Positions 1-64,000 of a stretch of 64,000 nt of DNA are shown piece by piece; positions within the stretch are counted from its first letter, which is position 1, and each line of letters starts with the position of its first letter. The translations under genes were made by a program, and so were the position numbers. The notes below the pieces were generated by a model. That model worked only from the letters and a program-made list of their open reading frames with translations, was not told the origin of the DNA and searched no databases. The DNA is taken from positions 124,001-188,000 of the forward strand of contig QPGO01000132.1 in NCBI GenBank assembly GCA_008632985.1, written 5' to 3'. This stretch comes from Psammoneis japonica. Lineage: Eukaryota.

Positions 1-339
1 TGCGCCCTCCTCAAGGAAGCTGCCATTCGCTTTTTCGTGGCCCACAGTGAAAATTTGATGCAGTCGAACGCATTCAAGTCTCTCGATTCTCCCGACTTGC
101 TCCGCGAGATCATGACGGCCATGGTTCACCCCCGGGCTTTGGACCAACAAGAAACGGCCAATGATGTGGATAGCATGAGCGTTGCTACCATGCGTGGCAA
201 GCTCGAGAAAATGGGACTCGACGTGGAAGGTTCTCGGGAAACTCTGGTGAAGAGTCTCAAAGCGGTTGCTGCTGTTGAGGGCTCCAACGAGGGTTCGCAA
301 GGATCGGAGGAGCTATCCAACAATGGTGGAGCTGAGTAG
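1..339 (+). CDS. 3' part of a BTB/POZ(BACK-like)-domain protein with C-terminal SAP-like helix pair (5' end outside window)
   Basis: Frame 1 is open from base 1: CALLKEAAIRFFVAHSENLM...LLREIM then MSVATMRGKLEKMGLDVEGSRETLVKSL, the typical tail of diatom BTB proteins; TAG at 337-339. Confidence 0.65.
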   Translation, partial: CALLKEAAIRFFVAHSENLMQSNAFKSLDSPDLLREIMTAMVHPRALDQQETANDVDSMSVATMRGKLEKMGLDVEGSRETLVKSLKAVAAVEGSNEGSQGSEELSNNGGAE

Positions 340-811
340 GAGTATGTTCTAACAGGGGGAGATTTGATACGTATGAAAAGGATGGAGTTCGCTTGCTTCT
401 TTCATCTGCACCGAGTTGGACACGGGAGCATCTTGATGTTTATTGTACACCGCAGCTTCTTTTGGACGCGGCTGGTTTATACAAAGTAGGGTACTAGAGT
501 ACCACATAGAAGTAAAATATGAATAGACCATCATCCTATTGTGACTTGTGTGCAAACAAACAGTTGGTGATTTAGCGAATCATCTCAACGTGGAACAGCC
601 TAAGGGATACATACCCTCCTTCTCTAACGAGAGACTAGATTACAACTTTAGGCAGACGCTAATAAGGAGACTATTTATAACCAATAGGCGATGAATGCTA
701 TCCCTAAAGAGTGAGAAAGATTGTTCAATAACCGCAACCGTCTACAGTATGTTCAACAGTCCCAAACTGAAGCCCTCATATTTATACCCGCCCTTTCGCA
801 TCCCACCTTTC

Positions 812-1709
812 TTAGGTTGCCTTGACGATGTACGAGAGCTTGGGAAACTCCTTTTCCAAATATGCATTTCCCTGGTTCTGGATTTTGCCTTGATTTGGTT
901 TCTCACCATAGCCGTTAAAGATTTTATCGACCACGTCCATGCCGCTGTAAGAAGAACGAAACAGGAAGTATCTCTTATGAGATCAACTCACAAATACTTG
1001 AAAAGCTAACACCAACATAAACTGTTACTCACCTAACGACTTCCCCAATCGGACTGAAACCTTGTTCATCTAGAAACTTGTTTCCACCCTCTCGTGTACT
1101 AGTATTGATAAACATTTGAGTGGTGCGCGTGTTGGGCCCGGATGTGGCAAACGTGACGGTACCACGCGCGTTGGTTTGTTTGACGGGATCGTCCTTTAAG
1201 TTCTTGTTCCGCCATTCCCGCTGAGTGGCGGGATCGCCATTGATTCCAAACTGCACAATAAAGTTATCCACCACACGAAAGAAACGGCAGCCGTCCCAAA
1301 ATCCTGCGTCCGTAAGCTCTTCAAACCGCTCAACTCCAATGGGTGCCCACTCGGGACGGGTCTCCACGACAAAGGTACCGACGCTGCCCTCGTTGCCATT
1401 GAGATTGGAAATCTCAAACTCAATCATCCTTCCTCCAGAATCAGTCTTACCACCACCATAAGTTGCGTCGCCTCGAACTTGTTTCTTTTGCGTAGACGTT
1501 TTTGTCAGCACGACAACCATCACCACAACTAAACAAAAGGTTCCCAGAATCAACGCTGTCCGTAAGAGGGACCTGCTCTTGTTATTGGGCCGCTTGATGG
1601 ACGTCATTTCCTCTTGGATAAAAATACCGTCCTCCTCTTCTTCTGCTTCTTCCGGTTCTTCTTGCTCGAGCGGTTGCATCGGCGCTGCGGCTGCGGCTGC
1701 TGTGGTCAT
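812..1709 (-). CDS. Cyclophilin-type peptidyl-prolyl isomerase with N-terminal TM anchor; exons 1709-1033, 944-812
   Basis: [33 protein letters not shown] intron 1032-945 restores [13 protein letters not shown]...[12 protein letters not shown]. Confidence 0.9.
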
Positions 1710-2081
1710 TGTCTCGCGGCAGTCGGCCGGCAGACGACAGATTTCAGGATTTCACAATTTCAGAGATAAATGAAAAGCCTTGCGTAGCGCTCTGGAGAGC
1801 TCGCACTTATGAATTTGACTCACTCGATTGAACAAAATAATTGACGTTGAACGTTGCGGCTGGCGCGCTTTTTTCCAACGGCTAGATTTGGATTTTCTGG
1901 TCCTGCTACTTCGACTTCTGACAGCATCATCAATCATCACAAAGCACATGTATTTGTTCGTGCAACCCCCGGCATTGACAGCAAGAACATACAAGCGATT
2001 GATTGAGAGAAGAGATACAAGGCAAAGGTCGTTGTTGTACTGTAGATTGAGGGTGTGAGAACGGAGCGTCCCGAAAACGAG

Positions 2082-4967
2082 ATGATGAACTCGGCGTCGA
2101 CACGTCACAAGAGGCCACAACAGTCACCATCCATTGATATTCAATCCGTCCTTCGTATTCGACCACTCAAAAAGTCGGAAAAAGAGGACCATGTCGTGTT
2201 GGAGCCGTCCAAGTACGAAAAAGTCGCCCTGTTGCATCCCGTGATTCACATGACATCGCCCGAAGCACGCCGACGCAGTTTCGAACAAGACATGTTTATC
2301 AAGGAGGGCGAAGAGCAACAATTTCATTTTGATTCCATTCTGGATTGCAACGCGACTCAAGACAAGCTTCACTATTCCATGGGACTCGGCATGGCCTTGG
2401 ATGCCATGGAGCCGTTAAAACAAGTCGGAACAGCGTCGTCGGCTCGCAATCATTTAGTGGTTGCCATGGGTGTTTGCAACACGGGCAAGACGTATACTAC
2501 GTTTGGAAGTCAAAAGGCACTTGGACGCACCAGTGGCAAGCATGTCGAGGACGGGCTCGTACCACGAATATTCGAGAGTTTCTTTTCCCAGTCGAAACAT
2601 CATATCCGAGACAAGAGTCTATCCTTTGCGGCTCGTATCACCATGGTACATGTGGAAAACGATAAAGCATACGACATGTTGACGGTTGTTCCAGAGAATA
2701 CTAATTCTCAAGCTCCAGGCAGTGCATCCAAGAAACGAGCGGGTGTGCTGGCCATGGTTGCCAATCTGGAGCGTGTCGGAGTTCATACAGAGTCCACGAC
2801 GAAATCGGGTCGAAACGGCATGGAAGAGATTTTGATTGAACAAGATGAAACGACGCATGACTTTGTCTTTGAATCAACCTCCAACATTTGTCGCAGTGTC
2901 GTGGAAGCGCGAGAGACTCTTCATTCCGGGTTGAAGCGTGCGAGTGCCGGACTGATTGGCGGACTAGTGGGAAAGAATGCAAAAGGTCACACGCTCGTTA
3001 CGATACAACCCGTTCTAGTGCAACGCAATGGTACTATAAAGCATCGGGGTGGTACAGTGTCTGTATTGGATATGGCAGGCATTGAGCGTGTCAAAAAGAA
3101 CCGATCAGGTACGATGCGGGATGGGATTGCTGTCAACTCGGCGGTTTCTGCCGTGATGCATTGTCTACGAACCATCAAGCACAACAGTGACGTTCTTTCG
3201 GGTACGTCGTCACTGGGTATCGCTTGTCAAGACGACGAATCATTAGATGGGAGCGATATTTCTAATGTATCCGAGATTAAAGAGAAAAAGCTTCATCAAA
3301 ATCTTAAAAAGGTTCCTTACCTTCAGAGCAAAGTCACGATGCTACTTCAACCGGTTCTTGCGGCAAGTGAGGATCAAGCCAGTGTCACTTTGATTCTCGC
3401 CGCTTACCCTGGTCATCGTGATTATGGAGAAAAGAAATCCTTGCTGAGTGACTTTGAAATGCTACGTGGTGCAGAACTTGCAATGAATGGTACCTCCAAA
3501 ACATCAACACCGGGCAATACCAAGCACAGAAGCAAGAGAAACTCATCGTCGACCAAGAAACTAGTAAAAGCAAACACTGGAACTGAGCCGACTCTCGATT
3601 TATCCGACGTTGAAGACAGTGAGGATGAAGCACCGCCGTCAAACCGTAAAAAGAGAAAACAAGACCGAGCAACTCCGTACAAGGTGGCAACGGCGACGAA
3701 GCTTCCATCCACGTTGCATTCAGTCAGAGGCTCAAGGGCCGTACGAACGACAAACCCAACCGCGCCTACGGCATCGGTGCTTGGTGTCCATGATTTAACC
3801 CCAATGCCGCCACCCTGCGCTCCTCATTACGAAAGCAGCGAGCCATCTATCAAGCCACTACAGCCACAATCAATGTATGCATCTGACATACCCATGACGT
3901 ACTCATCATCGTCTGGCTCGCAGGGAGCTAGTTCTCCAAACACTGGCGTTGAGTCCCCGAGCCCGACCAAGACGTCCAAAGTAGAAGCCGTGTCTTTTTC
4001 GCAAATTCCAGAAGCACACAAATTTGCTATTCCGGTCGCCACTGCGGTACCTGTCGCCCCGGCATCGACTTCCCGGCAAGGAATGCCAACTTCACATGCG
4101 AGTGTGTCAAAGTCACCAAACATTCGAGCTCCTCCCACGACTACAACTTCGCCAATGGTTGAGAACAATACGACTAATGTTTCGCTACCAGAAAAGAAGC
4201 GAATCAAGGACAAAAGTCCAATCAAAGCCATCAACAAAGCCGTGCATGCTTCAAAGAAAAAGGGGCAGAGAGCTATGCAAAAGATGGAGGATATGGTATC
4301 CCAGCCCTTCGTCGATGCAAAGCCTCATACCGTCAAGTCTGAGACAAAACGCAACCGTCCCCAGAATGACAACAGGCAAGGCAAGCTCGACGATAAGGAG
4401 TCAAAGAAGGTGCTATTGAACCACATTAAGAAGCTCGAGAAGCAAAATGCAAAACTTAGCGAGCAAAACGTGATGCTAGAAACAAAGTGTGAAACCTTAA
4501 CGATGGAAAAAGAGAAGCTATCTGCGTTGCTCCGGGAAGCACGGAGGCACAAGCGACAGACAGATTGGACCGCGCTCGACGAGGAAGAATTTCACAACTC
4601 TCGTAGACTGCGCCTTCAGCATCAACAGCTAATTCGGAGTCCACTTCGTCAGCACCTTGAGAACGTGGATGCAACCGATAAGATTCACAGCACGTGGCTT
4701 AAAAGCGGAAAGGAACACTTTTCACTACAGTTTCCATCTCACTTTGTCCGTGCCCCCGATTTGGACCGCCGCGACAGAGCGCTGGAAGTGAAAGATACGA
4801 AAGACCCTGCGAATGCGACGAAAGCCCTTAGTGTATCGACAAACGAAGGTAGTGAGCCCGCAAGACGTGCCCATCCAAACACGAGCCTCGAGAAGCGAAA
4901 GGTTTTCGAAGACTTCCAGTCTGTTGTGAAGGAGAACAAAAAGATTCGGTTTGACCTCCAAGACTAA
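2082..4967 (+). CDS. Divergent N-terminal-motor kinesin with long disordered linker and C-terminal coiled coil
   Basis: VLRIRPL, P-loop GVCNTGKTYT, switch II DMAGIER, KVPYLQSKVTMLLQ; single exon. Confidence 0.85.
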   Translation: MMNSASTRHKRPQQSPSIDIQSVLRIRPLKKSEKEDHVVLEPSKYEKVALLHPVIHMTSPEARRRSFEQDMFIKEGEEQQFHFDSILDCNATQDKLHYSMGLGMALDAMEPLKQVGTASSARNHLVVAMGVCNTGKTYTTFGSQKALGRTSGKHVEDGLVPRIFESFFSQSKHHIRDKSLSFAARITMVHVENDKAYDMLTVVPENTNSQAPGSASKKRAGVLAMVANLERVGVHTESTTKSGRNGMEEILIEQDETTHDFVFESTSNICRSVVEARETLHSGLKRASAGLIGGLVGKNAKGHTLVTIQPVLVQRNGTIKHRGGTVSVLDMAGIERVKKNRSGTMRDGIAVNSAVSAVMHCLRTIKHNSDVLSGTSSLGIACQDDESLDGSDISNVSEIKEKKLHQNLKKVPYLQSKVTMLLQPVLAASEDQASVTLILAAYPGHRDYGEKKSLLSDFEMLRGAELAMNGTSKTSTPGNTKHRSKRNSSSTKKLVKANTGTEPTLDLSDVEDSEDEAPPSNRKKRKQDRATPYKVATATKLPSTLHSVRGSRAVRTTNPTAPTASVLGVHDLTPMPPPCAPHYESSEPSIKPLQPQSMYASDIPMTYSSSSGSQGASSPNTGVESPSPTKTSKVEAVSFSQIPEAHKFAIPVATAVPVAPASTSRQGMPTSHASVSKSPNIRAPPTTTTSPMVENNTTNVSLPEKKRIKDKSPIKAINKAVHASKKKGQRAMQKMEDMVSQPFVDAKPHTVKSETKRNRPQNDNRQGKLDDKESKKVLLNHIKKLEKQNAKLSEQNVMLETKCETLTMEKEKLSALLREARRHKRQTDWTALDEEEFHNSRRLRLQHQQLIRSPLRQHLENVDATDKIHSTWLKSGKEHFSLQFPSHFVRAPDLDRRDRALEVKDTKDPANATKALSVSTNEGSEPARRAHPNTSLEKRKVFEDFQSVVKENKKIRFDLQD

Positions 4968-5060
4968 GAAAGTCCAGCTGCGCTAGTACGGTACGGTAGT
5001 TCTCAAGCTCGCGGGCAAACAAAGACACCCATTTAAAAAAAAATTAGCTCAACATCATCG

Positions 5061-8000
5061 CTATGCCCACCTACCCTTACCAAGAGGTGGAATATACTCT
5101 ACGTACTCGACTTTCATACCCACGCTTGCAAGTCTCGCACTTCGACGCATGTACTGTTGAGGATTTAAGATGCTCTCTGGGCATTCATCACACCTGGGAC
5201 ATATCCAATCTCCCAGAGGTATCGATTCAAGCGGCGGCGACAGGCAATCTATATGGTATGGCCTTGCGCAACCATCGCACACAAGAAGCTCTCCCCCATC
5301 ATTACAGACACAACAATAATCTGAGTCTTTCTTGATGAATTCCTTCATATCCTTGTATTCGGGTGACTGCTTATAATCCGAATAGTAGTGTTCGAGACAA
5401 GCTCCAACGGACTTTTCCATTCGTGATGCAATAACCCGAAAGTCCTTCTTAGTCTCCACAATGAGCCTTTCAAACATGGCACTTTCATCCCGAGTAAACT
5501 TTTCTGTAATTCTGTTGCTCGACCGAAATTGAACAAACTCGGACACGGCAGCCGGGATTGAGTAGTTCGCCTTGTGGAGAAAGTCGAGCATTCGCATTCG
5601 CTGGGAGGGCAGGCACTTCTCCATAAATTCGACAATGTCTTCACGACACCCTAGATTTGGATCCCAGACTTGATCATAGCTACAAGACAATAGTGGAACA
5701 GTAGTTCTAATGTGAGACCCGGTCACGTGAATGAGAGAAATGAGAGACCCGGTCACGTGAATGAGAGAAATGAAGCACCACCCGTAACCGCCAACTTACC
5801 CAGGCTGAAGTTCATCATGCGGGATATTCTCTTGGTCCCAGTCTTTGCAAGAGGGGATCTCGCTCACCTGATAATCCTCTCCCACATTGCTCTTGGTGGT
5901 CGATGTAACAGGTGAATCGAGCGAAAAAAGACTCGTTCCATCACGGCGAGAACTAACGCGACGGCTGCGTCTCGGCGGGGTGGACGGCGAGTACTTCTCT
6001 GTTTTCGGATCAAAAGACGGCGCAACGACTCGGACGTAACGCGCTGACTCCCCAGCGTCACCCTTTAACGAAGCCTCGGTGACAACCACAACAGCGTCCT
6101 CGACGGCTCCCGGCCACTTGACAAATATTTTGTCTCCCGCTTGTAAATTTGGTGGCAGCGCTATGCAACACGAACGCTCTTCACTCGACTCGATATCTTC
6201 AGGCGGTTCTCCATTCACGGCTTCTTTTTTCTTCGCACGTTTTCTACCTCTGGCGGAACCGCGCGCGACTTGCTTGTTGCTAATTTGATTCGAAGAAGTG
6301 CCGTTCTCAGACCTGTGGTCAATCGTTAGGTCAACATGATTGCGCGGGTGCGAATGGCCTTTGGATTTGCCGACCTCAGCTTGAACGAGAGATGGTGGTG
6401 ACTGCAATCCATTCAGATTCATCGGCTGAAAGAAAGGCATTCGAGCATCATTAGATATCTGCGATGCGAACGCGGCTGGATTGTAGGGAGGCATCTGGTA
6501 AGCTGTTTCAGATGGCTGGTGTCGTTGAATAGGCGATAGCGGACACATTGGTCCATCACCTGGGAAAGTCCCAGCAGAAGCAGCACTGGTCTGCAAATTC
6601 TCAGAAAAAGGTGTCTTGCCCCCAAGCTGCGAATCAACCACCATTCGTCTTCTGACCTTGAAGACTACCGACTCTCCTTTTCTTTCAACCCCTGTGGCTT
6701 TAATCATATCGATAACAGTCGACAGTTCGAAACCTTCCACACTTGTTCCGTCAACACCAATGATTTCATCTCCTATGGTAAAGAGACCCGACCTTTCTGC
6801 TGGTAAAGGGCATTTGTGGTCTTTGTTGTGAAAAAGAGAAGAAAATATATAGATTAGGCCATAAAACTGTTGAAGATTTTGAGCTACGCGATATCAACTT
6901 TCTCACCTTGTTTGGCAGAAAACCCGCAAACGACAATGCCACCATTCGTTTCATTCAGGGTAAGACCAAATCCAAAAGACGGATGCGGAGTAATCGGAGC
7001 GTCAAAGCATTCGATCCCATCGTCCTTTGGTGATGTGTTGGATTTGCTAGTACCGTTGAGGCCATCGCCAGCGTCCGAGACAGTAACAGCTCTTGCCACC
7101 TTAGCCGAAGTACCATTTGAAACAAGGCTGTCGCGATTCTTGGTTACCTGCTTATCTGCTTGATTGGAAGTCTCATTCTTGTTGTCGTCAACAACCCGTG
7201 GGCTATTAGCCGTCTCGACGACAGCACTGGCTTTTGTTGCAAGGCTTTTAGGGTCAGTTGTCTCTGCGCCCTTGGCTTTGTTGGTTCTTGTGGTCGTCGA
7301 AACAGCAGCACTGGCTTGCGTTGTCCCCGATGGAGGGCGACTTATCTTCTCTGCGGCCTTGGCTTCACTGGCGTTGAAATCATTGGAGGGAGGCTGGCGA
7401 GATGGGCGTCTCAACTTCAGACGCACCGATTCCCCATCTTTTTTGGATTTTGCGGCGTTACTGATTACTCCCGCAATTTGTTTCAACGTGAGTCCCGCCT
7501 CCAGACTTTGTCCTTCCACGCCGATGACTTCATCTCCGATACTAATAAGGCCCAATAGCTCCGAGGGAAGCGGCTCGTTTGTGTCTGAAAGGTGGACGCA
7601 AGAGGCAATACCATACACCATATTATGAGACGGGAAAATTGCTGCAACACCCAGCTGAGAATATGTTTTTACTTACCCGGGTGCTTCCTGAAGCCCTTAA
7701 TATAGCATTTCTGTGTCTTTGAACCTCCCGCCATGTTAAGACCAAGCCCGACACCTGGATATGGGACAATACGAGCTGTGTACTCATAGCTACCAGTTGC
7801 TGTTTGCTGAGAAGTTTCTCCATCTTGACTGTTTTCCGGTTCAGCAACAGAAGGAGGTTTGGCTGCCTTTTTGTTCAGCTCTGTTTCTTGTACCTTATCT
7901 CTTCCAGAATACTGAGGCATCACAGATATCTCCTTCAGTAGACTTTCGCCCCTTTTGGCGCTATTATTCTCAGCGTTATCTGTTCTCAGCGGAGGATCAG

Positions 8001-8493
8001 AAACGGACGAACCTGAACTGGAATCGACGTTGTTTCTTTTCTGGACATGGTCGAGCTCCGAATTGATGGTAGCTTTACTGGAAGAAGAAGGCGAACGCCG
8101 AAGTCGCTTTCGAAACAAATCGTCCAAGCTACTCTCACTCGAGGAACGCTTTCGCGACGAGACATCGAGAGCATTCTCCTCGTCTGATGACATTAAATTG
8201 ATAACTTCATTCACAACCAGTTGGCTCGTTTCATCGGCCGTGGTGCTGAATTCACTACTATCTGACGCAAGATCTATTTCAACGGTCACTTTTTCTTTCT
8301 GCGTATGCTCGTGTCTCGTGTCGTTCCCAGACTCTGACCCTTCAGATGAGGAGGGATAGGACATTTCCTCCTCTTCCGGTACAACCTCCACCAGAGCTGG
8401 ACTTACCTCCTCCTCGTCTACTATTGAGACACGCACTAAGGAAGAGTTGTCTAACGATGGCGACTTATTGCGGATTAAGCTAATACTCCCCAT
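5061..8493 (-). CDS. Chromatin protein with two PDZ-like domains, ELM2-SANT and PHD finger; exons 8493-7677, 7584-6907, 6820-5800, 5679-5061
   Basis: [16 protein letters not shown] and [16 protein letters not shown] (PDZ); [12 protein letters not shown] (ELM2); [24 protein letters not shown] (SANT); [42 protein letters not shown] (PHD). Three GT-AG introns keep frame; start codon uncertain. Confidence 0.8.
5713..5772. repeat. 30-bp tandem duplication inside an intron
   Basis: gagacccggtcacgtgaatgagagaaat(ga) present twice at 30-bp spacing within intron 5680-5799. Confidence 0.9.
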
Positions 8494-8649
8494 GAACACA
8501 AGACCGGCTTTACAATTGCCGGGTATATGGCATTGTTTTGCCGGTGCGTTATGTTTTCACGCTCTCGGTGCTTGCCGCCTGTGTACGATTTGGTACAAAT
8601 TCTACGTGATTTGTGCTGTGCCGCGCCAATTTCGAAGGTTTTGTGAAGG

Positions 8650-9825
8650 TCGAGCTCGATTTTTGCTGCCGTGTGTGTGCTCGACCATTCGCACAACGAG
8701 TTCGTGGTGCCTGCAGCAACGATTGTCTCAAACAAAAAGATGTGTTAATCCAAACCTCTGCTAACAAACACAAGGGAGAACAGACAGTTTGCAACAAACG
8801 CAAACAGAGCACATCAAGGGCTGGGAGTGAGATGCAGTTGACACCCTCTGCTTTTCGCCAAGAACCTTTCTTCGGCCAGCCCGATGGCGGGGCTGGAAAG
8901 CGCTGCAGACTCGCCCTTTCTCAGCTTTGAAATGAGTTGCCATTGCCTCCAAGATTAAAAGCGCTTTTGTTGTTTTCTGTTGGAGTTGATCTCAACTCAT
9001 CATGGGGCCTCACCTTTGCAAAACACAAGCCAGGAGTTTTGCAGCTCTTCTTCCAGAAGTTTGATCTCTTTTGTGCTCATGACCTGATGGCTCCACTGTG
9101 GAATTCTACACAACAGTGACGCGCTCGAAAAAATTCTGAGGTGGCCAACGAGGTGGTGTCAGAATTCTGGTGTCAACCAAAGCCAGAGCGTCACCACTTT
9201 TGGCATCAACAAAGGGACGCGTCATTTTTAACCCACAACAACTGAGGACCACTTTTCCCTGGCTGGCCAAAAGCCCGGAACAACGTTCCAACTCTGAGGG
9301 TGCAGCGAAACCTCCTCAACACTTTCAGCACATTTGGTTGTCACCATGTGCTGTTGCATTGAGCTTGTGAGAGCAGCTGAGCGTCCAAAGAGTGGGCGGA
9401 TTATCAGGTTCTAAAGCTTTGAAAAATTGCAGGAAACCTTGAGAAATTAGTTGAAAAACTGAATTTTGTGAAGGGGAGGCCACAGCCAGAAGAGCGCCAG
9501 TACGAAAGCAGTGAGTTTCCCACTTGTTTTACTGCACGCAAATTCGGTTCACATTAACTAGTTTGTAGCTAGTGAACATTCAATTTCTCTCGCATGACAG
9601 TCCACAATGTTGCATCACTGAAAGAGTCATTTGCAGTGTGAAATGTCCCAGTAATTTGAGCAACTCGAAATTCCATGGTGTGAGCCGATTTTGTTGTTTA
9701 GTGACACTGCCACTAATGCAGGAACAACCAAGTGGCAGAAGCACGTTTGCACGCATAACTGACATCATGGACAACATCCCAAAAGCCTCCTCTCCCAGTT
9801 TTGCAGCTGCACAAATAAACATTTA
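8650..9825. mobile_element. TpA-depleted degenerate repeat/transposon relic
   Basis: Nearly all remaining TA are in YTA or TAR contexts (gttaat, gctaac, tctac, tctaa; one gtac at ~9500); no recognisable protein. Confidence 0.45.
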
Positions 9826-9855
9826 GAGTAGTATCGAATGATGGCTTGCTCATAT

Positions 9856-11022
9856 TCAGTATGTTCCGAGCCCAAATGCATCTTCAATGTCGCGGTCTTC
9901 ATCCGTGTCATCATAATCATCTTCTTCTGCATCTTCATATGCAGCCCACATTGCGGCTTCCTCTTCTGAGATGTCATATGGGTCCGGCTCTGGGGCTGAA
10001 ACCTCCTGCGCAACCTCATTTTCTTCTAGAGCTATTTTGTCCTCGCCCTTCAATTTTGCTTTTCTTTCTTCCATTTGTTCCTTTGCAGCTTCCTCTTTAA
10101 CATCAGACGTAAAATCCAGAGCTAATCTTTTTCGTTCATTGCTGAGCACAGCAACTCGTATCTTCGCTCCACTTTCGAGCCCGGCTTCCTCCAAACCGTT
10201 TTTCTTGTCAATGTACCTTCCATACAAATCTGCCACTTTCGAAATATGCAGAAGTCCATTGCGGTTTGCACCCACATCTACAAAAACACCAAAAGGAAGT
10301 ACTTTCACGACAGTTCCCACGAGTTCCTGCTGAGGTTTCAAGGACGAAGCCGAGATTACTTTCTTTTGCATTTTTTGATAAAGCTCCACATCCTCCAAGG
10401 ATGTACAAACCTCAAATTGACAGCTATCAGCAAGAACACGTGACACATAAAGTTGCACCGGCGCATTCTTTTTGAGTTTCAACGCCTTTTTGCGCACCAC
10501 CGAGGGTTTGGTTCCCTTCTTCAGAAACCGGAGCATTCCGTTGACAATTTGCCAATCGCCGTTGGAGTCTATTCTACCTACTCCACAATCAAAGAATACT
10601 TGAGACAAAAGAAAAAGTTAGTTCAGAGAGAAATATGGATTCAGGACGTGCTCAACGGGAACACACACTGCTTGTGTAATGTGATTCTTACGTTTCGGCC
10701 CAGTCTTGGCGGCAAGCAATTCTTGAACGACGACCCCATTCAAGGTTTGTCCTACTTTCAGGTCCAATATGTTCAGTCGTTGTTTCCATCCTCCTTCGGG
10801 CGATCGGTAAAAACAAGGTTTTGTACCATCCTCTAAAGAATCATCAGTAGCAGACACTTCGTCGTGCGCAAAAACGTGCTGGCGCATCGTTTCATGAGAA
10901 GAACCCATCTGTTGGCATGCCGACGGCTGTAATGCTTCTGCAAGACATGGAAGCACCACAACAATCAAGCAAACAAAAAAGTGGAAGCGTCGCCTTAGTA
11001 ACATCATGACGACACCACTCAT
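9856..11022 (-). CDS. S1 RNA-binding domain protein with signal peptide, possibly plastid-targeted; exons 11022-10692, 10598-9856
   Basis: LVGTVVKVLPFGVFVDVGANRNGLLHISKV (S1); hydrophobic N-terminus ending AEA-LQPS; intron restores GPKLFFDCGVGR. Confidence 0.8.
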
Positions 11023-12599
11023 TCTTATTTTAGTGTAAGTACAGCAGTCCCGCACCATTGGGCATCGGATGCAACAAAACAAAGAAAAGCAAACGAAAGG
11101 CGGGCAATTTTTCACCTGGTGTGGGCAGAGCGTTTTGATTGACTCGACTCGAGCGAAGCGAGACTCGTCGTCAACACGCCAAAGCAACCCGGATGTTAAA
11201 GTGTTGGAAGGAACACAAAACAGCATCAATGACCATGGGCGGAACCGGCAGTGGTGGCAGCAGAAAGGGCTCTGGCAGAAGAGTGGCCCACATCAAAGGA
11301 CAAGGAATTCTATTGGGCCCAAGTGTGATGCCAAAGAAGAGCTGGCATGAAAGCCAAATGCCTGGCTGGCCTTGGCCATTGTGTGGAAGCACACTCCAGA
11401 CAAGAAAGCAAGCATCAGAAAGCAGTCATGGCAGAGCAGCAAGTGGCCAGAGCAAGGGAAAGGCAAGAGGCTTTAGAGCAAGAATTGATTGACAAGCAAA
11501 AAAGAGATGAGGAAAAACAAACTCAGCAGGCCTTGGAAAATCTCAAGGCAGCTGTGCAAAAGAGCATTTGTGTGAGGGGACCAAAAACAGAGGAAGGGCA
11601 CAGTCAGGCAAAACAGGATGTTTCCAGAACAAGCAAGATGCAGAGAGCATTTCCAATCAAGGCAAAAAGCAAAAGCACACTCAAGCTTCAACAGCAGCAG
11701 TCCAAACAGCGGTGCAGTCGCAGCTCCTCGCAGCCAACCCTGCAGCAGAACAGTGGTCACAACAACAGAAGTCCAAATGGCGCCAGCAGCCACAATGATG
11801 GCAGTTGCAACAATCACAGTTTCCACAATGTTGGTTGTCACAGTGGCAGTTGCAATGGCAGTGGCTGCAGCGGCAGCAGTTGCAGTGCAGTCCGAGTGGC
11901 AGCAGCCGCAATGGCGCCAGTGGCAAACGGCAGCAGTCACAACAGCAGCGGTTGAAATTGCAGCAGTCACAACAGCGGCAATTTCAATGGCAGAAGTTGC
12001 AATGGCAGCAGTCAAAATGGCAGTGGTGGTGGCAGTCATGATGCCAAGAGCAGTCAACCCACATGCGCCAGCCAGCTTTTGAGGTCAGCGTGCAGCCCCC
12101 CTGCTGCGGCCGAGATTTTGTGCCCACAGCATTGAAAGACACTCCCTTCCTTGGAAGTGTCAATCAATGTCTCACCAGGGAGCAACCCTTTTTGGCTCCA
12201 CTTGGCTGTCTTGATGTTCAGAGGTGGGGGGGGCCAAGCCACACAAACATCTTTGCAAGAAGAAGTTGCGCCTGGGTGCCGGCCGCTGCAGCCAATGAGC
12301 AACATCCCATGCAGCCACTCAAATGTTCAGAGGCAAAAGCAACCTCATTTGCCAGCTGTTCCCAGACTTTTCCAAAAGTGGCAGATTGCAGATTGACACA
12401 ACGAATGCTCCATGCCCTTGAGTCGCCCCTTGTCTCCCCTCTTGACATGCTCCAGCCTCGCACGAACCAAGGCGTGTGAACAAAAATGACACTTGTGTGA
12501 AAAATCTTCATTGTCTGAACAACAAATTCTGCACTCTTCAATCTGTCAAGAATGAGCAAATTGAAACATCACAGTTTTGTGAAAAGAGCCTGAACATCA

Positions 12600-12925
12600 G
12601 CAAAAAATCTCAGAAGGAATGTTTGTCAATTTTCGGGCTCTTTCTCTCTCACCTCTCTTTTTTCTCATGTGTGCGCACTTTTCTGAGTGCAATGAAGCAT
12701 GTCATGTGTCAGCATTGTTGGTGGGAAAAGTTTGGTGGCAAAGCAACATCAGCTGTTCAAGTTGTGAGATTCCAGATTGTGGATGACAACAAAATCACAG
12801 AAGGAGTTTTCGCTCATTTTTGGACTTTGTCCAACCTGTCTCTTTTCATGGATGTGCTGCTTGTCAGAGCAAAATGTGGCATGCAATGCATTGGCATTGG
12901 AAAAGGTTTGGTGGCACAATCTAGC
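12600..12925. repeat. Degenerate ~190-bp direct duplication (subterminal-repeat-like)
   Basis: aaaatctcagaaggaatg...tctcatg...aaagtttggtggca (~12603-12740) versus aaaatcacagaaggagtt...ttttcatg...aaggtttggtggca (~12791-12916). Confidence 0.5.
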
Positions 12926-13060
12926 ATTGGCTGTTGCTGCCATCATGTGGTCTTTTTCCTGTGTTGTTTTGAGCGAGAGCTTCACGTTCGTTCGTTCTTC
13001 ATTTCACAGGTGCTTCACTCGTCTGGATGTCGTGCATCTGAATTCACTGCACTGACAACA

Positions 13061-13345
13061 ATGACTCTTGTTGAGCAATTGATCGATTGTCGTCATGCAG
13101 CGTGCAATGCATCGCTTCATGCAGCCAACAAACTCCCCTTGTGCAGCTTGTGAAGTCATGACTCTTGTCAAGCAATTGATCGATTGTCATTGTGCAGCGC
13201 ACAATGCATCACTTCACGCAGCTGATGAACTCCCCTCATGCAGCTTTTATAAAGTCACAAGCTGCACAGAGCAGGTTGTTGAATCATTGCGTCACACAGC
13301 CAACAAACTTCCCCCGTGCAGCTTGTAAAGTCACAAGCTGCACAA
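13061..13345. repeat. 97-bp tandem repeat (2 full copies plus a partial third) with reciprocal TG/CA differences
   Basis: atgactcttg...gaagtc at 13061 and 13158; third partial cagccaacaaacttcccccgtgcagcttgtaaagtc at ~13297. Confidence 0.85.
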
Positions 13346-15799
13346 GGGGAACTTGCTTGACGAATGACCGTCTGCTTCAATGGTGTCATTGTGTGGCTTT
13401 CCCCACACTGTTTGACGAGCTGCCGAAAGGCAAGAATGATGATCAAGATCACCATGATGGTGACTGATGACTGATGACTGATGAATGCGATGGGCGATGG
13501 GTGGACGGACCCCATTGACACCAAAAAAATTGACCTGATGCTGAACAAGTCAATTGTGAGATCATGTCTTCCATGCACAAGAATCTGCAGGGTTCTTTTA
13601 AAAGCCAAAGCCAGCTCCTGCTGCTGCCATGGAAAGGCCAAAGAACAAAAATGGCAGCTGCAATCTCTGCTGCCATGACTCAATGCATCTGCACCGCTCC
13701 CACGGAAAAACAACATTTTGTGTGGAAAACCACCAAGGGCAGCTGTTTTCCAGCAACAACCCAGCCAACCAGCATCACCTCAAGCATGAACATGTGTGCA
13801 TCCATGACCTCAAGCTCAAGGATGTCATGCAGGCCCAAGCACATGACTGCTGAAAAGAGTGAAAAAAGCCATTTTTCCAGGAATTGACTGACATTGTCAA
13901 CAAGCAGTGTGGTGCGCGCTTTCTCAAAAAAGAAGTCACTGGCCCCAAGCTGCAGCATGAACTGGACAATGAAGCAGCCCACAAAAAAAAGTGCAGCCAA
14001 GCCTTGCACAAAATCAACACTGCCATGAAGCAAGCATTTTGGAGAAGTGTGCTTGCTGCAGCAAGCAAACACATTCTCTCCAGTTTCTTCATTTGGGGTG
14101 TGGTTTCAGTTTTTGTCCCTGGGGCAATGCAAAAGAATGTTGCTGTTCACAAAACAGCACATGAAAAAAAGTCACGTAAAACAGTGTTGCACACAAAATG
14201 TCCCTTGCATCTGTGTGTGTCCAAATGGTCACCTCAAAAGTGCAGCCTCTTGGGACAAATGTTGGATTGTGTCTGGCCTCCGACACAAGCCATGAGAGGC
14301 AGGCAACATTTGACATCTCCACTCACATCAAATCCACAAGTTTTTGACTTGCAGCTGCAACTTGTCATTTTCCCAGTCTTGCACCATGGCATTTTCTGCT
14401 TTTGTGGCTGGGGCCCTCCTCATGGCGCTGGTGGAGCCCCCATCTTTTTCAGCACAGCACCGGTTCTTGCACTGGCAGCAGCTCCAATCTCCTCAGCAGG
14501 AGGGGCACTGCATGATGGTTGAGTGCTGATGGGTGGTGGCATCAAAACAGCAAACACACCAGTGGGCCCCACTGCAGCTTTTCTGTCATGACAAAGACAG
14601 ATCGGGCCACTCAGCTCTGCCATTGAGCTGTCAATGACCACGGGGATTGTGAGATCACTGGCAAGAATGGCAAGAGGAGCCCATGAGCCAGATCTGCTCC
14701 TTCTCCTTGTCCAACAAATCCTCAAACTCCTCTCAAAATTGACAAAACAGGAACGGTGCTCCCGACTTCTTTGGGGGGGAGAGTCTTCCAAGTGTCTCTG
14801 GCCAAAAGGTGCAGAGTGTGTTTTCTTCAAGGGCAGTTCCGCGTGTGCTGCTCTCCAGGTGAATTTGGACTTCAACGTGTCTCCAATGCAGCTGTTGGAG
14901 ACTGCTGCATGTGTCCACCTTGAAGGCAGCCCTGAGACAAAGGTCAAGTGATGCTTGCTGTGGGGCATGCCAGGATCTTCAGGAGGGCTGTCCTCACCCA
15001 TGACATGCACGGCAGTTGCTGAGTCCTCATCAAAACTCAACTCACAATGGTTGGCATGCCTCCCAGCCAGAGCAGGCATGGGTGGTCATGGTGGACCATG
15101 GCAGCACAGAGGGAAACAAGCAAGGGTGGTGACAGAACATGAAGAACAAGAAAGCTTGAGAATGGTCTTGCCATCACTGTGGTTTGTTGTTTTCTCCTTG
15201 GTCAAATTTGTGATGAGCATGTTCTCTTTGCCTGTGACTGTCACCTGCCTTTGCAGGGATGGCCTCTCTTTGTGCAAAGCTGTGAAAAACTCAACAGGTT
15301 TGAACTTTTTTTTTGTGTCTGAGTGTCCAATCTGACACTCACACTTGTTGTGAAACTCCAAATGTGCTGCACGTGTTTTGTGCAAAGAATGCCAAAAACC
15401 AACTTTATGACATTTGCCCAGACACCAGTGTGGAAAAGAAGGTGATGTCAGGCAAATTGACACTGTGGGACCCAGCCAGCAGTTCATCAGATTTTTTTTT
15501 GGGTGGAGTTGGTGAGGTCTGCACATTGCACAGGCAACTCCTCTCCCATGAACACACCTGCTTGGCAATTGTGCAGACAATGGCCAGGCTTGGCTCCTTT
15601 GGAGTTTGGAGCATGGCACCATGCACCCACCATCTCGCCATCTCAGAGCATCAAGAACACTTTTTTTGTGGTGCATTGCTGACGCAGCACCGTCTGCAGT
15701 CCTTGCAAGTTCAAAGCTTGTGAAAGCTGCCCTCTGCCTCAATTGCAAGTCCCATCCATCAACACTGAGTCTCCTCCTGCAGCATCATTTGATGCAAGA

Positions 15800-16560
15800 A
15801 TGAACAAGAAACTGACTTGGACAATGGCCCAGAAGACTTTGGGAATGATGCTGAAATTAACTCTCTGCTGATGGATGAGCTCAAGACTGGTGCCTTTGGT
15901 GACAAAAGAAATTTGAGATGGAGGAAGCACTCCATGACTTCATCAAAACAAAGCTGGGATTGCTGACTGCCACGTCTTCCTGTTGGGCAGAAATTTGTGC
16001 TTGAGAAGGCCAGCAGATCAGCACAACTGGTTCACATCCAGGACCATTGTTAAATTTGCCTCATGGCATGGAAGATGGGGGGGCACATCACACAGGAACT
16101 TGCAACATCCAGTCAACAACAGATGATCATTGATGCTGCAGCGCAAGTTTCTTCAGCTCTCAACATTGTGTGGGCCAACCAGGATGGCGACTTGGGGCTG
16201 CACAATGATGGTGCAGTTCCCAACATTGTGGTTCAATTCAGTTGGAGAAACAAATGGGGGCATGAAGAGCAAGCCACAAATGTCACGATGAACAATGCTG
16301 CAGAAATCAAACAAGGCCAGCCTGGCCTGACTGCTTGCCTGCATGTTGGTTGTCTCATCAAAGTCCAACTCAAAAGAAATGTGAACATGCTGGTGGCAAA
16401 TGTCTCAAAAGGAAGCAAAAAGACATGGGAGGCCTTGATGTTTGTTGCTTGCTCTCCACAGCATCACAGCTGACAATGCAGTCAATGGAGCCAATTGTGC
16501 CAGCAAGCCCATGTGTGCTCTCCAGGGCTCCAGGTGGTCAAGATCACACAGCAGCATCAA
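15800..16560 (+). pseudogene. Mutated relic of a putative Uma2/PD-(D/E)XK-like endonuclease-fold gene
   Basis: PNIVVQFSWRNKWGHEEQA...VGCLIKV resembles a PDxV(I/V)QFSW..K.YEE.A...GYLIKV motif recalled from diatom proteins; GH and GC sit where GY is expected; frameshifts and stops upstream. Confidence 0.35.
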
Positions 16561-18594
16561 CATTTCCCAACAGATTTGGGGAGCAGCTTTCAGACACCAA
16601 TTTGGTGAATGTTGATGAGATGGATGGTGATGCGGTGTCAACAAAAACATCTTGCCACCTGGAGAGCTGTGCCATCGACCACACCCAGATGTTGGCCAAA
16701 GTGCTTTGCTTGAGGAGAAAGGACAGGGTGGCCTCAACTTTGCCCACTTCCTTTGCTGAGATGTGTGCCACACCAGCTCTGTTTGCTGCACTCTGCTTGT
16801 GATCATTTGCATGAGGCCAGTCTCCAAAAATTGCAAGCTCTGCACTCAACTCTCCACTCACTCCTTGCCAGTGTGTCGTGCAGAGGCATGTGTTGATGAA
16901 AATGTGTCAGGGTGTCATGACATGCCTTCCTTGGCTGAGCTGCAAGACCAAGCAGCAAGCCTTCCAAAGCAAGCAACTGCCACTTCTCAAAGTGCACAGA
17001 GTGGCAAATCCAAGTGCGGGGAGCATTGACAGGCTTTCAAGCATGCGGCACAACAACCGGCCTGGCCTTGCATTTTACACCACTGGTGCTGCTGGCGGTG
17101 CATCTGACATTCCATTTTTCCCACTGCCATGGAATTCCAGGCCAGTGGTGAGTTCAACGTGGCAAGCACCTGTGGAGGCCACTTCTCCTGATGACAGCGC
17201 CTGCTCTCTGACTCTCGTCACATTTTTTTGGTTTGGTCTCCAAGAACCTCCTCATTTTGCTGGCCTGGTCCAGAGATGAGGCAGTCGGCTGGCCTCTTGC
17301 CAAAACAGGAACATGGATCAATGAACTCCATGTGACAACATTGGTGCAAACCAGAGGTGCTGCTTTTTGCAGCAAACGTGTGCTTGGGGCAAGACCTTGG
17401 CCGCCACAGCTCAGCGGCTGCAGTCAAGAAAACGAAACAGTGGAGAAGAGCTTCACCTTGGAAACATCATGATGACACCACTTGTTTTGGCAGAAGTCCA
17501 GCATCCATTGGGCACAGTGGTGCCAGCAGACCAACTCCATCTGGCAGGATGCAAAAAACAAAAAAACGAAAAACTGGATGATGACTCCATGATTGACGAA
17601 AGCGATGGGCGATGGGCGGATGGACCCAATTGACGTTGATGTTGACCCGGAATTCCGCACTCCACATTGCCGTCACTCTCTCTCTAGCTAGAGAACACAT
17701 TGAACATTACGTAGAACTCGATCGTTGCACACCGTAGCATCTATCTACAGTGCGGTAGACTACGGTAGTCGGTGCAACTCATTGCATTTGAACGCAGTGG
17801 GGATATTTATGTTGAGAACCTTGTACAACATGCTCATGGACAAACGCACACAACGACAAACAAAAGTTACGGTGCTGCTGGTCACAGCACAAACAACGCC
17901 GCGGCTTTCATTATATTACCAACGAAACAATTGAAATTGAATGTAAGTTGATCGTAACAGCTATTGCTTGTGACAGGCTATGAATAAACATTATAAATGA
18001 TGCACAAAACTATGATCGATGGATTGTTTGCTGAATAAAATCATCGCCAAGCGCCAAGTTTCGCTTCGTGCCACTTTTCGCCTTTATTAGTAGTTCATAG
18101 CTACCCGCTATTCTTTCGCGTAGAAAATGTACTGAGAATCACGTAAGAGCTGTGCACACGCTGTTCCGTGTGCGACAGCGCGAGACGAGAGGAGCCGCTG
18201 GCGCTGAAATTAAATCATGTTTGCAAGGTTGTGGTCTTGACTCTATATTCATTTGAGGGCATTCTAAACTTATTGTAAATTGCGTTTTGCATTCTGCTGT
18301 CGATCTGTTGGAGAACCATAAAGAATCGTTGATCGTTGCCGTACCGTCTGTAGTGTCCCGCTGTGCTACATAGAGCGACTCCGTGTAATAAGGAGGACCC
18401 TCTAGGTTTGTTGTTCAGGCCTTTGCTAGCGGTAGATCGTTTTAGCTTTGGTTGTCCATTTTTAAGTTTTATTTTTCTCTAAAACTATGATCTATTTACA
18501 GATCGCTTTTGCGTAACATATTAGACTGGGACTCTAACCTTTTCCAATACTATTTTCTCTGATCCCTGCAGGATACATGTAGCGGGAGTTAGGC

Positions 18595-21500
18595 ATGGAT
18601 TTTACGCCAGAAGAATATTATTTTCCTGAAGAATCGCCTTCCGAAGATGCTGTTGTCCCTTCACAAATGAAGATAAGGAATCAAGCCCAAGAACTCCCCG
18701 ATGAGGCTGCACGGGCAGGGCAGTTTGGGACCGGCAATAGTGCTCCCCAGACTTTCGAGAGGCAGCCTTTACAAGCCCAAGAGCTATCCTATGCCATTGA
18801 GCCAGCAGTGACAGAGCGATTTGGCACGGACAGAAGCGGTTTTCAGTGCGAGATGCATTCGGCAGCTGATCTTGAAGCGTCCGATGATATCAATGATGCA
18901 ATAGATGAGCGCTTTGGTGCGGGCAAAAGTGATTCCCAGCTCAGCGAGATGCAGGCTGAATACCTAGCCACTGAAACGTCTCCCATTGGCAGTTATGCGA
19001 GTCTTTCCCCAAAAGATGACACTGAACTACAGGATGATTTTACGAGCAAGTCGTCCATTCACCCACAGTGCTCCCCGCGTCCAGGTGTGGTGGTTGCCGA
19101 AATGAAGTGTTCCAGTGGAAAGGATGATCTCAATGAGGGTAGAGAAGACGTTGTAGGTCTAAATGTTTTTGACGAAGTAGCCCCCGTAGTTGATGACGCT
19201 CCCGAGATAAACCCGCATTTGCATCAAGGCCCAAACAAGAAACGAAAGACATGCGAGTACGACAGCCCCGATCTCGCTGAAAGTGAACACACTCACCGGG
19301 ATCTAGGGCGTAATGGCGCATCCTTAATATCTGGTGAGCCTTTGCTAGGACACGGTGTGCGGTCGCCGGATCATTCTACCGATTTTCTCCCGGTAGGCGG
19401 TGATCAGCCCGCCGCGGAGAATGCTTTACATCTCAGCAGAAATCCAGTCTCAGTTACTGTTTCGCAAGCAAATGCTTCTTGTGGAGTTTTCGACGATGCG
19501 GACGATGGTTATCCTGCTACAGAAACCTCTATCTCACAACGGAAACATGTCAGAGCGGACTCTGGAGTCGGAGGTGATAGTGCAATACCAGGTATTTCCT
19601 CAACGAGTAGAGCAGCGTCTTTAGTTCCAAGTAGCCTAGGACAACAGGCAAGTCAGAACTTCGCTTCCGGTCCAGCATTCCCATCGAACAACGACGAGAG
19701 CAATCAAAGAGGCAGGTTGTCGCTGGGCAGCAATGCCGGATTTGGGTCACTTTCCAAGAGCTTTGGCGCACCTGTTGCGCAGTCGATGACAGAATCACAA
19801 GTTATTATTGACCCATACGATGACGAGGAAACCTCTGATGAAGGCATTGGAATGAACGGATCTTCCGGTTTTGGCCAGGTTGCTACCAGCCCAGTATCAA
19901 GGACATTGTTACACATTGCACCTCGGGGTGAAAATATTGCGGAGAAAGATGTCGACCTGGCTCCCAAACCAGAGAACGAGAAGCTTGGCAAATCCGAAAA
20001 GACGAAGAAAAAGGTTGTCCCAGTGCCGGGTGTGACGATTTCTTCAAAAGACTTCAAGTTTGCGAAAGAAACTCTCAGTGGTGTCACCGATTTGTCTATA
20101 ATTTTGCCAGAGAAAGACTGCCGGTTCTTAGGCGAGAACTTTTGGATTTTTACGGTACAGCAGCTTGAGTACGTCCTGGATCTTGGAGATACCACCGACC
20201 TTGCTCCAACAGCAGCCGCACCAGAAGACATAAGACGTGAGCTTCTGCAAACCATGGCCACGAGCTCTGCTTCAGGTGTAGAAACGGACTGTCCCAACTC
20301 TAGCGTTCGAAGCTCGCCCGATCCTGCGTCTTGCCTCCACAAAACGAATCAAGATACAGGGGCTTCTAACGGCAAAGAAGATACTCCAGCTGATAGTGAG
20401 TTGAAATTATTGGATCGATTCGATGACAAAGAATCGGCTTCTTCATCGCTAGTACCTCAAGACTTTCCGCCGTCAGCCACAATACCGCGACGCGTCACGG
20501 ACGACAACTCCTGCAATGCTGACAGCATGGAAACTGATACATCATTGAGAATCAAAGTTGATACCTTACGGTTAGCAGAACGTGCAATAAACGATACTAC
20601 GGATCTGGTTTCTTCGGAAACGTCAGACGCCGTGGCGGAAAGTTCAAGTTTCGTATATGCTTCAGAAGATACTCCAATAGCTGACGAAGTCCGGCAAACT
20701 TCTCTGTCGCTGCCAATACCGCGGCATGTCACCGAGAAAAGCTTCGAGAACAATATGGTTGCGGTTTCTTCATCCAGAGAAAACGCAGACGTTGTACCGT
20801 CGACTGAATACGTTGAGAACGCTGGAACTGGTCCAACGGCTTCTTCGGAGGGAAACAAAGTAGTTCCCATTCTTGCTAACAAGGGCGAGAAAGATGCCAT
20901 GCATGGAAAAATGGCAATACCGGTCATTCATAGCAACGACATTGTGGGTTCCTTTGTGAATGAAGTTGAGAGAGAGGGATTGGATCAAGTGTGCGCCGAT
21001 CGAGGCCAAGGACCTTTCCTATCATCGAAAGATTCGTCTGGCCCAGAGACGGAATCGTTTCCGAAAGAAAGTGTAGCGTTGGGAGCTGGGCGAGCAAATA
21101 CTTGCCATACCTCTGACATGCCAAAAACACTGCAAGGCAACGAAAACGTTCAGTTGACGGCGGGGACTCGTAACTCCGGCACACTTGACACATCGAGCGA
21201 AACGACTATAGCACCCAGTGGACAATCTCTGCTGGAAGGAGAAGCACGGCTGAAAACGTGGGCATGTGCGGTTCGAAAATGGCAAGAAGAAAGGAAACAA
21301 AAAGAAGGCGAAGAAATTGCAGAGGCTTCACAGTTTCACATCAAAAATCAGTTCTCGCTCCAGGGGCCCGTATCTTGCCTTATCCCGATACTGTTCCGAA
21401 ACTTTTTGGCATCCGTGTCTGTCAAAACGGCGTTCAGATTTTTGTCTTCAAAGAAGACAGAAGCCTCCGGGGTTGTGCACGCCTTCCAACTGTGGCGAGC

Positions 21501-24500
21501 AAAATGTGATCTGCCTTTCATGAAGGCAAGTACTCTAGCGAGGTATTTGCTAGGCTTGACAAATCGCCTGAAACTGGCAATCACTTCTGTTCCACCCGCA
21601 GATAGTTTTACACGAAAATGGCTAGGATGCGAATTAATGGTGCTTACTGGATCAGGTAAGGAGTACATAATCGATTTTTGTCGATTCGACTCCGGTGACG
21701 ACTTTGTGAACACAAGAACAAAAGAGATTTCTGACAAGATGGTTGGGTGGAGAGAGCAGAGAGGACTTTCTGTTTTGAAAGGATCGGGGAAGGTCGCAAT
21801 GGTATCGGCGTGGAAGACAGCTGTAAAAGAGACCAAAGAAGCTGAAGTTGGGGAAGGACGGGTGCTTGCTCAAGACGATTTCCTACAAGGCGATGTTCCT
21901 ATGCCTGCAGGAAAGCCTACGAAATCGAAACGTCAAGTGGATCCTCACGAGAAGGAACTCGAGGGAATAAAGAAATCTCCAGAATTCCTTTCTGGACTGC
22001 TGAAACCGGACGTTGTATCCTTTCTTGACTCCCAGGGGATAGAAACTGCGGAAGAGTTGTTGAATTATCCCAAAACTTTAAGTTCCGACGTCGATGCTGC
22101 ATTGCTTGAATTTCGAAACCAGCATGTGCCTGAAAATGACTTCTCCCACACTCATTTGTGGAGTGAATGGATCTCGATAGTGGAAAATAGGTTACAGGAC
22201 ATTTTGCATCAGAAAAAGAAGCAGCGTGATAGGCCGAAGACATCCAAGAAGAGAAAGAAGAAGGAAACAACTGAAGGACGTAGCATGCCTGCTCCTAGTC
22301 GCCCGCCAAAACAGACGAGTCATCGCAGCATGCCTGCTCCTAGTCGCCTGTCAAAACAGACGAGTCATCATAGTACGCACGTTGTGAGTACAAAAGCTAA
22401 TTGCGGGAGAGAGGACGATTCATTTCAGTCTTTGAGCAAGACCTCGAAAAGGTTTCTCAAGAGCCAAGGAATAACAAGTAGCCAGCAATTCCTGGATACA
22501 AAGACCACAGATCTTGCGAATGCCTTTGTTTCCTGGAGAGAAAAAGAGAAGATGCCGGCGTTGAAAGGCCAGGGTTCAATAGCATCCATAAGTGGATGGA
22601 AGGGAATCGTAAGGAAGGCGATGGCCAAGATAAATCATACTGTTGTTGAAAAACGCACGACAGCTGCATCGAAGAATAGACAGAAAGTGGAAATGAAACC
22701 CAGATTGGAGGTCAAGCCGATGGCTCACAACGATGTGCTTAGGGGTATGCCTTTTCGAGAATTTGCGGTTAAAAGCAGAATTGGTAGGTCTCCTCTTTTG
22801 TCTGTACCAAATTCATTTTCACGTGAGCAATGCAATAACACCACCGTTCCATCATTCACTCGTCTGCGTTCCAGGTGTTACGTACGATTTTGAATTGTCG
22901 ATTAGGCATTCAAAGCTAGCGTCAGCAGCCGTTGGAGTATATCTCACGTACAAAGGGTCGCGTAACCGTGTCGAATCTCTAGATGTAGTTACCGGCAAAC
23001 CAAACGCCGATACTCTCGGATGTGAAACCGAGGTATTGTCGAAGGGAACAAGTTTAGGTTCGAGCCAGACCCTCTTACACGTTCTTCTTGATGTCCCGTC
23101 TAGTGACCAGCGCCCCGAAAAGGACGGTATCTCGCCATCCACCGCGCCTCTACCTTTCTCATCTCTTGCGCCTGGGTGTGGGCTCGTTGAGCTTGGCCCA
23201 TATGGTGTTCGCCCCCTTCCAAAGTGTGGTAAGTGTGACATATCGCTGGGTGCATATTTCGGTTGATGCAGTAACTAATCTATGATATCCGTTGATATGA
23301 AAGATCGTTGTGATGAACTGAAACGGAAAATCAAACAGTTCGTGACTTGTGAAATTTTCCCTCCGGAGATTCAAGAGAACTCTCACCCAATCACTGATGT
23401 CAAAGCTGCTAACGATCTCACGGAGGTACCCGGTGGAACTACGTGTGCAAACGTGTTTTCAGTGGAAACCGAATACAACGTGCAAGACTTCTTGTACATT
23501 GAGAATCCAATGGAGCAAGGTCAAACAGTTGAATTGATTTACCACGCCGAAAATGAGAACTCGTACGGAGACGAAGTGTCCATGCGCAAGAGCGGAATCG
23601 GGTGTGATGTCCGCTTCAGGATTGTGCTTGAGAATGAACTCGCTTGCCTATCTTTGGTGGAGGTTCATCGTTTGTACACGTTTGTAACGAAGACTATCGG
23701 TAAGCCAATACTTGCTGATGTGTCTAAACTTGTACATGGAATATTTGGTCGCAAGCTGAAAAAGTTCGCGGGAGAGGAGATATCAGGGTATTCCATTCGT
23801 GCCAAAAAGAACAGAATCTTACTTGTTTCTCGGCGAAGACTTCACTGGGTTGCCAGCGCAATGATAAAGAAAGTGCGCGATTTTGAGAGCATCATACAAC
23901 ACTGGAGTACAGAAAGGCGCCTAAACGGCATGGCAGAAGGGCTTGATTCTCTCTTATGGGATGCAAGCGTCACAAATGCCTTCGACATGATCGCAGAATC
24001 CTGTGACGAGTTGCCTTCCGACGTGGTCCGTGACGAAGTTGGGAATGAAGTCCTCGTCGACCTCATTCAGAATAAGAAGCTGAGATGCCCTTTTGACAGT
24101 GCTCAATGGTGTCCTCTCTCTTTACGACTATTGAGACAGTCCTTGCGGATTGTTTCTTCGTACGTGCTCACCGCAGACACCGGCGACTCAAATTTGTTGA
24201 CAAAGCAACAGGGAGTTGTCGACGAGCTCGTTCTGTGCGTGTCGGATGCAACGGAAAGTTTGCTGTCACCACTCAGAAACCTGCAAGACTTGACATTTTC
24301 AAGTGATTCGTTTTCAACCGGAATCCCTTTAGGCGCGCAAGAGCTCCCAGATGATGCTGGGCGTGTCAATCTGGGAGATGATACATTTGAACGTGGAATG
24401 CAAGCCTACACTGACGCTATGAGTTTGTGCGATGAACCCCTTGGTGCCTCGATTGCGGTCACTGGCCCGGCAAGTGTCGCTTCGCCGAATTCTCTGCTGG

Positions 24501-26365
24501 CTACAGAAGCCCCAAGGGAGATTGAAGCGTGCTCCACAAAAGGAGTTTCTATGCGTTCCGAATCTGATGTGCTTACGAATAATGCGAAATTGCACGTAAG
24601 CTGGTATCTCGAATATCAAGTTCTCCCAGTGATGCACGCGGTTGCATCCAGTAGTTTGATATCCTGGACTTCAATGCCCCTTGCATTTGAGCCTTCCACG
24701 TGCATCTACAACTCAGACCATCTCGTTTCTGCCATCAATGCAACATTGAAAAAGTGCGATGCAGAATCGTTTGAATTGTCTGGTGGTGACATCGGGGCCG
24801 GTGGCTTCATGGATGTAGTTCGATTGAAAGCGCTTGAATCACCTGATCCACCCAAGCCTGTCGCTTTCGCGCCGACGTCGGAGCAGCTGTTCCTAGGTGT
24901 GATTTGGTCGCTACTTCACAGAAGCTACGGATGGCAACTTGGAGCAGGAGACAGTCCCGAAGATGTCGTCTTTTATCCTCCCGGTCACAAAATCCACGAG
25001 TGTCAAAACAGTGGGCTGAACGCGGTGGCAAAACAAAAGGACCGCAAGCGCAAAGCCATAATTCATAAGAACAAGATCGAAACGATTGGTTGGGGGCATC
25101 TATCCAAGGGGATGAAAACCATTTTTGTAAATTCGGTGGAAAGATGGAAAGAGGGGAAGTCCTCGACGGCAAGAGGACTGATGGCGAAGGACGCACTCGA
25201 CTTGTTTGCAAAAGCGATGTCGAATGAGATAACTCGTCCATGTGACGATTCGGACCTTGCAAGGGTGCGAAAAATCGCCGATGCCGTTCTGGATTGTGTC
25301 GTTGAGCTTTCACCGAGTCTGGTGGGCTCTTCAGGGACACCAGGTGGAGTGAATGCGAGGGAGCAAGTTACGTGCGAGGATTTATTGAGATTTCTGATTC
25401 TCGTACCAGACATTTTGAAGATTCCAGGAATCGATTCGAAACAAAAAGACGAAGCGACTGCCGTCGTACATGATCTGGCACACTTCCTAACATCCAACAG
25501 TTCCACCTTTTTCGACGACTCGATCCTGCCACCCCCAGAAGAATTAGCAGAGGAAAACCCTCACATACCGTTCATTTCCTCCAGAATTCGCAGCATAGCG
25601 GAAAGGAAGTCGGAGAATGGATCGAAATCCGACCCTGTCGCCGCAGGGTTTGAGATGTACGATGAATTGATTCGTCCAAGTGACCATTCACTGTTGACAG
25701 ACTATACCATGACGGTGATTAACCAAATGTTGGCCTACCGTGCATCCGAGGCCGATGTATTCAGGAAAGGTCGCCGATCATTACAGGTTGGGACTCCTGG
25801 ACTTCTTTGTCGTCACTGCAAAGGGAGTAGCGGGGAAGGCGCGTACTTCTTTTCGTCGCTAGACAGCTTTGCGACTGCATCAACGGTTGTGCATTCTCAC
25901 ATCAAACGGTGTCCGATGTGCCCACAATACATCAAAGACGTTACACAGGTCCTGAAGAAAACTCATGCTCAGCAGCGTAAGAAGCTCAAGTTTGGGTCAC
26001 AAGCCGAGTTCTTTTCCAGAGTGTGGGCGCGACTCATGTCTTTGCCTACCAATACAAACTCCATTCCGGATCCGCCAAGCGTGCAGCGTCAAGCAAGTGT
26101 AGTGGACTCATCCTCTGGTCAAGAGGACACTGTGGAATCGTTCGGCAACCACATTGGTCTCATATCCTACCTGGTCGACACTCCGATCTGGATTGAGCGC
26201 CAAGACGTGAAGGAGTGTTTGGAACAGTATTACAGGTGTTTGGAAGAAGGCGGACGCATCTACATGACGTCGGCAATGCCTTCCCATTTCAATTCTGAGT
26301 GGTTGCTTTCGACAATGGTACCACGTCAAGCACACGCAAAGACTCACTTTCTCAGCAGTGGCTGA
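18595..26365 (+). CDS. ~2,534-aa protein: disordered N-terminus, repeated helix-hairpin-helix-like modules, MRG-like segment, C-terminal GLxCRHC Zn-binding domain; exons 18595-22783, 22875-23228, 23304-26365
   Basis: Two GT-AG introns join three ORFs in frame (7605 nt); EDLLRFLILVP..LAHFL (MRG-like); VGTPGLLCRHC..HSHIKRCPMCP. Confidence 0.75.
22279..22368 (+). repeat. 45-bp in-frame tandem duplication (RSMPAPSRxxKQTSH x2)
   Basis: cg(t/c)agcatgcctgctcctagtcgcc(c/t)g(c/t)caaaacagacgagtcat present twice. Confidence 0.9.
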
Positions 26366-26374
26366 GATTGAACA

Positions 26375-27768
26375 TTATCCAACAAGTTCCTCTTGTCTGG
26401 AAGCTTCTAGTCGAGCCTCTAAGTCTTGTAGTACCTTTTCTTCATCCACGATCGTTTCACCTTTTCGTAACCTCATGGTTGGTTCGTGCAGCAGCTTTCG
26501 TATCAACGTCCTTTCGGTCGCTTTTTGTGCCATCGACTCGCCCCGTTGACGAAGTCGAGATATCGTGTCGGCAACCGCTGTGGCCTGAAATTTGGACACG
26601 CACTTGTCTACCGTTGGGTCTATTGCCTGTTCCATGGCAGACTATAAAAACAAAGAGGCGTTGTCATTGTCAGTATGGATGAAAAGGAGATGCTCATCAC
26701 GCTGGTACTTCTTTTTGAAAACAAACCTGAGCAACCGCTTCTGACATGTGGGTTGGGATCTCTTGAGCGTATTTGCTATCAGATCCATAGGCTCTCAGCT
26801 GCTCAATTTGAGGGACAATACGCGAGTCACGTGCAGCTTTTCCAGCACTCAGTGCGAAATCTAGCACGATTTTCACGTTGGAGCCTTGGGCAACCTGCAA
26901 AGCGTACAACATCGGAAGTGAGGTTGGTAATATAAAACAAAACATCATCATGCTCGATAGTGTGAGCACAACGCTCATTCGTACTTACTTCTGCAGTACG
27001 CTTTAATTGAAGCAAAATGTGAGCATCTCGTGAAGAAAAGGGTCGAAATGGTACGCTTCGGTCTGGGCGATTGGGTCGTTTCGCCATTCCTGCAGCTACC
27101 CGAGACAAGTGCCGACAAACCGATTCGACTCCATCCAGGTGAGTCCAATAATTGTCCATCGTTTCATCCACAAGATCCTCCTCCTCTACAAGACTCGTAT
27201 TTGCTATTCTATAGGGCCAATCGAAACTCGAGAACTGATTTAGAATCATGTTGGTTCCTTTCGTTTGGTGGAATTTCACCTGTGTCGAGACGCACCGCGA
27301 AACCGCGTGTCGAATAGCTCGAGATGTAACTTCGCGGTCCATTGAATCATCATTTTGTTTCCACACGAGCAGTATCTCAAACCGAGCACAATTGGAAAGA
27401 ACAGCACATTCCTGAATGCTATCAACGTTTTGCATAAAGTATTTGTTGAGCCGCGTCAGTGTCTTTGGTTTGGGAACAAAGAAATCTCGTCCGTCACCCA
27501 GAACCGAATCCTTCCATCTCCACGTGTCCTTGACGGCTTTGGAAAAGAAAACATCATCCTTAGTTTGCTGCAGCGATAGCAAATGAATGTGTTGTGAAGG
27601 AGTGTAATTGTGTTTTGTGGATTGTTCCAACGCAGGTTGTTGCTGGCTTTTTAGAAGTGTTGGCGAGGAACGCGTAACGCCGCCTAAATTCACCCACGCG
27701 TTTGCAGAACCAATAAAGCAGAGAAGAAGAGTCACAAAAGGAAACGACTCGAGGCGAATGCATTTCAT
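26375..27768 (-). CDS. Glutamyl-tRNA reductase (HemA)-like protein lacking the NADPH-binding domain, with signal/plastid presequence; exons 27768-26989, 26894-26727, 26641-26375
   Basis: VLSNCARFEI (cf. LSTCNRTE), RHLSRVAAG, HILLQLK (cf. QILGQVK), ALSAGKAAR, and dimerisation-like IRKLLHEPTMRLR; two GT-AG introns. Confidence 0.7.
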
Positions 27769-27899
27769 GGTCAATTAAACGGTGCTTGGTCAGTTCGCGG
27801 CTCTGCTTTGTAGACAGAGAGAACGCTGAAGGCCATTGCCAACTGCCAAAGGCGGTTGGCGACTTAGGGCCCTACATCAACTCGATTATCTTTCAGGGA

Positions 27900-29560
27900 A
27901 TTTCATGGTGGGAGGTGGGAAGGACGGACTCAGAGGAAAAAGGAAATGGCGGGCTGGTGCATGCCATGCAATGATGTGATCGATCTGTGTCTCATTGCCC
28001 ATTGCCTGCGCCTCTTCAATCAACATCTTGGTGGTTCACAAATGATCTGATGCAATTGGTGAAGAGAGTGTGGTCCAGTCTTTCATTGTTTTTGTTTGTT
28101 CATTGTTCAACCCCCCCTTGTTCTGGTTGGTCGTCTCTTCCTCTTGACATGTGCTGACGAAGCTCCAGAGAGGCGAGGCTCAAAGGTGTTTTCATCCATG
28201 AGAGTGGGCAAGTCCTTGCAGACCAGCTGCCTTCCTTTGGAGCTTTGCCATCTTCAAAGCTCACTCTCAAGGCAAACACAGCAAGAGACAGTGTCACATT
28301 GGTTTTGATCTTGTCCTGGTTGTTGAGGCAACCAGAGAGCTGACTTTTTGTTGTCCCTGTCAACACAGCAGCAAACTGAGCAATGCTGCCAACTGATGTG
28401 ACAGCAGCTTCAAGGCAAAATTGGCAAAGCAAACTTTGTGGGATCTCACTGGCTGTCATTTTTGGCTCATCACAAGGCTCCAATTGAGGCAGCCAGAGAG
28501 CAGATGCTTTGTTGTTATCTCCATCAACAGTGGGAGTGTCCTGGCTGGGGCAGCCAGAGAACAGACACTTTGCCATCCCTGCAAATGGTGGTGACCTGAT
28601 CAACATTGATGGCTGACATGACAGCTGGCAGCTTCAAAGCAAAATTAGCAAGACTCAAAAGGTGACATCTGTTGTCTTGTCAACCATGGTTTGTGGCTCC
28701 TCACATCCTTGGGGGGGCGGGATGCAGCCAGAGAAGAACAGACTTTGTCATCCCTGTTGACACCAGCAAATTGAGCAATGTTGTCAACTGGCACAAGCAA
28801 CAGCTTTTGAGTGAAGTTGAAATTTCACAAAACAAAGTTTGTGGGGTCTTGCTGGCTGCAGTTTGTGGCTCATCATGAGGTTGTTCCGGGTGAGACAGCC
28901 AGAGAATGGACACTCTGTTGTCTCCATCAATGGGGGTGGTGTGAAGTGGCAAGCAGCATTGAAAACTGAGGCTGCAGCAGCAGTTCAACCATGAAGAGAT
29001 GGTTTGTGCTTTCACCTGCCAAGCACAAAAGCTGTCTTTCCTCCTCTTGCCTCCTTTGGAAGAATTGACTTGGCCGCCCCCTTCTTTCCAGCAGACATTT
29101 TTGAACCTTGTTTGTGCTTGCTTGCTTTGCTGGCAACAGCAACCATGACAGCAGTGATGAGAGTGACAAAACAGAGAAAGTTGCAAGCTGGCAAGGCTTG
29201 GCCACACATCACAGCTCCCCACAAGAAGCGCCAGAGCCATGGGTGATTTTTCTAAAGTTGAGTCCAGATCCCATGGTCTTGTGGTGTGAGAAGGAAGAAG
29301 GCAAAGTGCAGAGCAGTTTGTTTTCCATGAATGCGGCTTGCATTGTCAACTTTTCTGAGCTCTGCAATCCTTGGTTTTACACCAACAGCAGAGCTCTGAG
29401 AATTGGCCAGAAAGGGTCAATTTTGCTGGGGCAAAAGTTGTTGTGATGAAGGTGATGAAGAGCGCTGCTCAACACCCTTCTGTTGAGGATTCAACGTTGT
29501 TCTCAACTTCTTGCTCCTGAGCTTGATGACTCATTTGACTTGGTCACCATCACTGAACAA
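27900..29560. mobile_element. TpA/CpG-depleted block containing degenerate direct repeats
   Basis: Only residual gttat, attag, tctaa, ttttac seen; repeated cagccagaga...tctccatcaa and ccctgt...gcaaa(c/t)tgagcaatg at ~28330-28640 and ~28725-28935. Confidence 0.6.
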
Positions 29561-29702
29561 GAAGCAAGGTATGATGAGGAGCAAGAGAGGCAGGCGTGCT
29601 GCCCTGAGGTTGTTGTGGTGAAGGTGAAGAAGAGCCCTTCTGTCGAGGATTCAATGTTGTCAACTCCTTGTTCCTGAGCTTGACGACTCATTCGACTTGT
29701 TC
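29448..29702. repeat. Direct repeat (~85-95 bp x2) straddling the block edge
   Basis: gaaggtga..cccttctgt(t/c)gaggattcaa..cctgagcttga(t/c)gactcatt(t/c)gactt at 29448-29545 and 29620-29702. Confidence 0.85.
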
Positions 29703-29889
29703 GATGCAAGAGGAGGTATGCGTGCCGCCCTGGTCAGGGGTGCACCGCATCAACCTCACATCACCTCATCAACCTCATCTTCAATACGGTACATTAATCA
29801 AAACTGGAACTGTGACGCTGCGTCGACCACCATCTTGCTTCTTACGGTACCTTACAGTTACAAAGACAAAAGGAAAAGTCAAGAGGAAA

Positions 29890-31248
29890 ATGAGCAACAA
29901 TGTGGAGAGTAGTGATGCCGAGTTGGCCAGTGAAGAATCATCTCATCAGAAAGGAAACAAGGACGTGAATTCATCTGCAGAAAACGACGAGGAGGTGCCA
30001 CACGAAAAGCCCCGCCAGTGGTTGCTCGATCGAATGTTTGGCAAGTCTCCTCCTCCTGAACTTACTCCTCCATGCTGGATATGCTACATCCCGCCGTGCA
30101 TTTCAGTGTAAGAATATGAATGAGTTATAATATCTCTGTGTACGGCTAGATTGTTTGTCTCACTCGTTTGTTCTTCTCTGGTGTTGATGTCTTTTCCAAA
30201 GCAAACCTGATTTCTTTGAACAAAATTGTTTTTGTGAACGACTCGGGAAAATTGGAGTCATTGAACCCAACGAGCGAAAATGGCGGAAGCATCTGATGCA
30301 AGTATCGCTCGTTACCAACATTGTTGCATTTTGCCTATCCATTACAGCGTGTTTTGCAATCAGCACTAAATTCCACATTCTTCGGAGCCTTCCCTTTAGC
30401 AGTGGCAATGTGCGAATTCAAAATATATCGTCTGGAAATTTGCGGGATTTAGTCCAAGCCGATATCGGATTACAGGCTGTGGCGTACAGCAGTATTGATC
30501 TAGGCATTGAAACCGTCATCAAATTTGATCAGTTTTGTGATTACAACGGCACTGGACTCGAGTCTTTTATTCTCCCGTCCGACTGTGCCTCGTGTCAGGA
30601 TGCAAGTACCAGTCTCATTTTCACCCTGGCTGTGAGCGCCTTTCCTTACATTCCGTCCATGTTTACCAACGTCATGAGAATGTACTACAACTACGATATC
30701 AATTGCCTCAAGACCTTTGGCGTCTTGGCAAACGCCTTTTCCATGGTTCTCGCCATGTATTCCTATCTCGCGTACAGACACCAATGTTTCTTTAGCTTTT
30801 ATGAAGGTGATGTGTATTTCAGTTCCAATTTTACAGCCGTGGAAAAGGATTCTGGCAATGCCGTTTTTAAAGGCACTGTGGACTGGAAACCCGGGAACGC
30901 ATTAATATGCATCATTGTGGCTTCTGCGCTCGGTAAGTTCAGGCTGATGGACCCACCTTTTTGCGTACCGTATGTCATATGTGTCATTCACATTGCTCAA
31001 CGTTTTGTTCTGCGTCTACTATAGTCGGAATTGACATTATTTGCCACTTGCTTGTCCCGTCCCCTACAATCGCAAGAGACCACGACGAGCAAGAAGAATA
31101 CGAACGACAGAGTTTGATGAACACTTCGGGACGCGTGACTGCGGATGTTTCATGGAAAGATTTTATAACATCCTTTTGTCGCATGATTTGTGGAAAGAAA
31201 CAGCGTGACAGTGATGACAACGACGATGATGATGCACACGATACTTGA
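29890..31248 (+). CDS. Multi-pass (probably 4-TM, claudin/amastin-like topology) membrane protein; exons 29890-30107, 30202-30932, 31025-31248
   Basis: In-frame GT-AG splicing; four hydrophobic segments with a Cys-containing loop (CDY..CASC). Confidence 0.7.
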
Positions 31249-31391
31249 GAGCAATAGGAGACCGGAGAAAAGGAGGCGAGTTCGTCAAAGAGGAGAGTCA
31301 ACTTCAGTTCTTGAAGCCAGCAAACAATGAATCAGTTGTCTTCCTCTATCTTCACTTGTTACCTTCTACCAAAGCGGCACCTTCTTTCTCT

Positions 31392-31826
31392 TCCGAATTG
31401 AGCAGTCGAGATGAATACCCTCTACTCTACTGTAGCTAGCCCTAGCTACTAGATGGGGTAGGGCCCTAGTTTGTGTACAAGCATAGATTACCGGTACTAC
31501 TCTGGTATCACATCAGTAGTCCGTTTGACGACAACTTCCGGCAATTTTTACCGCTCGTGAAAAAAGTTTGCACAAGATCGTTTCTAACTAGCCCTAGCTA
31601 CTAGATGGGGTAGGGCCCTAGTTTATGTGCAAGTCCGAATTGAGCAGTCGAGATGAATACCCTCTACTCTATGTAGCTAGCCCTAGCTACTAGATGGGGT
31701 AGGGCCCTAGTTTGTGTACAAGCATAGATTACCGGTACTACTGTGGTATCACATCAGTAGTCCGTTTGACGACAACTTCCGGCAATTTTTACCGCTCGTG
31801 AAGAAAGTTTGCACAAGATCGTTTCT
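31392..31826. repeat. Recent ~193-bp direct duplication (242-bp period) with an intervening partial copy; contains CTAG-rich island
   Basis: tccgaattgagcag...gatcgtttct at 31392-31585 and 31634-31826; tagccctagctactagatggggtagggccctag present three times. Confidence 0.9.
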
Positions 31827-32440
31827 CTAGGACAAATTTTTTCGGTGAATCGAATGGGCAAACTCTCATCGTCTGAAAATTAAGTCTTCAGTGTCTTTTT
31901 AGCAGGAACATTCTGGCTGGGTGCTTTACATAGTCGTAAGTAATTTAAAATAACAGTGTTCGCAAATATAAACTTAGATTTTTCCATCTGACGATGACAA
32001 TGAACTGGTAACGCTATCTCCTCCTTAACAATTAGGCGTTGAGTCTTGTAACTTCGTCGGTCCATGTATGACATTTATGTGCGTGGACCGATGAGGTTTC
32101 AATTCCCAACTGCTGACAGTTATGAACTAGATAGCGTTACCGTTTTTAGCTCGGAAGCTATCCCCAAACGGAGTACGCTCTAGTATTACAGGACTACCGT
32201 AGTTCAGTAGGTAATGAGCCTGTTGAGTCGTGATTTACGACTTTGGTCGCGCATAGATCTTTTTGGCTAGAAGTTTGTGAAAGTAGTGATAAGCTTACCG
32301 ATATGGATAGACTCTAGAAAGAGAGGAGGCCCCATGAACAGGTCAGAGGTAATTGGTACAATGCGAAGGCTACATTATCATATCCTAAGTTGGTCTCAAA
32401 CTCTTATAAATCAACCCTCTCCCATCAATCCGATCGACTT

Positions 32441-33297
32441 CTAATCCTTCCTAGCTCCGCCAGACAAAAGGTTACCAAAGGCTTCTTGTCCTTCTTTGCT
32501 CGCTCCAGCCATTCGTTTGACAGCCATGGCACTGCGATTATCCACGACATTGATGACTCGTCCATTGGCTTTGTCTTGCACCAAGACTAGAGCGTATCCG
32601 AGAACGACAATCGAGTGAGATGCAGGGATGAACACACGAAAAAGAATCTGATTTTCATTTTTGCAAACTCACCATATACAAATTCACCACCCGGCATGCT
32701 GGACGCCTGTTCGGCGAACACAAAGGCATGCCCATACGGGCCTTCTAGATTGTATCGTACACGCGTCCGTTTCGTATCATCTTCAGCGTTGGTGTATTCC
32801 GTGTGCTCGACAAAGTTTCGTCTCCCCTCCCGATGGCCCCCGTGATCGCGACCATAACCCTTGAGGGGAGTACCAAAGCGTTTTTGAACGTCAGACGAAT
32901 TGCGAACCAGTTCGAGTGACTTGTCAAAGACCGTGTTGGGTGACATTTTGGTGGGGATCAGCTCACGGCCGATATAATACGCACAGGCCGAGGCAAACAC
33001 AAAGATACCAGCCCACATGGTCAAGCGCGTTCCCGCTACCACTTTTTGACCCGGAGTGAGAACCAACTCTTGACGATCTGAACCGTCTTCTCCTTTTGTC
33101 TCTTTCTTATCGCCGCCGCCGCTGCTGCTGAGAGCGCGACTCCATTTCGAAACAGAGTTGCGTTGACCAAGAAGCATCATATCCATGGCATGGCAACTGC
33201 TACCACCCAACGAGCTGCGAAGATTATAAGGTGATGCAGCACTCTTGAGAACCGCAACACTCCGCCGCGCCATTAGCAAGGACCCGGTACGAAACAT
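32441..33297 (-). CDS. TIM21: Mitochondrial import inner membrane translocase subunit Tim21; exons 33297-32673, 32586-32441
   Basis: Basic Ser-rich presequence, single TM, ELIPTKMSPNTVFDKS..RFGTPLKGYG..RRN..RVRYNLEGP..VFAE..FVYVLVQ. Confidence 0.85.
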
Positions 33298-33620
33298 GAT
33301 TGCAAGAACGAGCAACGAAGACTTGGAGGAAACGCGGTTTGGCTACTGTTGCTGTTGCTTCTGTTGTTGGTGGTGAATTGAATGAATGTTGAATGTTGTT
33401 GAAGAAATGTGAGTGTGTCTGAAAACTCGCGGCTGGGAGTGTGAAGAAGTGTGGAAGCACCACCCGGAAATACCGGTATTCAAAGCTTATGGATACCCGC
33501 CCACTCTAAGGTAGAGAGAGTCCTGGTCAACTCACGAGAAGCATAGGTAAGAATCATAGAATGGAAAGAAACAATAACTACTATGTACAGCCAACAAAGG
33601 TTCAAAAACTTTTTCTGAAT

Positions 33621-34490
33621 TCAAGACAACGACGAAAACTCGGGCCAAAACTCCTTTCGCATTCGATCGACATAACTGACCAAGTTGGAGTGCTCTTCTC
33701 TTCCAACTTTGCAAACTGGATGATCCCAATCACCGTGTACAAGACAAGCAAGATATGCATAGATTGTAGCGTCAAACGACGTTATCTTGTCTCCCATAAA
33801 GTACGTCTTGTCTCCCAAGTAGACTGCAACCGCCTCGAGTTCCATGCGAAACTTTTCCATGGCTTCACTTTCCTCCATCAAGCCCAAGCCTTGTCCCTTG
33901 AGATCGCGAAGCAGCTTGGCTTGGACTAGCTGACTCAAAGGAAAACGGAAAATGCGGGGGATGCTTGCAAAGTAGAGCGGAAACGTCACACGCTTTGACT
34001 GTGCAGGATCATAGCGTGCACGCATTAATTGAAAGTACATGGATTCTTCCAGCATAGTTTTGAAAGCCGTACCGATTGCCTTTTCTTCTGCAGTCAAGTG
34101 AGAATCTAAATCAAAAGTGGATGGATCTTTCTCCACAAGCGCATTCATAATTAGGGTAGAATCGGATAGTACATTGCCGTCGTTGATGGCATCCCAGTGG
34201 ATCCAAGGTACCTTGCCCTTGGGTGAATCCTTCATTTTGTGTTGTGGAAAGTAAATGATATCAAATTCGGCACCAGACATTCGGAAAAAGGTTTGCAGTT
34301 TGAGGCATGCGGGCGAAGTATCCGCTTCTCGTCCGGGGAGTGCCAACCAAGAATACACGCAAGGCTTGCATGGCGCTGCTTGCTTCTTTTTGCGCCGCCT
34401 TTGGACAAGCAAGAGGCTCGCTGCTGCGCCACCAAGCACTAAAGCGAGCGCTGTTGGGAGCCAGGATGGAGACACTTCTCGAGTCACCAT
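33621..34490 (-). CDS. Metaxin/failed-axon-connections (FAX)-like GST-fold protein with N-terminal TM anchor
   Basis: SPACLKLQTFFRM, SPKGKVPWI, DSTLI, YLGDKTYFMGDKITSFDATIYAYL, NLVSYVDRM. Confidence 0.85.
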   Translation of the reverse strand: MVTREVSPSWLPTALALVLGGAAASLLLVQRRRKKKQAAPCKPCVYSWLALPGREADTSPACLKLQTFFRMSGAEFDIIYFPQHKMKDSPKGKVPWIHWDAINDGNVLSDSTLIMNALVEKDPSTFDLDSHLTAEEKAIGTAFKTMLEESMYFQLMRARYDPAQSKRVTFPLYFASIPRIFRFPLSQLVQAKLLRDLKGQGLGLMEESEAMEKFRMELEAVAVYLGDKTYFMGDKITSFDATIYAYLACLVHGDWDHPVCKVGREEHSNLVSYVDRMRKEFWPEFSSLS

Positions 34491-35178
34491 GGCACGGATC
34501 GAAGCTTGCGAGATTCAAGAAACGATTTTTTGGAGATTTGGGATTGGTCCGCGACACAAACACAGGCTCAAACGCCACCAATAAATGGCCTCGAGGAGAA
34601 GGTCAGACGCGGAGTTGCGACGGGCGACGGACGACGGCCCGAGACTTGAAGCCACGCACGTTGCCCTGTTCAATGTTGTAGCTCTAGCTCTCTCTAGCTA
34701 GTACCGGTAGAGGGCCCTATCTCTAAAACTGGGGCTCTAGAAATAGTGCGGCTAAAGTAGAAGTTACAAAGATTAGCGATAGAGTGATGACAGCGAAACA
34801 GTTACTGGAACAAGTAAAGTGAATGTCAGTTTGTCTTTTCCACAGCGAACCACCATCCGTCACGTGCGCAAACGCACAGGATCCTATCAAATTCTCTCGA
34901 GTAGGGCCTAAGCAAAACAAACTTGACAGGGCTCGACTTGTAAACGAGAGAGATATCTGTTCGTGCGCCTCGGGGTTTCGATTGGTACATCCAAAGAGAA
35001 GACGGTCTGGGACGAACACGTTGGGCAGATCCATGGCATGAGGGGACGACAAGAACATCCGTGTTGAATTGCGAGAATGCGTCAGGGTAGATTCTTTTTC
35101 TATTTTTTTGCTGTTTGTATTCTAATCTCCCCCATGATCATATACTGTACACCAGTGGTCTCTGGCAACATTTTGATT

Positions 35179-36192
35179 TCACTTCTTGTAGGAACCCTCC
35201 GCCATGCCCAACAATTTGTCAATCTTTGTCAAGACTTCTTCTCCCGTTTTCTTCACCTCCTCCATGCCTTCCTCGAGACCATCAAGCCTCGTCTCGAGAT
35301 CATCGAGCCTCGTCTCGAGATCATCGAATCTCGTCTCGAGATCATCGAATCTCGTGTCGTTTGAAATCACGTTGAATCCATAAGTGAGGCAGGTAGATGC
35401 AACCGAAGTCGCAGCAGCTTCTTGTGCTACGGGTCCATCAGGATCAGCAATAGAATACAATAGTGTGCCTGCAGCACCCGTCATGGTGATATGACGAGCT
35501 ACAGGGGCTATGTTACGAAGAGCAGCCATAGTACGGCTCATCCAAGACGGAGGATCGTTCGGTGCCGGCCTCGCGGTGCCATTGTTCGGAGCCGTCTCCA
35601 CGCTTGGTGACGCCGTGCGGGCATCGTCGGGAGTCGCCTTGTTGCCGTCTTCCTCAACATCAATGTCGGGATTCCCGTCTCCTCCCAACCCGTTTTCGGT
35701 TTGAAGAGGAGAATCAAACTCGAGAACAACGTCGCTCGGAGTCGGCGTGGGCTCGCCGTCGCCGCCGTTGTCGCGCATCGTCGCCGCGATCGGAACAAAG
35801 TCGCTCGGACGTGCTGTCGTCGATGGACGAGAGTTAGACGCCATTGATGCTGGTGTTGTATCAGTCACGGAGTGACGCGGAATGGCTGCTACTGCCGCTA
35901 CAGCAGGGTGTACGTGACTGCTACTGCGAGCACTTGGAGTGCGAGAACAAGCCGACGTTTGATTCTTCTCCACGTCGTTGTAACGCCTGTTGATGTTACT
36001 GTTATCCACGAGCAGGGGCTTCCTCTCACTCGCACGGCTGGTTTCGTCTTTGCCATACATGGTTTCCGATTGTATGTGGTTCGATAAACTGTTTGCGATG
36101 CCGCTGAAGTGCTGGGGAGTTCTTTTTTCGAAGGTTTTTGGCGCGCTGCTGTCGGTCATCTGGTATGTTTTTAACGTGGATTCTACGTTCAT
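35179..36192 (-). CDS. Hypothetical protein with hydrophobic hairpin and C-terminal heptad (RFDDLET) coiled-coil repeats
   Basis: 337-aa ORF; start uncertain (several in-frame ATGs). Confidence 0.55.
   Translation of the reverse strand: MNVESTLKTYQMTDSSAPKTFEKRTPQHFSGIANSLSNHIQSETMYGKDETSRASERKPLLVDNSNINRRYNDVEKNQTSACSRTPSARSSSHVHPAVAAVAAIPRHSVTDTTPASMASNSRPSTTARPSDFVPIAATMRDNGGDGEPTPTPSDVVLEFDSPLQTENGLGGDGNPDIDVEEDGNKATPDDARTASPSVETAPNNGTARPAPNDPPSWMSRTMAALRNIAPVARHITMTGAAGTLLYSIADPDGPVAQEAAATSVASTCLTYGFNVISNDTRFDDLETRFDDLETRLDDLETRLDGLEEGMEEVKKTGEEVLTKIDKLLGMAEGSYKK
35272..35355. repeat. 21-bp tandem repeat x4 encoding TR(F/L)D(D/G)LE
   Basis: ctcgagatcatcga(a/g)(t/c)ctcgt units. Confidence 0.9.
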
Positions 36193-37567
36193 GCTGGGTC
36201 TTAGATTTTCACGACTCGGCCGTCATTTGTGTCGAATCCACGAAAAAGTCTACGAGAACCTCAGTACTTGCCACGAAAGATACATTTCGTCAAGATCTTC
36301 GTTCGCCTTCTTGGCACTGTTTCGCATCCCGTTGCGTTGTCAGCGAATGAGCTATCCCAGAGAACTTGTGATATCCACCAAAGCGTTCAATTTTTTCCGT
36401 TGTGTTGTAGAGCAAGAGCTTTTTGATTCTCGAAGTGTGTTCAGCGATACCGTAGGCATGATGGTCAGCTGGAATGCAATGATGCCCGCAGAAGGGAAAC
36501 TACATACATTCGAAATATTTTGTCGGGCGCCTCTATAAAACTCATCTCGGCTCCTTGTTTCTGGACGCAAGTTTATTCGACTTTTTATCGTTCAGCCTTT
36601 CTTGCGCTGCCATTGGGTGGATGAAAGTTGTCATACTTGTACACTAGTAGGCGGTCGAAGCAGTTTCGTCGTTTCTTCCGCAACGCCTTGCATCAAGTCG
36701 AGACACATTGGGTGATCCTTTAAACGCGTTTTTCGTTTTTCCGTGGCGCATTTAAAGCTGATAAGATAGCCTTCATCTGGATACTCATAAAGTAGCATCG
36801 GTTTGTTTCTGTCTTGTCTTCAATCTCGTCTGTCCATAGAAGCGCCATGAAGATCAATGGAACGGTTATTTACGCAAATGAAAGGACCATTGCATTTTCT
36901 TGGCAATGGCCATAGCTTTTTTGTTGTTACTCATCCAACCGCCCATGACAACCGTTTCTTTCGCCAACTCTTTCGGAGAAACGAAACGTCAAATGCAATT
37001 TCGGAATGATTACAACGATGTTTTTGTGGCGACCCTTCATTTTGCATAAATTGTCAACGCACTTTATGTTTTGAGTGTTTCGAATGCATATCATGAGTGA
37101 AGGCTACAGCACTGTCACTGTGTACTACTGGGTAACGAACTGTCCTGAGCAAGGATCGATCACCCAAGCTCGCAGGAAGAACCCACATAACACCGTGTAT
37201 GCAATCCATATCCAGTATTCATCAAACGATCTCCTACTGCAGCAAACATATATCTGTCTCACAGTGGTCACCATCGACGCTGCGAAAACGTACTAAACGA
37301 ATATGATACCATGACGGATAAGGAAGGCGGAGAGGCGGGAGGCGAGCCAAGAGTCAAGCAGTCGCTGAAAAAGTGAACAAAAAAATCATTGGAGAATATT
37401 GATCTACGAGTATAAAGAATAAAGATAACGAACGATTTATCTGGATATGTAGACATTTCATACCCCTGGCGATTGTCCGTTGAAAATCAAAACGACGACC
37501 ACCCCCATTCACATCCGTCCGCCCCTTCATTTTTTTTCACGCCAAGCTTCAACCCCTACTCTACTAT

Positions 37568-37603
37568 CTACTCTCTAGAGAGTAGCTACTCTCTAGAGAG
37601 TAG
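37568..37603. repeat. Perfect 36-bp palindrome (two tandem 18-bp palindromes) within a CTAG-rich island
   Basis: ctactctctagagagtag + ctactctctagagagtag; further ctctagagag copies at ~37659 and ~37687. Confidence 0.9.
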
Positions 37604-37749
37604 GGTTAGTACCTGTATGATAGGGCCTACTGTAACTAGTAGCTAGAACCAACCTCTACTCTAGAGAGAGCGGGCTTCCGGTACTCTCTCTAGAGCTGTG
37701 TAGTACCAAGTACCAGCAAGTGCGTATTTTCTAATGATCGAACTATTAA

Positions 37750-39782
37750 CTATGTCCGACTCTTCTTTTTAGGCGCCTGTTCCGTTCTTCCGCCATCCAA
37801 GTACAGCTTGGGGCTGTCGGACGGCATCCATACATCCTCGTCTCGTTTCATTCCGGCAAAGTGGATTCGAACATGATCATCGACAACTTCACTAATTACT
37901 CCTGAAAAGCATTGCTCCTTATCACCATTCTCCACCATGAAGCAAAGAACCTTGGTCTGGGGCACAACGCATCTCCGAATCAGTCTCCGTGCAAGCCGGT
38001 ACTCTTCAACTTCTTTGGACGCGGCTTTTTTGGTTCCACCTACCCTGCCTGACTTGCCAGCTTTTTGATTTGCCAATGGCCGAATCACCTCCACGACAAA
38101 TCCATTGTCTTTACGTTTGCCACCTGCAATCTCTTCCTCCTCGTTTTCGACTCGCATGTTTCGCTCTTGCTTTTCATATTCACGATCAATCCATTCGCTA
38201 TACGTAAGCTGTCGGTATCCGACTCGTCGTGCACGGCGAGCGTCCACCTCGTAGCGTTGCAACAGTGACTGAAACTCTTGCATATCGATACGTACCGAGT
38301 GTGGGTGGCACATGCAAACCTTCGCTTCCAAGCCCGTGTGGATCCATTCCGGAACGGCAAAGTTGGTCGACTCTGCCACGTTGAATCCTGTATTGAAACC
38401 AAAGTGATACGACCCCGGAAAGGTAATCACTGACGATTAACACGAGATGGAACGCGTCAGTGAATGTCAGTCGATATATCATGTAACCACACAGCCGTAC
38501 AAACTTACTCGCGTCTCCTGGTCTCTGAATCTGGGTGGTAAAGGGAATACCCGCCTTTATTAAAATAGCAGGCGATACGAGGTTGCGCTTGTGTCGTAAA
38601 ACTCTCCACACGATTGCGCCGCATGTCCAAAGTTGGACTCCATTAACGATTCAAATCGCTTGGAGTGTTGTGGAGCAATGGCATACCAGTATTTGGGCGC
38701 ACCGGCATGGAGATAATTAATAGACAACAAATTCATATCCTCGGTATGTGCGCAAAAGACCGATCCCCACATGCCCACATAGAGATACGGACTCGTCACT
38801 CCGGGCAACCGCTCTCCCTTGGCAGGACTTAGGAGCTGCAAACAGGATTCCAACCCTTCCACGTTCCACCCGCTCGCCTCGTGTCCCTCAAAGAGCGATC
38901 CCTCCATGTCGGCTCCGTACTGTGGCGCTTCCATGGTGGGTCCGAGGCGTTTCCAAAACCGACGGGCCAAATCATCACAGGTTTCATCGTCCGTGTCCTC
39001 CTCGACAATGCTACCAATTTGTCGCTTGCGGTACGCATCGGCTAACTCACGAAAGGCTGACAGAGTGGTGGAGGGTTGATCCAAGAGTGTGTACTCGTAC
39101 ACACCGCCAATGCCAGACACACACTGTTTAATGGGACTTTTGACAACCAAATCACCCAATTTTGTACCTTTTTGCCACTAAGAGATATTTATACAGAAAA
39201 ACAGGTCGAAGAAAAGCAGCAAACGCCGAGAAAGCAGGAAAACTACCGTAAGTTTTACGAACTCATGAGAAGCCCATAAGTTTTTTTCACCGAAAATTGA
39301 CTTACATGCGGTCCTCTTCCCGTCAAGTCTTTTCCTATACCAGAATAATCCCACCAACCCTCAGGAAGCGTCACTTTTGCAATTCCATCCGACCAACAGG
39401 GCGGCGGTGTAAAGTTTATATATTTCTCCAAACTAGCTTTATTTTTCGGCGGCCGGATCCCTCGGTTTCTCGTGTGCATTTTACGAGGTACCTTCTTGTC
39501 TTGTTGTTCTTCGTCGTCGTCGTCCTTTAAATACGGATCACACTGTAGAATTTTGGAGCGCACATAATCGGAAAAGCCGAGCTTGTGCAACTCTTCCAGA
39601 GTGGGTTCGTATGCTCGAGCGCGACTTGTATAAGCGTGTGTCTTTTTGTCTAAAAACGAATTGGCTTCGGTCTCGAGTGTCTTGTATTGTTGTGATAAAC
39701 GTGATGGCTTTGTTGAATCATCTCTATTACTATTTGTTTCTTCTTTGTGAGCCATGCTCGTCGCGTCGATTGACGACGCCAT
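37750..39782 (-). CDS. KDM4/JMJD2-like JmjN/JmjC histone demethylase with C-terminal Tudor/chromo-barrel-like domain; exons 39782-39306, 39177-38509, 38429-37750; apparent 1-bp frameshift at ~38600
   Basis: YEPTLEE..GIAKVTLPEGW (JmjN); PYLYVGMWGSVFCAHTEDMNLLSINYLHAGAPKYWY, (F)LRHK, ITFPGSYHFGFNTGFNVAESTNFA (JmjC); VRIHFAGMKRDEDVWM. Confidence 0.88.
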
Positions 39783-40157
39783 GGTTGTGACATTGGGTTG
39801 TGTCAGATTTTCTCAACAAACGCGAACGGCACGACGAGCGCGCGCGACCGCGCAACCAGCGTGAATTGTACGTGGTTTTTGTACCAACGCCTGACATCCT
39901 TGAGTTATATATACAGTATATTCGATCATGTAGCTATTTTATGAACCGCCTTCTGTCGCTCCTGCGACTCATCTATGGATAAAAGGCGTACGCGCTAAAA
40001 TGTGTTCGACTTTTTCAAAATTCTTTTTTTTTTTCTGCCGTTGCATTCAAATCACCATCGTTGCTCTGCGATCATCCGACTTTGTCATTCAGAGCTTTTG
40101 CATTGCTGATTGCTTGTGCCGTTCCTTGCATCATTGAAATAAAACATCACTGCCATC

Positions 40158-41216
40158 ATGGCCAAAGTGGATGGCGAGAGGATTACAAAGTTCGGGGCAT
40201 CATCTCCGCCCGAAACGAACGGCGAGATTGCAAAGTTCTGGTCCGACATTCAAAAGAACTTGGAGCAAGACGATTTGGATGCTCTTGAAGACCTTTTGGT
40301 GGCCGTTTGTCACTCTGACAACATGTCTTTGCTCCACTCGAAAAGTAAAAAGGGCAGGACGATTACGGAAACCATTTGCCGTTTAGAGGCGAATCCGTGT
40401 CTTTTAGATTGCCTTGATGCTGCCATTCAAAAGGGTGTCGCCGTCACGGATGAATGCTATCGGCTCGTCTTGGGTGGGAACGGATCTGGATACACAAGTC
40501 CTGATGCTTTGGTGGGTCTGATCAAGTCAGGTTATTTTCCACTGGAATTGGATGGAAGGAAAACATTGGAACGCATTGTGCACGTTTGTGACAAAGAACA
40601 TTTAGACAAAGTTTTCGGTCCACTTTTGGGAGATTTTTCGCATTCTACTGGATTGAAACAAGAGCAGATCGACAACATGAAGGCAAAACTGCCCAAAATC
40701 AAGGCTAACGGAAAGTCGTACTTTGTGAAGGGAGGCAAGTTTGCAAAGTGGTTGAAAGATTGCAAGAACGTCAGGAGGTACAAGAATGAGGAACTATTCA
40801 CTCATGAAGGGAACGTCGAGAACAAGGAGAACGAAGCATCAGAGGGAAATATGGAGAAGTCAGCCCCCCCATTAGCTCGCACGAAAAAAATTCGCTGCCC
40901 AGTATGTGGAAAGGCGTTTGAATCTCGTGACGCCCTGAAAACGCACCTAGCTAATCAATCAGGAGCAGCACACAAACGTTATCGAGCCACACACGGAAGC
41001 GACGTAGTGCCGCCAACGAAACAAGCTCGCACATCAACTACATCCCTCTGCCCAGTTTGCAGGAAGTCGTTCAATTCTCATGCTGATTTGCAAGAGCATT
41101 TGACCACTCAGTCCGGAGTAGGGCACAAACGTCATCGTGTGGAAAACGAAATGGAAAAACCGTCCGAGCCCAGGAGGCGTCTCCCGAAACGATCTCGTAT
41201 CGCACCTTCCACGTAG
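40158..41216 (+). CDS. Protein with two C2H2-type zinc fingers and a helical N-terminal domain
   Basis: CPVCGKAFESRDALKTHL..H and CPVCRKSFNSHADLQEHL..H. Confidence 0.8.
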   Translation: MAKVDGERITKFGASSPPETNGEIAKFWSDIQKNLEQDDLDALEDLLVAVCHSDNMSLLHSKSKKGRTITETICRLEANPCLLDCLDAAIQKGVAVTDECYRLVLGGNGSGYTSPDALVGLIKSGYFPLELDGRKTLERIVHVCDKEHLDKVFGPLLGDFSHSTGLKQEQIDNMKAKLPKIKANGKSYFVKGGKFAKWLKDCKNVRRYKNEELFTHEGNVENKENEASEGNMEKSAPPLARTKKIRCPVCGKAFESRDALKTHLANQSGAAHKRYRATHGSDVVPPTKQARTSTTSLCPVCRKSFNSHADLQEHLTTQSGVGHKRHRVENEMEKPSEPRRRLPKRSRIAPST

Positions 41217-41627
41217 TTGTAGTAAGCGAACGACCCGTTCTAGAGAGTATAAGTACAACGCAGTTTCATATCAAGTAAAAGCTTTACAAACGGAGTTCGG
41301 CTGCACGATGCAAGTCTCTAGATTGGAGCATGACCATGCCTTGTGCTTCTGTTCAATCACACCCTCAACTAATCTGTCCATCAAACACAACCTGATGAGA
41401 TGCGTCCCTGGCTCTGGGGGCTGCTCGAGCCTTCTGCAGCAACCGGTAGCCTTTGTAGTCAAGCTGACAAGCTTCTCCATCCTGAAACGTTTGTCCGCGG
41501 TTGAGAAACGCGTCTTTATTTCAAGCTCGGCATCTGAACGGAAGTACTCAAACACATTTTCGCGCCACTTTAAAACCACGCTTCCCACACAATACCAACA
41601 TCCCCCAAGCCGAGGCACGCCAACGTA

Positions 41628-41781
41628 AAGGAATCCATCAAATTTAACTCGAGCCGGAGGCTTTAAGAACATCAAGATTTTTGAAGGCCAGTCTCGCTCT
41701 TGATAAGGAATCCATCTGCTTTAACTCGAGCCGGAGACTTTAAAAACGTCAAGATTTTTGAAGGCCAGTCTCGCTCTTGAT
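41628..41781. repeat. 77-bp tandem duplication overlapping the 3' end of the STAND ATPase gene
   Basis: aaggaatccatc..tttaactcgagccggag..caagatttttgaaggccagtctcgctcttgat present twice. Confidence 0.9.
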
Positions 41782-44700
41782 CGCAGAGATGAACTGCTGT
41801 GATCTAGTACAGAGAATCTACCTTCGGTCTCTTCACAGAGCTCAAGTATGTTGCACCGAGTCTCATTGATGTGACCAACTTTAGCCTGGGCACCCCATTC
41901 ACCATAGAGTCTTTTAGCTCGAATCAGGTAGGTTTTCGCCCACGACAAATCCTTTCGCCGTCGAAAGTACTCACCAGCCCGCTCATTTGCCAGGGCTTGA
42001 ATGAATAAAGACCCAAGCCTGCCTGCAGCTGAAATTGCCTTGTCAAATCGCTTCTGTGTAGCCTTTACGTTTCCCTTCTACGTACATGCCAGGGATTCGG
42101 CTTCAAGAAGCAGCAGCATGTGGTGATAGGCAACAGCCCCCTTTCCAACCAAGCGACGGAATTGCCGGACGGCCGTGCTGCCCATTCGATAGTCTGGTGA
42201 AACATTAGACGTGGAATGAAGTCCAAACATAGTCATGGCCCGAAAAAAGATCCTGTAAGGCACAAATACTTGTGGTCCCTCTAGATCTTCAGATGACATC
42301 TTGGCATACATTGAAAAGGCTCTCGGAAGATCGTCAAATAAGTACGAAAGAACCATTCCATGGAAGTACAGTGCATGCAATGCAAGTCCGGCGTCTCCAG
42401 GGCTCCTTCCCCATCGTTCAAGCGCTTCTCGTTCAACCATGAATTCTCCGGTAAGTTCTATTTGATTCGTCGCTTCCCCCGTCAGATTCGCCACAAACTG
42501 GAAAAATGGAGCATGGTTATTAGCATAAAAATACTGATAGTCGTTCAGAAGCTCTCGGTACTTTCGAATGTCCTCCAGCAGTGGATCCAACTGAAGTCCA
42601 GAGACGAAATAGATCCGAAGGTATACGCCAGTGTCATTCAACAGATAATCAACAGATCCTCTTTCCCATTGCTTGTGGAGAGCGTCCGAAACCTGATCGA
42701 TTCTGTCATACAAGGGGAACTTCCAGTGCCTTAGGAAGTAATGAAAAAGAAGCAACGCTCGAAGATCTGAAACATGTCGCTCCTGTTTTGCGAAATGATA
42801 GCCAATCTCTCCATATCTATAGCCCTGGTCAATCATACCCATTTGTGCTAAGGCAAAGCCATAACCAACTAAGCAAACGGAAGTAGCGGCTACTCGACCG
42901 AATCGTAGTGATAGTTGGACTACTTTCAACGCTGCAAGCACGCAATGCTCGGTCTTTGACAGATTCCAGGCAACTTCTGCTAAACGCTCCAAAAACCCGG
43001 CAGCAGCAATCGCGACTGCATCGGTGGCGTCGGGCATTCCAACAAGTTCTCCACGCGACCGTGATGCCAACATCGTGCGCGTGCGGATCTGCTCATGAGG
43101 AAGACGGACCTTTACAAGTTGGCGGGGAAATGGATGCCCTAGCTCAGACAAAATATCCTGGAGGGTACTAAAAGCACCAACTGAATCGCTCTTTTGTAAT
43201 AGGCAAAGGACTTTAAAATGGTATGCATCGGACGCCTCCACTGCCGTGCGTGCATTAGCAATCACCTCACTCGCTACATCATCGCCTGCATCGAAGTGCT
43301 TGCAAAAAAATTCTACCCGACATCTGGTGCTGGCCAATCGAAGCATCAGTCCATAATGCTTGTCCCATCCCTCTTCACCAAGAAGCTCCATCCCGCTCCG
43401 AAGAAAGTCAGCAGCAGGGAAGAAACCAGAACGTCGCATAGCGAGTTCCGCTGCGTCAAAATTAATTTGGGCAAGGTCAAGCTTCTCTGTCTCGCCCACG
43501 TCTTGAGTGGGCGACAAATTGTACTGACCAGCAACAATAAGCAGCAATTGCTCTCGATCCAAGCCTTCCTTCTCTTTGTCTTTCGTCTGCGACAAGGCTC
43601 TGCGCAAGCGTCTACCAATCTTCAAATGATGCATGGATAGCTCATCACCATTCCCTAACAAGGAGTACGCGCCTTCCCGGATTCGATCGTGGGAAAATTT
43701 GTACCGCGAGTCTGATATTTGGAGCAGAAGCCCATCGGCAACCGCCGTTTGGAGAGCATATAGCAGGTCAGTCCGCTTGGTTCGATCTGACGTTTCATCA
43801 TGCATGGCATGCAAAAGTATGTCTGCAGAAAAGTGCGGAAGACCAAAGCATGATGCCGTCGACAATGCATCACTAACCTCGTCCGATAAATCCCCCAACT
43901 TGTGCGCAACAAGGTCCACAGCATTTTCTGAAAGGTCCATTTCTGATCGAATGCGATCCATATCCCACTCCCAATGGTAACGTCGCAATGAGTACTTTAG
44001 AAGTTCTCGCGTCTCCAGCAACCTCACAAACTGGATGACAGAAAAAGCGTTACCTGCCGTTCTCTGTTGGACAACTAATGCCAGCTTGCGTAACTCATCA
44101 TCCTCTTCATCATCACGGCGTAGTAACGAAGATAGTATTGACTGAATATCATGAACCGGTAAGCTTGACAAGGAAAGCTCAGTAGAATTGGAGAGCCCCT
44201 TCAACAAAAGATCCGAATCCATAGGAAGCGGCCGATGTGCACAAAGGAATAGAACTTGTTGTTTATTATGTGAATCCATGAGCAGAGTCCTTATCAAAGC
44301 TAGCGAGTCAACGCCGGCCCATTGAAGGTCGTCGAGGAACATTATAACAGGCTCTCGCGATGAAATTGTTCGCAACAGACGACGTAATGCAAATCTCTTT
44401 CTGTCAAAACTGTACTGGTTATGTTCACCGCTGCTGGTAGTATCAATGTAGCGTTTCTGTTCAGGTCCCTCGATGTTTGGCACGATCGTCTTGAGGACAG
44501 CTAACTCAGACTGCATTTCATCTTCAATGAGCTTCCTCCATGTATCCGCAGAGTCTGAAGTCCAGATAACCTGCAACAACATAGCAAAGGCATCGGTCAA
44601 AGCAGCAAGAGGGGTCGAAGGCCCTCCTACTTGCTCCTCAAACTTGCCTTCACCAAAAAGGGCCTTTTGTGTCGTGCGGAAATGGTGTACCAACGCTGTC

Positions 44701-44852
44701 TTTCCACTCCCGGCTTCACCGCGTATGAAAACAGTCACACACGCAACTTGAGGCGATTGACATTGCTGAAAAGCATCTTTCAGCTCCTTTAGCTCGCTCT
44801 CGCGACCACAGAACCGAAGATAATGCTTAAAATCGAGCTTGATTGGCGGCAT
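41721..44852 (-). pseudogene. Intronless STAND-class AAA ATPase + TPR-like protein, interrupted by an in-frame TAG at 42080-42078
   Basis: FCGRESEL, GEAGSGKT (Walker A), MFLDDLQWA (Walker B), TAGNAF, YKFSHDRIREGAY; after the stop the frame continues ALANERAGEYF..YGEWGAQAKV. Confidence 0.75.
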
Positions 44853-47519
44853 GCTCGAGCCAAACTGGAAACTGGATCCCCTGGTAGAGAGGAAATTTTG
44901 AACTTTGCTCAATCAATGAAATAAACGAGAACAGTGAACAGCACCATCAAGGTTCACGCCACGCTTCACTCCTGGGAGCACTGACATCTTCTGATGACAT
45001 TTTGACATTGGATGTGCGTTACTGCACCATAGCGGGGCGGGGGGGGGCTTGTTTCATGTAATCGTTCCTCGTAGACGACTACTACACGAGTGCCTGCGGG
45101 GTGACTTCTTTTTTCGAAAAGCTGCCCCGACATCCAAAAGCCTGTGGTATGGTTCGGAGTCGCAGAGCAGTCTTTTTGTCGTTTTGTCGATGACAATCGC
45201 TGATCGATTGCCCTCTGTCATTCTCTGACTCTGCTCTTCTCTGGCAGATGATGCTCCTGACCGAGCACTCTGGTTTTGGTTGTGGCGCAAGCCATGAGCA
45301 CCAGACCTTGAGCCAGGGCAGGGCTGGCAATTCCAGGAACCCGGAACTGGAGCTCTTTGCTCTGGAAAGCCGCAAAAGGTGGGTGGCATGGGCTGCAAGC
45401 AAAAAATCACTCTCAACTCATCAACGTGCAGCACACAATGTTGACAAAAGAAAAGAGAAAGGTTGCTGTGGCTCCTCAGGTGCTCACAGTGCAGGTGTGC
45501 AAATCGTCTCCGAAGCAGAGCAATGCAAAGCAGACCCCCACCCACTCACACAGGGGGGAGGCACAGACCACCATCTCCTGTTGGTCTCCGATCTGCACCA
45601 AATTTGTTTCCATCCACAACTCACAGATGAGACTTCTGCACAACCAGAGCATTTCTTGCACCGCCAACCAGTTTGATGGGGAAGGCCCGTCAAACTGCAG
45701 AAGTCACACATGCACGATGAAAAAGGAGCAGCCCCCCCCCTTCCCACCACACGGCTGGGCTGCTTGGAGTGAAAAAGGATTTTCCAAAGTCATGAAATGA
45801 GATGTGGAACAGGTTGGGCCCAGTTGTGTGCCATGATCACCTTGCTGGGGATGCAAGCAAAATCTTCAAAGCCTGCCACAATGTGACTCACCGGCGGAGG
45901 CATGACTTTGACTTGATCAGAAAATTTGTCTGTGATGATCAACTTTGTCATTGTTGATGTGAAGTGTGTTGAAAGCAACTGGAAAGAACCTTTGAAGGCA
46001 ACTGTGTTCATTGTGACCCTCCAATCACTGTTGAAGCTGCTCAAAACTACAGTCTTCATCATGGCAACACCCGGCTTGCCAACCTTCGGAGCACAGGCCA
46101 AATTGTTGACTTTGACTTCATGGGAAATGAAAAGCACCTGCATCATGGTTTGCTGTCAATTCATCAAGATGGCAGATGCCATCAACAGATCAAGAATGCA
46201 ATGTCAAGGAGGGAAAGATGGACAAACTTGGAATTGAAAAACAACACGATTGGCTCTCAATTGCATTTGCAGCGAAGCTCTTAAAAGCAGATGGTCCTGG
46301 ACACAACAAGGAGTGGACTCAAGTGGCATTTTGAATGGAGTCAATGGTGCATCTGTTCACTTAAAAGACAACAACATTGAGCTGCCAGTGGGTGCACCAG
46401 GAGCAACACCTGAGAAGGACAAAAGTGCAAACCATCACTTCACTTGCACAAGACTCAAGGAACAGAAAAGCATTTGTGTGCAGCCTTGAATGTGAGCTCC
46501 CTGTCATTTGGCACCATTGTCTTGGCATGTTAAATGGCCATCTGCCCCCCTCTCCTGCAAGTCCAAATTCCCAGCAAAGACTTGACGACATGGTCAAAAT
46601 GGCGTGAATGAGGTCATTTGTGTTGGTGCCAGCCATTTTTGAGTCTCTTCTGGAGAAAGCCAATGTGCCCCAAAGAGAAGCTCTTGAGTCAAACATCAGT
46701 GACCAGGAGTGCTGTTCTCATGAACAGCTTTTTTGTCAGATGCACCTCCAAGAAGCACCAGCAATCCAATGGTGTGGCAACACTGCACTGGAACATCAAA
46801 GAGTGCAGTGATGTCATCCACAGAAGGAGGCCAGGCAGAATGTCTGTGCAAAGAGTCTCTCCACAATCTGAGAGAGTCTGTGTGTGACAGGAGTCACTGA
46901 GATTTTGTCACCCTGCCATGATCAGAAAGAAAGAAGCTGACCAATCAAAAGGAAATGGGACAAAAAACAGCAAAGGATCAAAACAGTCCCATGCATTGAT
47001 GTGGACAAAGGCCCAGCAGAAGTGTCCCCTCAGATGGTGGTGTGCATCATGGCGGGCATGTGGTGCCCAGCCAAGGTTGAAACAGCATGTCACAAAACAT
47101 CATCACTGCACTTTAATCTCAAGCTCCACTCACACCAAAACAGTCTTTGTTCCTCTCACTCTGCAGTTGACTGAAGCTTGGTGCCACAAGTCTTGTGTGA
47201 GGCTGCTCCCAAGAACAGCACCATGCTGGGGAGCAAGCTGGCTTCTCCACCATCCACTCTACAACAGGTGTGAGAGAGCAACACAACACCCACCTGAATC
47301 TGTCCTGCAATTCATGGAGGCCAGCTGAACTTCTGAAAAACAAGCAAACAGAGTCAGGCTGATTCCCATTTGTTGATCCACCCTGAGTCTGGCAAATGCC
47401 AGGGAGGTGGGCAAACCCCCTCAAACAGATCCACACAAGCTTGCAAACCCTCTCTGGCATGTCCTCATGTTGTGTTGGTGCTGTCAGGACTCCAAAGACA
47501 TCAGAGCATGCTCAGAACC

Positions 47520-49100
47520 TTCACAGCTTCAATGAACAACAAAGATGCACAGGCAAAACAAGCAGCAGGGCTTCAGCAAAGCAATCCCCCATGTGTCTTT
47601 GCAGCTGTCATGTCCCTTTTCATGCTCCCTTGTGTGCCATCTGTTCATGGAGTCCACATCATCTGAATCTGCAACACTCAACTCTGCAGCACAGGCTTTT
47701 GTTGATGCTGCCAACCTCTCCCAGCCACACCCACATTCTTGACTGCCAGCCTGAAGCTTTCTGGGTCTGCTTCCAGTGCTTGTTTCACCAGCAACTTGAG
47801 TTCTAAGTCAACTTCTCCCAACTCCAACACATGGCCCTCTGCATTGCAAAAACCTGGCCCATCAAGCTGCCCAGCTGGAGCTTTGACATCTGTCAAACCA
47901 CTTGGCCATGCTTTGTGGTCTGTCAAGCGATGAGCGCACATCTTTTGCCACTTGCCAGCAACAGCTGGGGGCACAAACTGGGGCCCCTCTGCTGGCTGGA
48001 ACCTGTTGCATCATTCTCAGCCACAACAGCACAGTTGCAGAACCTGATGATTGCTCTGAATCTTAGCTCACTTTGTCAGATCTGTTTTGAGATCAATTTG
48101 CTCAAGTGGAGAGGATTTTTGACTGTGACAGAGCAGAAAGTCAGGCACTGCAGACCACAGTCTGTGAGATTGTTTTGGCAAATCACTGCCAAAAAAGATT
48201 GACAACACTTTGCAGCATTGCCCTGACAGCATCATTTTGATGAGCTGTTCATCTTTCATCTCTGTCAAAGGTCTGTGAGTGACTGTTGCTTTCAAGCTGT
48301 TTGCACAAGAAATGAGATGTGCCAGACAGCACCTTGGCCAGCAAAGCAGTTGGGTGCTTTTGTGACATCTTTTCCACACAACTTGCTGATGATGGTGATT
48401 TGCAATGCTGAAAGAGGTTGTTGGGGGGGGATCTGAGCATTGCAGAAAAGGCAAAAACTCACAGTGAGAAGTGTGTGCCACCATCAATGCACACATCATG
48501 ATGCCCAAGGTCAAATGCCAGCTCTGGAGGTCATGCAGAGCACTTGTCAAGATGCATGCATCAACACACAACCGCGCACTTGTGGCATGCACAAACAATC
48601 TGGTGACTGACCAACATGACATGAAAAAGGCAAAACAACAGATTGAACAATGCAGGCAGCTGTCATGGCTTGTGTGTGGTCACACAAAAAATGTGAGTTG
48701 CCACCCAGAACATTTTTAAGAACTTGGAGATCATGATCATGTGGCAGCAAGTGCCCAACAGCATCAAGTCCCTCTTCAATGGGCACATGCAAAAATCATC
48801 TTGCCATGAAGAGGCTGACAAGAAAATGTGTGCTTGTTGGCCAAGTCATGATCACACTCACCAGCTCCCTCACCAGCACCAATGGAAGCAAACAATCTAG
48901 AGAGATGCAGTCAACTGGAGTTGATGGCACCTCAAAGTTGCTCTCCACATCACATCATGAGCAAAAGATGCACCCCATCTGCCCATCTTCAGAACTTGCT
49001 CAGCACACCTGTGGCAGTTGATGGTTGCTGAGCCCCTGCTTTGAACAATGTCTAATCTGCTGAATTCAGTGCAAAGATGCTGTGCTTGTGAAGGCCAGGG
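47520..49100 (-). mobile_element. Degenerate tyrosine recombinase of a DIRS/Ngaro- or Crypton-like element
   Basis: DGPGFCNAEG..L..QALEADP..ECGCGWERLAASTKA..DDVDSMNRWHTREHEKG matches the recalled YR pattern GPAF.D..G...YG..RS.RRG..T.A...D...NRWR..E..KG; frameshifted. Confidence 0.55.
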
Positions 49101-49800
49101 AGGCAAGTTTTCATTTTCTCAAGTTTTACAAAGATCACCAACGCGGCCAAAAAATGTGATGTCAATCTGTTCTGTCAGGCAGGCAAGCAAAAAATCATCC
49201 ACTTGTCAGAGTGATGGAGTGCCTGCTTGGTGCTCAATTGAATGCACCAGAGCACATGCACTTGCAACAAGCACATTTGTTTCTAAATGGCGGCTTCAAG
49301 TCAGCAAGAGCACCAGAGTTTGTGTGCTTTTCCCACAAGATGTCCAACTCAAGATGGCCCTGGGTGGAGTGCAGCACAGCTTGGGTCAACCTTCTTGCCA
49401 AACTTTCCTTCATGCCATGACACACAAGCCAAGTCAGCCAAAACAAAAACAGGCTTGGACAGTTCTCTGGAAGATTGTGCATGTGGATCATTGGCATTGC
49501 TGGCACACAGAACAAACAACACAACATCCTTGCACCAAGAGCAACACATGGTTGCTGACTTGATTGATCCATGCACAATGAAGAGCAGGCAGACATGCCC
49601 ACTTGTGGTGCAAAGTGGGTGCAGCTTTCTTGGAGCCATCACCAACACATTGCTGGGGGGGGGCAATGCTGTTCACCTTGTTTCTTCTGAGGGAGCACTG
49701 GTGCTCAGATGTTTGTGTGCACCATGAAGTGCCACTCTGGAGGTTGGGCCTGTGGTTGTGGATTGTCCACTTGTGCCCCATGATGGGTGATGGACCAAGC

Positions 49801-50038
49801 CACCCTGCACAAGAAGTCTGGAATGTTGAACTGCGTAGAAACCGTCGTAGAATCAGCACCAGGGTGGTCAAAAAAGTCTGGAATGTCCGATTTTGACAAA
49901 AAACACACAGAATCTGGTGTAGAGTCAGTGCCAGGAATGTCCAGAAAAACACGAAAAATCCCGCCATTCCAGACTTTGTTGGCTTGTCTGGCACAAATTC
50001 CATGCAGGAATGACATTCCAGACTTTTTGTGTCGGGCA
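49801..50038. mobile_element. ~240-bp MITE with terminal inverted repeats and probable (mutated) TA target-site duplication
   Basis: Left caccctgcacaagaagtctggaatgt versus reverse complement of right tgcccgacacaaaaagtctggaatgt (21/26 identical); internal inverted pair aaagtctggaatg (~49873) / cattccagacttt (49965). Confidence 0.75.
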
Positions 50039-53000
50039 GCAAGCTCATTTGTCACATGTCAAGAAAGGCAGCACAGCACCCTGGCGCTTGCTGCCATTGC
50101 TGCTGAAGGCCACACTTGCAAATTGGGTGGCCCTGTGCTGGCTCCATTGACAAGCACAAAGTGATCTCTCCATCTGATGCTGCTTGCTCCATCAAGCAGT
50201 TTGCAAATGCCAAATTCTAAGTTTCTTTGAGATCCCCCCCTCACACAGTGGCGAAAAAATGCCTGGACTCACAACAGGTTCACCTTGCACTGGAAAAACA
50301 TGGCGCCTCAAACCAGATGCATTGGATGACAAGGAATTTGCACCTGAGCTCCCTCTTTAAGATTTGCAATTGACTGCTGCCTTTGTCTGCCCTGATGAAA
50401 AGCTTTTTCTGAGTCAACAAGAGATTTCTGTGAGCACCAACATGAAGCAAGAACTTCTCAACCTGTTGCCAAGGAAGCAAGAAGCTGAGAGCTTGGTCAT
50501 TCTGCTCATGGAAAACTTTGCAAACTTGCCACTTGGCCCAAGTGGGAGCAAAAAGGGAGTGACAACAGTTTGGTGCTCTTGGCATGCATGACCCACCACA
50601 GCTGTGGCCCAAGCAATGTCAACATGGCAGCAACACAGCCACACAGACAATGTTTGTCAGCTCTGCAGGATCAGATGTGCCACCCTGTTCCACACACTGC
50701 AGATAAAAAGAATTCATTGGGAGCTCATGCAGCAGGAGATTGTTCACACCTTTGTCAAAACAGACATGTGCTGCAATCTTGACCTTGTCTGTCTTGGTGT
50801 CTTGCCAAAGAATTTTTTCATGGCACTTTTAGAAGGAAACCAAGGAGCACACCCTTCTGTGTGTTTGTCCAAAAATTCAATGGCACGCAAAACACACAAG
50901 CTGATGAACCCAAACTGCTTGGTGCCCAAAGGTGCACAATGGCAAGCTGAAGTTTTCAATCTTGCCCACAGCAACAGCACTGGTTTTGGTTTGAGCAGAC
51001 TCTTGGCCCTCACAAATGCACAGCATCTCTCAATCAAAAGATGATGGCAGAAGGCTTGTGGCCAAAATTGAGCCACATTTCAACAATGAGATGTGGCTGT
51101 TCTGTGGGTCCACATCATTGAGCAGGAGTGCTGGTGCCAAATGCTGGACAAATGTCACAGCCAAGTTTCTTGGTGCTGAAAAGGTTGTGGATGTTGGAAC
51201 CCCACACATCTTGCCACCTTCTTGAAAACCCAAAACACACACTTGTTGCAACAAAACTCAGAAAGCTCTTTTTCAAGATTTGGCAAAGCTGAACAGGCTC
51301 CTTTTTGAAAATTGGGCAACACTGACAGAGTGCTGATGGCAAGAGCAACAAGCCAAAGAGCTTCCCACAAATTGGTGACAGTGGATGACACATGTGCCAG
51401 CAAGAAAGAGTGAGAAAAGAAGAAAGTTGAAAGTGAGTTCTTGATGATCTGGCATCAGTCTTGACAAACTTGTTTTTCATCTTGAGCACACCAAGCTGAG
51501 CAAGCGTCAATGACAGGGGGTTGCCATGAGCAACTTTCAGCCCACCCATCAGGTGCTTGTTTGTGTGGCACAAACAATGCCCCTGGTCATCATTGGCACA
51601 CCACAAAACAGATGCTCTGTCTTAACTTTCAACAGCTGAGAGTGTCTTGAGGATCTCAGCAGCTGCACATGTCCATGTCACAAGCTTCAGAGGACTCAGG
51701 TGAACAATGCAGCAGCAGCAGGTTAAAGCCAGCTAAACAGGGAGTGTCTTGTTCTTGCTGGAGATGGGCACAAAAGGCAGCTCATGTGTGTGCTTCTTCA
51801 AAGCTGGCTGGTGCATGCCAAAAAGATGCTTGGGGCGGGGGAGCACAGCACGCCACACCAGGAGATGTGCAACCCCATTGGGGGTGGCAACAAAGAATGT
51901 GGGAGAGCACTTTGCTGTGACAAAGAACACACCATGAGTGGCAGTTGCTGCTTGATTGGAAGCAGAGCATGTGCACCACTCCCTGAGTCAGATGTCTGGC
52001 ATGTGGGAAAAATCTGCACAGCACTGTTGTTTCCCACAAACTTGCAAAAGAAGGAAACTTCTTGACCGCACCCAGACTGACTGGACACTTCCTCTCTTTT
52101 CTCCACCTCTTCTTGAGAAGCAGTGTGCGCAGATTGATTGGCTGGGCCTGAAGAACCTGAAGTGGAAATGACAGGGCTGTTCCATGAGTGCTCCAACCAA
52201 CCAGCTTTCAGTGCTTCTTCTTTGCTGGTGACGCAGGAGGGTCAACATGCCACATGACAAAAAGATTTTTGAGTGAGCTCTGACACACCAGGTGGAAGAC
52301 CAGCAGACACCACCCCAGAAAGACTGAGTGTGGCTGCTGGGTGGACAACCCATGGAACTGTGGTTGCTGGCTTGCACATGCAACAAAGCGCACACCCAAA
52401 ATGAACATGCCAGGAAAAGCGAAAAAGTTTGACATTTTAAGCAACACCCTGTGTCTTGCAAAGGTGCAGGTTTCTCGCCCACAATCAAACAACACCTTTT
52501 GTGAATGAAAGGCATCTGTGTGCATGCTGGCACCATGGCATGGACACATGTGCAAGTGTGCACATGTGTGCTGGCCAGCCGCTGTTTTGAGCAATGAGTT
52601 CACACCTGCTGTGCCACCAACAGAGGAGCTCTGGGGAAACCAAAGCAATGCTCTTGCTGTGCTGCAGAAGCTGCATCAACTGCTGTGCTGCACACAGTTG
52701 CTCTCTTTGTCCATTTCTTCTCAGCTGTCTTGGTCGAACAACCTCCTGCTCGCTCCACGAGAGAGAGCTGTTGCAAGATCAACTTGCTGCTCATTGTTGG
52801 AAGCCTCCTCTGGAGTCTGGAGTCAAGTGGGGATCAATTTTTTTGACAAGCACCTTGTTGTGCGATCCGCTTCGAAATCAGATCTGGTGTGGTCTCTGCA
52901 TTGCACCGCGCTTGCTTGGCCCTTTGGTTGCTAACTCCCGGGTGCATGTTGCGTGCCTCTCTCTCCTCATCTCCGTCCGTCCGGTGCCTCATTTTCTATC

Positions 53001-54378
53001 TTTCACACAAAAGATCCGAAACCCGGAAGTTGATAATGATGGAACGAAGCAATAAAAAAAAATCGATTGTTGCTTCTGTTGGCGATAACGAAAGTGACCA
53101 TTGTCGCCACACTTCATCGCCGTGTTGTGATTTCTCCAGCAGCTCTCAGTTTGCATTGGTTGTTTCTGTGTCAAGGCTCGTCGAAAGGGCAAACATGATC
53201 GACGACGATGCAAGATCGGCGGAAACTCTGAGAAATCACTATTGTACTGTATAAACAACAAACTCTCGTCATCGGCAAATCAACAAGAAAAAAGGACAGA
53301 AAGCTTTGAGGCAGGTTATTCCTTCATTTGACTTCTTGTTGACATCTATTTCAATTTTGATGCTTGCTGTCGTAAACGGTGAACGGTCACGACAGTGAAA
53401 GGATTGTGAATGAGGAAATGAATAGAGAAAAGAGAACTTTAAAGAACACGACGAGAGGGTTGTGTCTGAACGGTTACGAGCACAGAAGAACGTGACTGTG
53501 CAAGATTTGGCGAAACAAAACATCAAGGCAACAGGAGAGGCTATGTAGAAAGTCATCTACGAGAGTGAATCGTCTGTCGTTTGGTTTTACCCAGCCTTTT
53601 GAGTTGGTCTCGGTTTTCGCAAGGAAGCCTCACACTAGTGTCATATTCAGAGCCTTACATTCAGGCTTTCAAGAGTGGCTGAATCTTGTTACAATTTGTC
53701 TGGCGACGCCACCAATGAAGCCCGCTGCACTGGAGCGCGTTCTCGCACATGACAAACTTTGTCCCGAGAGACTCCTCTCAGACTGTGCTTCCTTTTTTTC
53801 ACTCTGTTGCAAAGCGCATTAAAAGGTCAATCTGAGTGTGTTGTTGTTCACGGCCGGAAAACATGGCCGCGCTTCTGTCTAGACAAGTCCTGCCGCCTCC
53901 TTTGTTTCCTTGTGGGGACGACTCCAGATCGGGACTTTTGATAAAATGTTGACTGAAGAGCTCTCTAGAGTATATCCTCTATGTTTAATCCATGGAGAAC
54001 TCGGCAGATACACGGTGCGAACGATGCTAAGGTAGCTACTGTAGGGCCCTCTCTAGAGTAGGGCCTAAAGGTCGGCGAGGGCGGGACGCTTTCTCTTCTG
54101 GGCAAATTCAAAATGTTGGAGCAGTCATCGGTTGATGCACGAACGAAAGAGCTCGAGCAGTTCGCGTTCTCGCTCTCGAGCTCGACGTTTGCCCGCGCCA
54201 AAAAAAAGTCGCACTCATGTTCCTCCCAAGCGACCCTCGCAGAATTGTACGCGACAATTGTACGAAGATCTTGGTACGCGCGATAGGAAATAGAATCTTT
54301 TTTGGCACACAAAGACGCCTCACAATCGTCGTGAGTGCATTGGTTGTTGTTGAGAAGTTGTTGACCGTTCTATACACC

Positions 54379-57300
54379 ATGACAAGAACCAGAAGACACA
54401 GTGCTTCTATTGACCTTGTTGATCTCACGAGTGACGACGACGCCTCCAGTGACGGCGGCAGCGGCGGCGGCGCGTTTATTGCAACGACGAGTGCCTCTGC
54501 CGCGGGTCGCGCTCTCGTTAGCAGCCGACGCATCACTCCTTCGCCGCCACCTAACGAACGAGATATCGAGCGTGCCGAGACTCCGGACCTTCCAGCCGAG
54601 AGTCGTAACGTGGAGTCTCCGCTTGCGTCGTCCGAGTCTACGGCGTCCGTCGTTGATGATGATTCTTCCCCGACGACTCTTGCACGTGCAGCCGCCGTAG
54701 AAGCAGTACCAGCGGCGATGGAAGCTTCTTCTTTGTTGGAATATACTCAAGCCCTCGGTCCCATGCCGGCCATTATGGGAGCCTTTGATGAAACCGTCAA
54801 CGCAGTTCAAGCCGTCGCTGCCAATCAAGAAGAAGAAGAACAGAGAAAACTTTCCGATTCCGAAGCGCGCAAGCTCTTGGCGGCTGAAGAGAAGCAAGAT
54901 TGGAAGCAGACTCAACGAGAGCTCGATTCCCTCTTCGACAAGCAAAACGAAAACAAATACGACGGTATTCCGGCGTTTCGTCGTCCCGACGGCTTCAAGG
55001 ATGAAATTTCGTTTTTTCCCTACCAACAAGACGGTATCCGTTGGATGGTCCATCAAGAAACTGCAGAAGATCGCGTGGCGCCCTTTTGGAAGGAACGGAT
55101 TCTTGGTTGTCACGCCCAGAATCGTTGGTGGTATTGCACTATTACCCAACGAATGCAGAAGGAAACACCGAAATCGTGCAAGGGAGCGATTTTAGCTGGT
55201 GAGTTTTTTGATATTTTGCTTTTGTTGCTTTCAAGAATAAGTTCGCACAAACACTTACGTACCGCTCCTTCTCTTTCCCTTTCGATTTAGACGATATGGG
55301 GTTAGGTAAGACCTTGCAATCGATTGGTTTGATTCTTTCCAATCGTCCCAAGGAGGGAGAACCTTCTTGCACCTTGATTGTCGCTCCCGTTTCCGTCATT
55401 GCCAATTGGGATCAGCAACTGACCAAGTTTGTCAAGCCAGACACGCTGCGAGTAGCCGTGTACCACGGCCCAAAACGCCAGCAGATTTTGACCAAGGTGA
55501 AACGGGGAGAACTCGACGTCCTTCTTACTTCCTACGAGACGCTCACGAGCGACTTGGCGCAATTCGAGGAGGTACGTTGTTTTGCATTGTGTGGCGTCTC
55601 ATGTTGCAGAGTTCTCGATTTGTACATGGTGCTTACTCTTCTTCTCTCACTTTTTCGTCATATCCATAGATGCAAGAGGAAAAGGAAGAAAAGAAAATGG
55701 AGGCGAAAAAGCTCAAGGCTTCGAAAAAGACCAAGCGTGACTTGGTTCGCTCCGCGTGGGACGACGATTCGGATGACGACTTTGACCCGAGCGAGGAATC
55801 CTCGGATGACGAAGACGATCACTACTTGCCCCCGTCTATGCTCAAAAAGCGCAAGCGTGCTCCTACCGCCAATCGCATTTGGATTTTTGACTTGGAGTTC
55901 TTCCGAATCTGTTTAGACGAGGCCCACAAGATTCGCAACAGCAAAACGTCCTTTTTCAAGTCCGTCATGATGATTGCTGCGGAACGCAAGCTGTGTCTGA
56001 CGGGAACGCCTTTTGTCAATCGTCCTAGCGATATTCATTCGCTTATGGCCTTTCTTGGAGCCGAGCCTCTTTCGGACAAGTCCATCTTTGTGAGCCAAGT
56101 TGTCAAGCCCATTATGGAGGCCAAGGAAGTCGGCTTGTCACGCATTCGTATCGTTGTGTCTCATCTTGCGTTGCGTCGCACCAAGGCCTTGGTGAATTCC
56201 ACCATTCAGCTGGTTCCCAAGGAGGTCATTTTGAACCACGTGGAGTTTCCTGAGGGGGGATTCCATGGGTCGACCAACGAGGTCTTGTACGAAACCGCTC
56301 GGGCGGCATTCCTCTCGCTGCTACGCGCCGGGTCCGTCTTTTCCAACTTTTATGCCTTTCTCACGCTTGTCCTACGTGTACGCCAGTCCTGTTGTTCTGG
56401 TTACCTTGTTCCAACGGAAGCCCGGGACATCGCCATGGAAGTTCACTCGCAGATTCAGTCTGGCGAGGTGGACATTTCCGCTGTAGAGGGCGCTGAACTT
56501 CTCAAGAAACTCCTTGACATCTTGAAGGGAAACGGCGACGAGACGGAGTACGACAAGGAGTGTGCCGTTTGCTACGCCGAGTTGGAGGAGGAGAACGCTT
56601 GTGTGTTGCGAAGCTGCCAGCATGTGATTTGCGAATCGTGTCTCGACCAGATTCAAAACCAGTTGTGTCCCCTTTGCCGCAAGCCTTATCAGCCGAGCGA
56701 TATGGTCAAGCTGGCGGATGCCCAAAAGGCCGCCAAGAAGAAAAAAGAGGACAAGCCAAAGAAGAAGGCTGCTCCGCCCAAAGTGGATCACGATGGACTC
56801 GAGATTCCCCCAAAAGTGCAAGCTATTTTGGATGGGATCAACGAGATGGCGCCGGACGAGAAGGGTGTCATCTTTAGCCAGGTGCGACACCGAACAAGTC
56901 CTCGTTTCGCTCTACGTTTTATCTCCATTCTTTTATTCATCATTTCTGTACATTGCTTTTGTTTCTTTCTCTATAGTGGACGTCCTTTCTCGATATCATT
57001 CAGGCAGCTCTCGAACGCAACGGTCACACTACGACTCGCATTGATGGCAGCATGAATGCCTTTGAGCGTATCCAGGCCATGCAGGACTTTGAGTCCGAGG
57101 ATGGTCCGCGCTTCATCATGTGCAGCCTTCATGCGTGTGGTGCTGGTATTTCGCTTACCCGCGGAAATATCGTCTGGCTTTGCGACGCTTGGTGGAACGC
57201 CTCGATTGAGGCTCAGGTACGTGTCGGGACGCAAGCAGTCCTGCTCACACTTTAGAATATAGGCCCTCAACTTTCTCGTTTCATTGATACAGGCGATGGA

Positions 57301-57706
57301 CCGTGTTCATCGCATTGGGCAGGTACGTCCTGTTAAGGTCATTCGCCTCATCATGAATGACTCCTTGGAACAGCGCATGGTGGAACTGCAGGTCGCAAAG
57401 CAGTGTCTTGGCAAGGGAAGTCTTCAGAAACTTACCAAGGAGGAGCGAAAGAAGGTACGTCGACTTGCGTCTACTCCCCAGTAGAATGAAAGCCGTATTT
57501 TTCACAACATGTCGATTGCTTTGCACTCTCAACAAAACACGTTAATCATTTCCCACTTCTTGCAGGCGCGCATTACGGCCTTGAAGGATCTCTTTCAGGT
57601 CGAAGAAGATTTGGATCAAAAGTGGGAAGGATTTTTTGATGATGAAGAAGAGGATGACGGCGAAGATCTACGTGACTTCATTGTCGACGACGACAACTTC
57701 GAATAG
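54379..57706 (+). CDS. RAD5/RAD16/HLTF-like SNF2 helicase with RING finger; exons 54379-55198, 55291-55571, 55670-56881, 56977-57216, 57293-57454, 57566-57706
   Basis: FPYQQDGIRWM, GAILADDMGLGKT, RICLDEAHKIRN, LTGTP, C3HC4 RING CAVC..CQH..CESC..CPLC, VIFSQW, QAMDRVHRIGQ; five GT-AG introns give 2856 nt in frame. Confidence 0.92.
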
Positions 57707-58334
57707 AGTTTAGGCTAGACTAGCTTGCATTCACGGGGAAATGATGTCGGAGAAAATTAGTACTAGTGCTGGAGAACAGCAGCTTGACCCCGCCTTTTTC
57801 TTTACAATGTAGTGAGTAAAGGACTTGGTAGCCTCGTCATAGGTATCGTAAAGTATGCATTGACTTTTCATTGCTGATGTCATTATTTTCTCGGAGCGAA
57901 TGTGAACTGGTGCAGATCGATGGGTCCTGGTTTGTTTTAGTTGAAGATGCTGCACCTAGACCAGAAGCCCAAATGATGGGGTTTGTTGCGAAGCAAGTCG
58001 CAGGTCAAACGTATGGCGTCGCGCTCCAGCAGCCGTGCTACAGCTCGTTGTTGCTGACGTGATCTAGTAGTAGATCGCATTCTCTCTGCAAGAATTCATC
58101 TTGCTCATCATAGTTGCAGTCCGCACTGTCCTCCAGCTCAACATAATGCAATGGCCATAAATAGCAAATCCAACCATTGATGCGAGCACAGAGCACTCGC
58201 CTTGTTTCCCCGTGGAGGTTGACGACAAAACACGACACACGACTGACAGGACGCGCGTCTGACAAAAAATGGAAATCATTTTTAGAAGTAACACAACCTA
58301 CAAGAAAGCAACGGTAGCAATAACAAGCAAAAGT

Positions 58335-59072
58335 ATGAGGCAGCTGATTCGTTTAGCTCACTTGGTGCTTTCTCTTTCGGTTCTACTACTATTGAGAACA
58401 GCAAATGGATGCGGCACGGAAACGATAGTGAATTATGAAGTGGTCGAACGAGGTGAGATAAATGGCCGAAAGTTTGAAAGGTTCCGAGCATTGAGCAACG
58501 TGACAGTCCAAGACTGGGCGGCAACGATGAAGTTGGGTCACCAAGAGAGCATTGTGGAACTCTACACATGCTTGAGCGAATCGCCGTTCGCCGCTTTTTA
58601 CTTTGAGACACCTCCAGTGCGAGCCAAGGCTGCTTCTACCCAGCCTTTTGAGTTCGTCTTGGTTGATGCACCAAGACTTGCAACACGAAGTCCCAGATTT
58701 GAATCATTCTCGGAACCTTGTAGTCAGACTTCCACGAGTGATGACTATGGCTGTGTGTTTTCGAATCTGTCGGGTGACGCTAACCTCATCGTTCCAAAGC
58801 CTATTACTCAGGACAACGATGTTTACACACACTTGGCCAACTTCATCCGGAAAGCACCAGATGATCAAATTATTTCCTTGTTTCAGTCGGTTGCAACAGC
58901 GTATCTGAAGAACTTGTCGCGAAAAAGCGTCTGGCTATCCACTGCAGGAACAGGTGTGCCTTGGCTGCATTTTCGTCTGGACAAACGACCAAAGTACTAC
59001 CGCTACTCACCCTATAAGGACGAATACTACCACATCGTTTCTTTGGATAAGGAACCGACAGATGAGCTTTAG
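58335..59072 (+). CDS. DUF6940-like protein with signal peptide and C-terminal TDEL
   Basis: AFYFETPP..FEFVLVDAP..F.NLSGDA.LIVP..YTHLANFIR.AP..VWLSTAGTGVPWLHFRLDKRPKYY; family name is from recall. Confidence 0.7.
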   Translation: MRQLIRLAHLVLSLSVLLLLRTANGCGTETIVNYEVVERGEINGRKFERFRALSNVTVQDWAATMKLGHQESIVELYTCLSESPFAAFYFETPPVRAKAASTQPFEFVLVDAPRLATRSPRFESFSEPCSQTSTSDDYGCVFSNLSGDANLIVPKPITQDNDVYTHLANFIRKAPDDQIISLFQSVATAYLKNLSRKSVWLSTAGTGVPWLHFRLDKRPKYYRYSPYKDEYYHIVSLDKEPTDEL

Positions 59073-59478
59073 ACTGTACTTATAGAGACATTGTCGAATC
59101 ATCGTGGAGAACTTCAAAAAGAGAGGGCGAACAACGACCCGCACTTGCGCTTGATTGAAGGCGGTAACAGTGTTCGACACAGCAAAGTGCCCACGTCATT
59201 TAACTGGAGAAAAAACGTTAAATATATATTTAATGATCAAGACAATTCTGAGATAGGTTAAAATGTCTAAGCTACATGGTAATCAGTATAAAAAGAATTA
59301 AGCGTTCCCATTCTCATAATTACCGTCTCACAATATTCACGCGAGATCACTTCCTCCCGGTAATCACAGTTAGTTAGTAGCTAGAGAGAGAGAGCTGCAA
59401 GATGAGTCGTATTTTATCTCCCCTCTCTCAAAACTGAAAACAGATCCGTGTACATCACAAAGCAAGTGTAAAGAAAAA

Positions 59479-60861
59479 ATGATGAAGGTTGCTCTGGCTT
59501 CCATCTTGAGTATCTTATGCGTCGTCTCCGTTGACGGCCAAGATGTCTCCAAGGACGAAGTGGGGATGCACGATGACGGCGACAGGAACTTGAGCATCCC
59601 ATTGGGTGCTTGCTGCAATCCTGACGATGATCCTGGCTATCGAGTATGCAAAGACCACGTTGCACAGGAACATTGCACTTATGGATACTGGTTGGGACCG
59701 CACACCACGTGCTACAAAGACTGCCCCATACATTATTCTGCAAAGAAACCTCCAACACCAGCTGCCACGCCGCATCCGAAACCGGCACATGGCGCATGCT
59801 GTCTGGACGGATCGTCAAAGTGCCGAATCCTCTCCTACGAAACCTGCAAAGTTTTCAACAATGGTAAATTCTTCGGTTCTGGTGTTCCATGCGACTACAT
59901 CCATTGCCCCGCTGTGATGAAGCCTCCCACTCCCACCATTGCTCCTGGAGGTCGTGGTGCGTGTTGCTTTGAGAAAGGGTTTCGAAGATGCTTGATTTCC
60001 AGGCCGGGAAACTGCAGGAAAAAAGGAGGCAAGTTCTTAGGAAAGGGCACCGTCTGCAAAGAGCCTGGCGGTTTCTGCCCTCATGACTTTTCGACACCAG
60101 CTCCAACTCCCAAGCCTTACATTCCTCCGACAGGCGCTTGCTGCTTCAAGAACCACAAGTGCCACTTGCTCAGCGCAGGGGCTTGCCGCTACAAGGGCGG
60201 CAAATTCTTGGGAAAACACGTCAAGTGCGGCCCATACAAGACCTGCCCCTATGCCAAGCGTACGCCGAAGCCAACGCCTTACCCTACCCCAAAGCCGACG
60301 CCATACCCTACGCCGAAGCCCACGCCTTACCCTACCCCAAAGCCGACGCCTTACCCTACGCCGAAGCCTTATCGTTACCCTTACCCTACGCCGAAGCCTA
60401 CTCCGTATCCTTACCCAACGCCAAAGCCCACTCCTTACCCCGCTCGAACAAAGTATCCGGTGGCAACGCAGGGTGCATGTTGCTTCTACGGTGTTGGAAG
60501 CAGTGTTGGAAAATGTTATGTGCTCAGTAAGAAGCAGTGTGCTGACAAGAGAGGCAAGTTTGCGGGAGGAGGCACAGTGTGCAACAGCAAGACGTGTCCC
60601 TCCGCATATGGTGCGTGCTGCTTGGCTGACGATACCTGCGTTGAGGTGGAACCCAAGATCTGTTCTTCAAAGGGAGGAAACTCTGCCGGATCGGGTACGG
60701 TATGCAAGAAGCACACTTGTCCCATTGTCGAGCGCGGTGCCTGTTGCCGGAAGAACGGAGACTGCCAGATACTCATGAAGGAAGTCTGTTGGAAGAAGGG
60801 CGGCAAATTCAAGGGCTCTGGAAGCACTTGTAAGAAGAATATGTGCCCCAAGGTGATTTAG
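59479..60861 (+). CDS. Secreted Cys/Lys-rich protein with seven GACC repeats and a PTPYPTPK linker (cell wall/adhesive candidate)
   Basis: Signal peptide, acidic propeptide ending in RNL, 7x GACC..C..C..G.(F/W).G..C..CP-type modules, intronless. Confidence 0.85.
60262..60440 (+). repeat. 24-bp coding tandem repeat (PTPKPTPY)
   Basis: ccgaagccaacgccttaccctacc-type units, ~7 copies with synonymous variation. Confidence 0.9.
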
Positions 60862-61538
60862 CGCTGAATGTGTTTGACGCAATCAGTCCTTCAATTGCTT
60901 CCGTAGAAAGAAGATTTTGTAGACCGTACTCTAGACAGCAGGATTCGTGAAAGACTTTTCAAAAGAACGCTTTTGACAGCGATTTGCTTCGTGCAGGCCG
61001 ACGATGCGCTTGCGTGCCGTGCACGTGCAGTTACACCATCGGCCGCACTCCCCCAGCTCACGCTTTCGAATCAATCGTTGATCAAAACTTGTTGACTCTT
61101 TGCTCTATCCAGTCACGCGTTGCTGCTTCATCGTGCTGTCTCCGCTATTATTGGATACCGAGTGAAACTACGACAGGGCGGCAGAGTAGAGAGCCCTCTT
61201 TACCCCGGGCGTTCGGATCGCCCATGCCCAGACCTGAAGCGCTGCAATTGTGGAATTCGCTGCTGCTCCTCTTTCTAGTTTGGCACCGTCTCGACTGACT
61301 CGACGTGTATCCTTTTGTCTTACTGCGGTTGGCATTTCATCTTTTGATAACTTGCAGATGCCAAAAATTTGATACAACAACAAGTTATTCGATGTGCCTT
61401 TTGGGGCATTTGATGTTGAAAATCTTGAAGATACTATTCTTGCTACTTCTTAGTATATTCATGACTTCATGGATCAAACGGAAGAATACCACATGCAACG
61501 AAGGACTCGCCAGTCGAGGGGATATGTATTGATATGTC

Positions 61539-62006
61539 TCATAAGACACTGGAAACATCTTCTGCATCGTTACTGCACGTTAAATCTGGGACCATGACAT
61601 GCATCAGTTTGGCCACGTATGGGGTCGCACAAAAGGTCTCCTCCAAATCCCGAACAGACGTGCAAAAAGCACAACGCTCGCCCGTGGATATTTTTGTATG
61701 AATGCAATTTTTATACTCGGGCTCGTGAAGGCACTTGCTGAAATCCGATTCATGTCTTAGAATCTCCTCGTCTGACTTGCACTGCCGTTGTGGGGAAGAA
61801 ACGAGTCCTTGAGGCACACAGAGCGCGTTGCACCAGCTGCATCCGTGGGCTTGATGACACGCGTCCGCGTCGGTATGAGCAAGGCATTGTTTGAGGTGAT
61901 TTTCGTCCGTGTCGTTTCCGCGCAAGGTTGCCTGTGCAACACTGGCTTCATGCAAGAATGCAATCCAAGTGCAGATGTGAAAGAACAGTAGCGGCGACTT
62001 CATCAT
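61539..62006 (-). CDS. Small secreted Cys-rich protein (PSI-like C..C.WC repeats)
   Basis: Signal peptide followed by TLRG; CL..D..AC..GCSWC..LCVP and CL..NC..CAFC..FC. Confidence 0.65.
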   Translation of the reverse strand: MMKSPLLFFHICTWIAFLHEASVAQATLRGNDTDENHLKQCLAHTDADACHQAHGCSWCNALCVPQGLVSSPQRQCKSDEEILRHESDFSKCLHEPEYKNCIHTKISTGERCAFCTSVRDLEETFCATPYVAKLMHVMVPDLTCSNDAEDVSSVL

Positions 62007-62445
62007 GGTGTCTCTAGCTGTATTATGCCTTGCGCGCAGGTGCCCCCGCGCGGACACACAAGAATTTTTTCGACTCCCTCCGACACGCGCTCGCTAAAAA
62101 AAAAACCGAAAAACGACTCCGGATGGCATCTTGTCGTTGATTGTAAGTAATTGGACGATTATCGTGATAGTTTGACCAGGCGGAAACGCTACACTAGTCC
62201 CTAAGATTATATCACTTGAAGGTCTTGTGAAGATTTGAAGAGACACTCGAGAAATCTACCAGGATTTGTTGTGCTTGGATGTCACCGAAATGCTGCACTT
62301 TTCTGCGCAATTCATTCTTTGTCGAATCTCCATCTTCCTCCCTTGCAGTCGCACCCATCTATTCTGATGATTCAGCATTACACGGGACATTGTGTGGCTT
62401 GAGTAGGCTGTAAGTAGACGAGACATTGTGTCATGAAAAAACAAA

Positions 62446-63567
62446 ATGGCCAACAACATCGATTGCGCCGCTGCAGCCCAGTGCGGACTTGCTGTCAATG
62501 ACGATGGCGGAACGCATGAACGTGGGAGGGCATGTGGTGTGGAGAAGAAGATCGAAGTTCAGAGGGTCTGTCAATCGCTACAAGACATGTCAGAGAGTGG
62601 CAGGCCAAATCTAACAGAAGTCGCTCGGGTTTGCAGGGTTGACCGCAAATTTGCAGTCAAAGTGGAACGAGAACTTGACTGTTGCGGCCAAGTGCTTCAC
62701 CCGCGAAAGATTCACCAGAAACGAATGTGTGGTCCAGGCGTCAACACAATTGACAGTCTAGATGCTTTTGTCCTTCTGACTCCACATCTGGACGAGCCAA
62801 GTCACTCGCTGTCTGGCTGTTGGGAGAATCTGTGCAACCTCACAGGAGCAGTGGTTTCGAACGCTGCCATCAGCAGATTCTGGAATTGTGCATTTACAAC
62901 AAGCGGGAAACTTTGCAAGCCAAATCTTGTTCCCTGTGATAAATTCAAACCCGACAACATCCTACGAGCATGCGAGTTCATGATGGTTGTCGCTGAGGTT
63001 GATCCACGGAGGGTCAAATGCGGAGATGAGAAGCTGCTGAAAGGTTCAGAAGTGTGTTGCTGAAGGACAAGGCGAAATGTGCTAATGGGGGAAGTCCCAC
63101 CATCCTTCACATCCTCTGATTTTCGCAACACATGCCCCATCATCGGCTTTTGCGGCATCGACACAAGGACCCACCCTGTGCGTTGCCAGATCCATGACGA
63201 GCCGAATGATGCGGAACAGTTTGCAATGGAGATTGAGCATGCAGTGCATCGGGGCTTTCTCAGAGGTGGTGACATCCTTGTTCTGGACAATGCAGCCTGC
63301 CACGTGCGTGGTGAAAATGCGGTTCTTGAAGAATGGCTGTGGACGGAGCATGGCACATTTGTTTTGTTTCTTCCAACGAGGACCCCTGAATGGAACCCTG
63401 CAGAACTTGTGTGGCGTCAACTTGTGACACAGCTCAAGCACCATCCGATCTGCAGGCTCCGCTCGCACACCGAGCATTCCACCGCCTGTGCTGCCCATGA
63501 CGTGTCATCCCAAATTGCGCATGACCAAGTCTTCTGCATGTGCAGAGCATGTGGACATGTGTCTTAA
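62446..63567 (+). pseudogene. IS630/Tc1-mariner superfamily DDE transposase (D-D38-E spacing), hypermutated, with in-frame TGA at 63061-63063
   Basis: HTH (LTEVARVCRVDRKF), GDEK, LVLDNAACH, FLPTRTPEWNPAELVW; the two ORFs are in the same frame; no Tyr in the whole protein. Confidence 0.88.
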
Positions 63568-64000
63568 GCTTGTTCTACAATAGAATGCTCCACTGTAGAA
63601 TGCCCTGCAACAGATTGAGGTGCAATTGAAACTTCCAGGCCCCAGGATTCAGCCCCCGAACACCCGGGTTTCAAGCCCACTCCAATGACGACAACAAAAT
63701 GCCAGCGCAACTCCAGCTGTTGGACATGTTGTTTGAAGGGCAAACAGTCATTGACATCCTGACTAAAACCTCTGAGCAATGATCAATGGTCATGGCGAGT
63801 CAGAATTACAGCTGTGTTCCGCCTCAAGCTTCCGCGTGCAACAGGGGGGGTCAAAATTGCCCATTTGTCACAGCACGTGGAATCTACGTAGATTCTGGTG
63901 TTGACCTTGCTGCAGGCACAGTCAGCAAATGACCCGACAATCACAGCACGCAGGGCCTACGTAGGTCATGGCATTGAACTTACCGTTAAGTCTTGTCAGT

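Follow-up and report, generated by a model that had tools for sequence, protein, structure and literature searches.

Hypermutation confined to TpA dinucleotides was very recently described in the chlorarachniophyte Bigelowiella natans, where it may serve to defend the genome against foreign sequences. In the mutation-accumulation lines of that preprint (Mettrop et al., bioRxiv 10.64898/2026.01.13.699255), two integrated viral regions received 231 of the 302 new mutations, and virtually all changes in these regions were A>G/T>C at TpA. Its main text reports 124 clusters of TpA-poor, CpA+TpG-rich windows in the B. natans genome and low-TpA genes enriched in DDE and RT domains. Diatoms have a relative of the RIP factor RID, DNMT4, whose function is described as unknown (PMC9998398). 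The five TA-poor blocks of diatom DNA described here carry a footprint that points to TpA-only hypermutation of the B. natans kind in an unrelated alga. The window analysed was a stretch of 64,000 nt of Psammoneis japonica (GCA_008632985.1, contig QPGO01000132.1, 124,001-188,000, forward strand), and positions are given within it.

Composition and content of the five blocks

Sliding 500-bp windows showed TA observed/expected (o/e) ratios of 0.00-0.12 and CG o/e of 0.00-0.59 at 11251-17250, 28001-29500 and 45251-52750, with TG/CA o/e of 1.6-2.1 and an unchanged G+C of ~0.49. Milder depletion was found at 8751-9500 and 62501-63750. A two-state HMM run along the series of YpR steps returned exactly five blocks (Table 1) with sharp edges resolved to ~50-100 bp. 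The five sharply bounded, TA-poor and TG/CA-rich blocks of the original prediction were recovered by the HMM at closely similar coordinates, blocks 1 and 5 being shorter. The original observation is confirmed and its interpretation is partly supported. None of the three refutations that the prediction had named, a base-calling artefact, equally TA-free intact family members and no excess of TA->TG/CA over other transitions, was borne out.

Pooled over the originally predicted extents of the blocks (18,480 bp), there were 73 TA (o/e 0.06), 268 CG (0.24), 2105 CA (1.72) and 1970 TG (1.81), and the window minus blocks (45,520 bp) had 1741 TA (0.57), 2685 CG (1.02), 3222 CA (1.11) and 3125 TG (1.13). 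With the expectation set by the o/e of 0.57 outside the blocks, the TA counts of blocks 1 to 5 had Poisson probabilities of 8e-6, 8e-83, 3e-22, 4e-91 and 1e-9, respectively. Block 2 had o/e values of 0.03 for TA and 0.24 for CG. YpR steps had an equal share in the blocks (4416/18475, 23.9%) and in the rest of the window (10773/45515, 23.7%) and the gain of TG/CA (42.9 per kb) equalled the loss of TA+CG (42.4 per kb), so that no changes beyond transitions at TA and CG are required by the composition. Loss of CG was clear in the pooled blocks but was not uniform, as CG was not depleted in the block-5 ORF (47.1/kb vs a family mean of 43.6/kb). In addition, the TA-free zone overshot the CG-poor zone by ~70-150 bp at three block edges.

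Table 1. Positions of the TA-poor blocks and of features within them
Feature	Position	Strand	Evidence or counts
Block 1, weakly to moderately TA-depleted, CG-reduced, intergenic	8765..9378	.	HMM: 63 CA, 52 TG, 18 CG, 3 TA
Block 2, 6.4 kb, nearly TA-free, CG strongly reduced	11202..17594	.	HMM: 679 TG, 761 CA, 90 CG, 12 TA
97-nt tandem repeat, two copies, in block 2	13061..13246	+	Third partial copy ~13285-13333
Decayed duplicate of 10962-11019, in block 2	17421..17482	+	79% identity over 62 nt
Block 3, 1.8 kb, TA-/CG-depleted, internal ~60-nt units	27894..29681	.	HMM: 172 CA, 204 TG, 16 CG, 5 TA
Block 4, 7.7 kb, TA-/CG-depleted, spans gap between two expressed genes	45209..52861	.	HMM: 837 TG, 916 CA, 52 CG, 24 TA
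Short multi-copy pieces inside block 4	45200..45600; ~49850-50010; ~51360-51400	.	Word depth
Block 5	62726..63793	.	HMM: 115 TG, 105 CA, 39 CG, 10 TA
Tc1-like (DDE_3) transposase frame, block 5 core, 375 codons, no Tyr	62437..63561	+	PF13358, E 1.7e-12
Sole in-frame TGA of transposase frame	63061..63063	+	Codon 209 from 62437; 74% of relatives Arg

The blocks with identifiable content had been predicted to contain transposon relics or repeats. This stood for the DDE_3 transposase of block 5, for repeats in blocks 2 and 3 and for three short pieces of block 4, but 150 of the 151 ORFs of at least 70 aa in blocks 2-4 had no Pfam match. Because of these unmatched ORFs and the weak coding periodicity of blocks 2-4, the description as foreign or transposon DNA is established for block 5 only. 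Pfam searches of block 1 and block 2 gave no match, and the purine 3-periodicity of block 2 was low except at 11401-12300, which is of low complexity. The three residual TAs of block 1 stood in TTAA, CTAC and TTAA. The internal repeats of block 3 had 54-76% nucleotide identity but 91-94% identity in the R/Y alphabet. Confinement to sharply bounded non-genic DNA, a transposon included, was as predicted.

Block 4 had a word depth of 68 vs 59-61 in its flanks, which indicates mostly single-copy DNA, and among the contigs of the DNA run no other contig at least 80% alike matched most of it. The summed word depths of its three multi-copy pieces were 581, 460 and 384 vs ~60-68; their other copies showed mostly transition differences, with recurrent adjacent CA>TG doubles at 45245/6, 45314/5, 49992/3, 51366/7 and 51391/2. 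At 31392-31826, in TA-rich DNA, a ~190-bp duplicate of 98.5% identity was unmutated, which means that being duplicated is not in itself enough over such a length. With most of block 4 single copy and this duplicate untouched, the original description of the process as repeat-targeted is not supported.

Mutation signature in the transposase and in duplicated sequences

The transposase of block 5 had 92 homologues (best E 1.9e-142), the named ones being from Thalassiosira, Cyclotella and Skeletonema, and TA thinning began at ~62400 in sliding windows. TA density was 6.2/kb in the block-5 ORF vs 23.0-70.5/kb in 30 intact full-length relatives, and TA o/e was 0.46-0.86 in 64 of 64 metagenome loci of the family, which shows that intact relatives are not TA-free. 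The frame had lost ~87% of its TA and kept its CG, with one stop and no frameshift. Such a loss of TA without CG loss indicates a TpA process separate from CpG decay, as had been proposed for a mutator giving A>G/T>C at TpA, and its occurrence in an otherwise open frame indicates that it far outpaced other kinds of change.

Residue composition differed accordingly between the ORF and its homologues (Tyr 0% vs 4.0%; Cys 7.0% vs 1.7%; His 4.8% vs 2.7%), and at nine conserved Tyr columns the block-5 copy reads Cys in six, His in two, Phe in one and Tyr in none. The expected destruction of tyrosines was therefore found to be complete. Tyr codons had become Cys (6) more commonly than His (2), the same direction as the TAY skew given below. 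The protein differs at 29 of 157 columns conserved in 42 relatives, where ~11 differences fit TA>TG/CA (Y>C four times, Y>H, L>P CCA, L>S TCA, I>T ACA twice, V>A GCA and I>A GCA) and four fit CG>TG/CA (R>H, R>stop TGA, R>Q and T>M). The single TGA is consistent with a CGA>TGA change. Among the 227 family proteins in public data with a length of at least 120 aa, six had less than 1% Tyr; at conserved Tyr columns these six read Cys 4, His 3, Tyr 2 and other 7, and six controls read Tyr 11 and His 2. Protein P0075 differed from its close relative L048 by Y>C four times and Y>H once.

Duplicated sequences also carried the signature. The 97-nt tandem copies of block 2 had 83% nucleotide identity and 100% identity in the purine/pyrimidine alphabet, and their 15 differing bases formed six adjacent TG<->CA doubles and three CG<->CA/TG singles, with none elsewhere; each TG<->CA double implies a TA or CG ancestor at its site. 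At 10962-11019 the adjoining S1-domain gene (minus strand) has its start codon and signal-peptide region, and the duplicate of this segment inside block 2 has TG where the outside copy keeps TA and CG. Similarly, 29437-29545 inside block 3 resembles 29609-29702 outside, with TG inside where CG stands outside. The tandem copies and the gene fragment show that mutation took place in situ, at the block positions.

Overall, the changes are A>G/T>C transitions at TpA, and the between-copy differences were transitions at YpR steps, in agreement with the predicted substitution spectrum. The rate of A>G at 5'-TAY-3' was ~6-fold that at TAR. Compared with the background, the retention of TA was 0.005 for RTAY (1 vs 521), 0.051 for mixed contexts (16 vs 889), 0.222 for YTAR (24 vs 305) and 0.54 for TTAA (context effect, chi-square p = 5e-11); these context rates are rough, since the remainder of the window, made up mostly of genes, served as a stand-in for the ancestor of blocks 2-4. 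None of the 15 residual TAs of blocks 1 and 5 was in RTAY. The products were skewed towards YTGY (+15.7/kb vs +8.1/kb for RTGR), which could be partly due to flank effects on CpG decay, and CG retention in blocks 2-4 was 0.07-0.47 by context. Both strands were changed equally and intermixed; the order of TG and CA was random (runs z -0.28, -2.15 and -1.29), and no strand-coordinated tracts were seen in this runs test. AA was not depleted (o/e 1.24 in blocks vs 1.18 outside).

Alternative explanations and proposed mechanism

Contigs built from 31-mers at depth ~60-68 in the DNA run reproduced block 4 with 0 differences at 45560-49828 and with 0 differences and one gap at 50011-51406, which rules out noisy long-read base-calling; this accurate-read run is probably from the assembly's own sample and is not a fully independent replicate. 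A wider sequencing or assembly artefact, in which modified DNA (5mC at CpG, modified T/A at TpA) was mis-called TG/CA by the long-read base-caller and fixed in the assembly, could draw on the palindromic nature of both affected YpR steps, classic modification sites, and on the single sample and study of the runs containing the stretch. It is very unlikely. The 31-mer contigs need accurate reads, in which a modified base appears as its parent base; every site in the single-copy parts was fixed as one of TG and CA, and no mixture was reported there; and other public records contain further members of the transposase family that are poor in Tyr and rich in Cys/His. B. natans mutations of this type were, according to the preprint text, called from Illumina data (bioRxiv 10.64898/2026.01.13.699255). 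The TA-poor state is derived by mutation and is not a native composition. An origin of the blocks as foreign DNA (virus or exotic element) nearly without TA and CG before arrival would suit blocks 2-4, which lack recognisable relatives, and some viruses do avoid CpG and UpA, but it is highly improbable given the TA-normal state of all 64 sampled loci of the block-5 family, the Cys/His at conserved Tyr, the TG<->CA doubles of the tandem copies and the host-gene 5' duplicate that lost TA and CG only inside the block; the YpR total and mass balance fit conversion of ordinary DNA as well. A genome-wide context bias (TpA>TpG/CpA plus CpG decay) that is visible in old unconstrained DNA, with selection keeping genes normal, would require no targeting. 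The genes of the window are already at TA o/e ~0.5 and the blocks are located between genes, but other non-genic stretches keep TA (o/e ~0.85-1.27 at 31251-32500 and 1.07-1.18 at 37251-38000), the edges are sharp, the block-5 frame stayed open with its CG, and 15 of 15 differences between tandem copies are at YpR steps, which makes this bias very improbable.

Editing at the RNA level would involve ADAR-like A-to-I changes on dsRNA of element transcripts, fixed via reverse transcription and re-insertion. Animals are known to have edited retroelements. The discussion of the B. natans preprint gives A>G changes that favour a 5' U as the pattern of ADAR (bioRxiv 10.64898/2026.01.13.699255). However, the only target with a recognisable identity here is a DNA transposon of the cut-and-paste type, both strands were changed equally, AA was spared, the preferred 3' neighbour is a pyrimidine and not G, and a host-gene fragment duplicate was mutated in place, so this route is extremely unlikely. 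A thymine-directed process was also weighed, in which mispairing 5-hydroxymethyl-/5-formyl-pyrimidines arise from T at TpA (and from 5mC at CpG) through oxidation by a TET/JBP-type dioxygenase, giving T>C and C>T. One enzyme family would then account for the decay of exactly the two self-complementary YpR steps; in dinoflagellates and in the telomeres of kinetoplastids, T at TpA is a preferred thymine hydroxylation site, and 5-formyluracil can pair with G. The uncoupled losses of TA and CG in block 5 and at block edges make it very unlikely, as does the 5-hydroxymethyluracil literature, in which a search for diatoms gave only dinoflagellate reports among the matches listed.

Local DNA-level TpA->TpG/CpA hypermutation of non-genic blocks, as in B. 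natans and likely by adenine deamination, is considered the probable explanation as a whole. The blocks would comprise one recognisable Tc1-like DNA transposon and four degraded or non-coding stretches, in which a local process on the DNA turns TpA into TpG or CpA (A>G on either strand). It would act site by site, independently and on both strands, with a strong preference for A in 5'-TAY-3', would end within ~100 bp of adjoining genes, and would be near saturation in the older blocks. The TpA process would be distinct from CpG decay and faster; CpG decay probably removed most CG of blocks 2-4 besides, presumably by 5-methylcytosine deamination in DNA that was methylated. Chemically, the most likely route would be that a putative TadA/ADAT-type enzyme deaminates adenine in DNA, yielding hypoxanthine; this deaminase may be directed to silenced or foreign DNA. 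The effect would be permanent inactivation, with all Tyr codons of the transposase lost and TA, the target dinucleotide of Tc1/mariner elements, erased.

Comparison with known hypermutation systems

The original prediction had offered the process as possibly novel. This may hold for diatoms, in which the literature search found no description of TpA hypermutation of this kind, but not in general, as the same TpA-only hypermutation is reported for B. natans in the text of bioRxiv 10.64898/2026.01.13.699255. CpG decay, by deamination of 5-methylcytosine in methylated transposons, accounts for the CG>TG/CA part of blocks 2-4 but cannot remove TA, which block 5 lost without loss of CG. The Pol eta WA>WG hotspot of somatic hypermutation includes A>G at TA and had been named as a candidate. 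It predicts loss of AA too and does not fit, because AA was not depleted; near-complete TA conversion would also be atypical of a patch-repair error process.

The blocks resemble the deaminase-type, context-specific hypermutation of invading nucleic acid by APOBEC3/AID and ADAR in animals. Unlike APOBEC/AID, which act on C, the base changed here is A. ADAR acts on dsRNA, tolerates a 5' A and prefers a 3' G, whereas here a 5' T is strictly required, a 3' Y is preferred, the target is a DNA transposon and both strands are changed. Mobile DNA is likewise inactivated for good by RIP in Neurospora and other fungi, a DNA-level, context-specific transition hypermutation whose traces are blocks with sharp bounds and a skewed dinucleotide content. 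However, RIP converts CpA to TpA, while here TpA is destroyed and CpA/TpG made, the mutated base being A:T and not C:G. In addition, no duplication dependence was seen here, block 4 being mostly single copy, and there were no strand-coordinated tracts.

The closest likeness is to B. natans with its integrated NCLDV and virophage DNA, as described in the preprint text. Both show A>G/T>C only, at TpA only, giving TpG or CpA; both are sharply localised to non-host or silenced DNA, where the target can be single copy, and leave TpA-poor, CpA+TpG-rich clusters as a long-term footprint. An ADAT2-like DNA adenine deamination is proposed there (bioRxiv 10.64898/2026.01.13.699255). The host here is a stramenopile diatom, on a different supergroup branch from the rhizarian chlorarachniophyte, and the process is known from its footprint alone, whereas new mutations were measured in B. 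natans. TA has been removed almost to saturation in this footprint (o/e 0.03-0.06), unlike in the hypermutable NCLDV region of B. natans (Rho 0.45), the identifiable target is a Tc1-like transposon instead of a virus, and the blocks lose CpG too. Finally, a 3' pyrimidine (TAY) preference was measured here, and the words 'trinucleotide', 'CpG' and 'diatom' do not occur in the main text of the preprint.

Composition, edges and authenticity of the TA-poor blocks

Sliding windows of 500 bp showed that three long stretches at approximately 11250-17250, 28000-29500 and 45250-52750 held 0 to 4 TA in each window, with an observed/expected ratio (o/e) of 0.00-0.12 for TA, 0.00-0.59 for CG and 1.6-2.1 for TG/CA and a G+C content near 0.49. 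A weaker version of the TA loss was found at approximately 8750-9500 and 62500-63750. Pooling of the five blocks delimited in the original prediction (18,480 bp) gave 73 TA (o/e 0.06), 268 CG (0.24), 2105 CA (1.72) and 1970 TG (1.81), compared with o/e values of 0.57, 1.02, 1.11 and 1.13 for TA, CG, CA and TG in the remaining 45,520 bp of the window. With the window's own composition as background, the TA deficit by block produced Poisson p values of 8e-6 to 4e-91. A two-state HMM which used the series of pyrimidine-purine (YpR) steps alone as input returned exactly five blocks with edges resolved to approximately 50-100 bp, which bore out the sharply bounded TA-poor blocks that the original prediction had claimed. 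The blocks are a real and non-random feature of this DNA.

Positions of the TA-poor blocks and of the features located in or next to them
Feature	Position	Strand	Location	Remarks
Block 1	8765-9378			HMM limits; original prediction ~8650-9825
Block 2	11202-17594			HMM limits; original prediction ~11200-17650
Block 3	27894-29681			HMM limits; original prediction ~27900-29560
Block 4	45209-52861			HMM limits; original prediction ~45190-52930
Block 5	62726-63793			HMM limits; original prediction ~62430-63880
Edge intervals where CG becomes normal before TA	11051-11190, 17597-17671, 52863-52909			
Tandem repeat, two 89-nt copies	13061-13149, 13158-13246		block 2	83% nucleotide identity, 100% in the purine/pyrimidine (R/Y) alphabet
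Decayed 62-nt duplicate of the 5' end of the adjacent S1-domain gene	17421-17482		block 2, inner right edge	source 10962-11019
Tc1-like DDE_3 transposase frame	62437-63561	+	block 5	PF13358, E 1.7e-12, 47.9 bits (cut-off 28.6)

Contigs of a DNA run with a 31-mer depth of approximately 60-68 matched the window over 45560-49828 with 0 differences and over 50011-51406 with 0 differences and 1 gap, and every block-4 site in this run was fixed as TG or CA. The reads over the stretch came from three runs of one sample and study, probably the assembly's own sample and thus not a fully independent replicate. Since exact 31-mers at this depth need accurate reads, which report modified bases as their parents, a long-read form of the base-calling artefact considered in the original prediction is unlikely; the accurate reads gave identical letters over these two parts of block 4.

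The blocks sit between genes. Domains found in the large ORFs outside them were kinesin, PDZ, S1, TIM21, metaxin-like GST, C2H2 fingers, AAA_16 and SNF2+RING, all ordinary for a eukaryote, and TA was normal in those flanking ORFs that carry a Pfam domain. Elsewhere in the window, non-genic stretches had a TA o/e of 0.85-1.27, which indicates that the process is local and not general to unconstrained DNA. In an RNA-like run of the same sample, contigs at 44000-44909 and 53089-55999 flanked block 4 and none covered 45200-52800, a gap which says nothing on expression. One contig of this run skipped two GT..AG introns, at 55198-55289 (92 nt) and 55570-55667 (98 nt), which lie immediately before the SNF2+RING ORF and at its beginning. 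The DNA-run contig disagreed with the window at full depth at 53849 (C>T), 53997 (G>A) and 54732 (T>G), with the RNA-like run siding with the DNA reads at 54732; these letters reflect either mistakes in the assembly or variation between strains. The ORF at 58263-59069 had a strong match (E 2.9e-53) to DUF6940, a family of unknown function. The ORF at 59374-60861 carried a tandem array at 60237-60458 with a period of 12/24 nt and a local TA o/e of approximately 1.07. In translation the array is a repeat rich in Pro, Tyr, Ala and Lys, with a weak Pfam match, under the cut-off, of the Trypan_PARP type.

Signature and context of the TpA change

The YpR share was constant (23.9% in blocks and 23.7% outside), and the mass balance of the blocks showed a TG/CA gain of 42.9/kb against a loss of 42.4/kb for TA plus CG. 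Retention of TA in blocks 2-4 depended on the flanking bases (chi-square p = 5e-11) and was lowest between a 5' purine and a 3' pyrimidine, and RTAY accounted for 0 of the 15 residual TAs of blocks 1 and 5.

Retention of TA by flanking context in blocks 2-4
Context	TA in blocks 2-4	TA in rest of window	Retention
RTAY	1	521	0.005
RTAR/YTAY (mixed)	16	889	0.051
YTAR	24	305	0.222
TTAA	12	63	0.54

Under a model of two adenines per TA, one on each strand, the rate for A before a pyrimidine was approximately 4-8 times higher. Among the products, YTGY had increased by 15.7/kb and RTGR by 8.1/kb, where symmetric decay would give 11.2 each; provided that CpG decay was symmetric, this skew implies approximately 6:1 for TAY over TAR. 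Tyr codons (TAY) had become Cys, a sense-strand A>G change, three times as often as His, and xTA codons of the block-5 transposase had turned into xCA. The steps AA, AT and TT were not depleted in the blocks (AA o/e 1.24, against 1.18 in the rest), so the change strictly requires a T on the 5' side. Along the blocks, TG and CA followed one another at random (runs z of -0.28, -2.15 and -1.29), and the change is therefore without long single-strand tracts such as one processive event leaves; the sites were struck either singly or in many small events. Overall, the results show that A:T>G:C change at TpA, preferentially at TAY, took place locally, in DNA and on both strands, and the core inference of the original prediction, TpA hypermutation to TpG/CpA, was right.

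Loss of CpG followed a different course. Across blocks 2-4 the CG o/e was 0.13-0.24, with retention from 0.07 (TCGA) up to 0.47 (GCGC). The block-5 ORF, a hypermutated Tc1-like transposase frame, was undepleted in CG (47.1/kb, with 43.6 as the family mean), while approximately 87% of its TA was lost and the frame was still open, an indirect sign of a raised mutation rate at TpA. The TA-free zone reached approximately 70-150 bp past the CG-poor zone at three of the block edges. Both observations show that TpA loss is independent of CpG loss, and in the block-5 copy TpA loss was the earlier and faster of the two. Changes of the CpG-decay type were present, as CG<->CA/TG singles in tandem copies and as R>H, R>Q, R>stop and T>M in block 5. 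The CpG loss in blocks 2-4 fits ordinary decay of presumed-methylated CpG, the explanation that the original prediction gave for CpG loss.

Content of the blocks and choice of target

The origin was recognisable for block 5 alone among the five, as a Tc1/DDE_3 transposon. Its transposase had 92 homologues carrying PF13358 (best E 1.9e-142), the named ones from Thalassiosira, Cyclotella and Skeletonema, as would suit a diatom, and its frame contained one in-frame TGA and no frameshift. Tyr was absent from all 375 codons, compared with a mean of 4.0% in 42 full-length relatives, and Cys (7.0% vs 1.7%) and His (4.8% vs 2.7%) were raised. The nine conserved Tyr columns held six Cys, two His, one Phe and no Tyr in this copy, so that eight of nine were Cys or His. 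The protein departed from the 42 relatives at 29 of 157 conserved columns; approximately 11 of these differences fit TA>TG/CA (Y>C TGY, Y>H CAT, L>P CCA, L>S TCA, I>T ACA twice, V>A GCA and I>A GCA) and 4 fit CG>TG/CA (CAC, TGA, CAG and ATG for R>H, R>stop, R>Q and T>M respectively).

Relatives of the transposase held normal TA, with an o/e of 0.46-0.86 in every one of the 64 metagenome loci coding for them. The block-5 ORF had 6.2 TA/kb, compared with 23.0-70.5 (mean 47.9) in 30 full-length relative ORFs, and 199 TG+CA/kb compared with 149/kb, an excess which balances the TA deficit. The TA-poor state of block 5 is thus, by comparison with its family, derived by mutation, and the transposase is inactivated. 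The original prediction had named a TA-free family consensus as an alternative and had expected catalytic Tyr to be destroyed; the family proved to be TA-normal and the Tyr codons were gone. A transition-tolerant local alignment of 62150-62450 with the reverse complement of 63560-64000 found no block-5 TIRs (score 30; shuffles mean 34, maximum 44), and the right end may exceed the window.

Among public proteins of the transposase family of at least 120 aa, 6 of 227 had less than 1% Tyr with raised Cys+His. In conserved Tyr columns these six proteins carried Cys 4, His 3, Tyr 2 and other residues 7 times, compared with Tyr 11 and His 2 in six controls, and one of them, set against a closely related normal protein, showed four Y>C changes and one Y>H. 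These small numbers hint that hypermutated copies of the Tc1-like family exist beyond this window. When the 64 metagenome loci were scanned with the HMM, 5 block-like segments of 258-579 bp were returned, 4 of which were strongly skewed to TG over CA with a simple TG-rich look; none was counted.

For the other blocks, all that sequence comparisons gave were repeats of short length within blocks and two small duplicates at edges. No TE-related Pfam domain except DDE_3 was found in 150 of the 151 stop-free block ORFs of at least 70 aa (63567-63782 on the minus strand was left out), and six further weak matches, all under cut-offs, were taken as chance. Large inter-block repeats and large gene duplicates were absent in a nucleotide self-BLAST, an R/Y search and a tblastn in which 183 ORFs from outside were compared with the blocks. 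The 15 differing bases of the tandem copies in block 2 consisted of 6 adjacent TG<->CA doubles and 3 CG<->CA/TG singles, with zero elsewhere; such a double points to a TA or CG ancestor which decayed on opposite strands. The duplicate at the inner right edge of block 2 had TG where the functional source outside, which takes in the S1-domain gene's start codon and signal-peptide region, has TA or CG, and only the inside copy was mutated. Together with the constant YpR share and the mass balance, these two comparisons indicate that the blocks lacking relatives also reached their TA-poor state by mutation. At the inner right edge of block 3, 29437-29545 was a short decayed copy of 29609-29702 just beyond the block. 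The edge copies in blocks 2 and 3 may be the footprint of insertion or duplication of block DNA. Between the multi-copy pieces of block 4 and their counterparts elsewhere in the genome, 74 differences were transitions and 25 transversions, with recurring CA>TG doubles. With proteins lacking Tyr and richer in Cys/His, and copies differing by TG<->CA doubles, the blocks are invisible to homology-based repeat finders. The R/Y alphabet picked up repeats which nucleotide identity understates, and can serve annotation by recovering repeats in hypermutated blocks.

A recent coding-dense viral insert was considered as the source of blocks 2-4. Nine ORFs of at least 200 aa were found there against approximately 5 estimated by chance, and purine 3-periodicity was at noise level, a low-complexity part excepted. 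Neither periodicity nor ORF length gave a sign of long ancestral ORFs, and such an insert is therefore unsupported. The low-complexity part, at 11749-12054 in block 2, was trinucleotide-like and Ala/Thr/Val- or Gln/Ser-rich when translated (3-periodicity chi-square 27-41), and was the sole part of blocks 2-4 that looked codon-phased.

The claim that the process is repeat-targeted was not supported. Block 4 is mostly single copy, with a depth of 68, like that of the flanking genes (59-61), and over 45600-49600 no second contig at least 80% alike was present in the DNA run, so hypermutation occurred without need for a repeated target. Conversely, a duplicate pair of approximately 190 bp at 31392-31826, 98.5% identical, lay unmutated in DNA with a TA o/e of approximately 1.0-1.27. 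The pair is followed by a 58-nt imperfect inverted repeat (32007-32141, 74% complementary), and may be a young small mobile element escaping TA erasure.

Candidate mechanism and comparison with known systems

The leading candidate for the signature is a TadA/ADAT-type deaminase, which would turn A into hypoxanthine, read as G, at TpA. The blocks would be marked as silent or foreign chromatin, and their CpG loss would reflect methylation. In the natural substrate of TadA/ADAT enzymes a U precedes the edited A, with a C after it in bacterial TadA, and TAY is their anticodon-loop context. Thymine oxidation via TET/JBP-type enzymes is a minority alternative to the deaminase. The original prediction had also offered error-prone repair by a Pol eta-like polymerase with its WA>WG hotspot, which shares the TA target but would make AA a hotspot as well, and AA was not depleted. 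ADAR-type dsRNA editing fixed by retrotransposition also fits worse. It would involve an RNA intermediate and A>G on the transcript strand, with U preferred to A on the 5' side and G on the 3' side; the target here was a DNA transposon, TG and CA were equal and intermixed, and the 3' preference was Y. The deaminase reading is extended, tentatively and as possible rather than probable, to an old SAR-wide defence of diatoms and chlorarachniophytes, in which a TAY-specific DNA adenine deaminase would act on new or silenced DNA, repeated or not, before and independently of cytosine methylation, and would erase TpA to saturation.

If true, a SAR-wide pathway would kill transposases, by changing every Tyr codon and many of those for Ile, Leu and Val, would do away with TA sites for insertion, and would be the third major eukaryotic mutational genome defence after RIP and APOBEC-type systems and the first on adenine in DNA. 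Genome defence by a mutator which erases one dinucleotide from chosen DNA is rare, and to our knowledge cytosine-directed systems (RIP, APOBEC, CpG decay) alone were known before a 2026 preprint on B. natans. A footprint in a diatom means that the phenomenon is no longer confined to a single species and suggests that it is old or recurrent within SAR. It also brings in a second, ecologically dominant lineage in which transformation and gene knockouts are feasible. A CRISPR/Cas9 knockout has been reported in Phaeodactylum tricornutum, and diatoms carry a RID-related DNMT4 whose function is unknown (PMC9998398).

Fungal RIP is the mirror image of the change in the blocks. It converts C to T at CpA (or other CpN) and so raises TpA and lowers CpA/TpG, whereas the pooled blocks were poor in TA and rich in CA and TG. 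RIP is also triggered by duplication and mutates both copies. In the pair in and next to block 2 the inside copy alone was affected, and most of block 4 is single copy, which may set the blocks apart from RIP in this respect too.

No description of TpA hypermutation in diatoms was found in the literature outside subscription-only papers. The closest system is the TpA-only hypermutation of integrated viral DNA in B. natans (Mettrop et al., bioRxiv 10.64898/2026.01.13.699255). Of 302 new single-nucleotide mutations in mutation-accumulation lines, the main text of this preprint places 231 within two regions of integrated viral DNA, namely a silent NCLDV insert of 186 kb present in one copy and a virophage insert of 25 kb. 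The rate there was approximately 6e-7 per site per generation compared with 3.5e-10 elsewhere, and A>G or T>C, reported on TpA, made up 230 of these 231 mutations. The same text describes 124 clusters of TpA-poor, CpA+TpG-rich windows in the genome and low-TpA genes enriched for DDE-endonuclease and reverse-transcriptase domains, and its authors propose ADAT2-like DNA adenine deamination against foreign DNA (bioRxiv 10.64898/2026.01.13.699255). In view of this preprint the diatom blocks are not a categorically new system. As far as its main text goes, the two share A>G/T>C on TpA, bounded regions, spared host genes and a possible single-copy target. They differ in that the diatom case is known here from its footprint and the B. 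natans case from new mutations, and in degree, with a TA o/e of 0.03-0.06 in the diatom against a Rho of 0.45 in the hypermutable NCLDV region. By analogy, the diatom blocks are the long-term footprint of a B. natans-type process, much further advanced. The words 'diatom', 'CpG' and 'trinucleotide' do not occur in the preprint's main text, beyond which the window adds a second lineage and testable specifics, namely a transposon target beside single-copy ones, the TAY context, change on both strands without tracts, and separation from CpG loss.

Follow-up and report, generated by a model that had tools for sequence, protein, structure and literature searches.

TpA erasure by A:T-to-G:C transitions follows a flank rule in repeat-bearing blocks of the Psammoneis japonica genome

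The stretch analyzed here, hereafter the window, comprises 64,000 nucleotides of a Psammoneis japonica contig (QPGO01000132.1, positions 124,001 to 188,000). Blocks were called with a two-state dinucleotide HMM, and expected TA counts were taken from the non-block DNA. Three HMM blocks were delimited, totaling 15.8 kb, with an observed/expected ratio (O/E) of 0.04 for TA, 0.17 for CG and about 1.8 for CA/TG, and a GC content (48-49%) similar to that of the flanks. Block 1 (11199..17566) and block 3 (45210..52863) are TA-erased and CG-depleted, and block 2 (27952..29682) is TA-erased. A small, weaker block at 8764..9382 (TA O/E 0.08, CG O/E 0.47) appeared in a second HMM run only. The gene-bearing intervals at 17567..27951 (TA O/E 0.53, CG O/E 1.01) and 29683..45209 (0.62 and 1.03) are normal and served as internal controls. 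Positions 45560-49828 are matched with 0 differing letters by short-read contigs of run X1, which may be the source sample and hence is not independent; the blocks are therefore no assembly error. Another sequencing run, X2, jumps a 79-base CT..AC stretch, resembling spliced RNA; its lack of cover over 45006-53009 carries no evidential weight.

A transposon origin covers parts of blocks 1 and 3 alone, as dispersed repeats, and most block DNA carries no name. An unclassified repeat copy spans 11150..13425 and has 69 matching pieces elsewhere; a 256-bp dispersed repeat lies at 49789..50044, and a piece of about 100 bp at 51317..51423 has many copies elsewhere in the genome. None of the 79 stop-free frames of at least 85 aa in the blocks, those of block 2 included, passed the Pfam cut-off. 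Searches of the blocks against copia and gypsy proteins (tblastn, 1e-4) gave no match, and a DNA search with 46000-49000 as query returned itself alone. A 46-nt direct repeat at 13474/17589 was considered as a pair of terminal repeats and rejected, as it does not extend into any.

The TA dinucleotides that persist in the blocks are not a random sample. Only 41 remain in the three blocks, distributed as 1 RTAY, 16 mixed and 24 YTAR, against about 171, 300 and 107 expected. Block 1 keeps 12 (5 YTAR, 7 mixed), block 2 keeps 5 and block 3 keeps 24 (17 YTAR, 7 mixed), so that the two largest blocks hold 36 TA, with 22 YTAR, 14 mixed and 0 RTAY. The first-pass annotation had reported GTAC, ATAT, GTAT and ATAC as absent from these two blocks, which the counts bear out; all contexts that it listed there are present, and it overlooked two TTAT (13248 and 15406). 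Its claim that RTAY is eliminated is right for the two largest blocks and too strong for the smaller block 2, where a GTAT at 29570 is the sole RTAY in any window block. TCTA accounts for 9 of the 11 CTAN survivors in the window blocks, and GTAGA for all 3 GTAG survivors.

The same pattern was replicated in 58 kb of blocks beyond the window. Erased blocks make up 36% of the contig (C132), and its 83,522 block bases contain 271 TA: 6 of 1013 expected RTAY, 104 of 1744 mixed and 161 of 549 YTAR, that is, survival of 0.006, 0.060 and 0.293, respectively. YTAR is thus spared in a relative sense, as about 70% of it is lost as well, and the earlier statement that YTAR survives needs that restriction. 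NNTANN six-mer counts gave a flank-dependent loss; the uniform TA loss named beforehand as the contrary outcome was not found, and a uniform-loss model on C132 fitted much more poorly (negative log-likelihood +90 vs -154).

The direction of change was read from repeat copies. Tyr codons that are conserved in reverse transcriptase (YxDD among others) appear as His or Cys codons in TA-poor copies, singletons in a young family are A>G after T in 36 of 290 vs C>T before A in 10 of 950, and for 32 of 36 TA in one element with paired direct repeats, the partner repeat reads CA or TG. The direction is therefore from TA to CA or TG. Selection or GC-biased conversion, removing TA without any special mutator, would agree with the GC gain of freshly hit copies (0.455 to 0.519; L048, L073), but the changes destroy catalytic Tyr residues, A>G beyond TA is near background and tracts are sharply bounded within one copy, so that we give this explanation next to no credence.

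Strand outcomes follow the flanks. In retrotransposon copies, YTAY became TG 237 times and CA 120 times, and RTAR became CA 231 times and TG 95 times. Certain copies of the 11150..13425 repeat retain TA in parts, which provides a before-and-after read-out, with YTAY giving 13 TG and 10 CA and RTAR giving 41 CA and 9 TG (Fisher p 0.002). Both comparisons agree with the prediction that TAY preferentially gives TG and RTA gives CA. The proposed TAY target holds as a preference; TAR is targeted too, at about one third of the rate. In heavily hit tracts, 996 of 1007 changes at the A of TA are A>G and 11 are transversions, and 99% of changes are transitions. Pooled outcomes comprise 727 TG and 746 CA, and the ratio is near 1:1 in every one of 13 heavily hit copies; repeat copies are not fully independent, as pairs of site fates were the same in 1323 cases and different in 946. 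No strand-coordinated clusters were found among adjacent hits, 590 of 1208 falling on the same strand with 608 expected.

Fitted rates quantify the context of the target A. A pyrimidine after it raises the rate 3.3-fold, a purine before the T raises it 1.5-fold, and a T at -3 or an A at +2 halves it. The directions of these weights were alike in five of five families (+1 pyrimidine 2.9-4.1, 40-fold site bootstrap), and weights from young copies forecast the survival of 136 six-mers in old blocks (Spearman -0.77). A 3' pyrimidine is likewise preferred at the minor targets other than TA (NAY 40/2178 vs NAR 4/2410). Hit rates are 0.014-0.023 for CAY and 0.002 for GAA vs more than 0.5 for TAY, with CA at least 20-fold lower than TA; AAT is the top non-TA target (16/426), and AAA (0/478) and AAG (1/390) are hardly hit.

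These numbers bear on error-prone repair synthesis in methylated repeats by a polymerase of the Y family (eta- or iota-like, placing G opposite T). The genome has five Y-family loci, one with an eta/Rev1 HhH motif, TA loss and CG decay coincide in tracts, and the rank of AAT would fit. Polymerase eta, however, is known for a WA motif (TA and AA) and many transversions, and neither appears here given the AAA and AAG counts and 1% transversions; adjacent hits also lack strand coordination and CG loss is far behind TA loss. We regard a polymerase as a rather unlikely source.

The first-pass annotation had also noted extra survival of TCTA/TAGA and suggested a longer context or protection by a protein. 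The extra survival is real. Against 17 TA in the intact copy of the 256-bp repeat (L223), 3 are left in the window copy, together with 7 of 9 CG; all three TA are GTAGA (49836, 49848 and 49920). Two hit copies of this repeat together kept 6 of 10 TCTA/TAGA vs 0 of 24 other sites. A DNA-binding protein covering TCTA/TAGA could account for this and for the residual factor of 0.6 (p 0.002) that is left after four additive positions. The motif is, however, one case of a wider TNTA/TANA rule: within YTAR on C132, TTTA outlives TCTA (0.54 vs 0.37), and in the mixed class TTTA (0.17), TGTA (0.135) and TCTA (0.12) all exceed the other flanks (at most 0.054). Additive weights absorb most of the effect (likelihood ratio from 51 to 10), and the TAAA residual is equally strong. 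Since TTTA/TAAA is protected more than TCTA/TAGA, a longer additive context is favored, and protein cover appears quite improbable.

Mutation is organized in tracts. Within single copies, segments with 0.8-0.9 of sites mutated adjoin segments with 0.01-0.3, and young copies at 98% identity bear fresh tracts (L035). CG>TG changes reach 0.044 in hit tracts vs 0.0097 outside, while the remaining C>T changes are not elevated. A tract edge shared by seven gypsy copies and seemingly defined by sequence was rejected as an ascertainment effect, because the unmutated island is centered on the very domain by which the copies had been selected. The genome gave 24 silicon-transporter matches, in keeping with a diatom. 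Silicon-transporter pseudogene fragments inside blocks are erased, in contrast to gene copies of 99% identity outside them. Over 2.2-4 kb of 99% identity, transporter genes retain 72 of 73 and 155 of 155 TA, a comparison that by age and haplotig status is open to very recent duplicates. Targeting may thus depend on a chromatin state coupled to CG methylation, as the coincidence of the two losses would suggest.

The tracts recall repeat-induced point mutation (RIP) of ascomycetes, a premeiotic, duplication-triggered process that requires the RID methyltransferase and creates TpA. A homology-triggered process of this kind, acting through RID/DNMT4-like methyltransferases, would have candidate enzymes: among 27 C5-methylase matches in the genome are several that carry HASxPCxG[FY]S, a motif we take to be RID-like. 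Dinucleotide-targeted transitions that ruin repeats in sharp blocks are common to both processes, and diatom DNMT4 groups with RID in the accessible part of one survey, within which DNMT4 occurs in diatoms only (PMC9998398). RIP is nevertheless C>T (bioRxiv 10.64898/2026.01.13.699255), the opposite direction to a process that destroys TpA. Near-identical host duplicates are also spared here, an argument that duplicate age and haplotig status leave short of watertight, and the related target in Bigelowiella natans is described in that preprint as single-copy. We judge a RIP-like origin highly improbable. RNA editing of retroelement transcripts, fixed through reverse transcription, would suit the 5' U preference of ADAR-type enzymes (PMC10661471, as far as accessible) and the presence of a second A_deamin gene. 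It predicts TG on the sense strand alone, which the ratio near 1:1 in all heavily hit copies refutes unless both strands pass via RNA; non-coding repeats and host pseudogene fragments are mutated too, and TAG, which corresponds to the ADAR hot spot UAG, is slow here. It is hardly credible. Transitions, strand balance, lack of coordination, sharp tracts and spared near-identical host genes together set the process apart from RIP and from RNA editing.

We favor, with moderate confidence, a host process that acts after insertion and turns A:T into G:C at TpA steps within silent chromatin rich in repeats, by adenine deamination through a zinc deaminase, with a separate decay of CG. Each strand would be struck independently, at single bases in duplex DNA, up to the saturation of tracts of about 1 kb or more. 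With T at -1 nearly obligatory and the weights given above acting on each target A, the TA palindrome would offer one target per strand; RTAY would for that reason be fast on both strands and YTAR slow on both, with T-Y-TA-R-A slowest. This flank rule may reasonably be regarded as an enzyme-like fingerprint. For the observed spectrum, direction, strand rule, context weights and tracts, deamination of adenine to inosine in duplex silent chromatin is our best guess at the chemistry, and CG loss would be the slower decay of methylated CG.

A>G in TAY and T>C in RTA describe one event, and a lesion in thymine or an erring polymerase leaves an identical record. An altered thymine in 5'-R-T-A-3', modified or adducted in silent chromatin so that it pairs with G, would therefore have a formally identical spectrum and context, and would account for the purity of transitions and the absent strand coordination. 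We know of no natural thymine-altering enzyme with a TpA target, and a Tet_JBP profile search of the genome gave no match, a result made uninformative by controls that were silent too; we hold this alternative to be unlikely. A UV photoproduct at TpA was dropped on general grounds, as it would not stay within blocks.

For adenine deamination, the putative enzymes are ADAT2 and the product of a second, stand-alone gene for an ADAR/ADAT1-type deaminase; the genome encodes an ADAT2 with Asn in GCRNDRFGG and two A_deamin genes. An exon-wise search for the glycosylase family PF02245, with controls positive in 4 of 14 cases, gave no match, which is weak evidence of absence. As a speculation that we consider doubtful, the stand-alone ADAR-type protein conserved in centric and pennate diatoms (G000:C79, L199) would be a duplex-DNA adenine deaminase brought to the chromatin of methylated repeats, with the motif V-R-T-[A]-Y-B and as a defense common to chlorarachniophytes. 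This second deaminase family is present in chrysophytes too and could be no more than a conventional RNA-acting enzyme.

Hardly any natural case is known in which genomic DNA undergoes targeted A-to-G mutation, and we found one direct report, from a different supergroup. In the rhizarian B. natans, integrated NCLDV and virophage DNA undergoes TpA hypermutation; the changes are nearly all A>G or T>C, occur exclusively at TpA and yield TpG or CpA depending on the strand (Mettrop et al., bioRxiv 10.64898/2026.01.13.699255). According to the accessible text of that preprint, the process is confined to silent or foreign DNA, with long-term TpA loss and CpA and TpG gain that include transposon-like coding sequences; it is ongoing in certain lines only, at a de novo rate raised about 1000-fold, and deamination is proposed with no enzyme named. 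Our search for diatom or other cases, outside which most subscription papers lay, returned nothing besides this preprint. The process in P. japonica, a stramenopile, works like that of B. natans in its nearly pure A:T-to-G:C change at TpA, to TG or CA by strand, and in its confinement, the blocks holding dispersed repeats and gene DNA keeping a TA O/E of 0.5-0.6. It differs in being saturated (TA O/E of 0.03-0.05 vs 0.45 in the B. natans viral region) and in the CG decay that follows TA loss. De novo events were observed in B. natans, whereas the P. japonica process is known from the sequence record alone. The flank rule is added here; the main text of the preprint contains none of the terms flank, trinucleotide, context, diatom or CpG.

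Known adenine deaminases were compared as far as the accessible parts of the reports describe them. Engineered TadA editors favor YAY, with YAY above YAR (PMC10188366, PMC12528748), and ABE7.10 and ABE8e-YA resemble the present process in A>G chemistry, preference for a 3' pyrimidine and disfavor of AAA. They are engineered, act on single-stranded substrates and take CA and TA about equally well, whereas here a 5' T is near obligatory and strands are uncoordinated. Amphioxus BjADAT2 edits DNA, prefers GAA and deaminates C as well (PMC10354150), and GAA is among the coldest contexts here. ADAR2 likes a 5' U with UAG as its hot spot on RNA (PMC10661471); neither it nor BjADAT2 fits TAY on both DNA strands. 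If a natural duplex-acting adenine deaminase were responsible, it would be of interest to base editing.

The motif makes the hunt for an enzyme pass-or-fail (GTAC and ATAT fast, TTTAAA slow) and allows the two algae to be compared, as a table of 231 de novo B. natans mutations already exists. It also bears on the annotation and dating of diatom repeats: about one third of the contig has no recognizable genes yet contains long spurious open frames, because two of the three stop codons are erased. In the best 80 of 218 copia relatives from metagenomes, a search that favors intact copies and so provides a baseline, none was erased (TA O/E 0.36-0.91), and RTAY stood above YTAR in 76 of the 80.

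The three TA-erased blocks of the window (11199-17566, 27952-29682 and 45210-52863) have a TA observed/expected ratio (O/E) of 0.03-0.05 and a CG O/E of 0.12-0.23, with CA and TG at about 1.8; in gene-bearing DNA of the same GC content, TA O/E is 0.5-0.6 and CG O/E about 1.0. Of the 233,847 bases of contig C132, in an assembly of 91.4 Mb, 83,522 lie in blocks of this kind. The first-pass annotation held that RTAY is eliminated while YTAR and TCTA/TAGA survive. RTAY is indeed absent from the two largest blocks (0 of 36 remaining TAs), and the three blocks together keep 41 TAs (1 RTAY, 16 RTAR or YTAY, hereafter mixed, and 24 YTAR), where about 171, 300 and 107 would be expected without loss, taking as reference the window's non-block DNA, which is not the true ancestor of the blocks. 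YTAR survives best, but most YTAR sites were lost too: contig-wide survival is 0.006 for RTAY, 0.060 for mixed and 0.293 for YTAR, and 58 kb of blocks beyond the window show the same class order. By four-mer, survival is 0.53 for TTAA, 0.31 for CTAA/TTAG and 0.14 for CTAG (YTAR); 0.11 for GTAA/TTAC, 0.065 for ATAA/TTAT, 0.06 for CTAC/GTAG and 0.025 for ATAG/CTAT (mixed); and 0.011 for ATAC/GTAT, 0.004 for GTAC and 0 for ATAT (RTAY). Ancestry is not the cause of the RTAY deficit, since RTAY exceeds YTAR in 76 of 80 unmutated copia relatives (the best 80 of 218 from metagenomes). Only two of these 80, L131 and L127, have more YTAR than RTAY (48:26 and 24:21), which could be a light form of the signature in another organism. 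The highest TA count of the window lies at 31001-32000, and a near-identical tandem repeat with 241-bp spacing (31392-31826) is TA-rich and not erased.

Because survival alone cannot tell TAY>TGY from TAY>CAY, copies were compared with one another. The 30 best of 150 matches were taken for each of two retroelement domains and grouped into families, and copies were aligned pairwise to a TA-rich family member. Five families were analyzed, leaving out four families without such a member and the divergent copies L019 and L072. Among 5522 site-copy observations, TA was kept in 4049, changed to TG in 727 and to CA in 746. The proposed preference of TAY for TG and of RTA for CA was borne out (TG:CA 237:120 at YTAY, 95:231 at RTAR), the symmetric classes being even (306:302 and 89:93), and it recurs in the window's own repeat at 11150-13425 compared with TA-keeping copies (13:10 at YTAY, 9:41 at RTAR; p 0.002). 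Both the survival pattern and the strand rule are confirmed, and the window itself supplies direct before/after evidence. On sequence grounds TA is the ancestral state, because TA-poor copies carry His or Cys in place of the catalytic and other conserved Tyr, because singletons of an 11-copy young family show A>G after T at 36/290 sites versus 10/950 for the reverse change (much of the 36 coming from one heavily hit copy), and because host transporter fragments within the blocks have changed Tyr to Cys or His. Among the copies of the repeat at 11550-12950 (the window's own and L208-L221), only the divergent L217 retains TA at many sites where most of the others have an identical CA or TG; the repeat therefore probably continued to multiply after being hit.

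Flank effects were quantified with a likelihood model (one rate per strand, local exposure free) on those 3420 of the 5522 observations whose segment had one change or more. Counting from the target A at 0 and setting A to 1, relative rates for C, G and T were 3.6, 1.3 and 4.1 at +1; 2.6, 1.6 and 1.9 at +2; 0.66, 0.63 and 0.45 at -2; and 0.67, 0.81 and 0.41 at -3. As four binary terms (+1Y x3.28, -2R x1.47, +2A x0.54, -3T x0.52), the effects have the same direction in all five families, with -2R at 1.03 in one of them. Weights from young copies predict the survival of 136 six-mers in old blocks (Spearman -0.77). Loss in the blocks is flank-dependent, the four-term model fitting best (-154), ahead of +1 alone (-82) and uniform loss (+90). 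Pairs of copies had the same fate in 1323 cases and a different one in 946; copies share some history, which makes the nominal p values too low, and all four terms stay clear of 1 in a 40-round site bootstrap.

The survival of TCTA/TAGA is real but not confined to these flanks. A 256-bp repeat (49789-50044 in the window) carries 17 TAs in its intact copy, L223. Three of them, each a GTAGA, are left in the window copy; another hit copy retains two GTAGA and one TCTAC, and over both, TCTA/TAGA was kept at 6/10 sites versus 0/24 others (p 1.6e-4). Longer context or protein protection had been offered as the reason. A bound protein shielding TCTA/TAGA is disfavoured, since within YTAR on contig C132 TTTA survives better than TCTA (0.54 versus 0.37), TGTA is protected as much as TCTA in the mixed class, and the extra TCTA/TAGA term, x0.43 at first, weakens to x0.6 in a model that includes -3 and +2. 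We therefore read this survival as probably longer sequence context, with a residual beyond the additive terms; TAAA has one as large.

In heavily hit tracts, adenines in TA context changed almost exclusively to G (996 of 1007 changes). In each of 13 heavily hit copies the two strands are affected to an equal degree, and adjacent changes show no strand coordination in heavily hit (590/1208 on the same strand, expected 608) or lightly hit copies (69/140, expected 71). These two features rule out editing of an RNA intermediate, and the lack of coordination argues against a single pass over long single-stranded DNA, although many short single-stranded passes would look the same. Damage falls in sharp-edged tracts inside single elements. 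CG>TG is 4.5-fold higher in hit tracts while other C>T is not raised, suggesting that the hit tracts are methylated ones; passages of PMC9998398 describe methylation of diatom repeats by DNMT5 in Phaeodactylum. TA loss precedes CG loss, as the window copy of the 256-bp repeat lost 14/17 TA and 2/9 CG. CG survival follows a different context rule (GCGC 0.50, TCGA 0.16). A 7-kb stretch, G000:C132:46906-53908 (TA O/E 0.12, CG O/E 0.84, GC 56%), is a recently struck one with CG decay still to come.

With 24 silicon-transporter matches and a deaminase whose named relatives come from diatoms, the genome is treated here as that of a diatom. TAs persist in transporter genes that share 99% identity over 2.2-4 kb, and silicon-transporter pseudogene fragments inside blocks (L088 2759-4108, L089 7565-8295) are TA- and CG-erased, so what matters seems to be location and not duplication or foreign origin. 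The third block is adjoined by what we take by eye to be a P-loop ATPase gene (42078-44912, minus strand) and, on its other side, presumably a SNF2/RING helicase-like gene (54136-57055, plus strand). At 59374-60861 lies a 495-aa frame in which, by eye, a signal peptide is likely and GACC repeats rich in Cys and a tandem array of PTPKPTPY can be seen.

The process works like the TpA hypermutation of Bigelowiella natans in the two features tested; it is not repeat-induced point mutation. Both systems have the same spectrum, nearly pure A>G at TpA, which in B. natans arises de novo and for which ADAT2 was proposed (Mettrop et al., bioRxiv 10.64898/2026.01.13.699255). Relative to the main text of that study, new here are the host group, saturation, the quantitative flank rule, the lack of strand coordination and the sparing of duplicated genes; our literature search found no report of such a process in diatoms. 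In the cited passages, amphioxus ADAT2 prefers GAA, unlike the rule here, ABE7.10 and ABE8e-YA favour YAY, matching it on the 3' side only, and ADAR2 favours UAG, matching it on the 5' side only; passages of PMC11857586 held nothing relevant.

Nine deaminase matches in the genome comprise ADAT2, organellar-type TadA and metabolic deaminases (names read from translations). There are also two A_deamin genes (contigs C79 and C40), five Y-family polymerase loci and many C5-methylases; Tet_JBP and PF02245 had no match in the genome, a weak negative for each. The C79 gene (L199, G000:C79:343058-346324) is a lead as the agent of the mutations. Its predicted product is a stand-alone catalytic domain of ADAR or ADAT1 type with DCHAE and PCGNA motifs; compared with solved structures, it resembles the catalytic domains of ADARs (E 2.6e-11). 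A_deamin is the sole listed domain in all of the top 120 of 317 family matches, which span centric and pennate diatoms; more distant relatives occur in chrysophytes (two of ten relatives checked bear a species name). The literature search found no description of a stand-alone gene of this type. Several copies of a C5-methylase gene, presumably RID/DNMT4-like by motif (L107, L108, L109, L113 and L116, on C301, C297 and C28), are TA-erased, most with CG intact. The C5-methylase copies L103 and L110 are untouched, the latter with a weak chromodomain match upstream.

Follow-up and report, generated by a model that had tools for sequence, protein, structure and literature searches.

A tyrosine-free IS630/Tc1-type transposase pseudogene in a diatom contig: probable region-targeted TpA hypermutation running ahead of CpG decay

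Positions 62446–63567 (+) of the window, the 64-kb stretch of Psammoneis japonica contig QPGO01000132.1 that was analysed, hold a TpA-erased pseudogene of an IS630/Tc1-type (DDE_3) transposase, identified by translation of its reading frame and alignment with homologues. Translation gives 373 codons and a terminal TAA, and the residue counts (0 Tyr, 26 Cys, 18 His) bear out the limits, the length, the lack of tyrosine and the abundance of cysteine reported in the first-pass annotation of this DNA. The copy matches the Pfam profile DDE_3 (PF13358) at 63160–63444 (+; residues 33–127 of the C-terminal half) with an E-value of 1.7e-12 and 47.9 bits, well above the curated cut-off of 28.6, and thus belongs to the family; the same profile is matched by its full-length homologues. 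Homologues with E ≤ 0.001 number 21, two of them from Thalassiosira exigua, and the best is 60% identical across 99% of the length. Because P0002 can be aligned in one frame at those values (60% identity, 99% of the length), the copy is without frameshift, and its only internal stop is a TGA at codon 206 (63061–63063, +); since the nearest homologues align Arg there, this stop fits a change from CGA, as the annotation had supposed. Four acidic residues in GDEK, LDNA and NPxE motifs (D194, D281, E315 and E320), which we take to be the catalytic residues of the transposase, are invariant columns of the alignment and are all kept. The copy thus resembles the IS630/Tc1/mariner transposases in domain match and invariant acidic residues, and differs from them in its internal stop, in the loss of 14 conserved or inferred Tyr and in that no terminal inverted repeats were found. 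The frame is not that of a potentially active gene, given the TGA at codon 206 and the retention of none of the 14 inferred ancestral Tyr, which include columns with Tyr in 15 of 15 homologues; the replacement of such invariant columns, together with the stop, is also our reason to reject a deviant genetic code as well as a protein that functions without Tyr. The host genes of the window are diatom-like.

The gene lies within a TpA-poor domain at 62416–63806 (12 TA in 1391 bp; none in 63084–63564), inside which the automatic domain call covers 62964–63575 (observed/expected TA 0.06, CG 0.65). Contigs of paralogous copies diverge from the window at about 62022 and at 63641–63646, which we infer to be the ends of the repeat. 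The repeated 5′ flank of the gene (62022–62415) is depleted in neither TA nor CG (16 TA, observed/expected 0.56; CG 1.14), and its differences to paralogues, among those listed, are mostly transversions. Downstream, an island of surviving TA with a tandem 15-nt motif occupies 63565–63603 (+): four TA fall within 32 bp (63565–63596), from the TAA stop onward, and the motif stands at 63574–63588 and again at 63589–63603. The element may have a binding site at its terminus here; no inverted partner of the motif was found upstream. No convincing terminal inverted repeat with a TA target duplication was seen in 61800–64000 (the window ends at 64000), nor did purine/pyrimidine coding, which tolerates transitions, reveal one. 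Since the 5′ flank is repeated too, its normal TA, like that of the 32-bp stretch after the stop, is not what a simple mutator of whole repeats would predict.

The dinucleotide composition of the copy (1122 nt) combines depletion of TpA with enrichment of TpG and CpA in a bounded region: observed/expected values are 0.12 for TA (8 TA), 0.70 for CG (53 CG), 1.67 for TG and 1.52 for CA, vs. 0.56, 1.00, 1.14 and 1.13, respectively, in the window background. At the background value 36 TA would be expected (Poisson P(≤8) = 1.8e-8), and 0 Tyr among 373 residues has P = 5e-7 at the family median of 3.8%. CpG is mildly low against the background (53 vs. 75.5 expected at 1.00, P = 0.004) and is not below the level of an intact relative (0.83; P = 0.12). 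This relative, L001, the only one of 46 loci in a metagenome scan that covers the transposase gene (42% identity), has TA 0.59, CG 0.83 and 14 Tyr. Measured against the background or L001, about 80% of TpA has been lost from the copy and 16–30% of CpG, so that CpG loss is nowhere near as high as TpA loss.

The direction of change can be read from the codons. The 15 aligned homologues have 10–21 Tyr each, and at the affected columns they carry Tyr rather than Cys or His. The 14 columns inferred to have been Tyr ancestrally are now Cys (TGY) in eight cases and His (CAY) in four, with one AAT, one TTC and no Tyr, so that 12 of 14 conform to the TAY to TGY or CAY change that had been proposed from the sequence alone. 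Where at least half of the 15 homologues have Tyr (eight columns), the copy has five Cys, two His and one Phe; at the 16 columns with Tyr in P0002 or P0003 it has nine Cys, four His and one each of Asn, Phe and Ser. The claim that Cys and His occupy Tyr sites thus holds at conserved columns overall, while several of the single motifs offered for it are weak. In DNAA-C-H, Tyr is present in 6 of 15 homologues (the others have Ile, Val or Asn), in LVP-C-DKF in 7 of 15, in CG-H in 4 of 14 and in SEV-C in 3 of 15 (both nearest relatives among them; otherwise Phe or Met). Of the other two examples, TE-H-G has Tyr in 1 of 14 homologues, and the Cys of RA-C-EF aligns with His of the nearest relatives (Tyr in 1 of 15), the conserved Tyr (14 of 15) lying two residues on, where the copy has Phe.

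Presumptive CGN Arg codons have fared differently: 7 of 14 survive and the other seven are now Gln, His, Cys or stop, vs. 14 of 14 ancestral Tyr lost (Fisher P = 0.006). Among inferred single-step non-synonymous changes, 21 of the 29 A>G or T>C changes fall in TpA, and C>T or G>A changes fall in CpG in 11 of 17 cases. Because these ancestral states are taken from proteins just 57–60% identical to the copy, part of the Arg>Gln and Ile>Val changes may reflect normal divergence, and 5 of the 21 assignments to TpA, at Ile, Leu and Val, depend on a parsimonious choice of an ancestral codon that contains TA. The 8 of 29 A>G or T>C changes outside TpA may likewise reflect normal divergence; on this count the changes favour TpA without being confined to it.

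Changes at TpA took both forms in the copy, TA>TG (12) and TA>CA (9), and the two are interleaved (runs test, z = 0.13). Strand clustering, the trace of a processive single-strand deaminase, was found neither in the copy nor in the large erased blocks elsewhere in the window by this test, which is uninformative at saturation (z of −0.46, −1.32 and, in one block, −2.25; −4.88 in a background segment). This interleaving bears on the idea that an ADAR-like enzyme edits A to I at UpA in double-stranded transposon RNA, the edits returning to the genome by reverse transcription, because a single reverse-transcribed strand would not produce it. The element is moreover a DNA transposon, which has no RNA copy step, and to our knowledge ADARs are known only from animals. 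Although erasure is most complete across the reading frame and ADAR favours a 5′ U (according to the Discussion of Mettrop et al., 2026; 10.64898/2026.01.13.699255), we find such an origin hardly credible.

The element is present in multiple copies. The one public sequencing run that contains the stretch (X1) has 0.48 of its sampled 31-mers and supplies 200 contig pieces that match 62000–64000 at 80–100% likeness (46, 53, 55 and 46 in four bands); of these pieces, 46 are at least 99% alike to the window. Paralogues differ from this copy at 210 transition and 51 transversion places, and 40 of the 266 difference rows were examined singly. Among the differences so listed, 16 of 19 within the reading frame interchange CG, TA, TG and CA; four sites are TA in paralogues but not here, two are TG here and CA in paralogues, and CG in this copy stands against TG or CA in paralogues at seven sites, with the reverse at one. 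In the 5′ flank, two listed sites are TA in this copy and CA in paralogues.

These copy-specific states must be set against the possibility that the TA-poor composition arose once, in a master or donor element, and was spread by mobilisation in trans. The multi-copy state of the family would agree with such a history, as would the retention of TA in the putative terminal motif, as if ends were selected for mobilisation, and, the listed rows being 40 of 266, some of the TA losses may be shared by all copies and so inherited. Nevertheless, the four sites with TA in paralogues, the two with TG vs. CA and the two in the flank require independent hits, and a separate sub-family pair shows the same changes: P0123, which shares 88% identity with P0004, an intact protein, has 8 of the 10 Tyr replaced (five by Cys, two by His, one by Arg), while many of the P0004 to P0123 changes are first-position A>G, the context of which is not visible from protein. 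We therefore regard inherited composition as very unlikely.

The same material speaks to a sequencing or base-calling artefact, in which modified bases (5-methylcytosine at CpG; modified T or A at TpA) would be miscalled as transitions. Changes are nearly all transitions at two palindromic dinucleotides, only 0.48 of sampled 31-mers occur in the run, and at several listed places no run X1 contig carries the window's letter. Against miscalling, the k-mer contigs of this run themselves contain paralogues set apart by just these classes of change, with 46 of 200 pieces at least 99% alike to the window; proteins from other assemblies include Tyr-poor relatives; miscalls at two dinucleotides do not explain the total loss of coding signal in the older erased blocks; and Illumina data of mutation-accumulation lines yielded the same signature in Bigelowiella natans (Mettrop et al., 2026; 10.64898/2026.01.13.699255). 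An artefact is accordingly considered highly improbable. Tyr-free fragments among the 170 homologues examined are P0150, P0209 and P0255. A search of shorter proteins returned five matches of at most 59% identity and no near paralogues, a scan of viral contigs six short irrelevant matches, and tblastn of the window with five homologues just this copy; public runs X2 and X3 contain next to nothing of the stretch, and no RNA run was found to contain it.

The copy is one of several erased regions. TA-poor domains make up 17.3 of 64 kb (27%), whereas the remaining 46.7 kb, intergenic DNA included, has TA 0.56 and CG 1.00. Pooled, the TA-poor domains have TA 0.04, TG 1.80 and CA 1.72, with G+C of 0.47–0.53; TA is 0.02–0.06 in all of them and CG ranges from 0.04 to 0.65. 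Four domains besides that of the transposase have TpA of 0.02–0.05 and CpG of 0.04–0.39, three of them being large, older blocks: two adjoining domains at 11312–17688 (TA 0.02–0.03, CG 0.21–0.34, TG and CA 1.7–1.9), a block at 27874–29716 (TA 0.05, CG 0.19), and five sub-domains at 45084–52996 (TA 0.04–0.05 throughout, CG 0.04 to 0.36). Many CpGs survive in the copy by comparison with these blocks, as had been noted from the letters (0.70 vs. 0.04–0.39; about half of CGN Arg kept). The older blocks are assumed to be transposons; of their 61 open reading frames none reaches the Pfam cut-off, and a BLAST search of the window against itself gave six small repeat pairs and no LTR-like pairs.

The order of the two losses is the same across the window. 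All 23 of the 128 500-bp bins with CpG below 0.25 also have TpA below 0.15, and eight bins have TpA below 0.15 with CpG of at least 0.25, whereas the reverse (CpG erased, TpA kept) occurs in 0 of 128. Composition, codons, paralogue sites and bins thus support the earlier proposal that TpA mutation runs ahead of CpG decay and is not a by-product of it, and the copy, in which TpA is nearly gone while CpG decay has only begun, bears the marks of the early snapshot that it had been suggested to be; the "faster" loss of TpA may be an episodic burst instead of a steady higher rate. The block edges are sharp, passing from 0 TA to 4–10 TA per 100 bp across 100–200 bp, and this feature, with the retention of TA 0.56 and CG 1.00 by the other 46.7 kb, argues against untargeted decay, in which a genome-wide context bias of mutation would have removed TpA and CpG from old neutral DNA with no defence involved. 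The low background TA (0.56) and the older blocks, which are without any coding signal and hence old, would suit such a bias; the copy, which has lost about 80% of its TpA although it is still collinear with intact relatives, shares 60% identity with them and has no frameshift, does not, and we judge this explanation very unlikely.

The preferred reading, to which we assign a probability of roughly 80%, is that the copy is a dead member of an IS630/Tc1-type family of DNA transposons, present in multiple copies in the nuclear genome of a diatom, and that mobile DNA there undergoes region-targeted TpA to TpG/CpA hypermutation, which runs ahead of CpG decay. It draws on composition, on the direction of change in Tyr and Arg codons, on the sharp edges, the multi-copy state and the copy-specific hits, and on the order of TpA and CpG loss. 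A DNA-level process acting on both strands of targeted regions would replace A by G in TpA, which reads as T>C on the opposite strand, so that TpG or CpA results and all Tyr codons disappear by TAY>TGY (Cys) or TAY>CAY (His). A long open frame here says little about intactness, since the same conversion would do away with TAA and TAG stops. A second, slower or later process from CpG to TpG/CpA, just begun in the copy and complete in older blocks, would have made the one internal stop (CGA>TGA); its likeliest cause would be deamination of 5-methylcytosine on methylated transposons. The TpA process would, by analogy with what has been proposed for B. natans, be a host defence against mobile or foreign DNA. 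As for chemistry, enzymatic deamination of adenine at TpA in DNA is our first choice if the process is real, at somewhat less than even odds; the alternative would be that thymine at TpA is oxidised to a base that mispairs.

Targeted hypermutation of selfish DNA is well established for fungi (repeat-induced point mutation, RIP) and for the APOBEC and ADAR systems of animals. RIP in ascomycete fungi changes C to T at CpA, which creates TpA and AT-rich products. Like RIP, the process considered here is a hypermutation that makes transitions only, prefers a particular dinucleotide, stays within sharply bounded regions and inactivates mobile DNA present in repeats, but here TpA is destroyed and G+C remains at 0.47–0.53; fungal-type RIP is rejected, since its direction is wrong. 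Decay of CpG driven by 5-methylcytosine resembles the change of CpG to TpG/CpA in the older blocks (down to 0.04), and the copy's CGA>TGA fits it; however, it cannot remove TpA, and in the window CpG loss always trails TpA loss. Hoguin et al. (2023; PMC9998398) report that diatom transposons carry DNMT5a-dependent 5-methylcytosine and that many diatoms encode DNMT4 enzymes, which may group with the RIP factor RID.

The closest parallel is a preprint on the chlorarachniophyte B. natans, which describes A>G/T>C hypermutation confined to TpA in integrated viral DNA (Mettrop et al., 2026; bioRxiv 10.64898/2026.01.13.699255). Of the 231 mutations that arose in its mutation-accumulation lines within two regions of integrated viral DNA, 230 were A>G or T>C; these GC-biased mutations are stated to lie on TpA without exception, and Pfam families of DDE endonucleases and reverse transcriptases are over-represented among low-TpA coding sequences (10.64898/2026.01.13.699255). 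As here, the A>G/T>C changes turn TpA into TpG/CpA, loss of TpA is coupled to gain of CpA and TpG in kb-scale clusters, and foreign or mobile DNA is targeted, in the present case a transposase pseudogene that is multi-copy in run X1. The lineages differ (a diatom, hence a stramenopile, vs. a rhizarian), and so do the targets (a multi-copy transposon vs. single-copy viral inserts), the extent of erasure (TA 0.02–0.06 here vs. 0.45 in the NCLDV region of B. natans), the accompanying loss of CpG, on which the preprint is silent, and the kind of record, a historical footprint alone here and de novo mutations there. A full-text literature search, with most subscription journals outside its scope, found no report of TpA-depleted repeats in diatoms and none of 5-hydroxymethyluracil or JBP-type enzymes in diatoms. 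It is tentatively suggested, with the odds leaning slightly against it, that diatoms have a RIP-like but chemically opposite DNA-editing defence that recognises mobile or repeated DNA and drives TpA to near 0 in sharp kb-scale domains, ahead of and separate from 5-methylcytosine-driven CpG loss, and that this is the same system as that of the rhizarian and so old within the SAR supergroup. More speculatively, one chemistry might unite both losses, namely attack on 5-methylpyrimidines at palindromic pyrimidine-purine steps (T at TpA, 5-methylcytosine at CpG) leading to a pyrimidine transition.

For large algal lineages, defence by targeted hypermutation has so far rested on that single 2026 preprint; the window places the B. 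natans type of TpA signature in a diatom, saturated over 27% of 64 kb, and the copy, caught midway, reveals the sequence of events, with CpG following TpA, while its codons record one by one which way the change went. Were such a process general, it would account for the failure of protein and profile searches to recognise old diatom repeats; the loss of TAA and TAG stops would give rise to long spurious reading frames, a warning for gene callers; the observed/expected values of TA and CG vs. those of TG and CA would offer a simple test for hidden mobile DNA; and the search for the enzyme would become testable in transformable diatoms.

The fourth and smallest of the further domains, at 8763–9106 (+), has likewise lost TpA while keeping part of its CpG (TA 0.04, CG 0.39). 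The 15-nt motif found beside the transposase gene recurs at its end, with a TA>TG change, and a weak tblastn remnant (E 0.004) lies upstream of it; in all probability the domain represents the 3′ part of an old, related element.

The IS630/Tc1-type transposase pseudogene at 62446-63567(+) (the copy) comprises 373 codons followed by TAA and encodes no Tyr, 26 Cys and 18 His; its one internal stop is a TGA at codon 206 (63061-63063). Pfam DDE_3 (PF13358) is recognised in the C-terminal half (E 1.7e-12, 47.9 bits, cut-off 28.6), and no family was matched by the N-terminal half in the Pfam profile search. A search of 5.8 billion proteins returned 21 relatives at E <= 0.001, two of which carry the name Thalassiosira exigua; the top relative, P0002, shares 60% identity with the copy across 99% of the length. 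Because the alignment with homologues is collinear, no frameshift is present, and the acidic columns D194, D281, E315 and E320, invariant in the alignment, are all found in the copy. The first-pass annotation had described about 373 codons with zero Tyr, about 26 Cys, no frameshift and a single TGA stop, and that observation is confirmed. The 64-kb window holds no further copies of the transposase, and terminal inverted repeats were looked for around the copy and not found.

The 1122 nt of the copy contain 8 TA (obs/exp 0.12) and 53 CG (0.70), with TG at 1.67 and CA at 1.52; corresponding values are TA 0.56 and CG 1.00 for the window outside its TA-poor domains, and TA 0.59 and CG 0.83 for L001, an intact metagenomic relative (412-codon ORF, 14 Tyr) with 42% identity to the copy. 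At the background rate 36 TA would be expected (P(<=8) = 1.8e-8), and the probability of no Tyr in 373 residues is 5e-7 at the family median of 3.8%. CpG is mildly lowered (P = 0.004 against 1.00, P = 0.12 against 0.83).

Direction of change was read against 15 aligned homologues, each with 10-21 Tyr. An ancestral residue, taken as one found in both nearest relatives (P0002 and P0003), or in either of them plus most of the others, was inferred at 331 columns, at 121 of which the copy differs. None of the 14 ancestral Tyr columns retains Tyr: eight are now Cys (TGY), four His (CAY), one AAT and one TTC, so the earlier proposal that Cys and His arose from TAY by change to TGY or CAY holds for 12 of 14. 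Fifteen of 25 ancestral Arg columns are kept as Arg (7 CGN and 8 AGR), seven show what CGN>CAN or CGN>TGN would give (Gln, His, Cys or the TGA stop), and three have become other residues; the stop, for which a CGA origin had been thought plausible, fits among the CGN>TGN-type products at ancestral Arg. Loss thus reaches 14/14 for Tyr codons vs at most 7/14 for presumptive CGN Arg (Fisher P = 0.006). Differences reachable by a single nucleotide change (n = 82) include 36 transversions, 7 C>T (4 in CpG) and 10 G>A (7 in CpG), together with 19 A>G (12 in TpA) and 10 T>C (9 in TpA); of the 21 TpA calls, 5 (at Ile, Leu or Val) rely on parsimony for the TA-bearing ancestral codon. The transversions and out-of-context transitions appear to be those expected between families 57-60% identical.

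Paralogues of the copy are carried by contigs of the public sequencing run X1, which contains 0.48 of the sampled 31-mers. Two hundred X1 contig pieces match 62000-64000 at >=80% likeness (46 at 99% or above, 53 at 95-99%, 55 at 90-95% and 46 under 90%), and the element is multi-copy, since its summed word depth in X1 is many times that of an exact single piece. Over 62000-64000, the places of difference from the contigs comprise 51 transversions and 210 transitions (A>G 44, T>C 59, C>T 54, G>A 53). Context classes rest on 35 rows for X1, among 40 of 266 difference rows; 16 of the 19 ORF rows among those listed are interchanges of CG, TA, TG and CA. CpGs lost from relatives survive in the copy, seven listed ORF rows having CG in the copy and TG or CA in paralogues, with one row having TG in the copy and CG in a paralogue. 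Four listed ORF rows still have TA in paralogues where the copy has TG or CA, and at two sites (four rows) TG in the copy faces CA in paralogues; these two classes require independent hits on separate copies. In the left flank (62022-62334), transversions make up 9 of the 12 rows listed, a spectrum unlike that of the ORF.

The same footprint was found among 170 screened relatives, namely the best 150 of 1027 hits in a 1.84-billion representative library plus the 21 relatives, one being in both. P0150, P0209 and P0255 are Tyr-free, Cys/His-rich fragments, and P0222 and P0123 retain one and two Tyr, respectively. P0123 is 88% identical across 211 residues to the intact P0004, whose 10 Tyr in that stretch correspond in P0123 to five Cys, two His, one Arg and two Tyr; the remaining differences are mostly Ile>Val, Thr>Ala and Lys>Glu, that is, A>G changes. 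The same process has therefore acted in another sub-family. P0004, P0123, P0150, P0209 and P0255 come from other assemblies.

Across the window, TA erasure is regional. Domains formed by merging 300-bp windows with at most one TA sum to 17.3 kb and have sharp edges, TA rising from 0 to 4-10 per 100 bp over 100-200 bp. They lie at 8763-9106 (TA 0.04, CG 0.39, obs/exp as throughout), 11312-17688 (0.02-0.03, 0.21-0.34), 27874-29716 (0.05, 0.19), 45084-52996 (0.04-0.05, 0.04-0.36) and, within the copy, 62964-63575 (0.06, 0.65). The TA-poor stretch 35530-35858, which sits within a coiled-coil-like ORF, was rejected as a hypermutated domain (G+C 0.61, CG 1.5, TG and CA each below 1). Among 128 bins of 500 bp, CG falls below 0.25 in 23, every one with TA below 0.15, and eight have TA below 0.15 with CG at 0.25 or more; no bin combines low CG with normal TA except the window-end bin (TA 0.38, CG 0.52). 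TpA erasure is therefore uniformly complete and CpG erasure graded, which supports the first-pass interpretation that TpA loss runs ahead of CpG loss. Four rival readings are together considered unlikely: context bias without targeting, which the sharp domain edges speak against; descent from a single TA-poor master copy, which the independently hit copies speak against; miscalls at modified bases; and RNA editing with reverse transcription.

Among the 52 TA surviving in all TA-poor domains, pyrimidine-TA-purine contexts are over-represented (TTAA 25% vs 4% in background, CTAA/TTAG 25% vs 9%), with ATAT, GTAC and ATAG at 0 of 52; this skew reflects either a flank preference of the mutator or some TA being new. 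Surviving CpG is enriched in CCGC/GCGG and GCGC. In the older blocks, none of 61 ORFs of >=100 aa reaches the Pfam cut-off; because TAA and TAG are erased, long ORFs are expected in all frames and are uninformative. Blocks 11312-17688 and 45084-52996 carry, in all six frames, numerous overlapping ORFs (100-235 aa) that match no family and would mislead gene callers.

By eye, the TA-poor stretch around the gene has its limits at 62416 and about 63806. These 1391 bp contain 12 TA, and four of them fall within the 32 bp directly 3' of the ORF (63565-63596), in surroundings otherwise free of TA. This island overlaps a tandem pair of 15-nt motifs, and the combined stretch (63565-63603) may be a transposase-binding end; a similar motif also occurs in a loose contig end of run X2. 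The 5' flank at 62022-62415, directly upstream of the ORF and overlapping the promoter side of the adjoining minus-strand gene, is repeated in X1 at a depth comparable to the ORF and has TA 0.56 and CG 1.14; this normal-TA repeated flank and the four-TA island do not fit neatly with the main picture. Domain 8763-9106, a second one with TA erased and CpG about half retained, ends in the 15-nt motif (9092-9106), there with TA>TG. Immediately upstream, at 8673-8783, a weak trace of DDE_3-like sequence is seen (E 0.004 by tblastn against a single subject); the domain probably represents an old 3' piece of a related element.

One close precedent was found in the full-text literature searched, TpA hypermutation in Bigelowiella natans. 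Two integrated viral regions took 231 of the 302 nuclear mutations seen in mutation-accumulation lines; 230 of the 231 were A>G or T>C, and this occurred in 11 of 15 lines. The GC-biased mutations are stated to be all on TpA, Pfam families of DDE endonucleases and reverse transcriptases are over-represented among low-TpA CDS, and an ADAT2-like adenine deaminase is proposed (Mettrop et al., 10.64898/2026.01.13.699255). That paper mentions neither diatoms nor CpG. The kind of process was described only in 2026, and new here are the diatom, the transposon target, the saturation and the trailing CpG decay; no report of TpA-erased repeats in diatoms was found in the full-text literature searched. 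Fungal RIP turns CpA into TpA, the reverse of the TpA erasure seen here. The data show the footprint and its direction, along with its restriction to particular regions, its independence from copy to copy and its precedence over CpG loss; we infer that the process is a defence against mobile DNA. Given that it is real, deamination of adenine at TpA, in either strand of the DNA, would be the favoured chemistry (probability about 0.4), because the only experimental system with this signature points there. An alternative candidate, purely hypothetical here, is that thymine at TpA is oxidised to a base that mispairs, in which case T and 5mC would both be handled as 5-methylpyrimidines. DNMT5a-dependent 5mC is reported on diatom transposons, and many diatoms are reported to encode a possibly RID-like DNMT4 (Hoguin et al., 2023, PMC9998398). 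No report of 5-hydroxymethyluracil or JBP-type enzymes in diatoms was found in the full-text literature searched.

Nearby host genes are eukaryotic with long ORFs (kinesin, SNF2-RING, C2H2 and others). Of 85 kinesin relatives, 7 bear an organism name, and every one of the 7 is a diatom, with Thalassionema, Seminavis, Cylindrotheca and Nitzschia represented; the top relative is only 65% identical, so database coverage of the host diatom is poor. The ORF at 61539-62057(-) encodes 172 aa with several Cys and a hydrophobic N-terminal stretch resembling a signal peptide, and its predicted product may be secreted. Tandem duplications at 31392-31826 (194 bp x2, 98% identity) and 41628-41781 (77 bp x2, 92%) both lie in DNA of normal composition.
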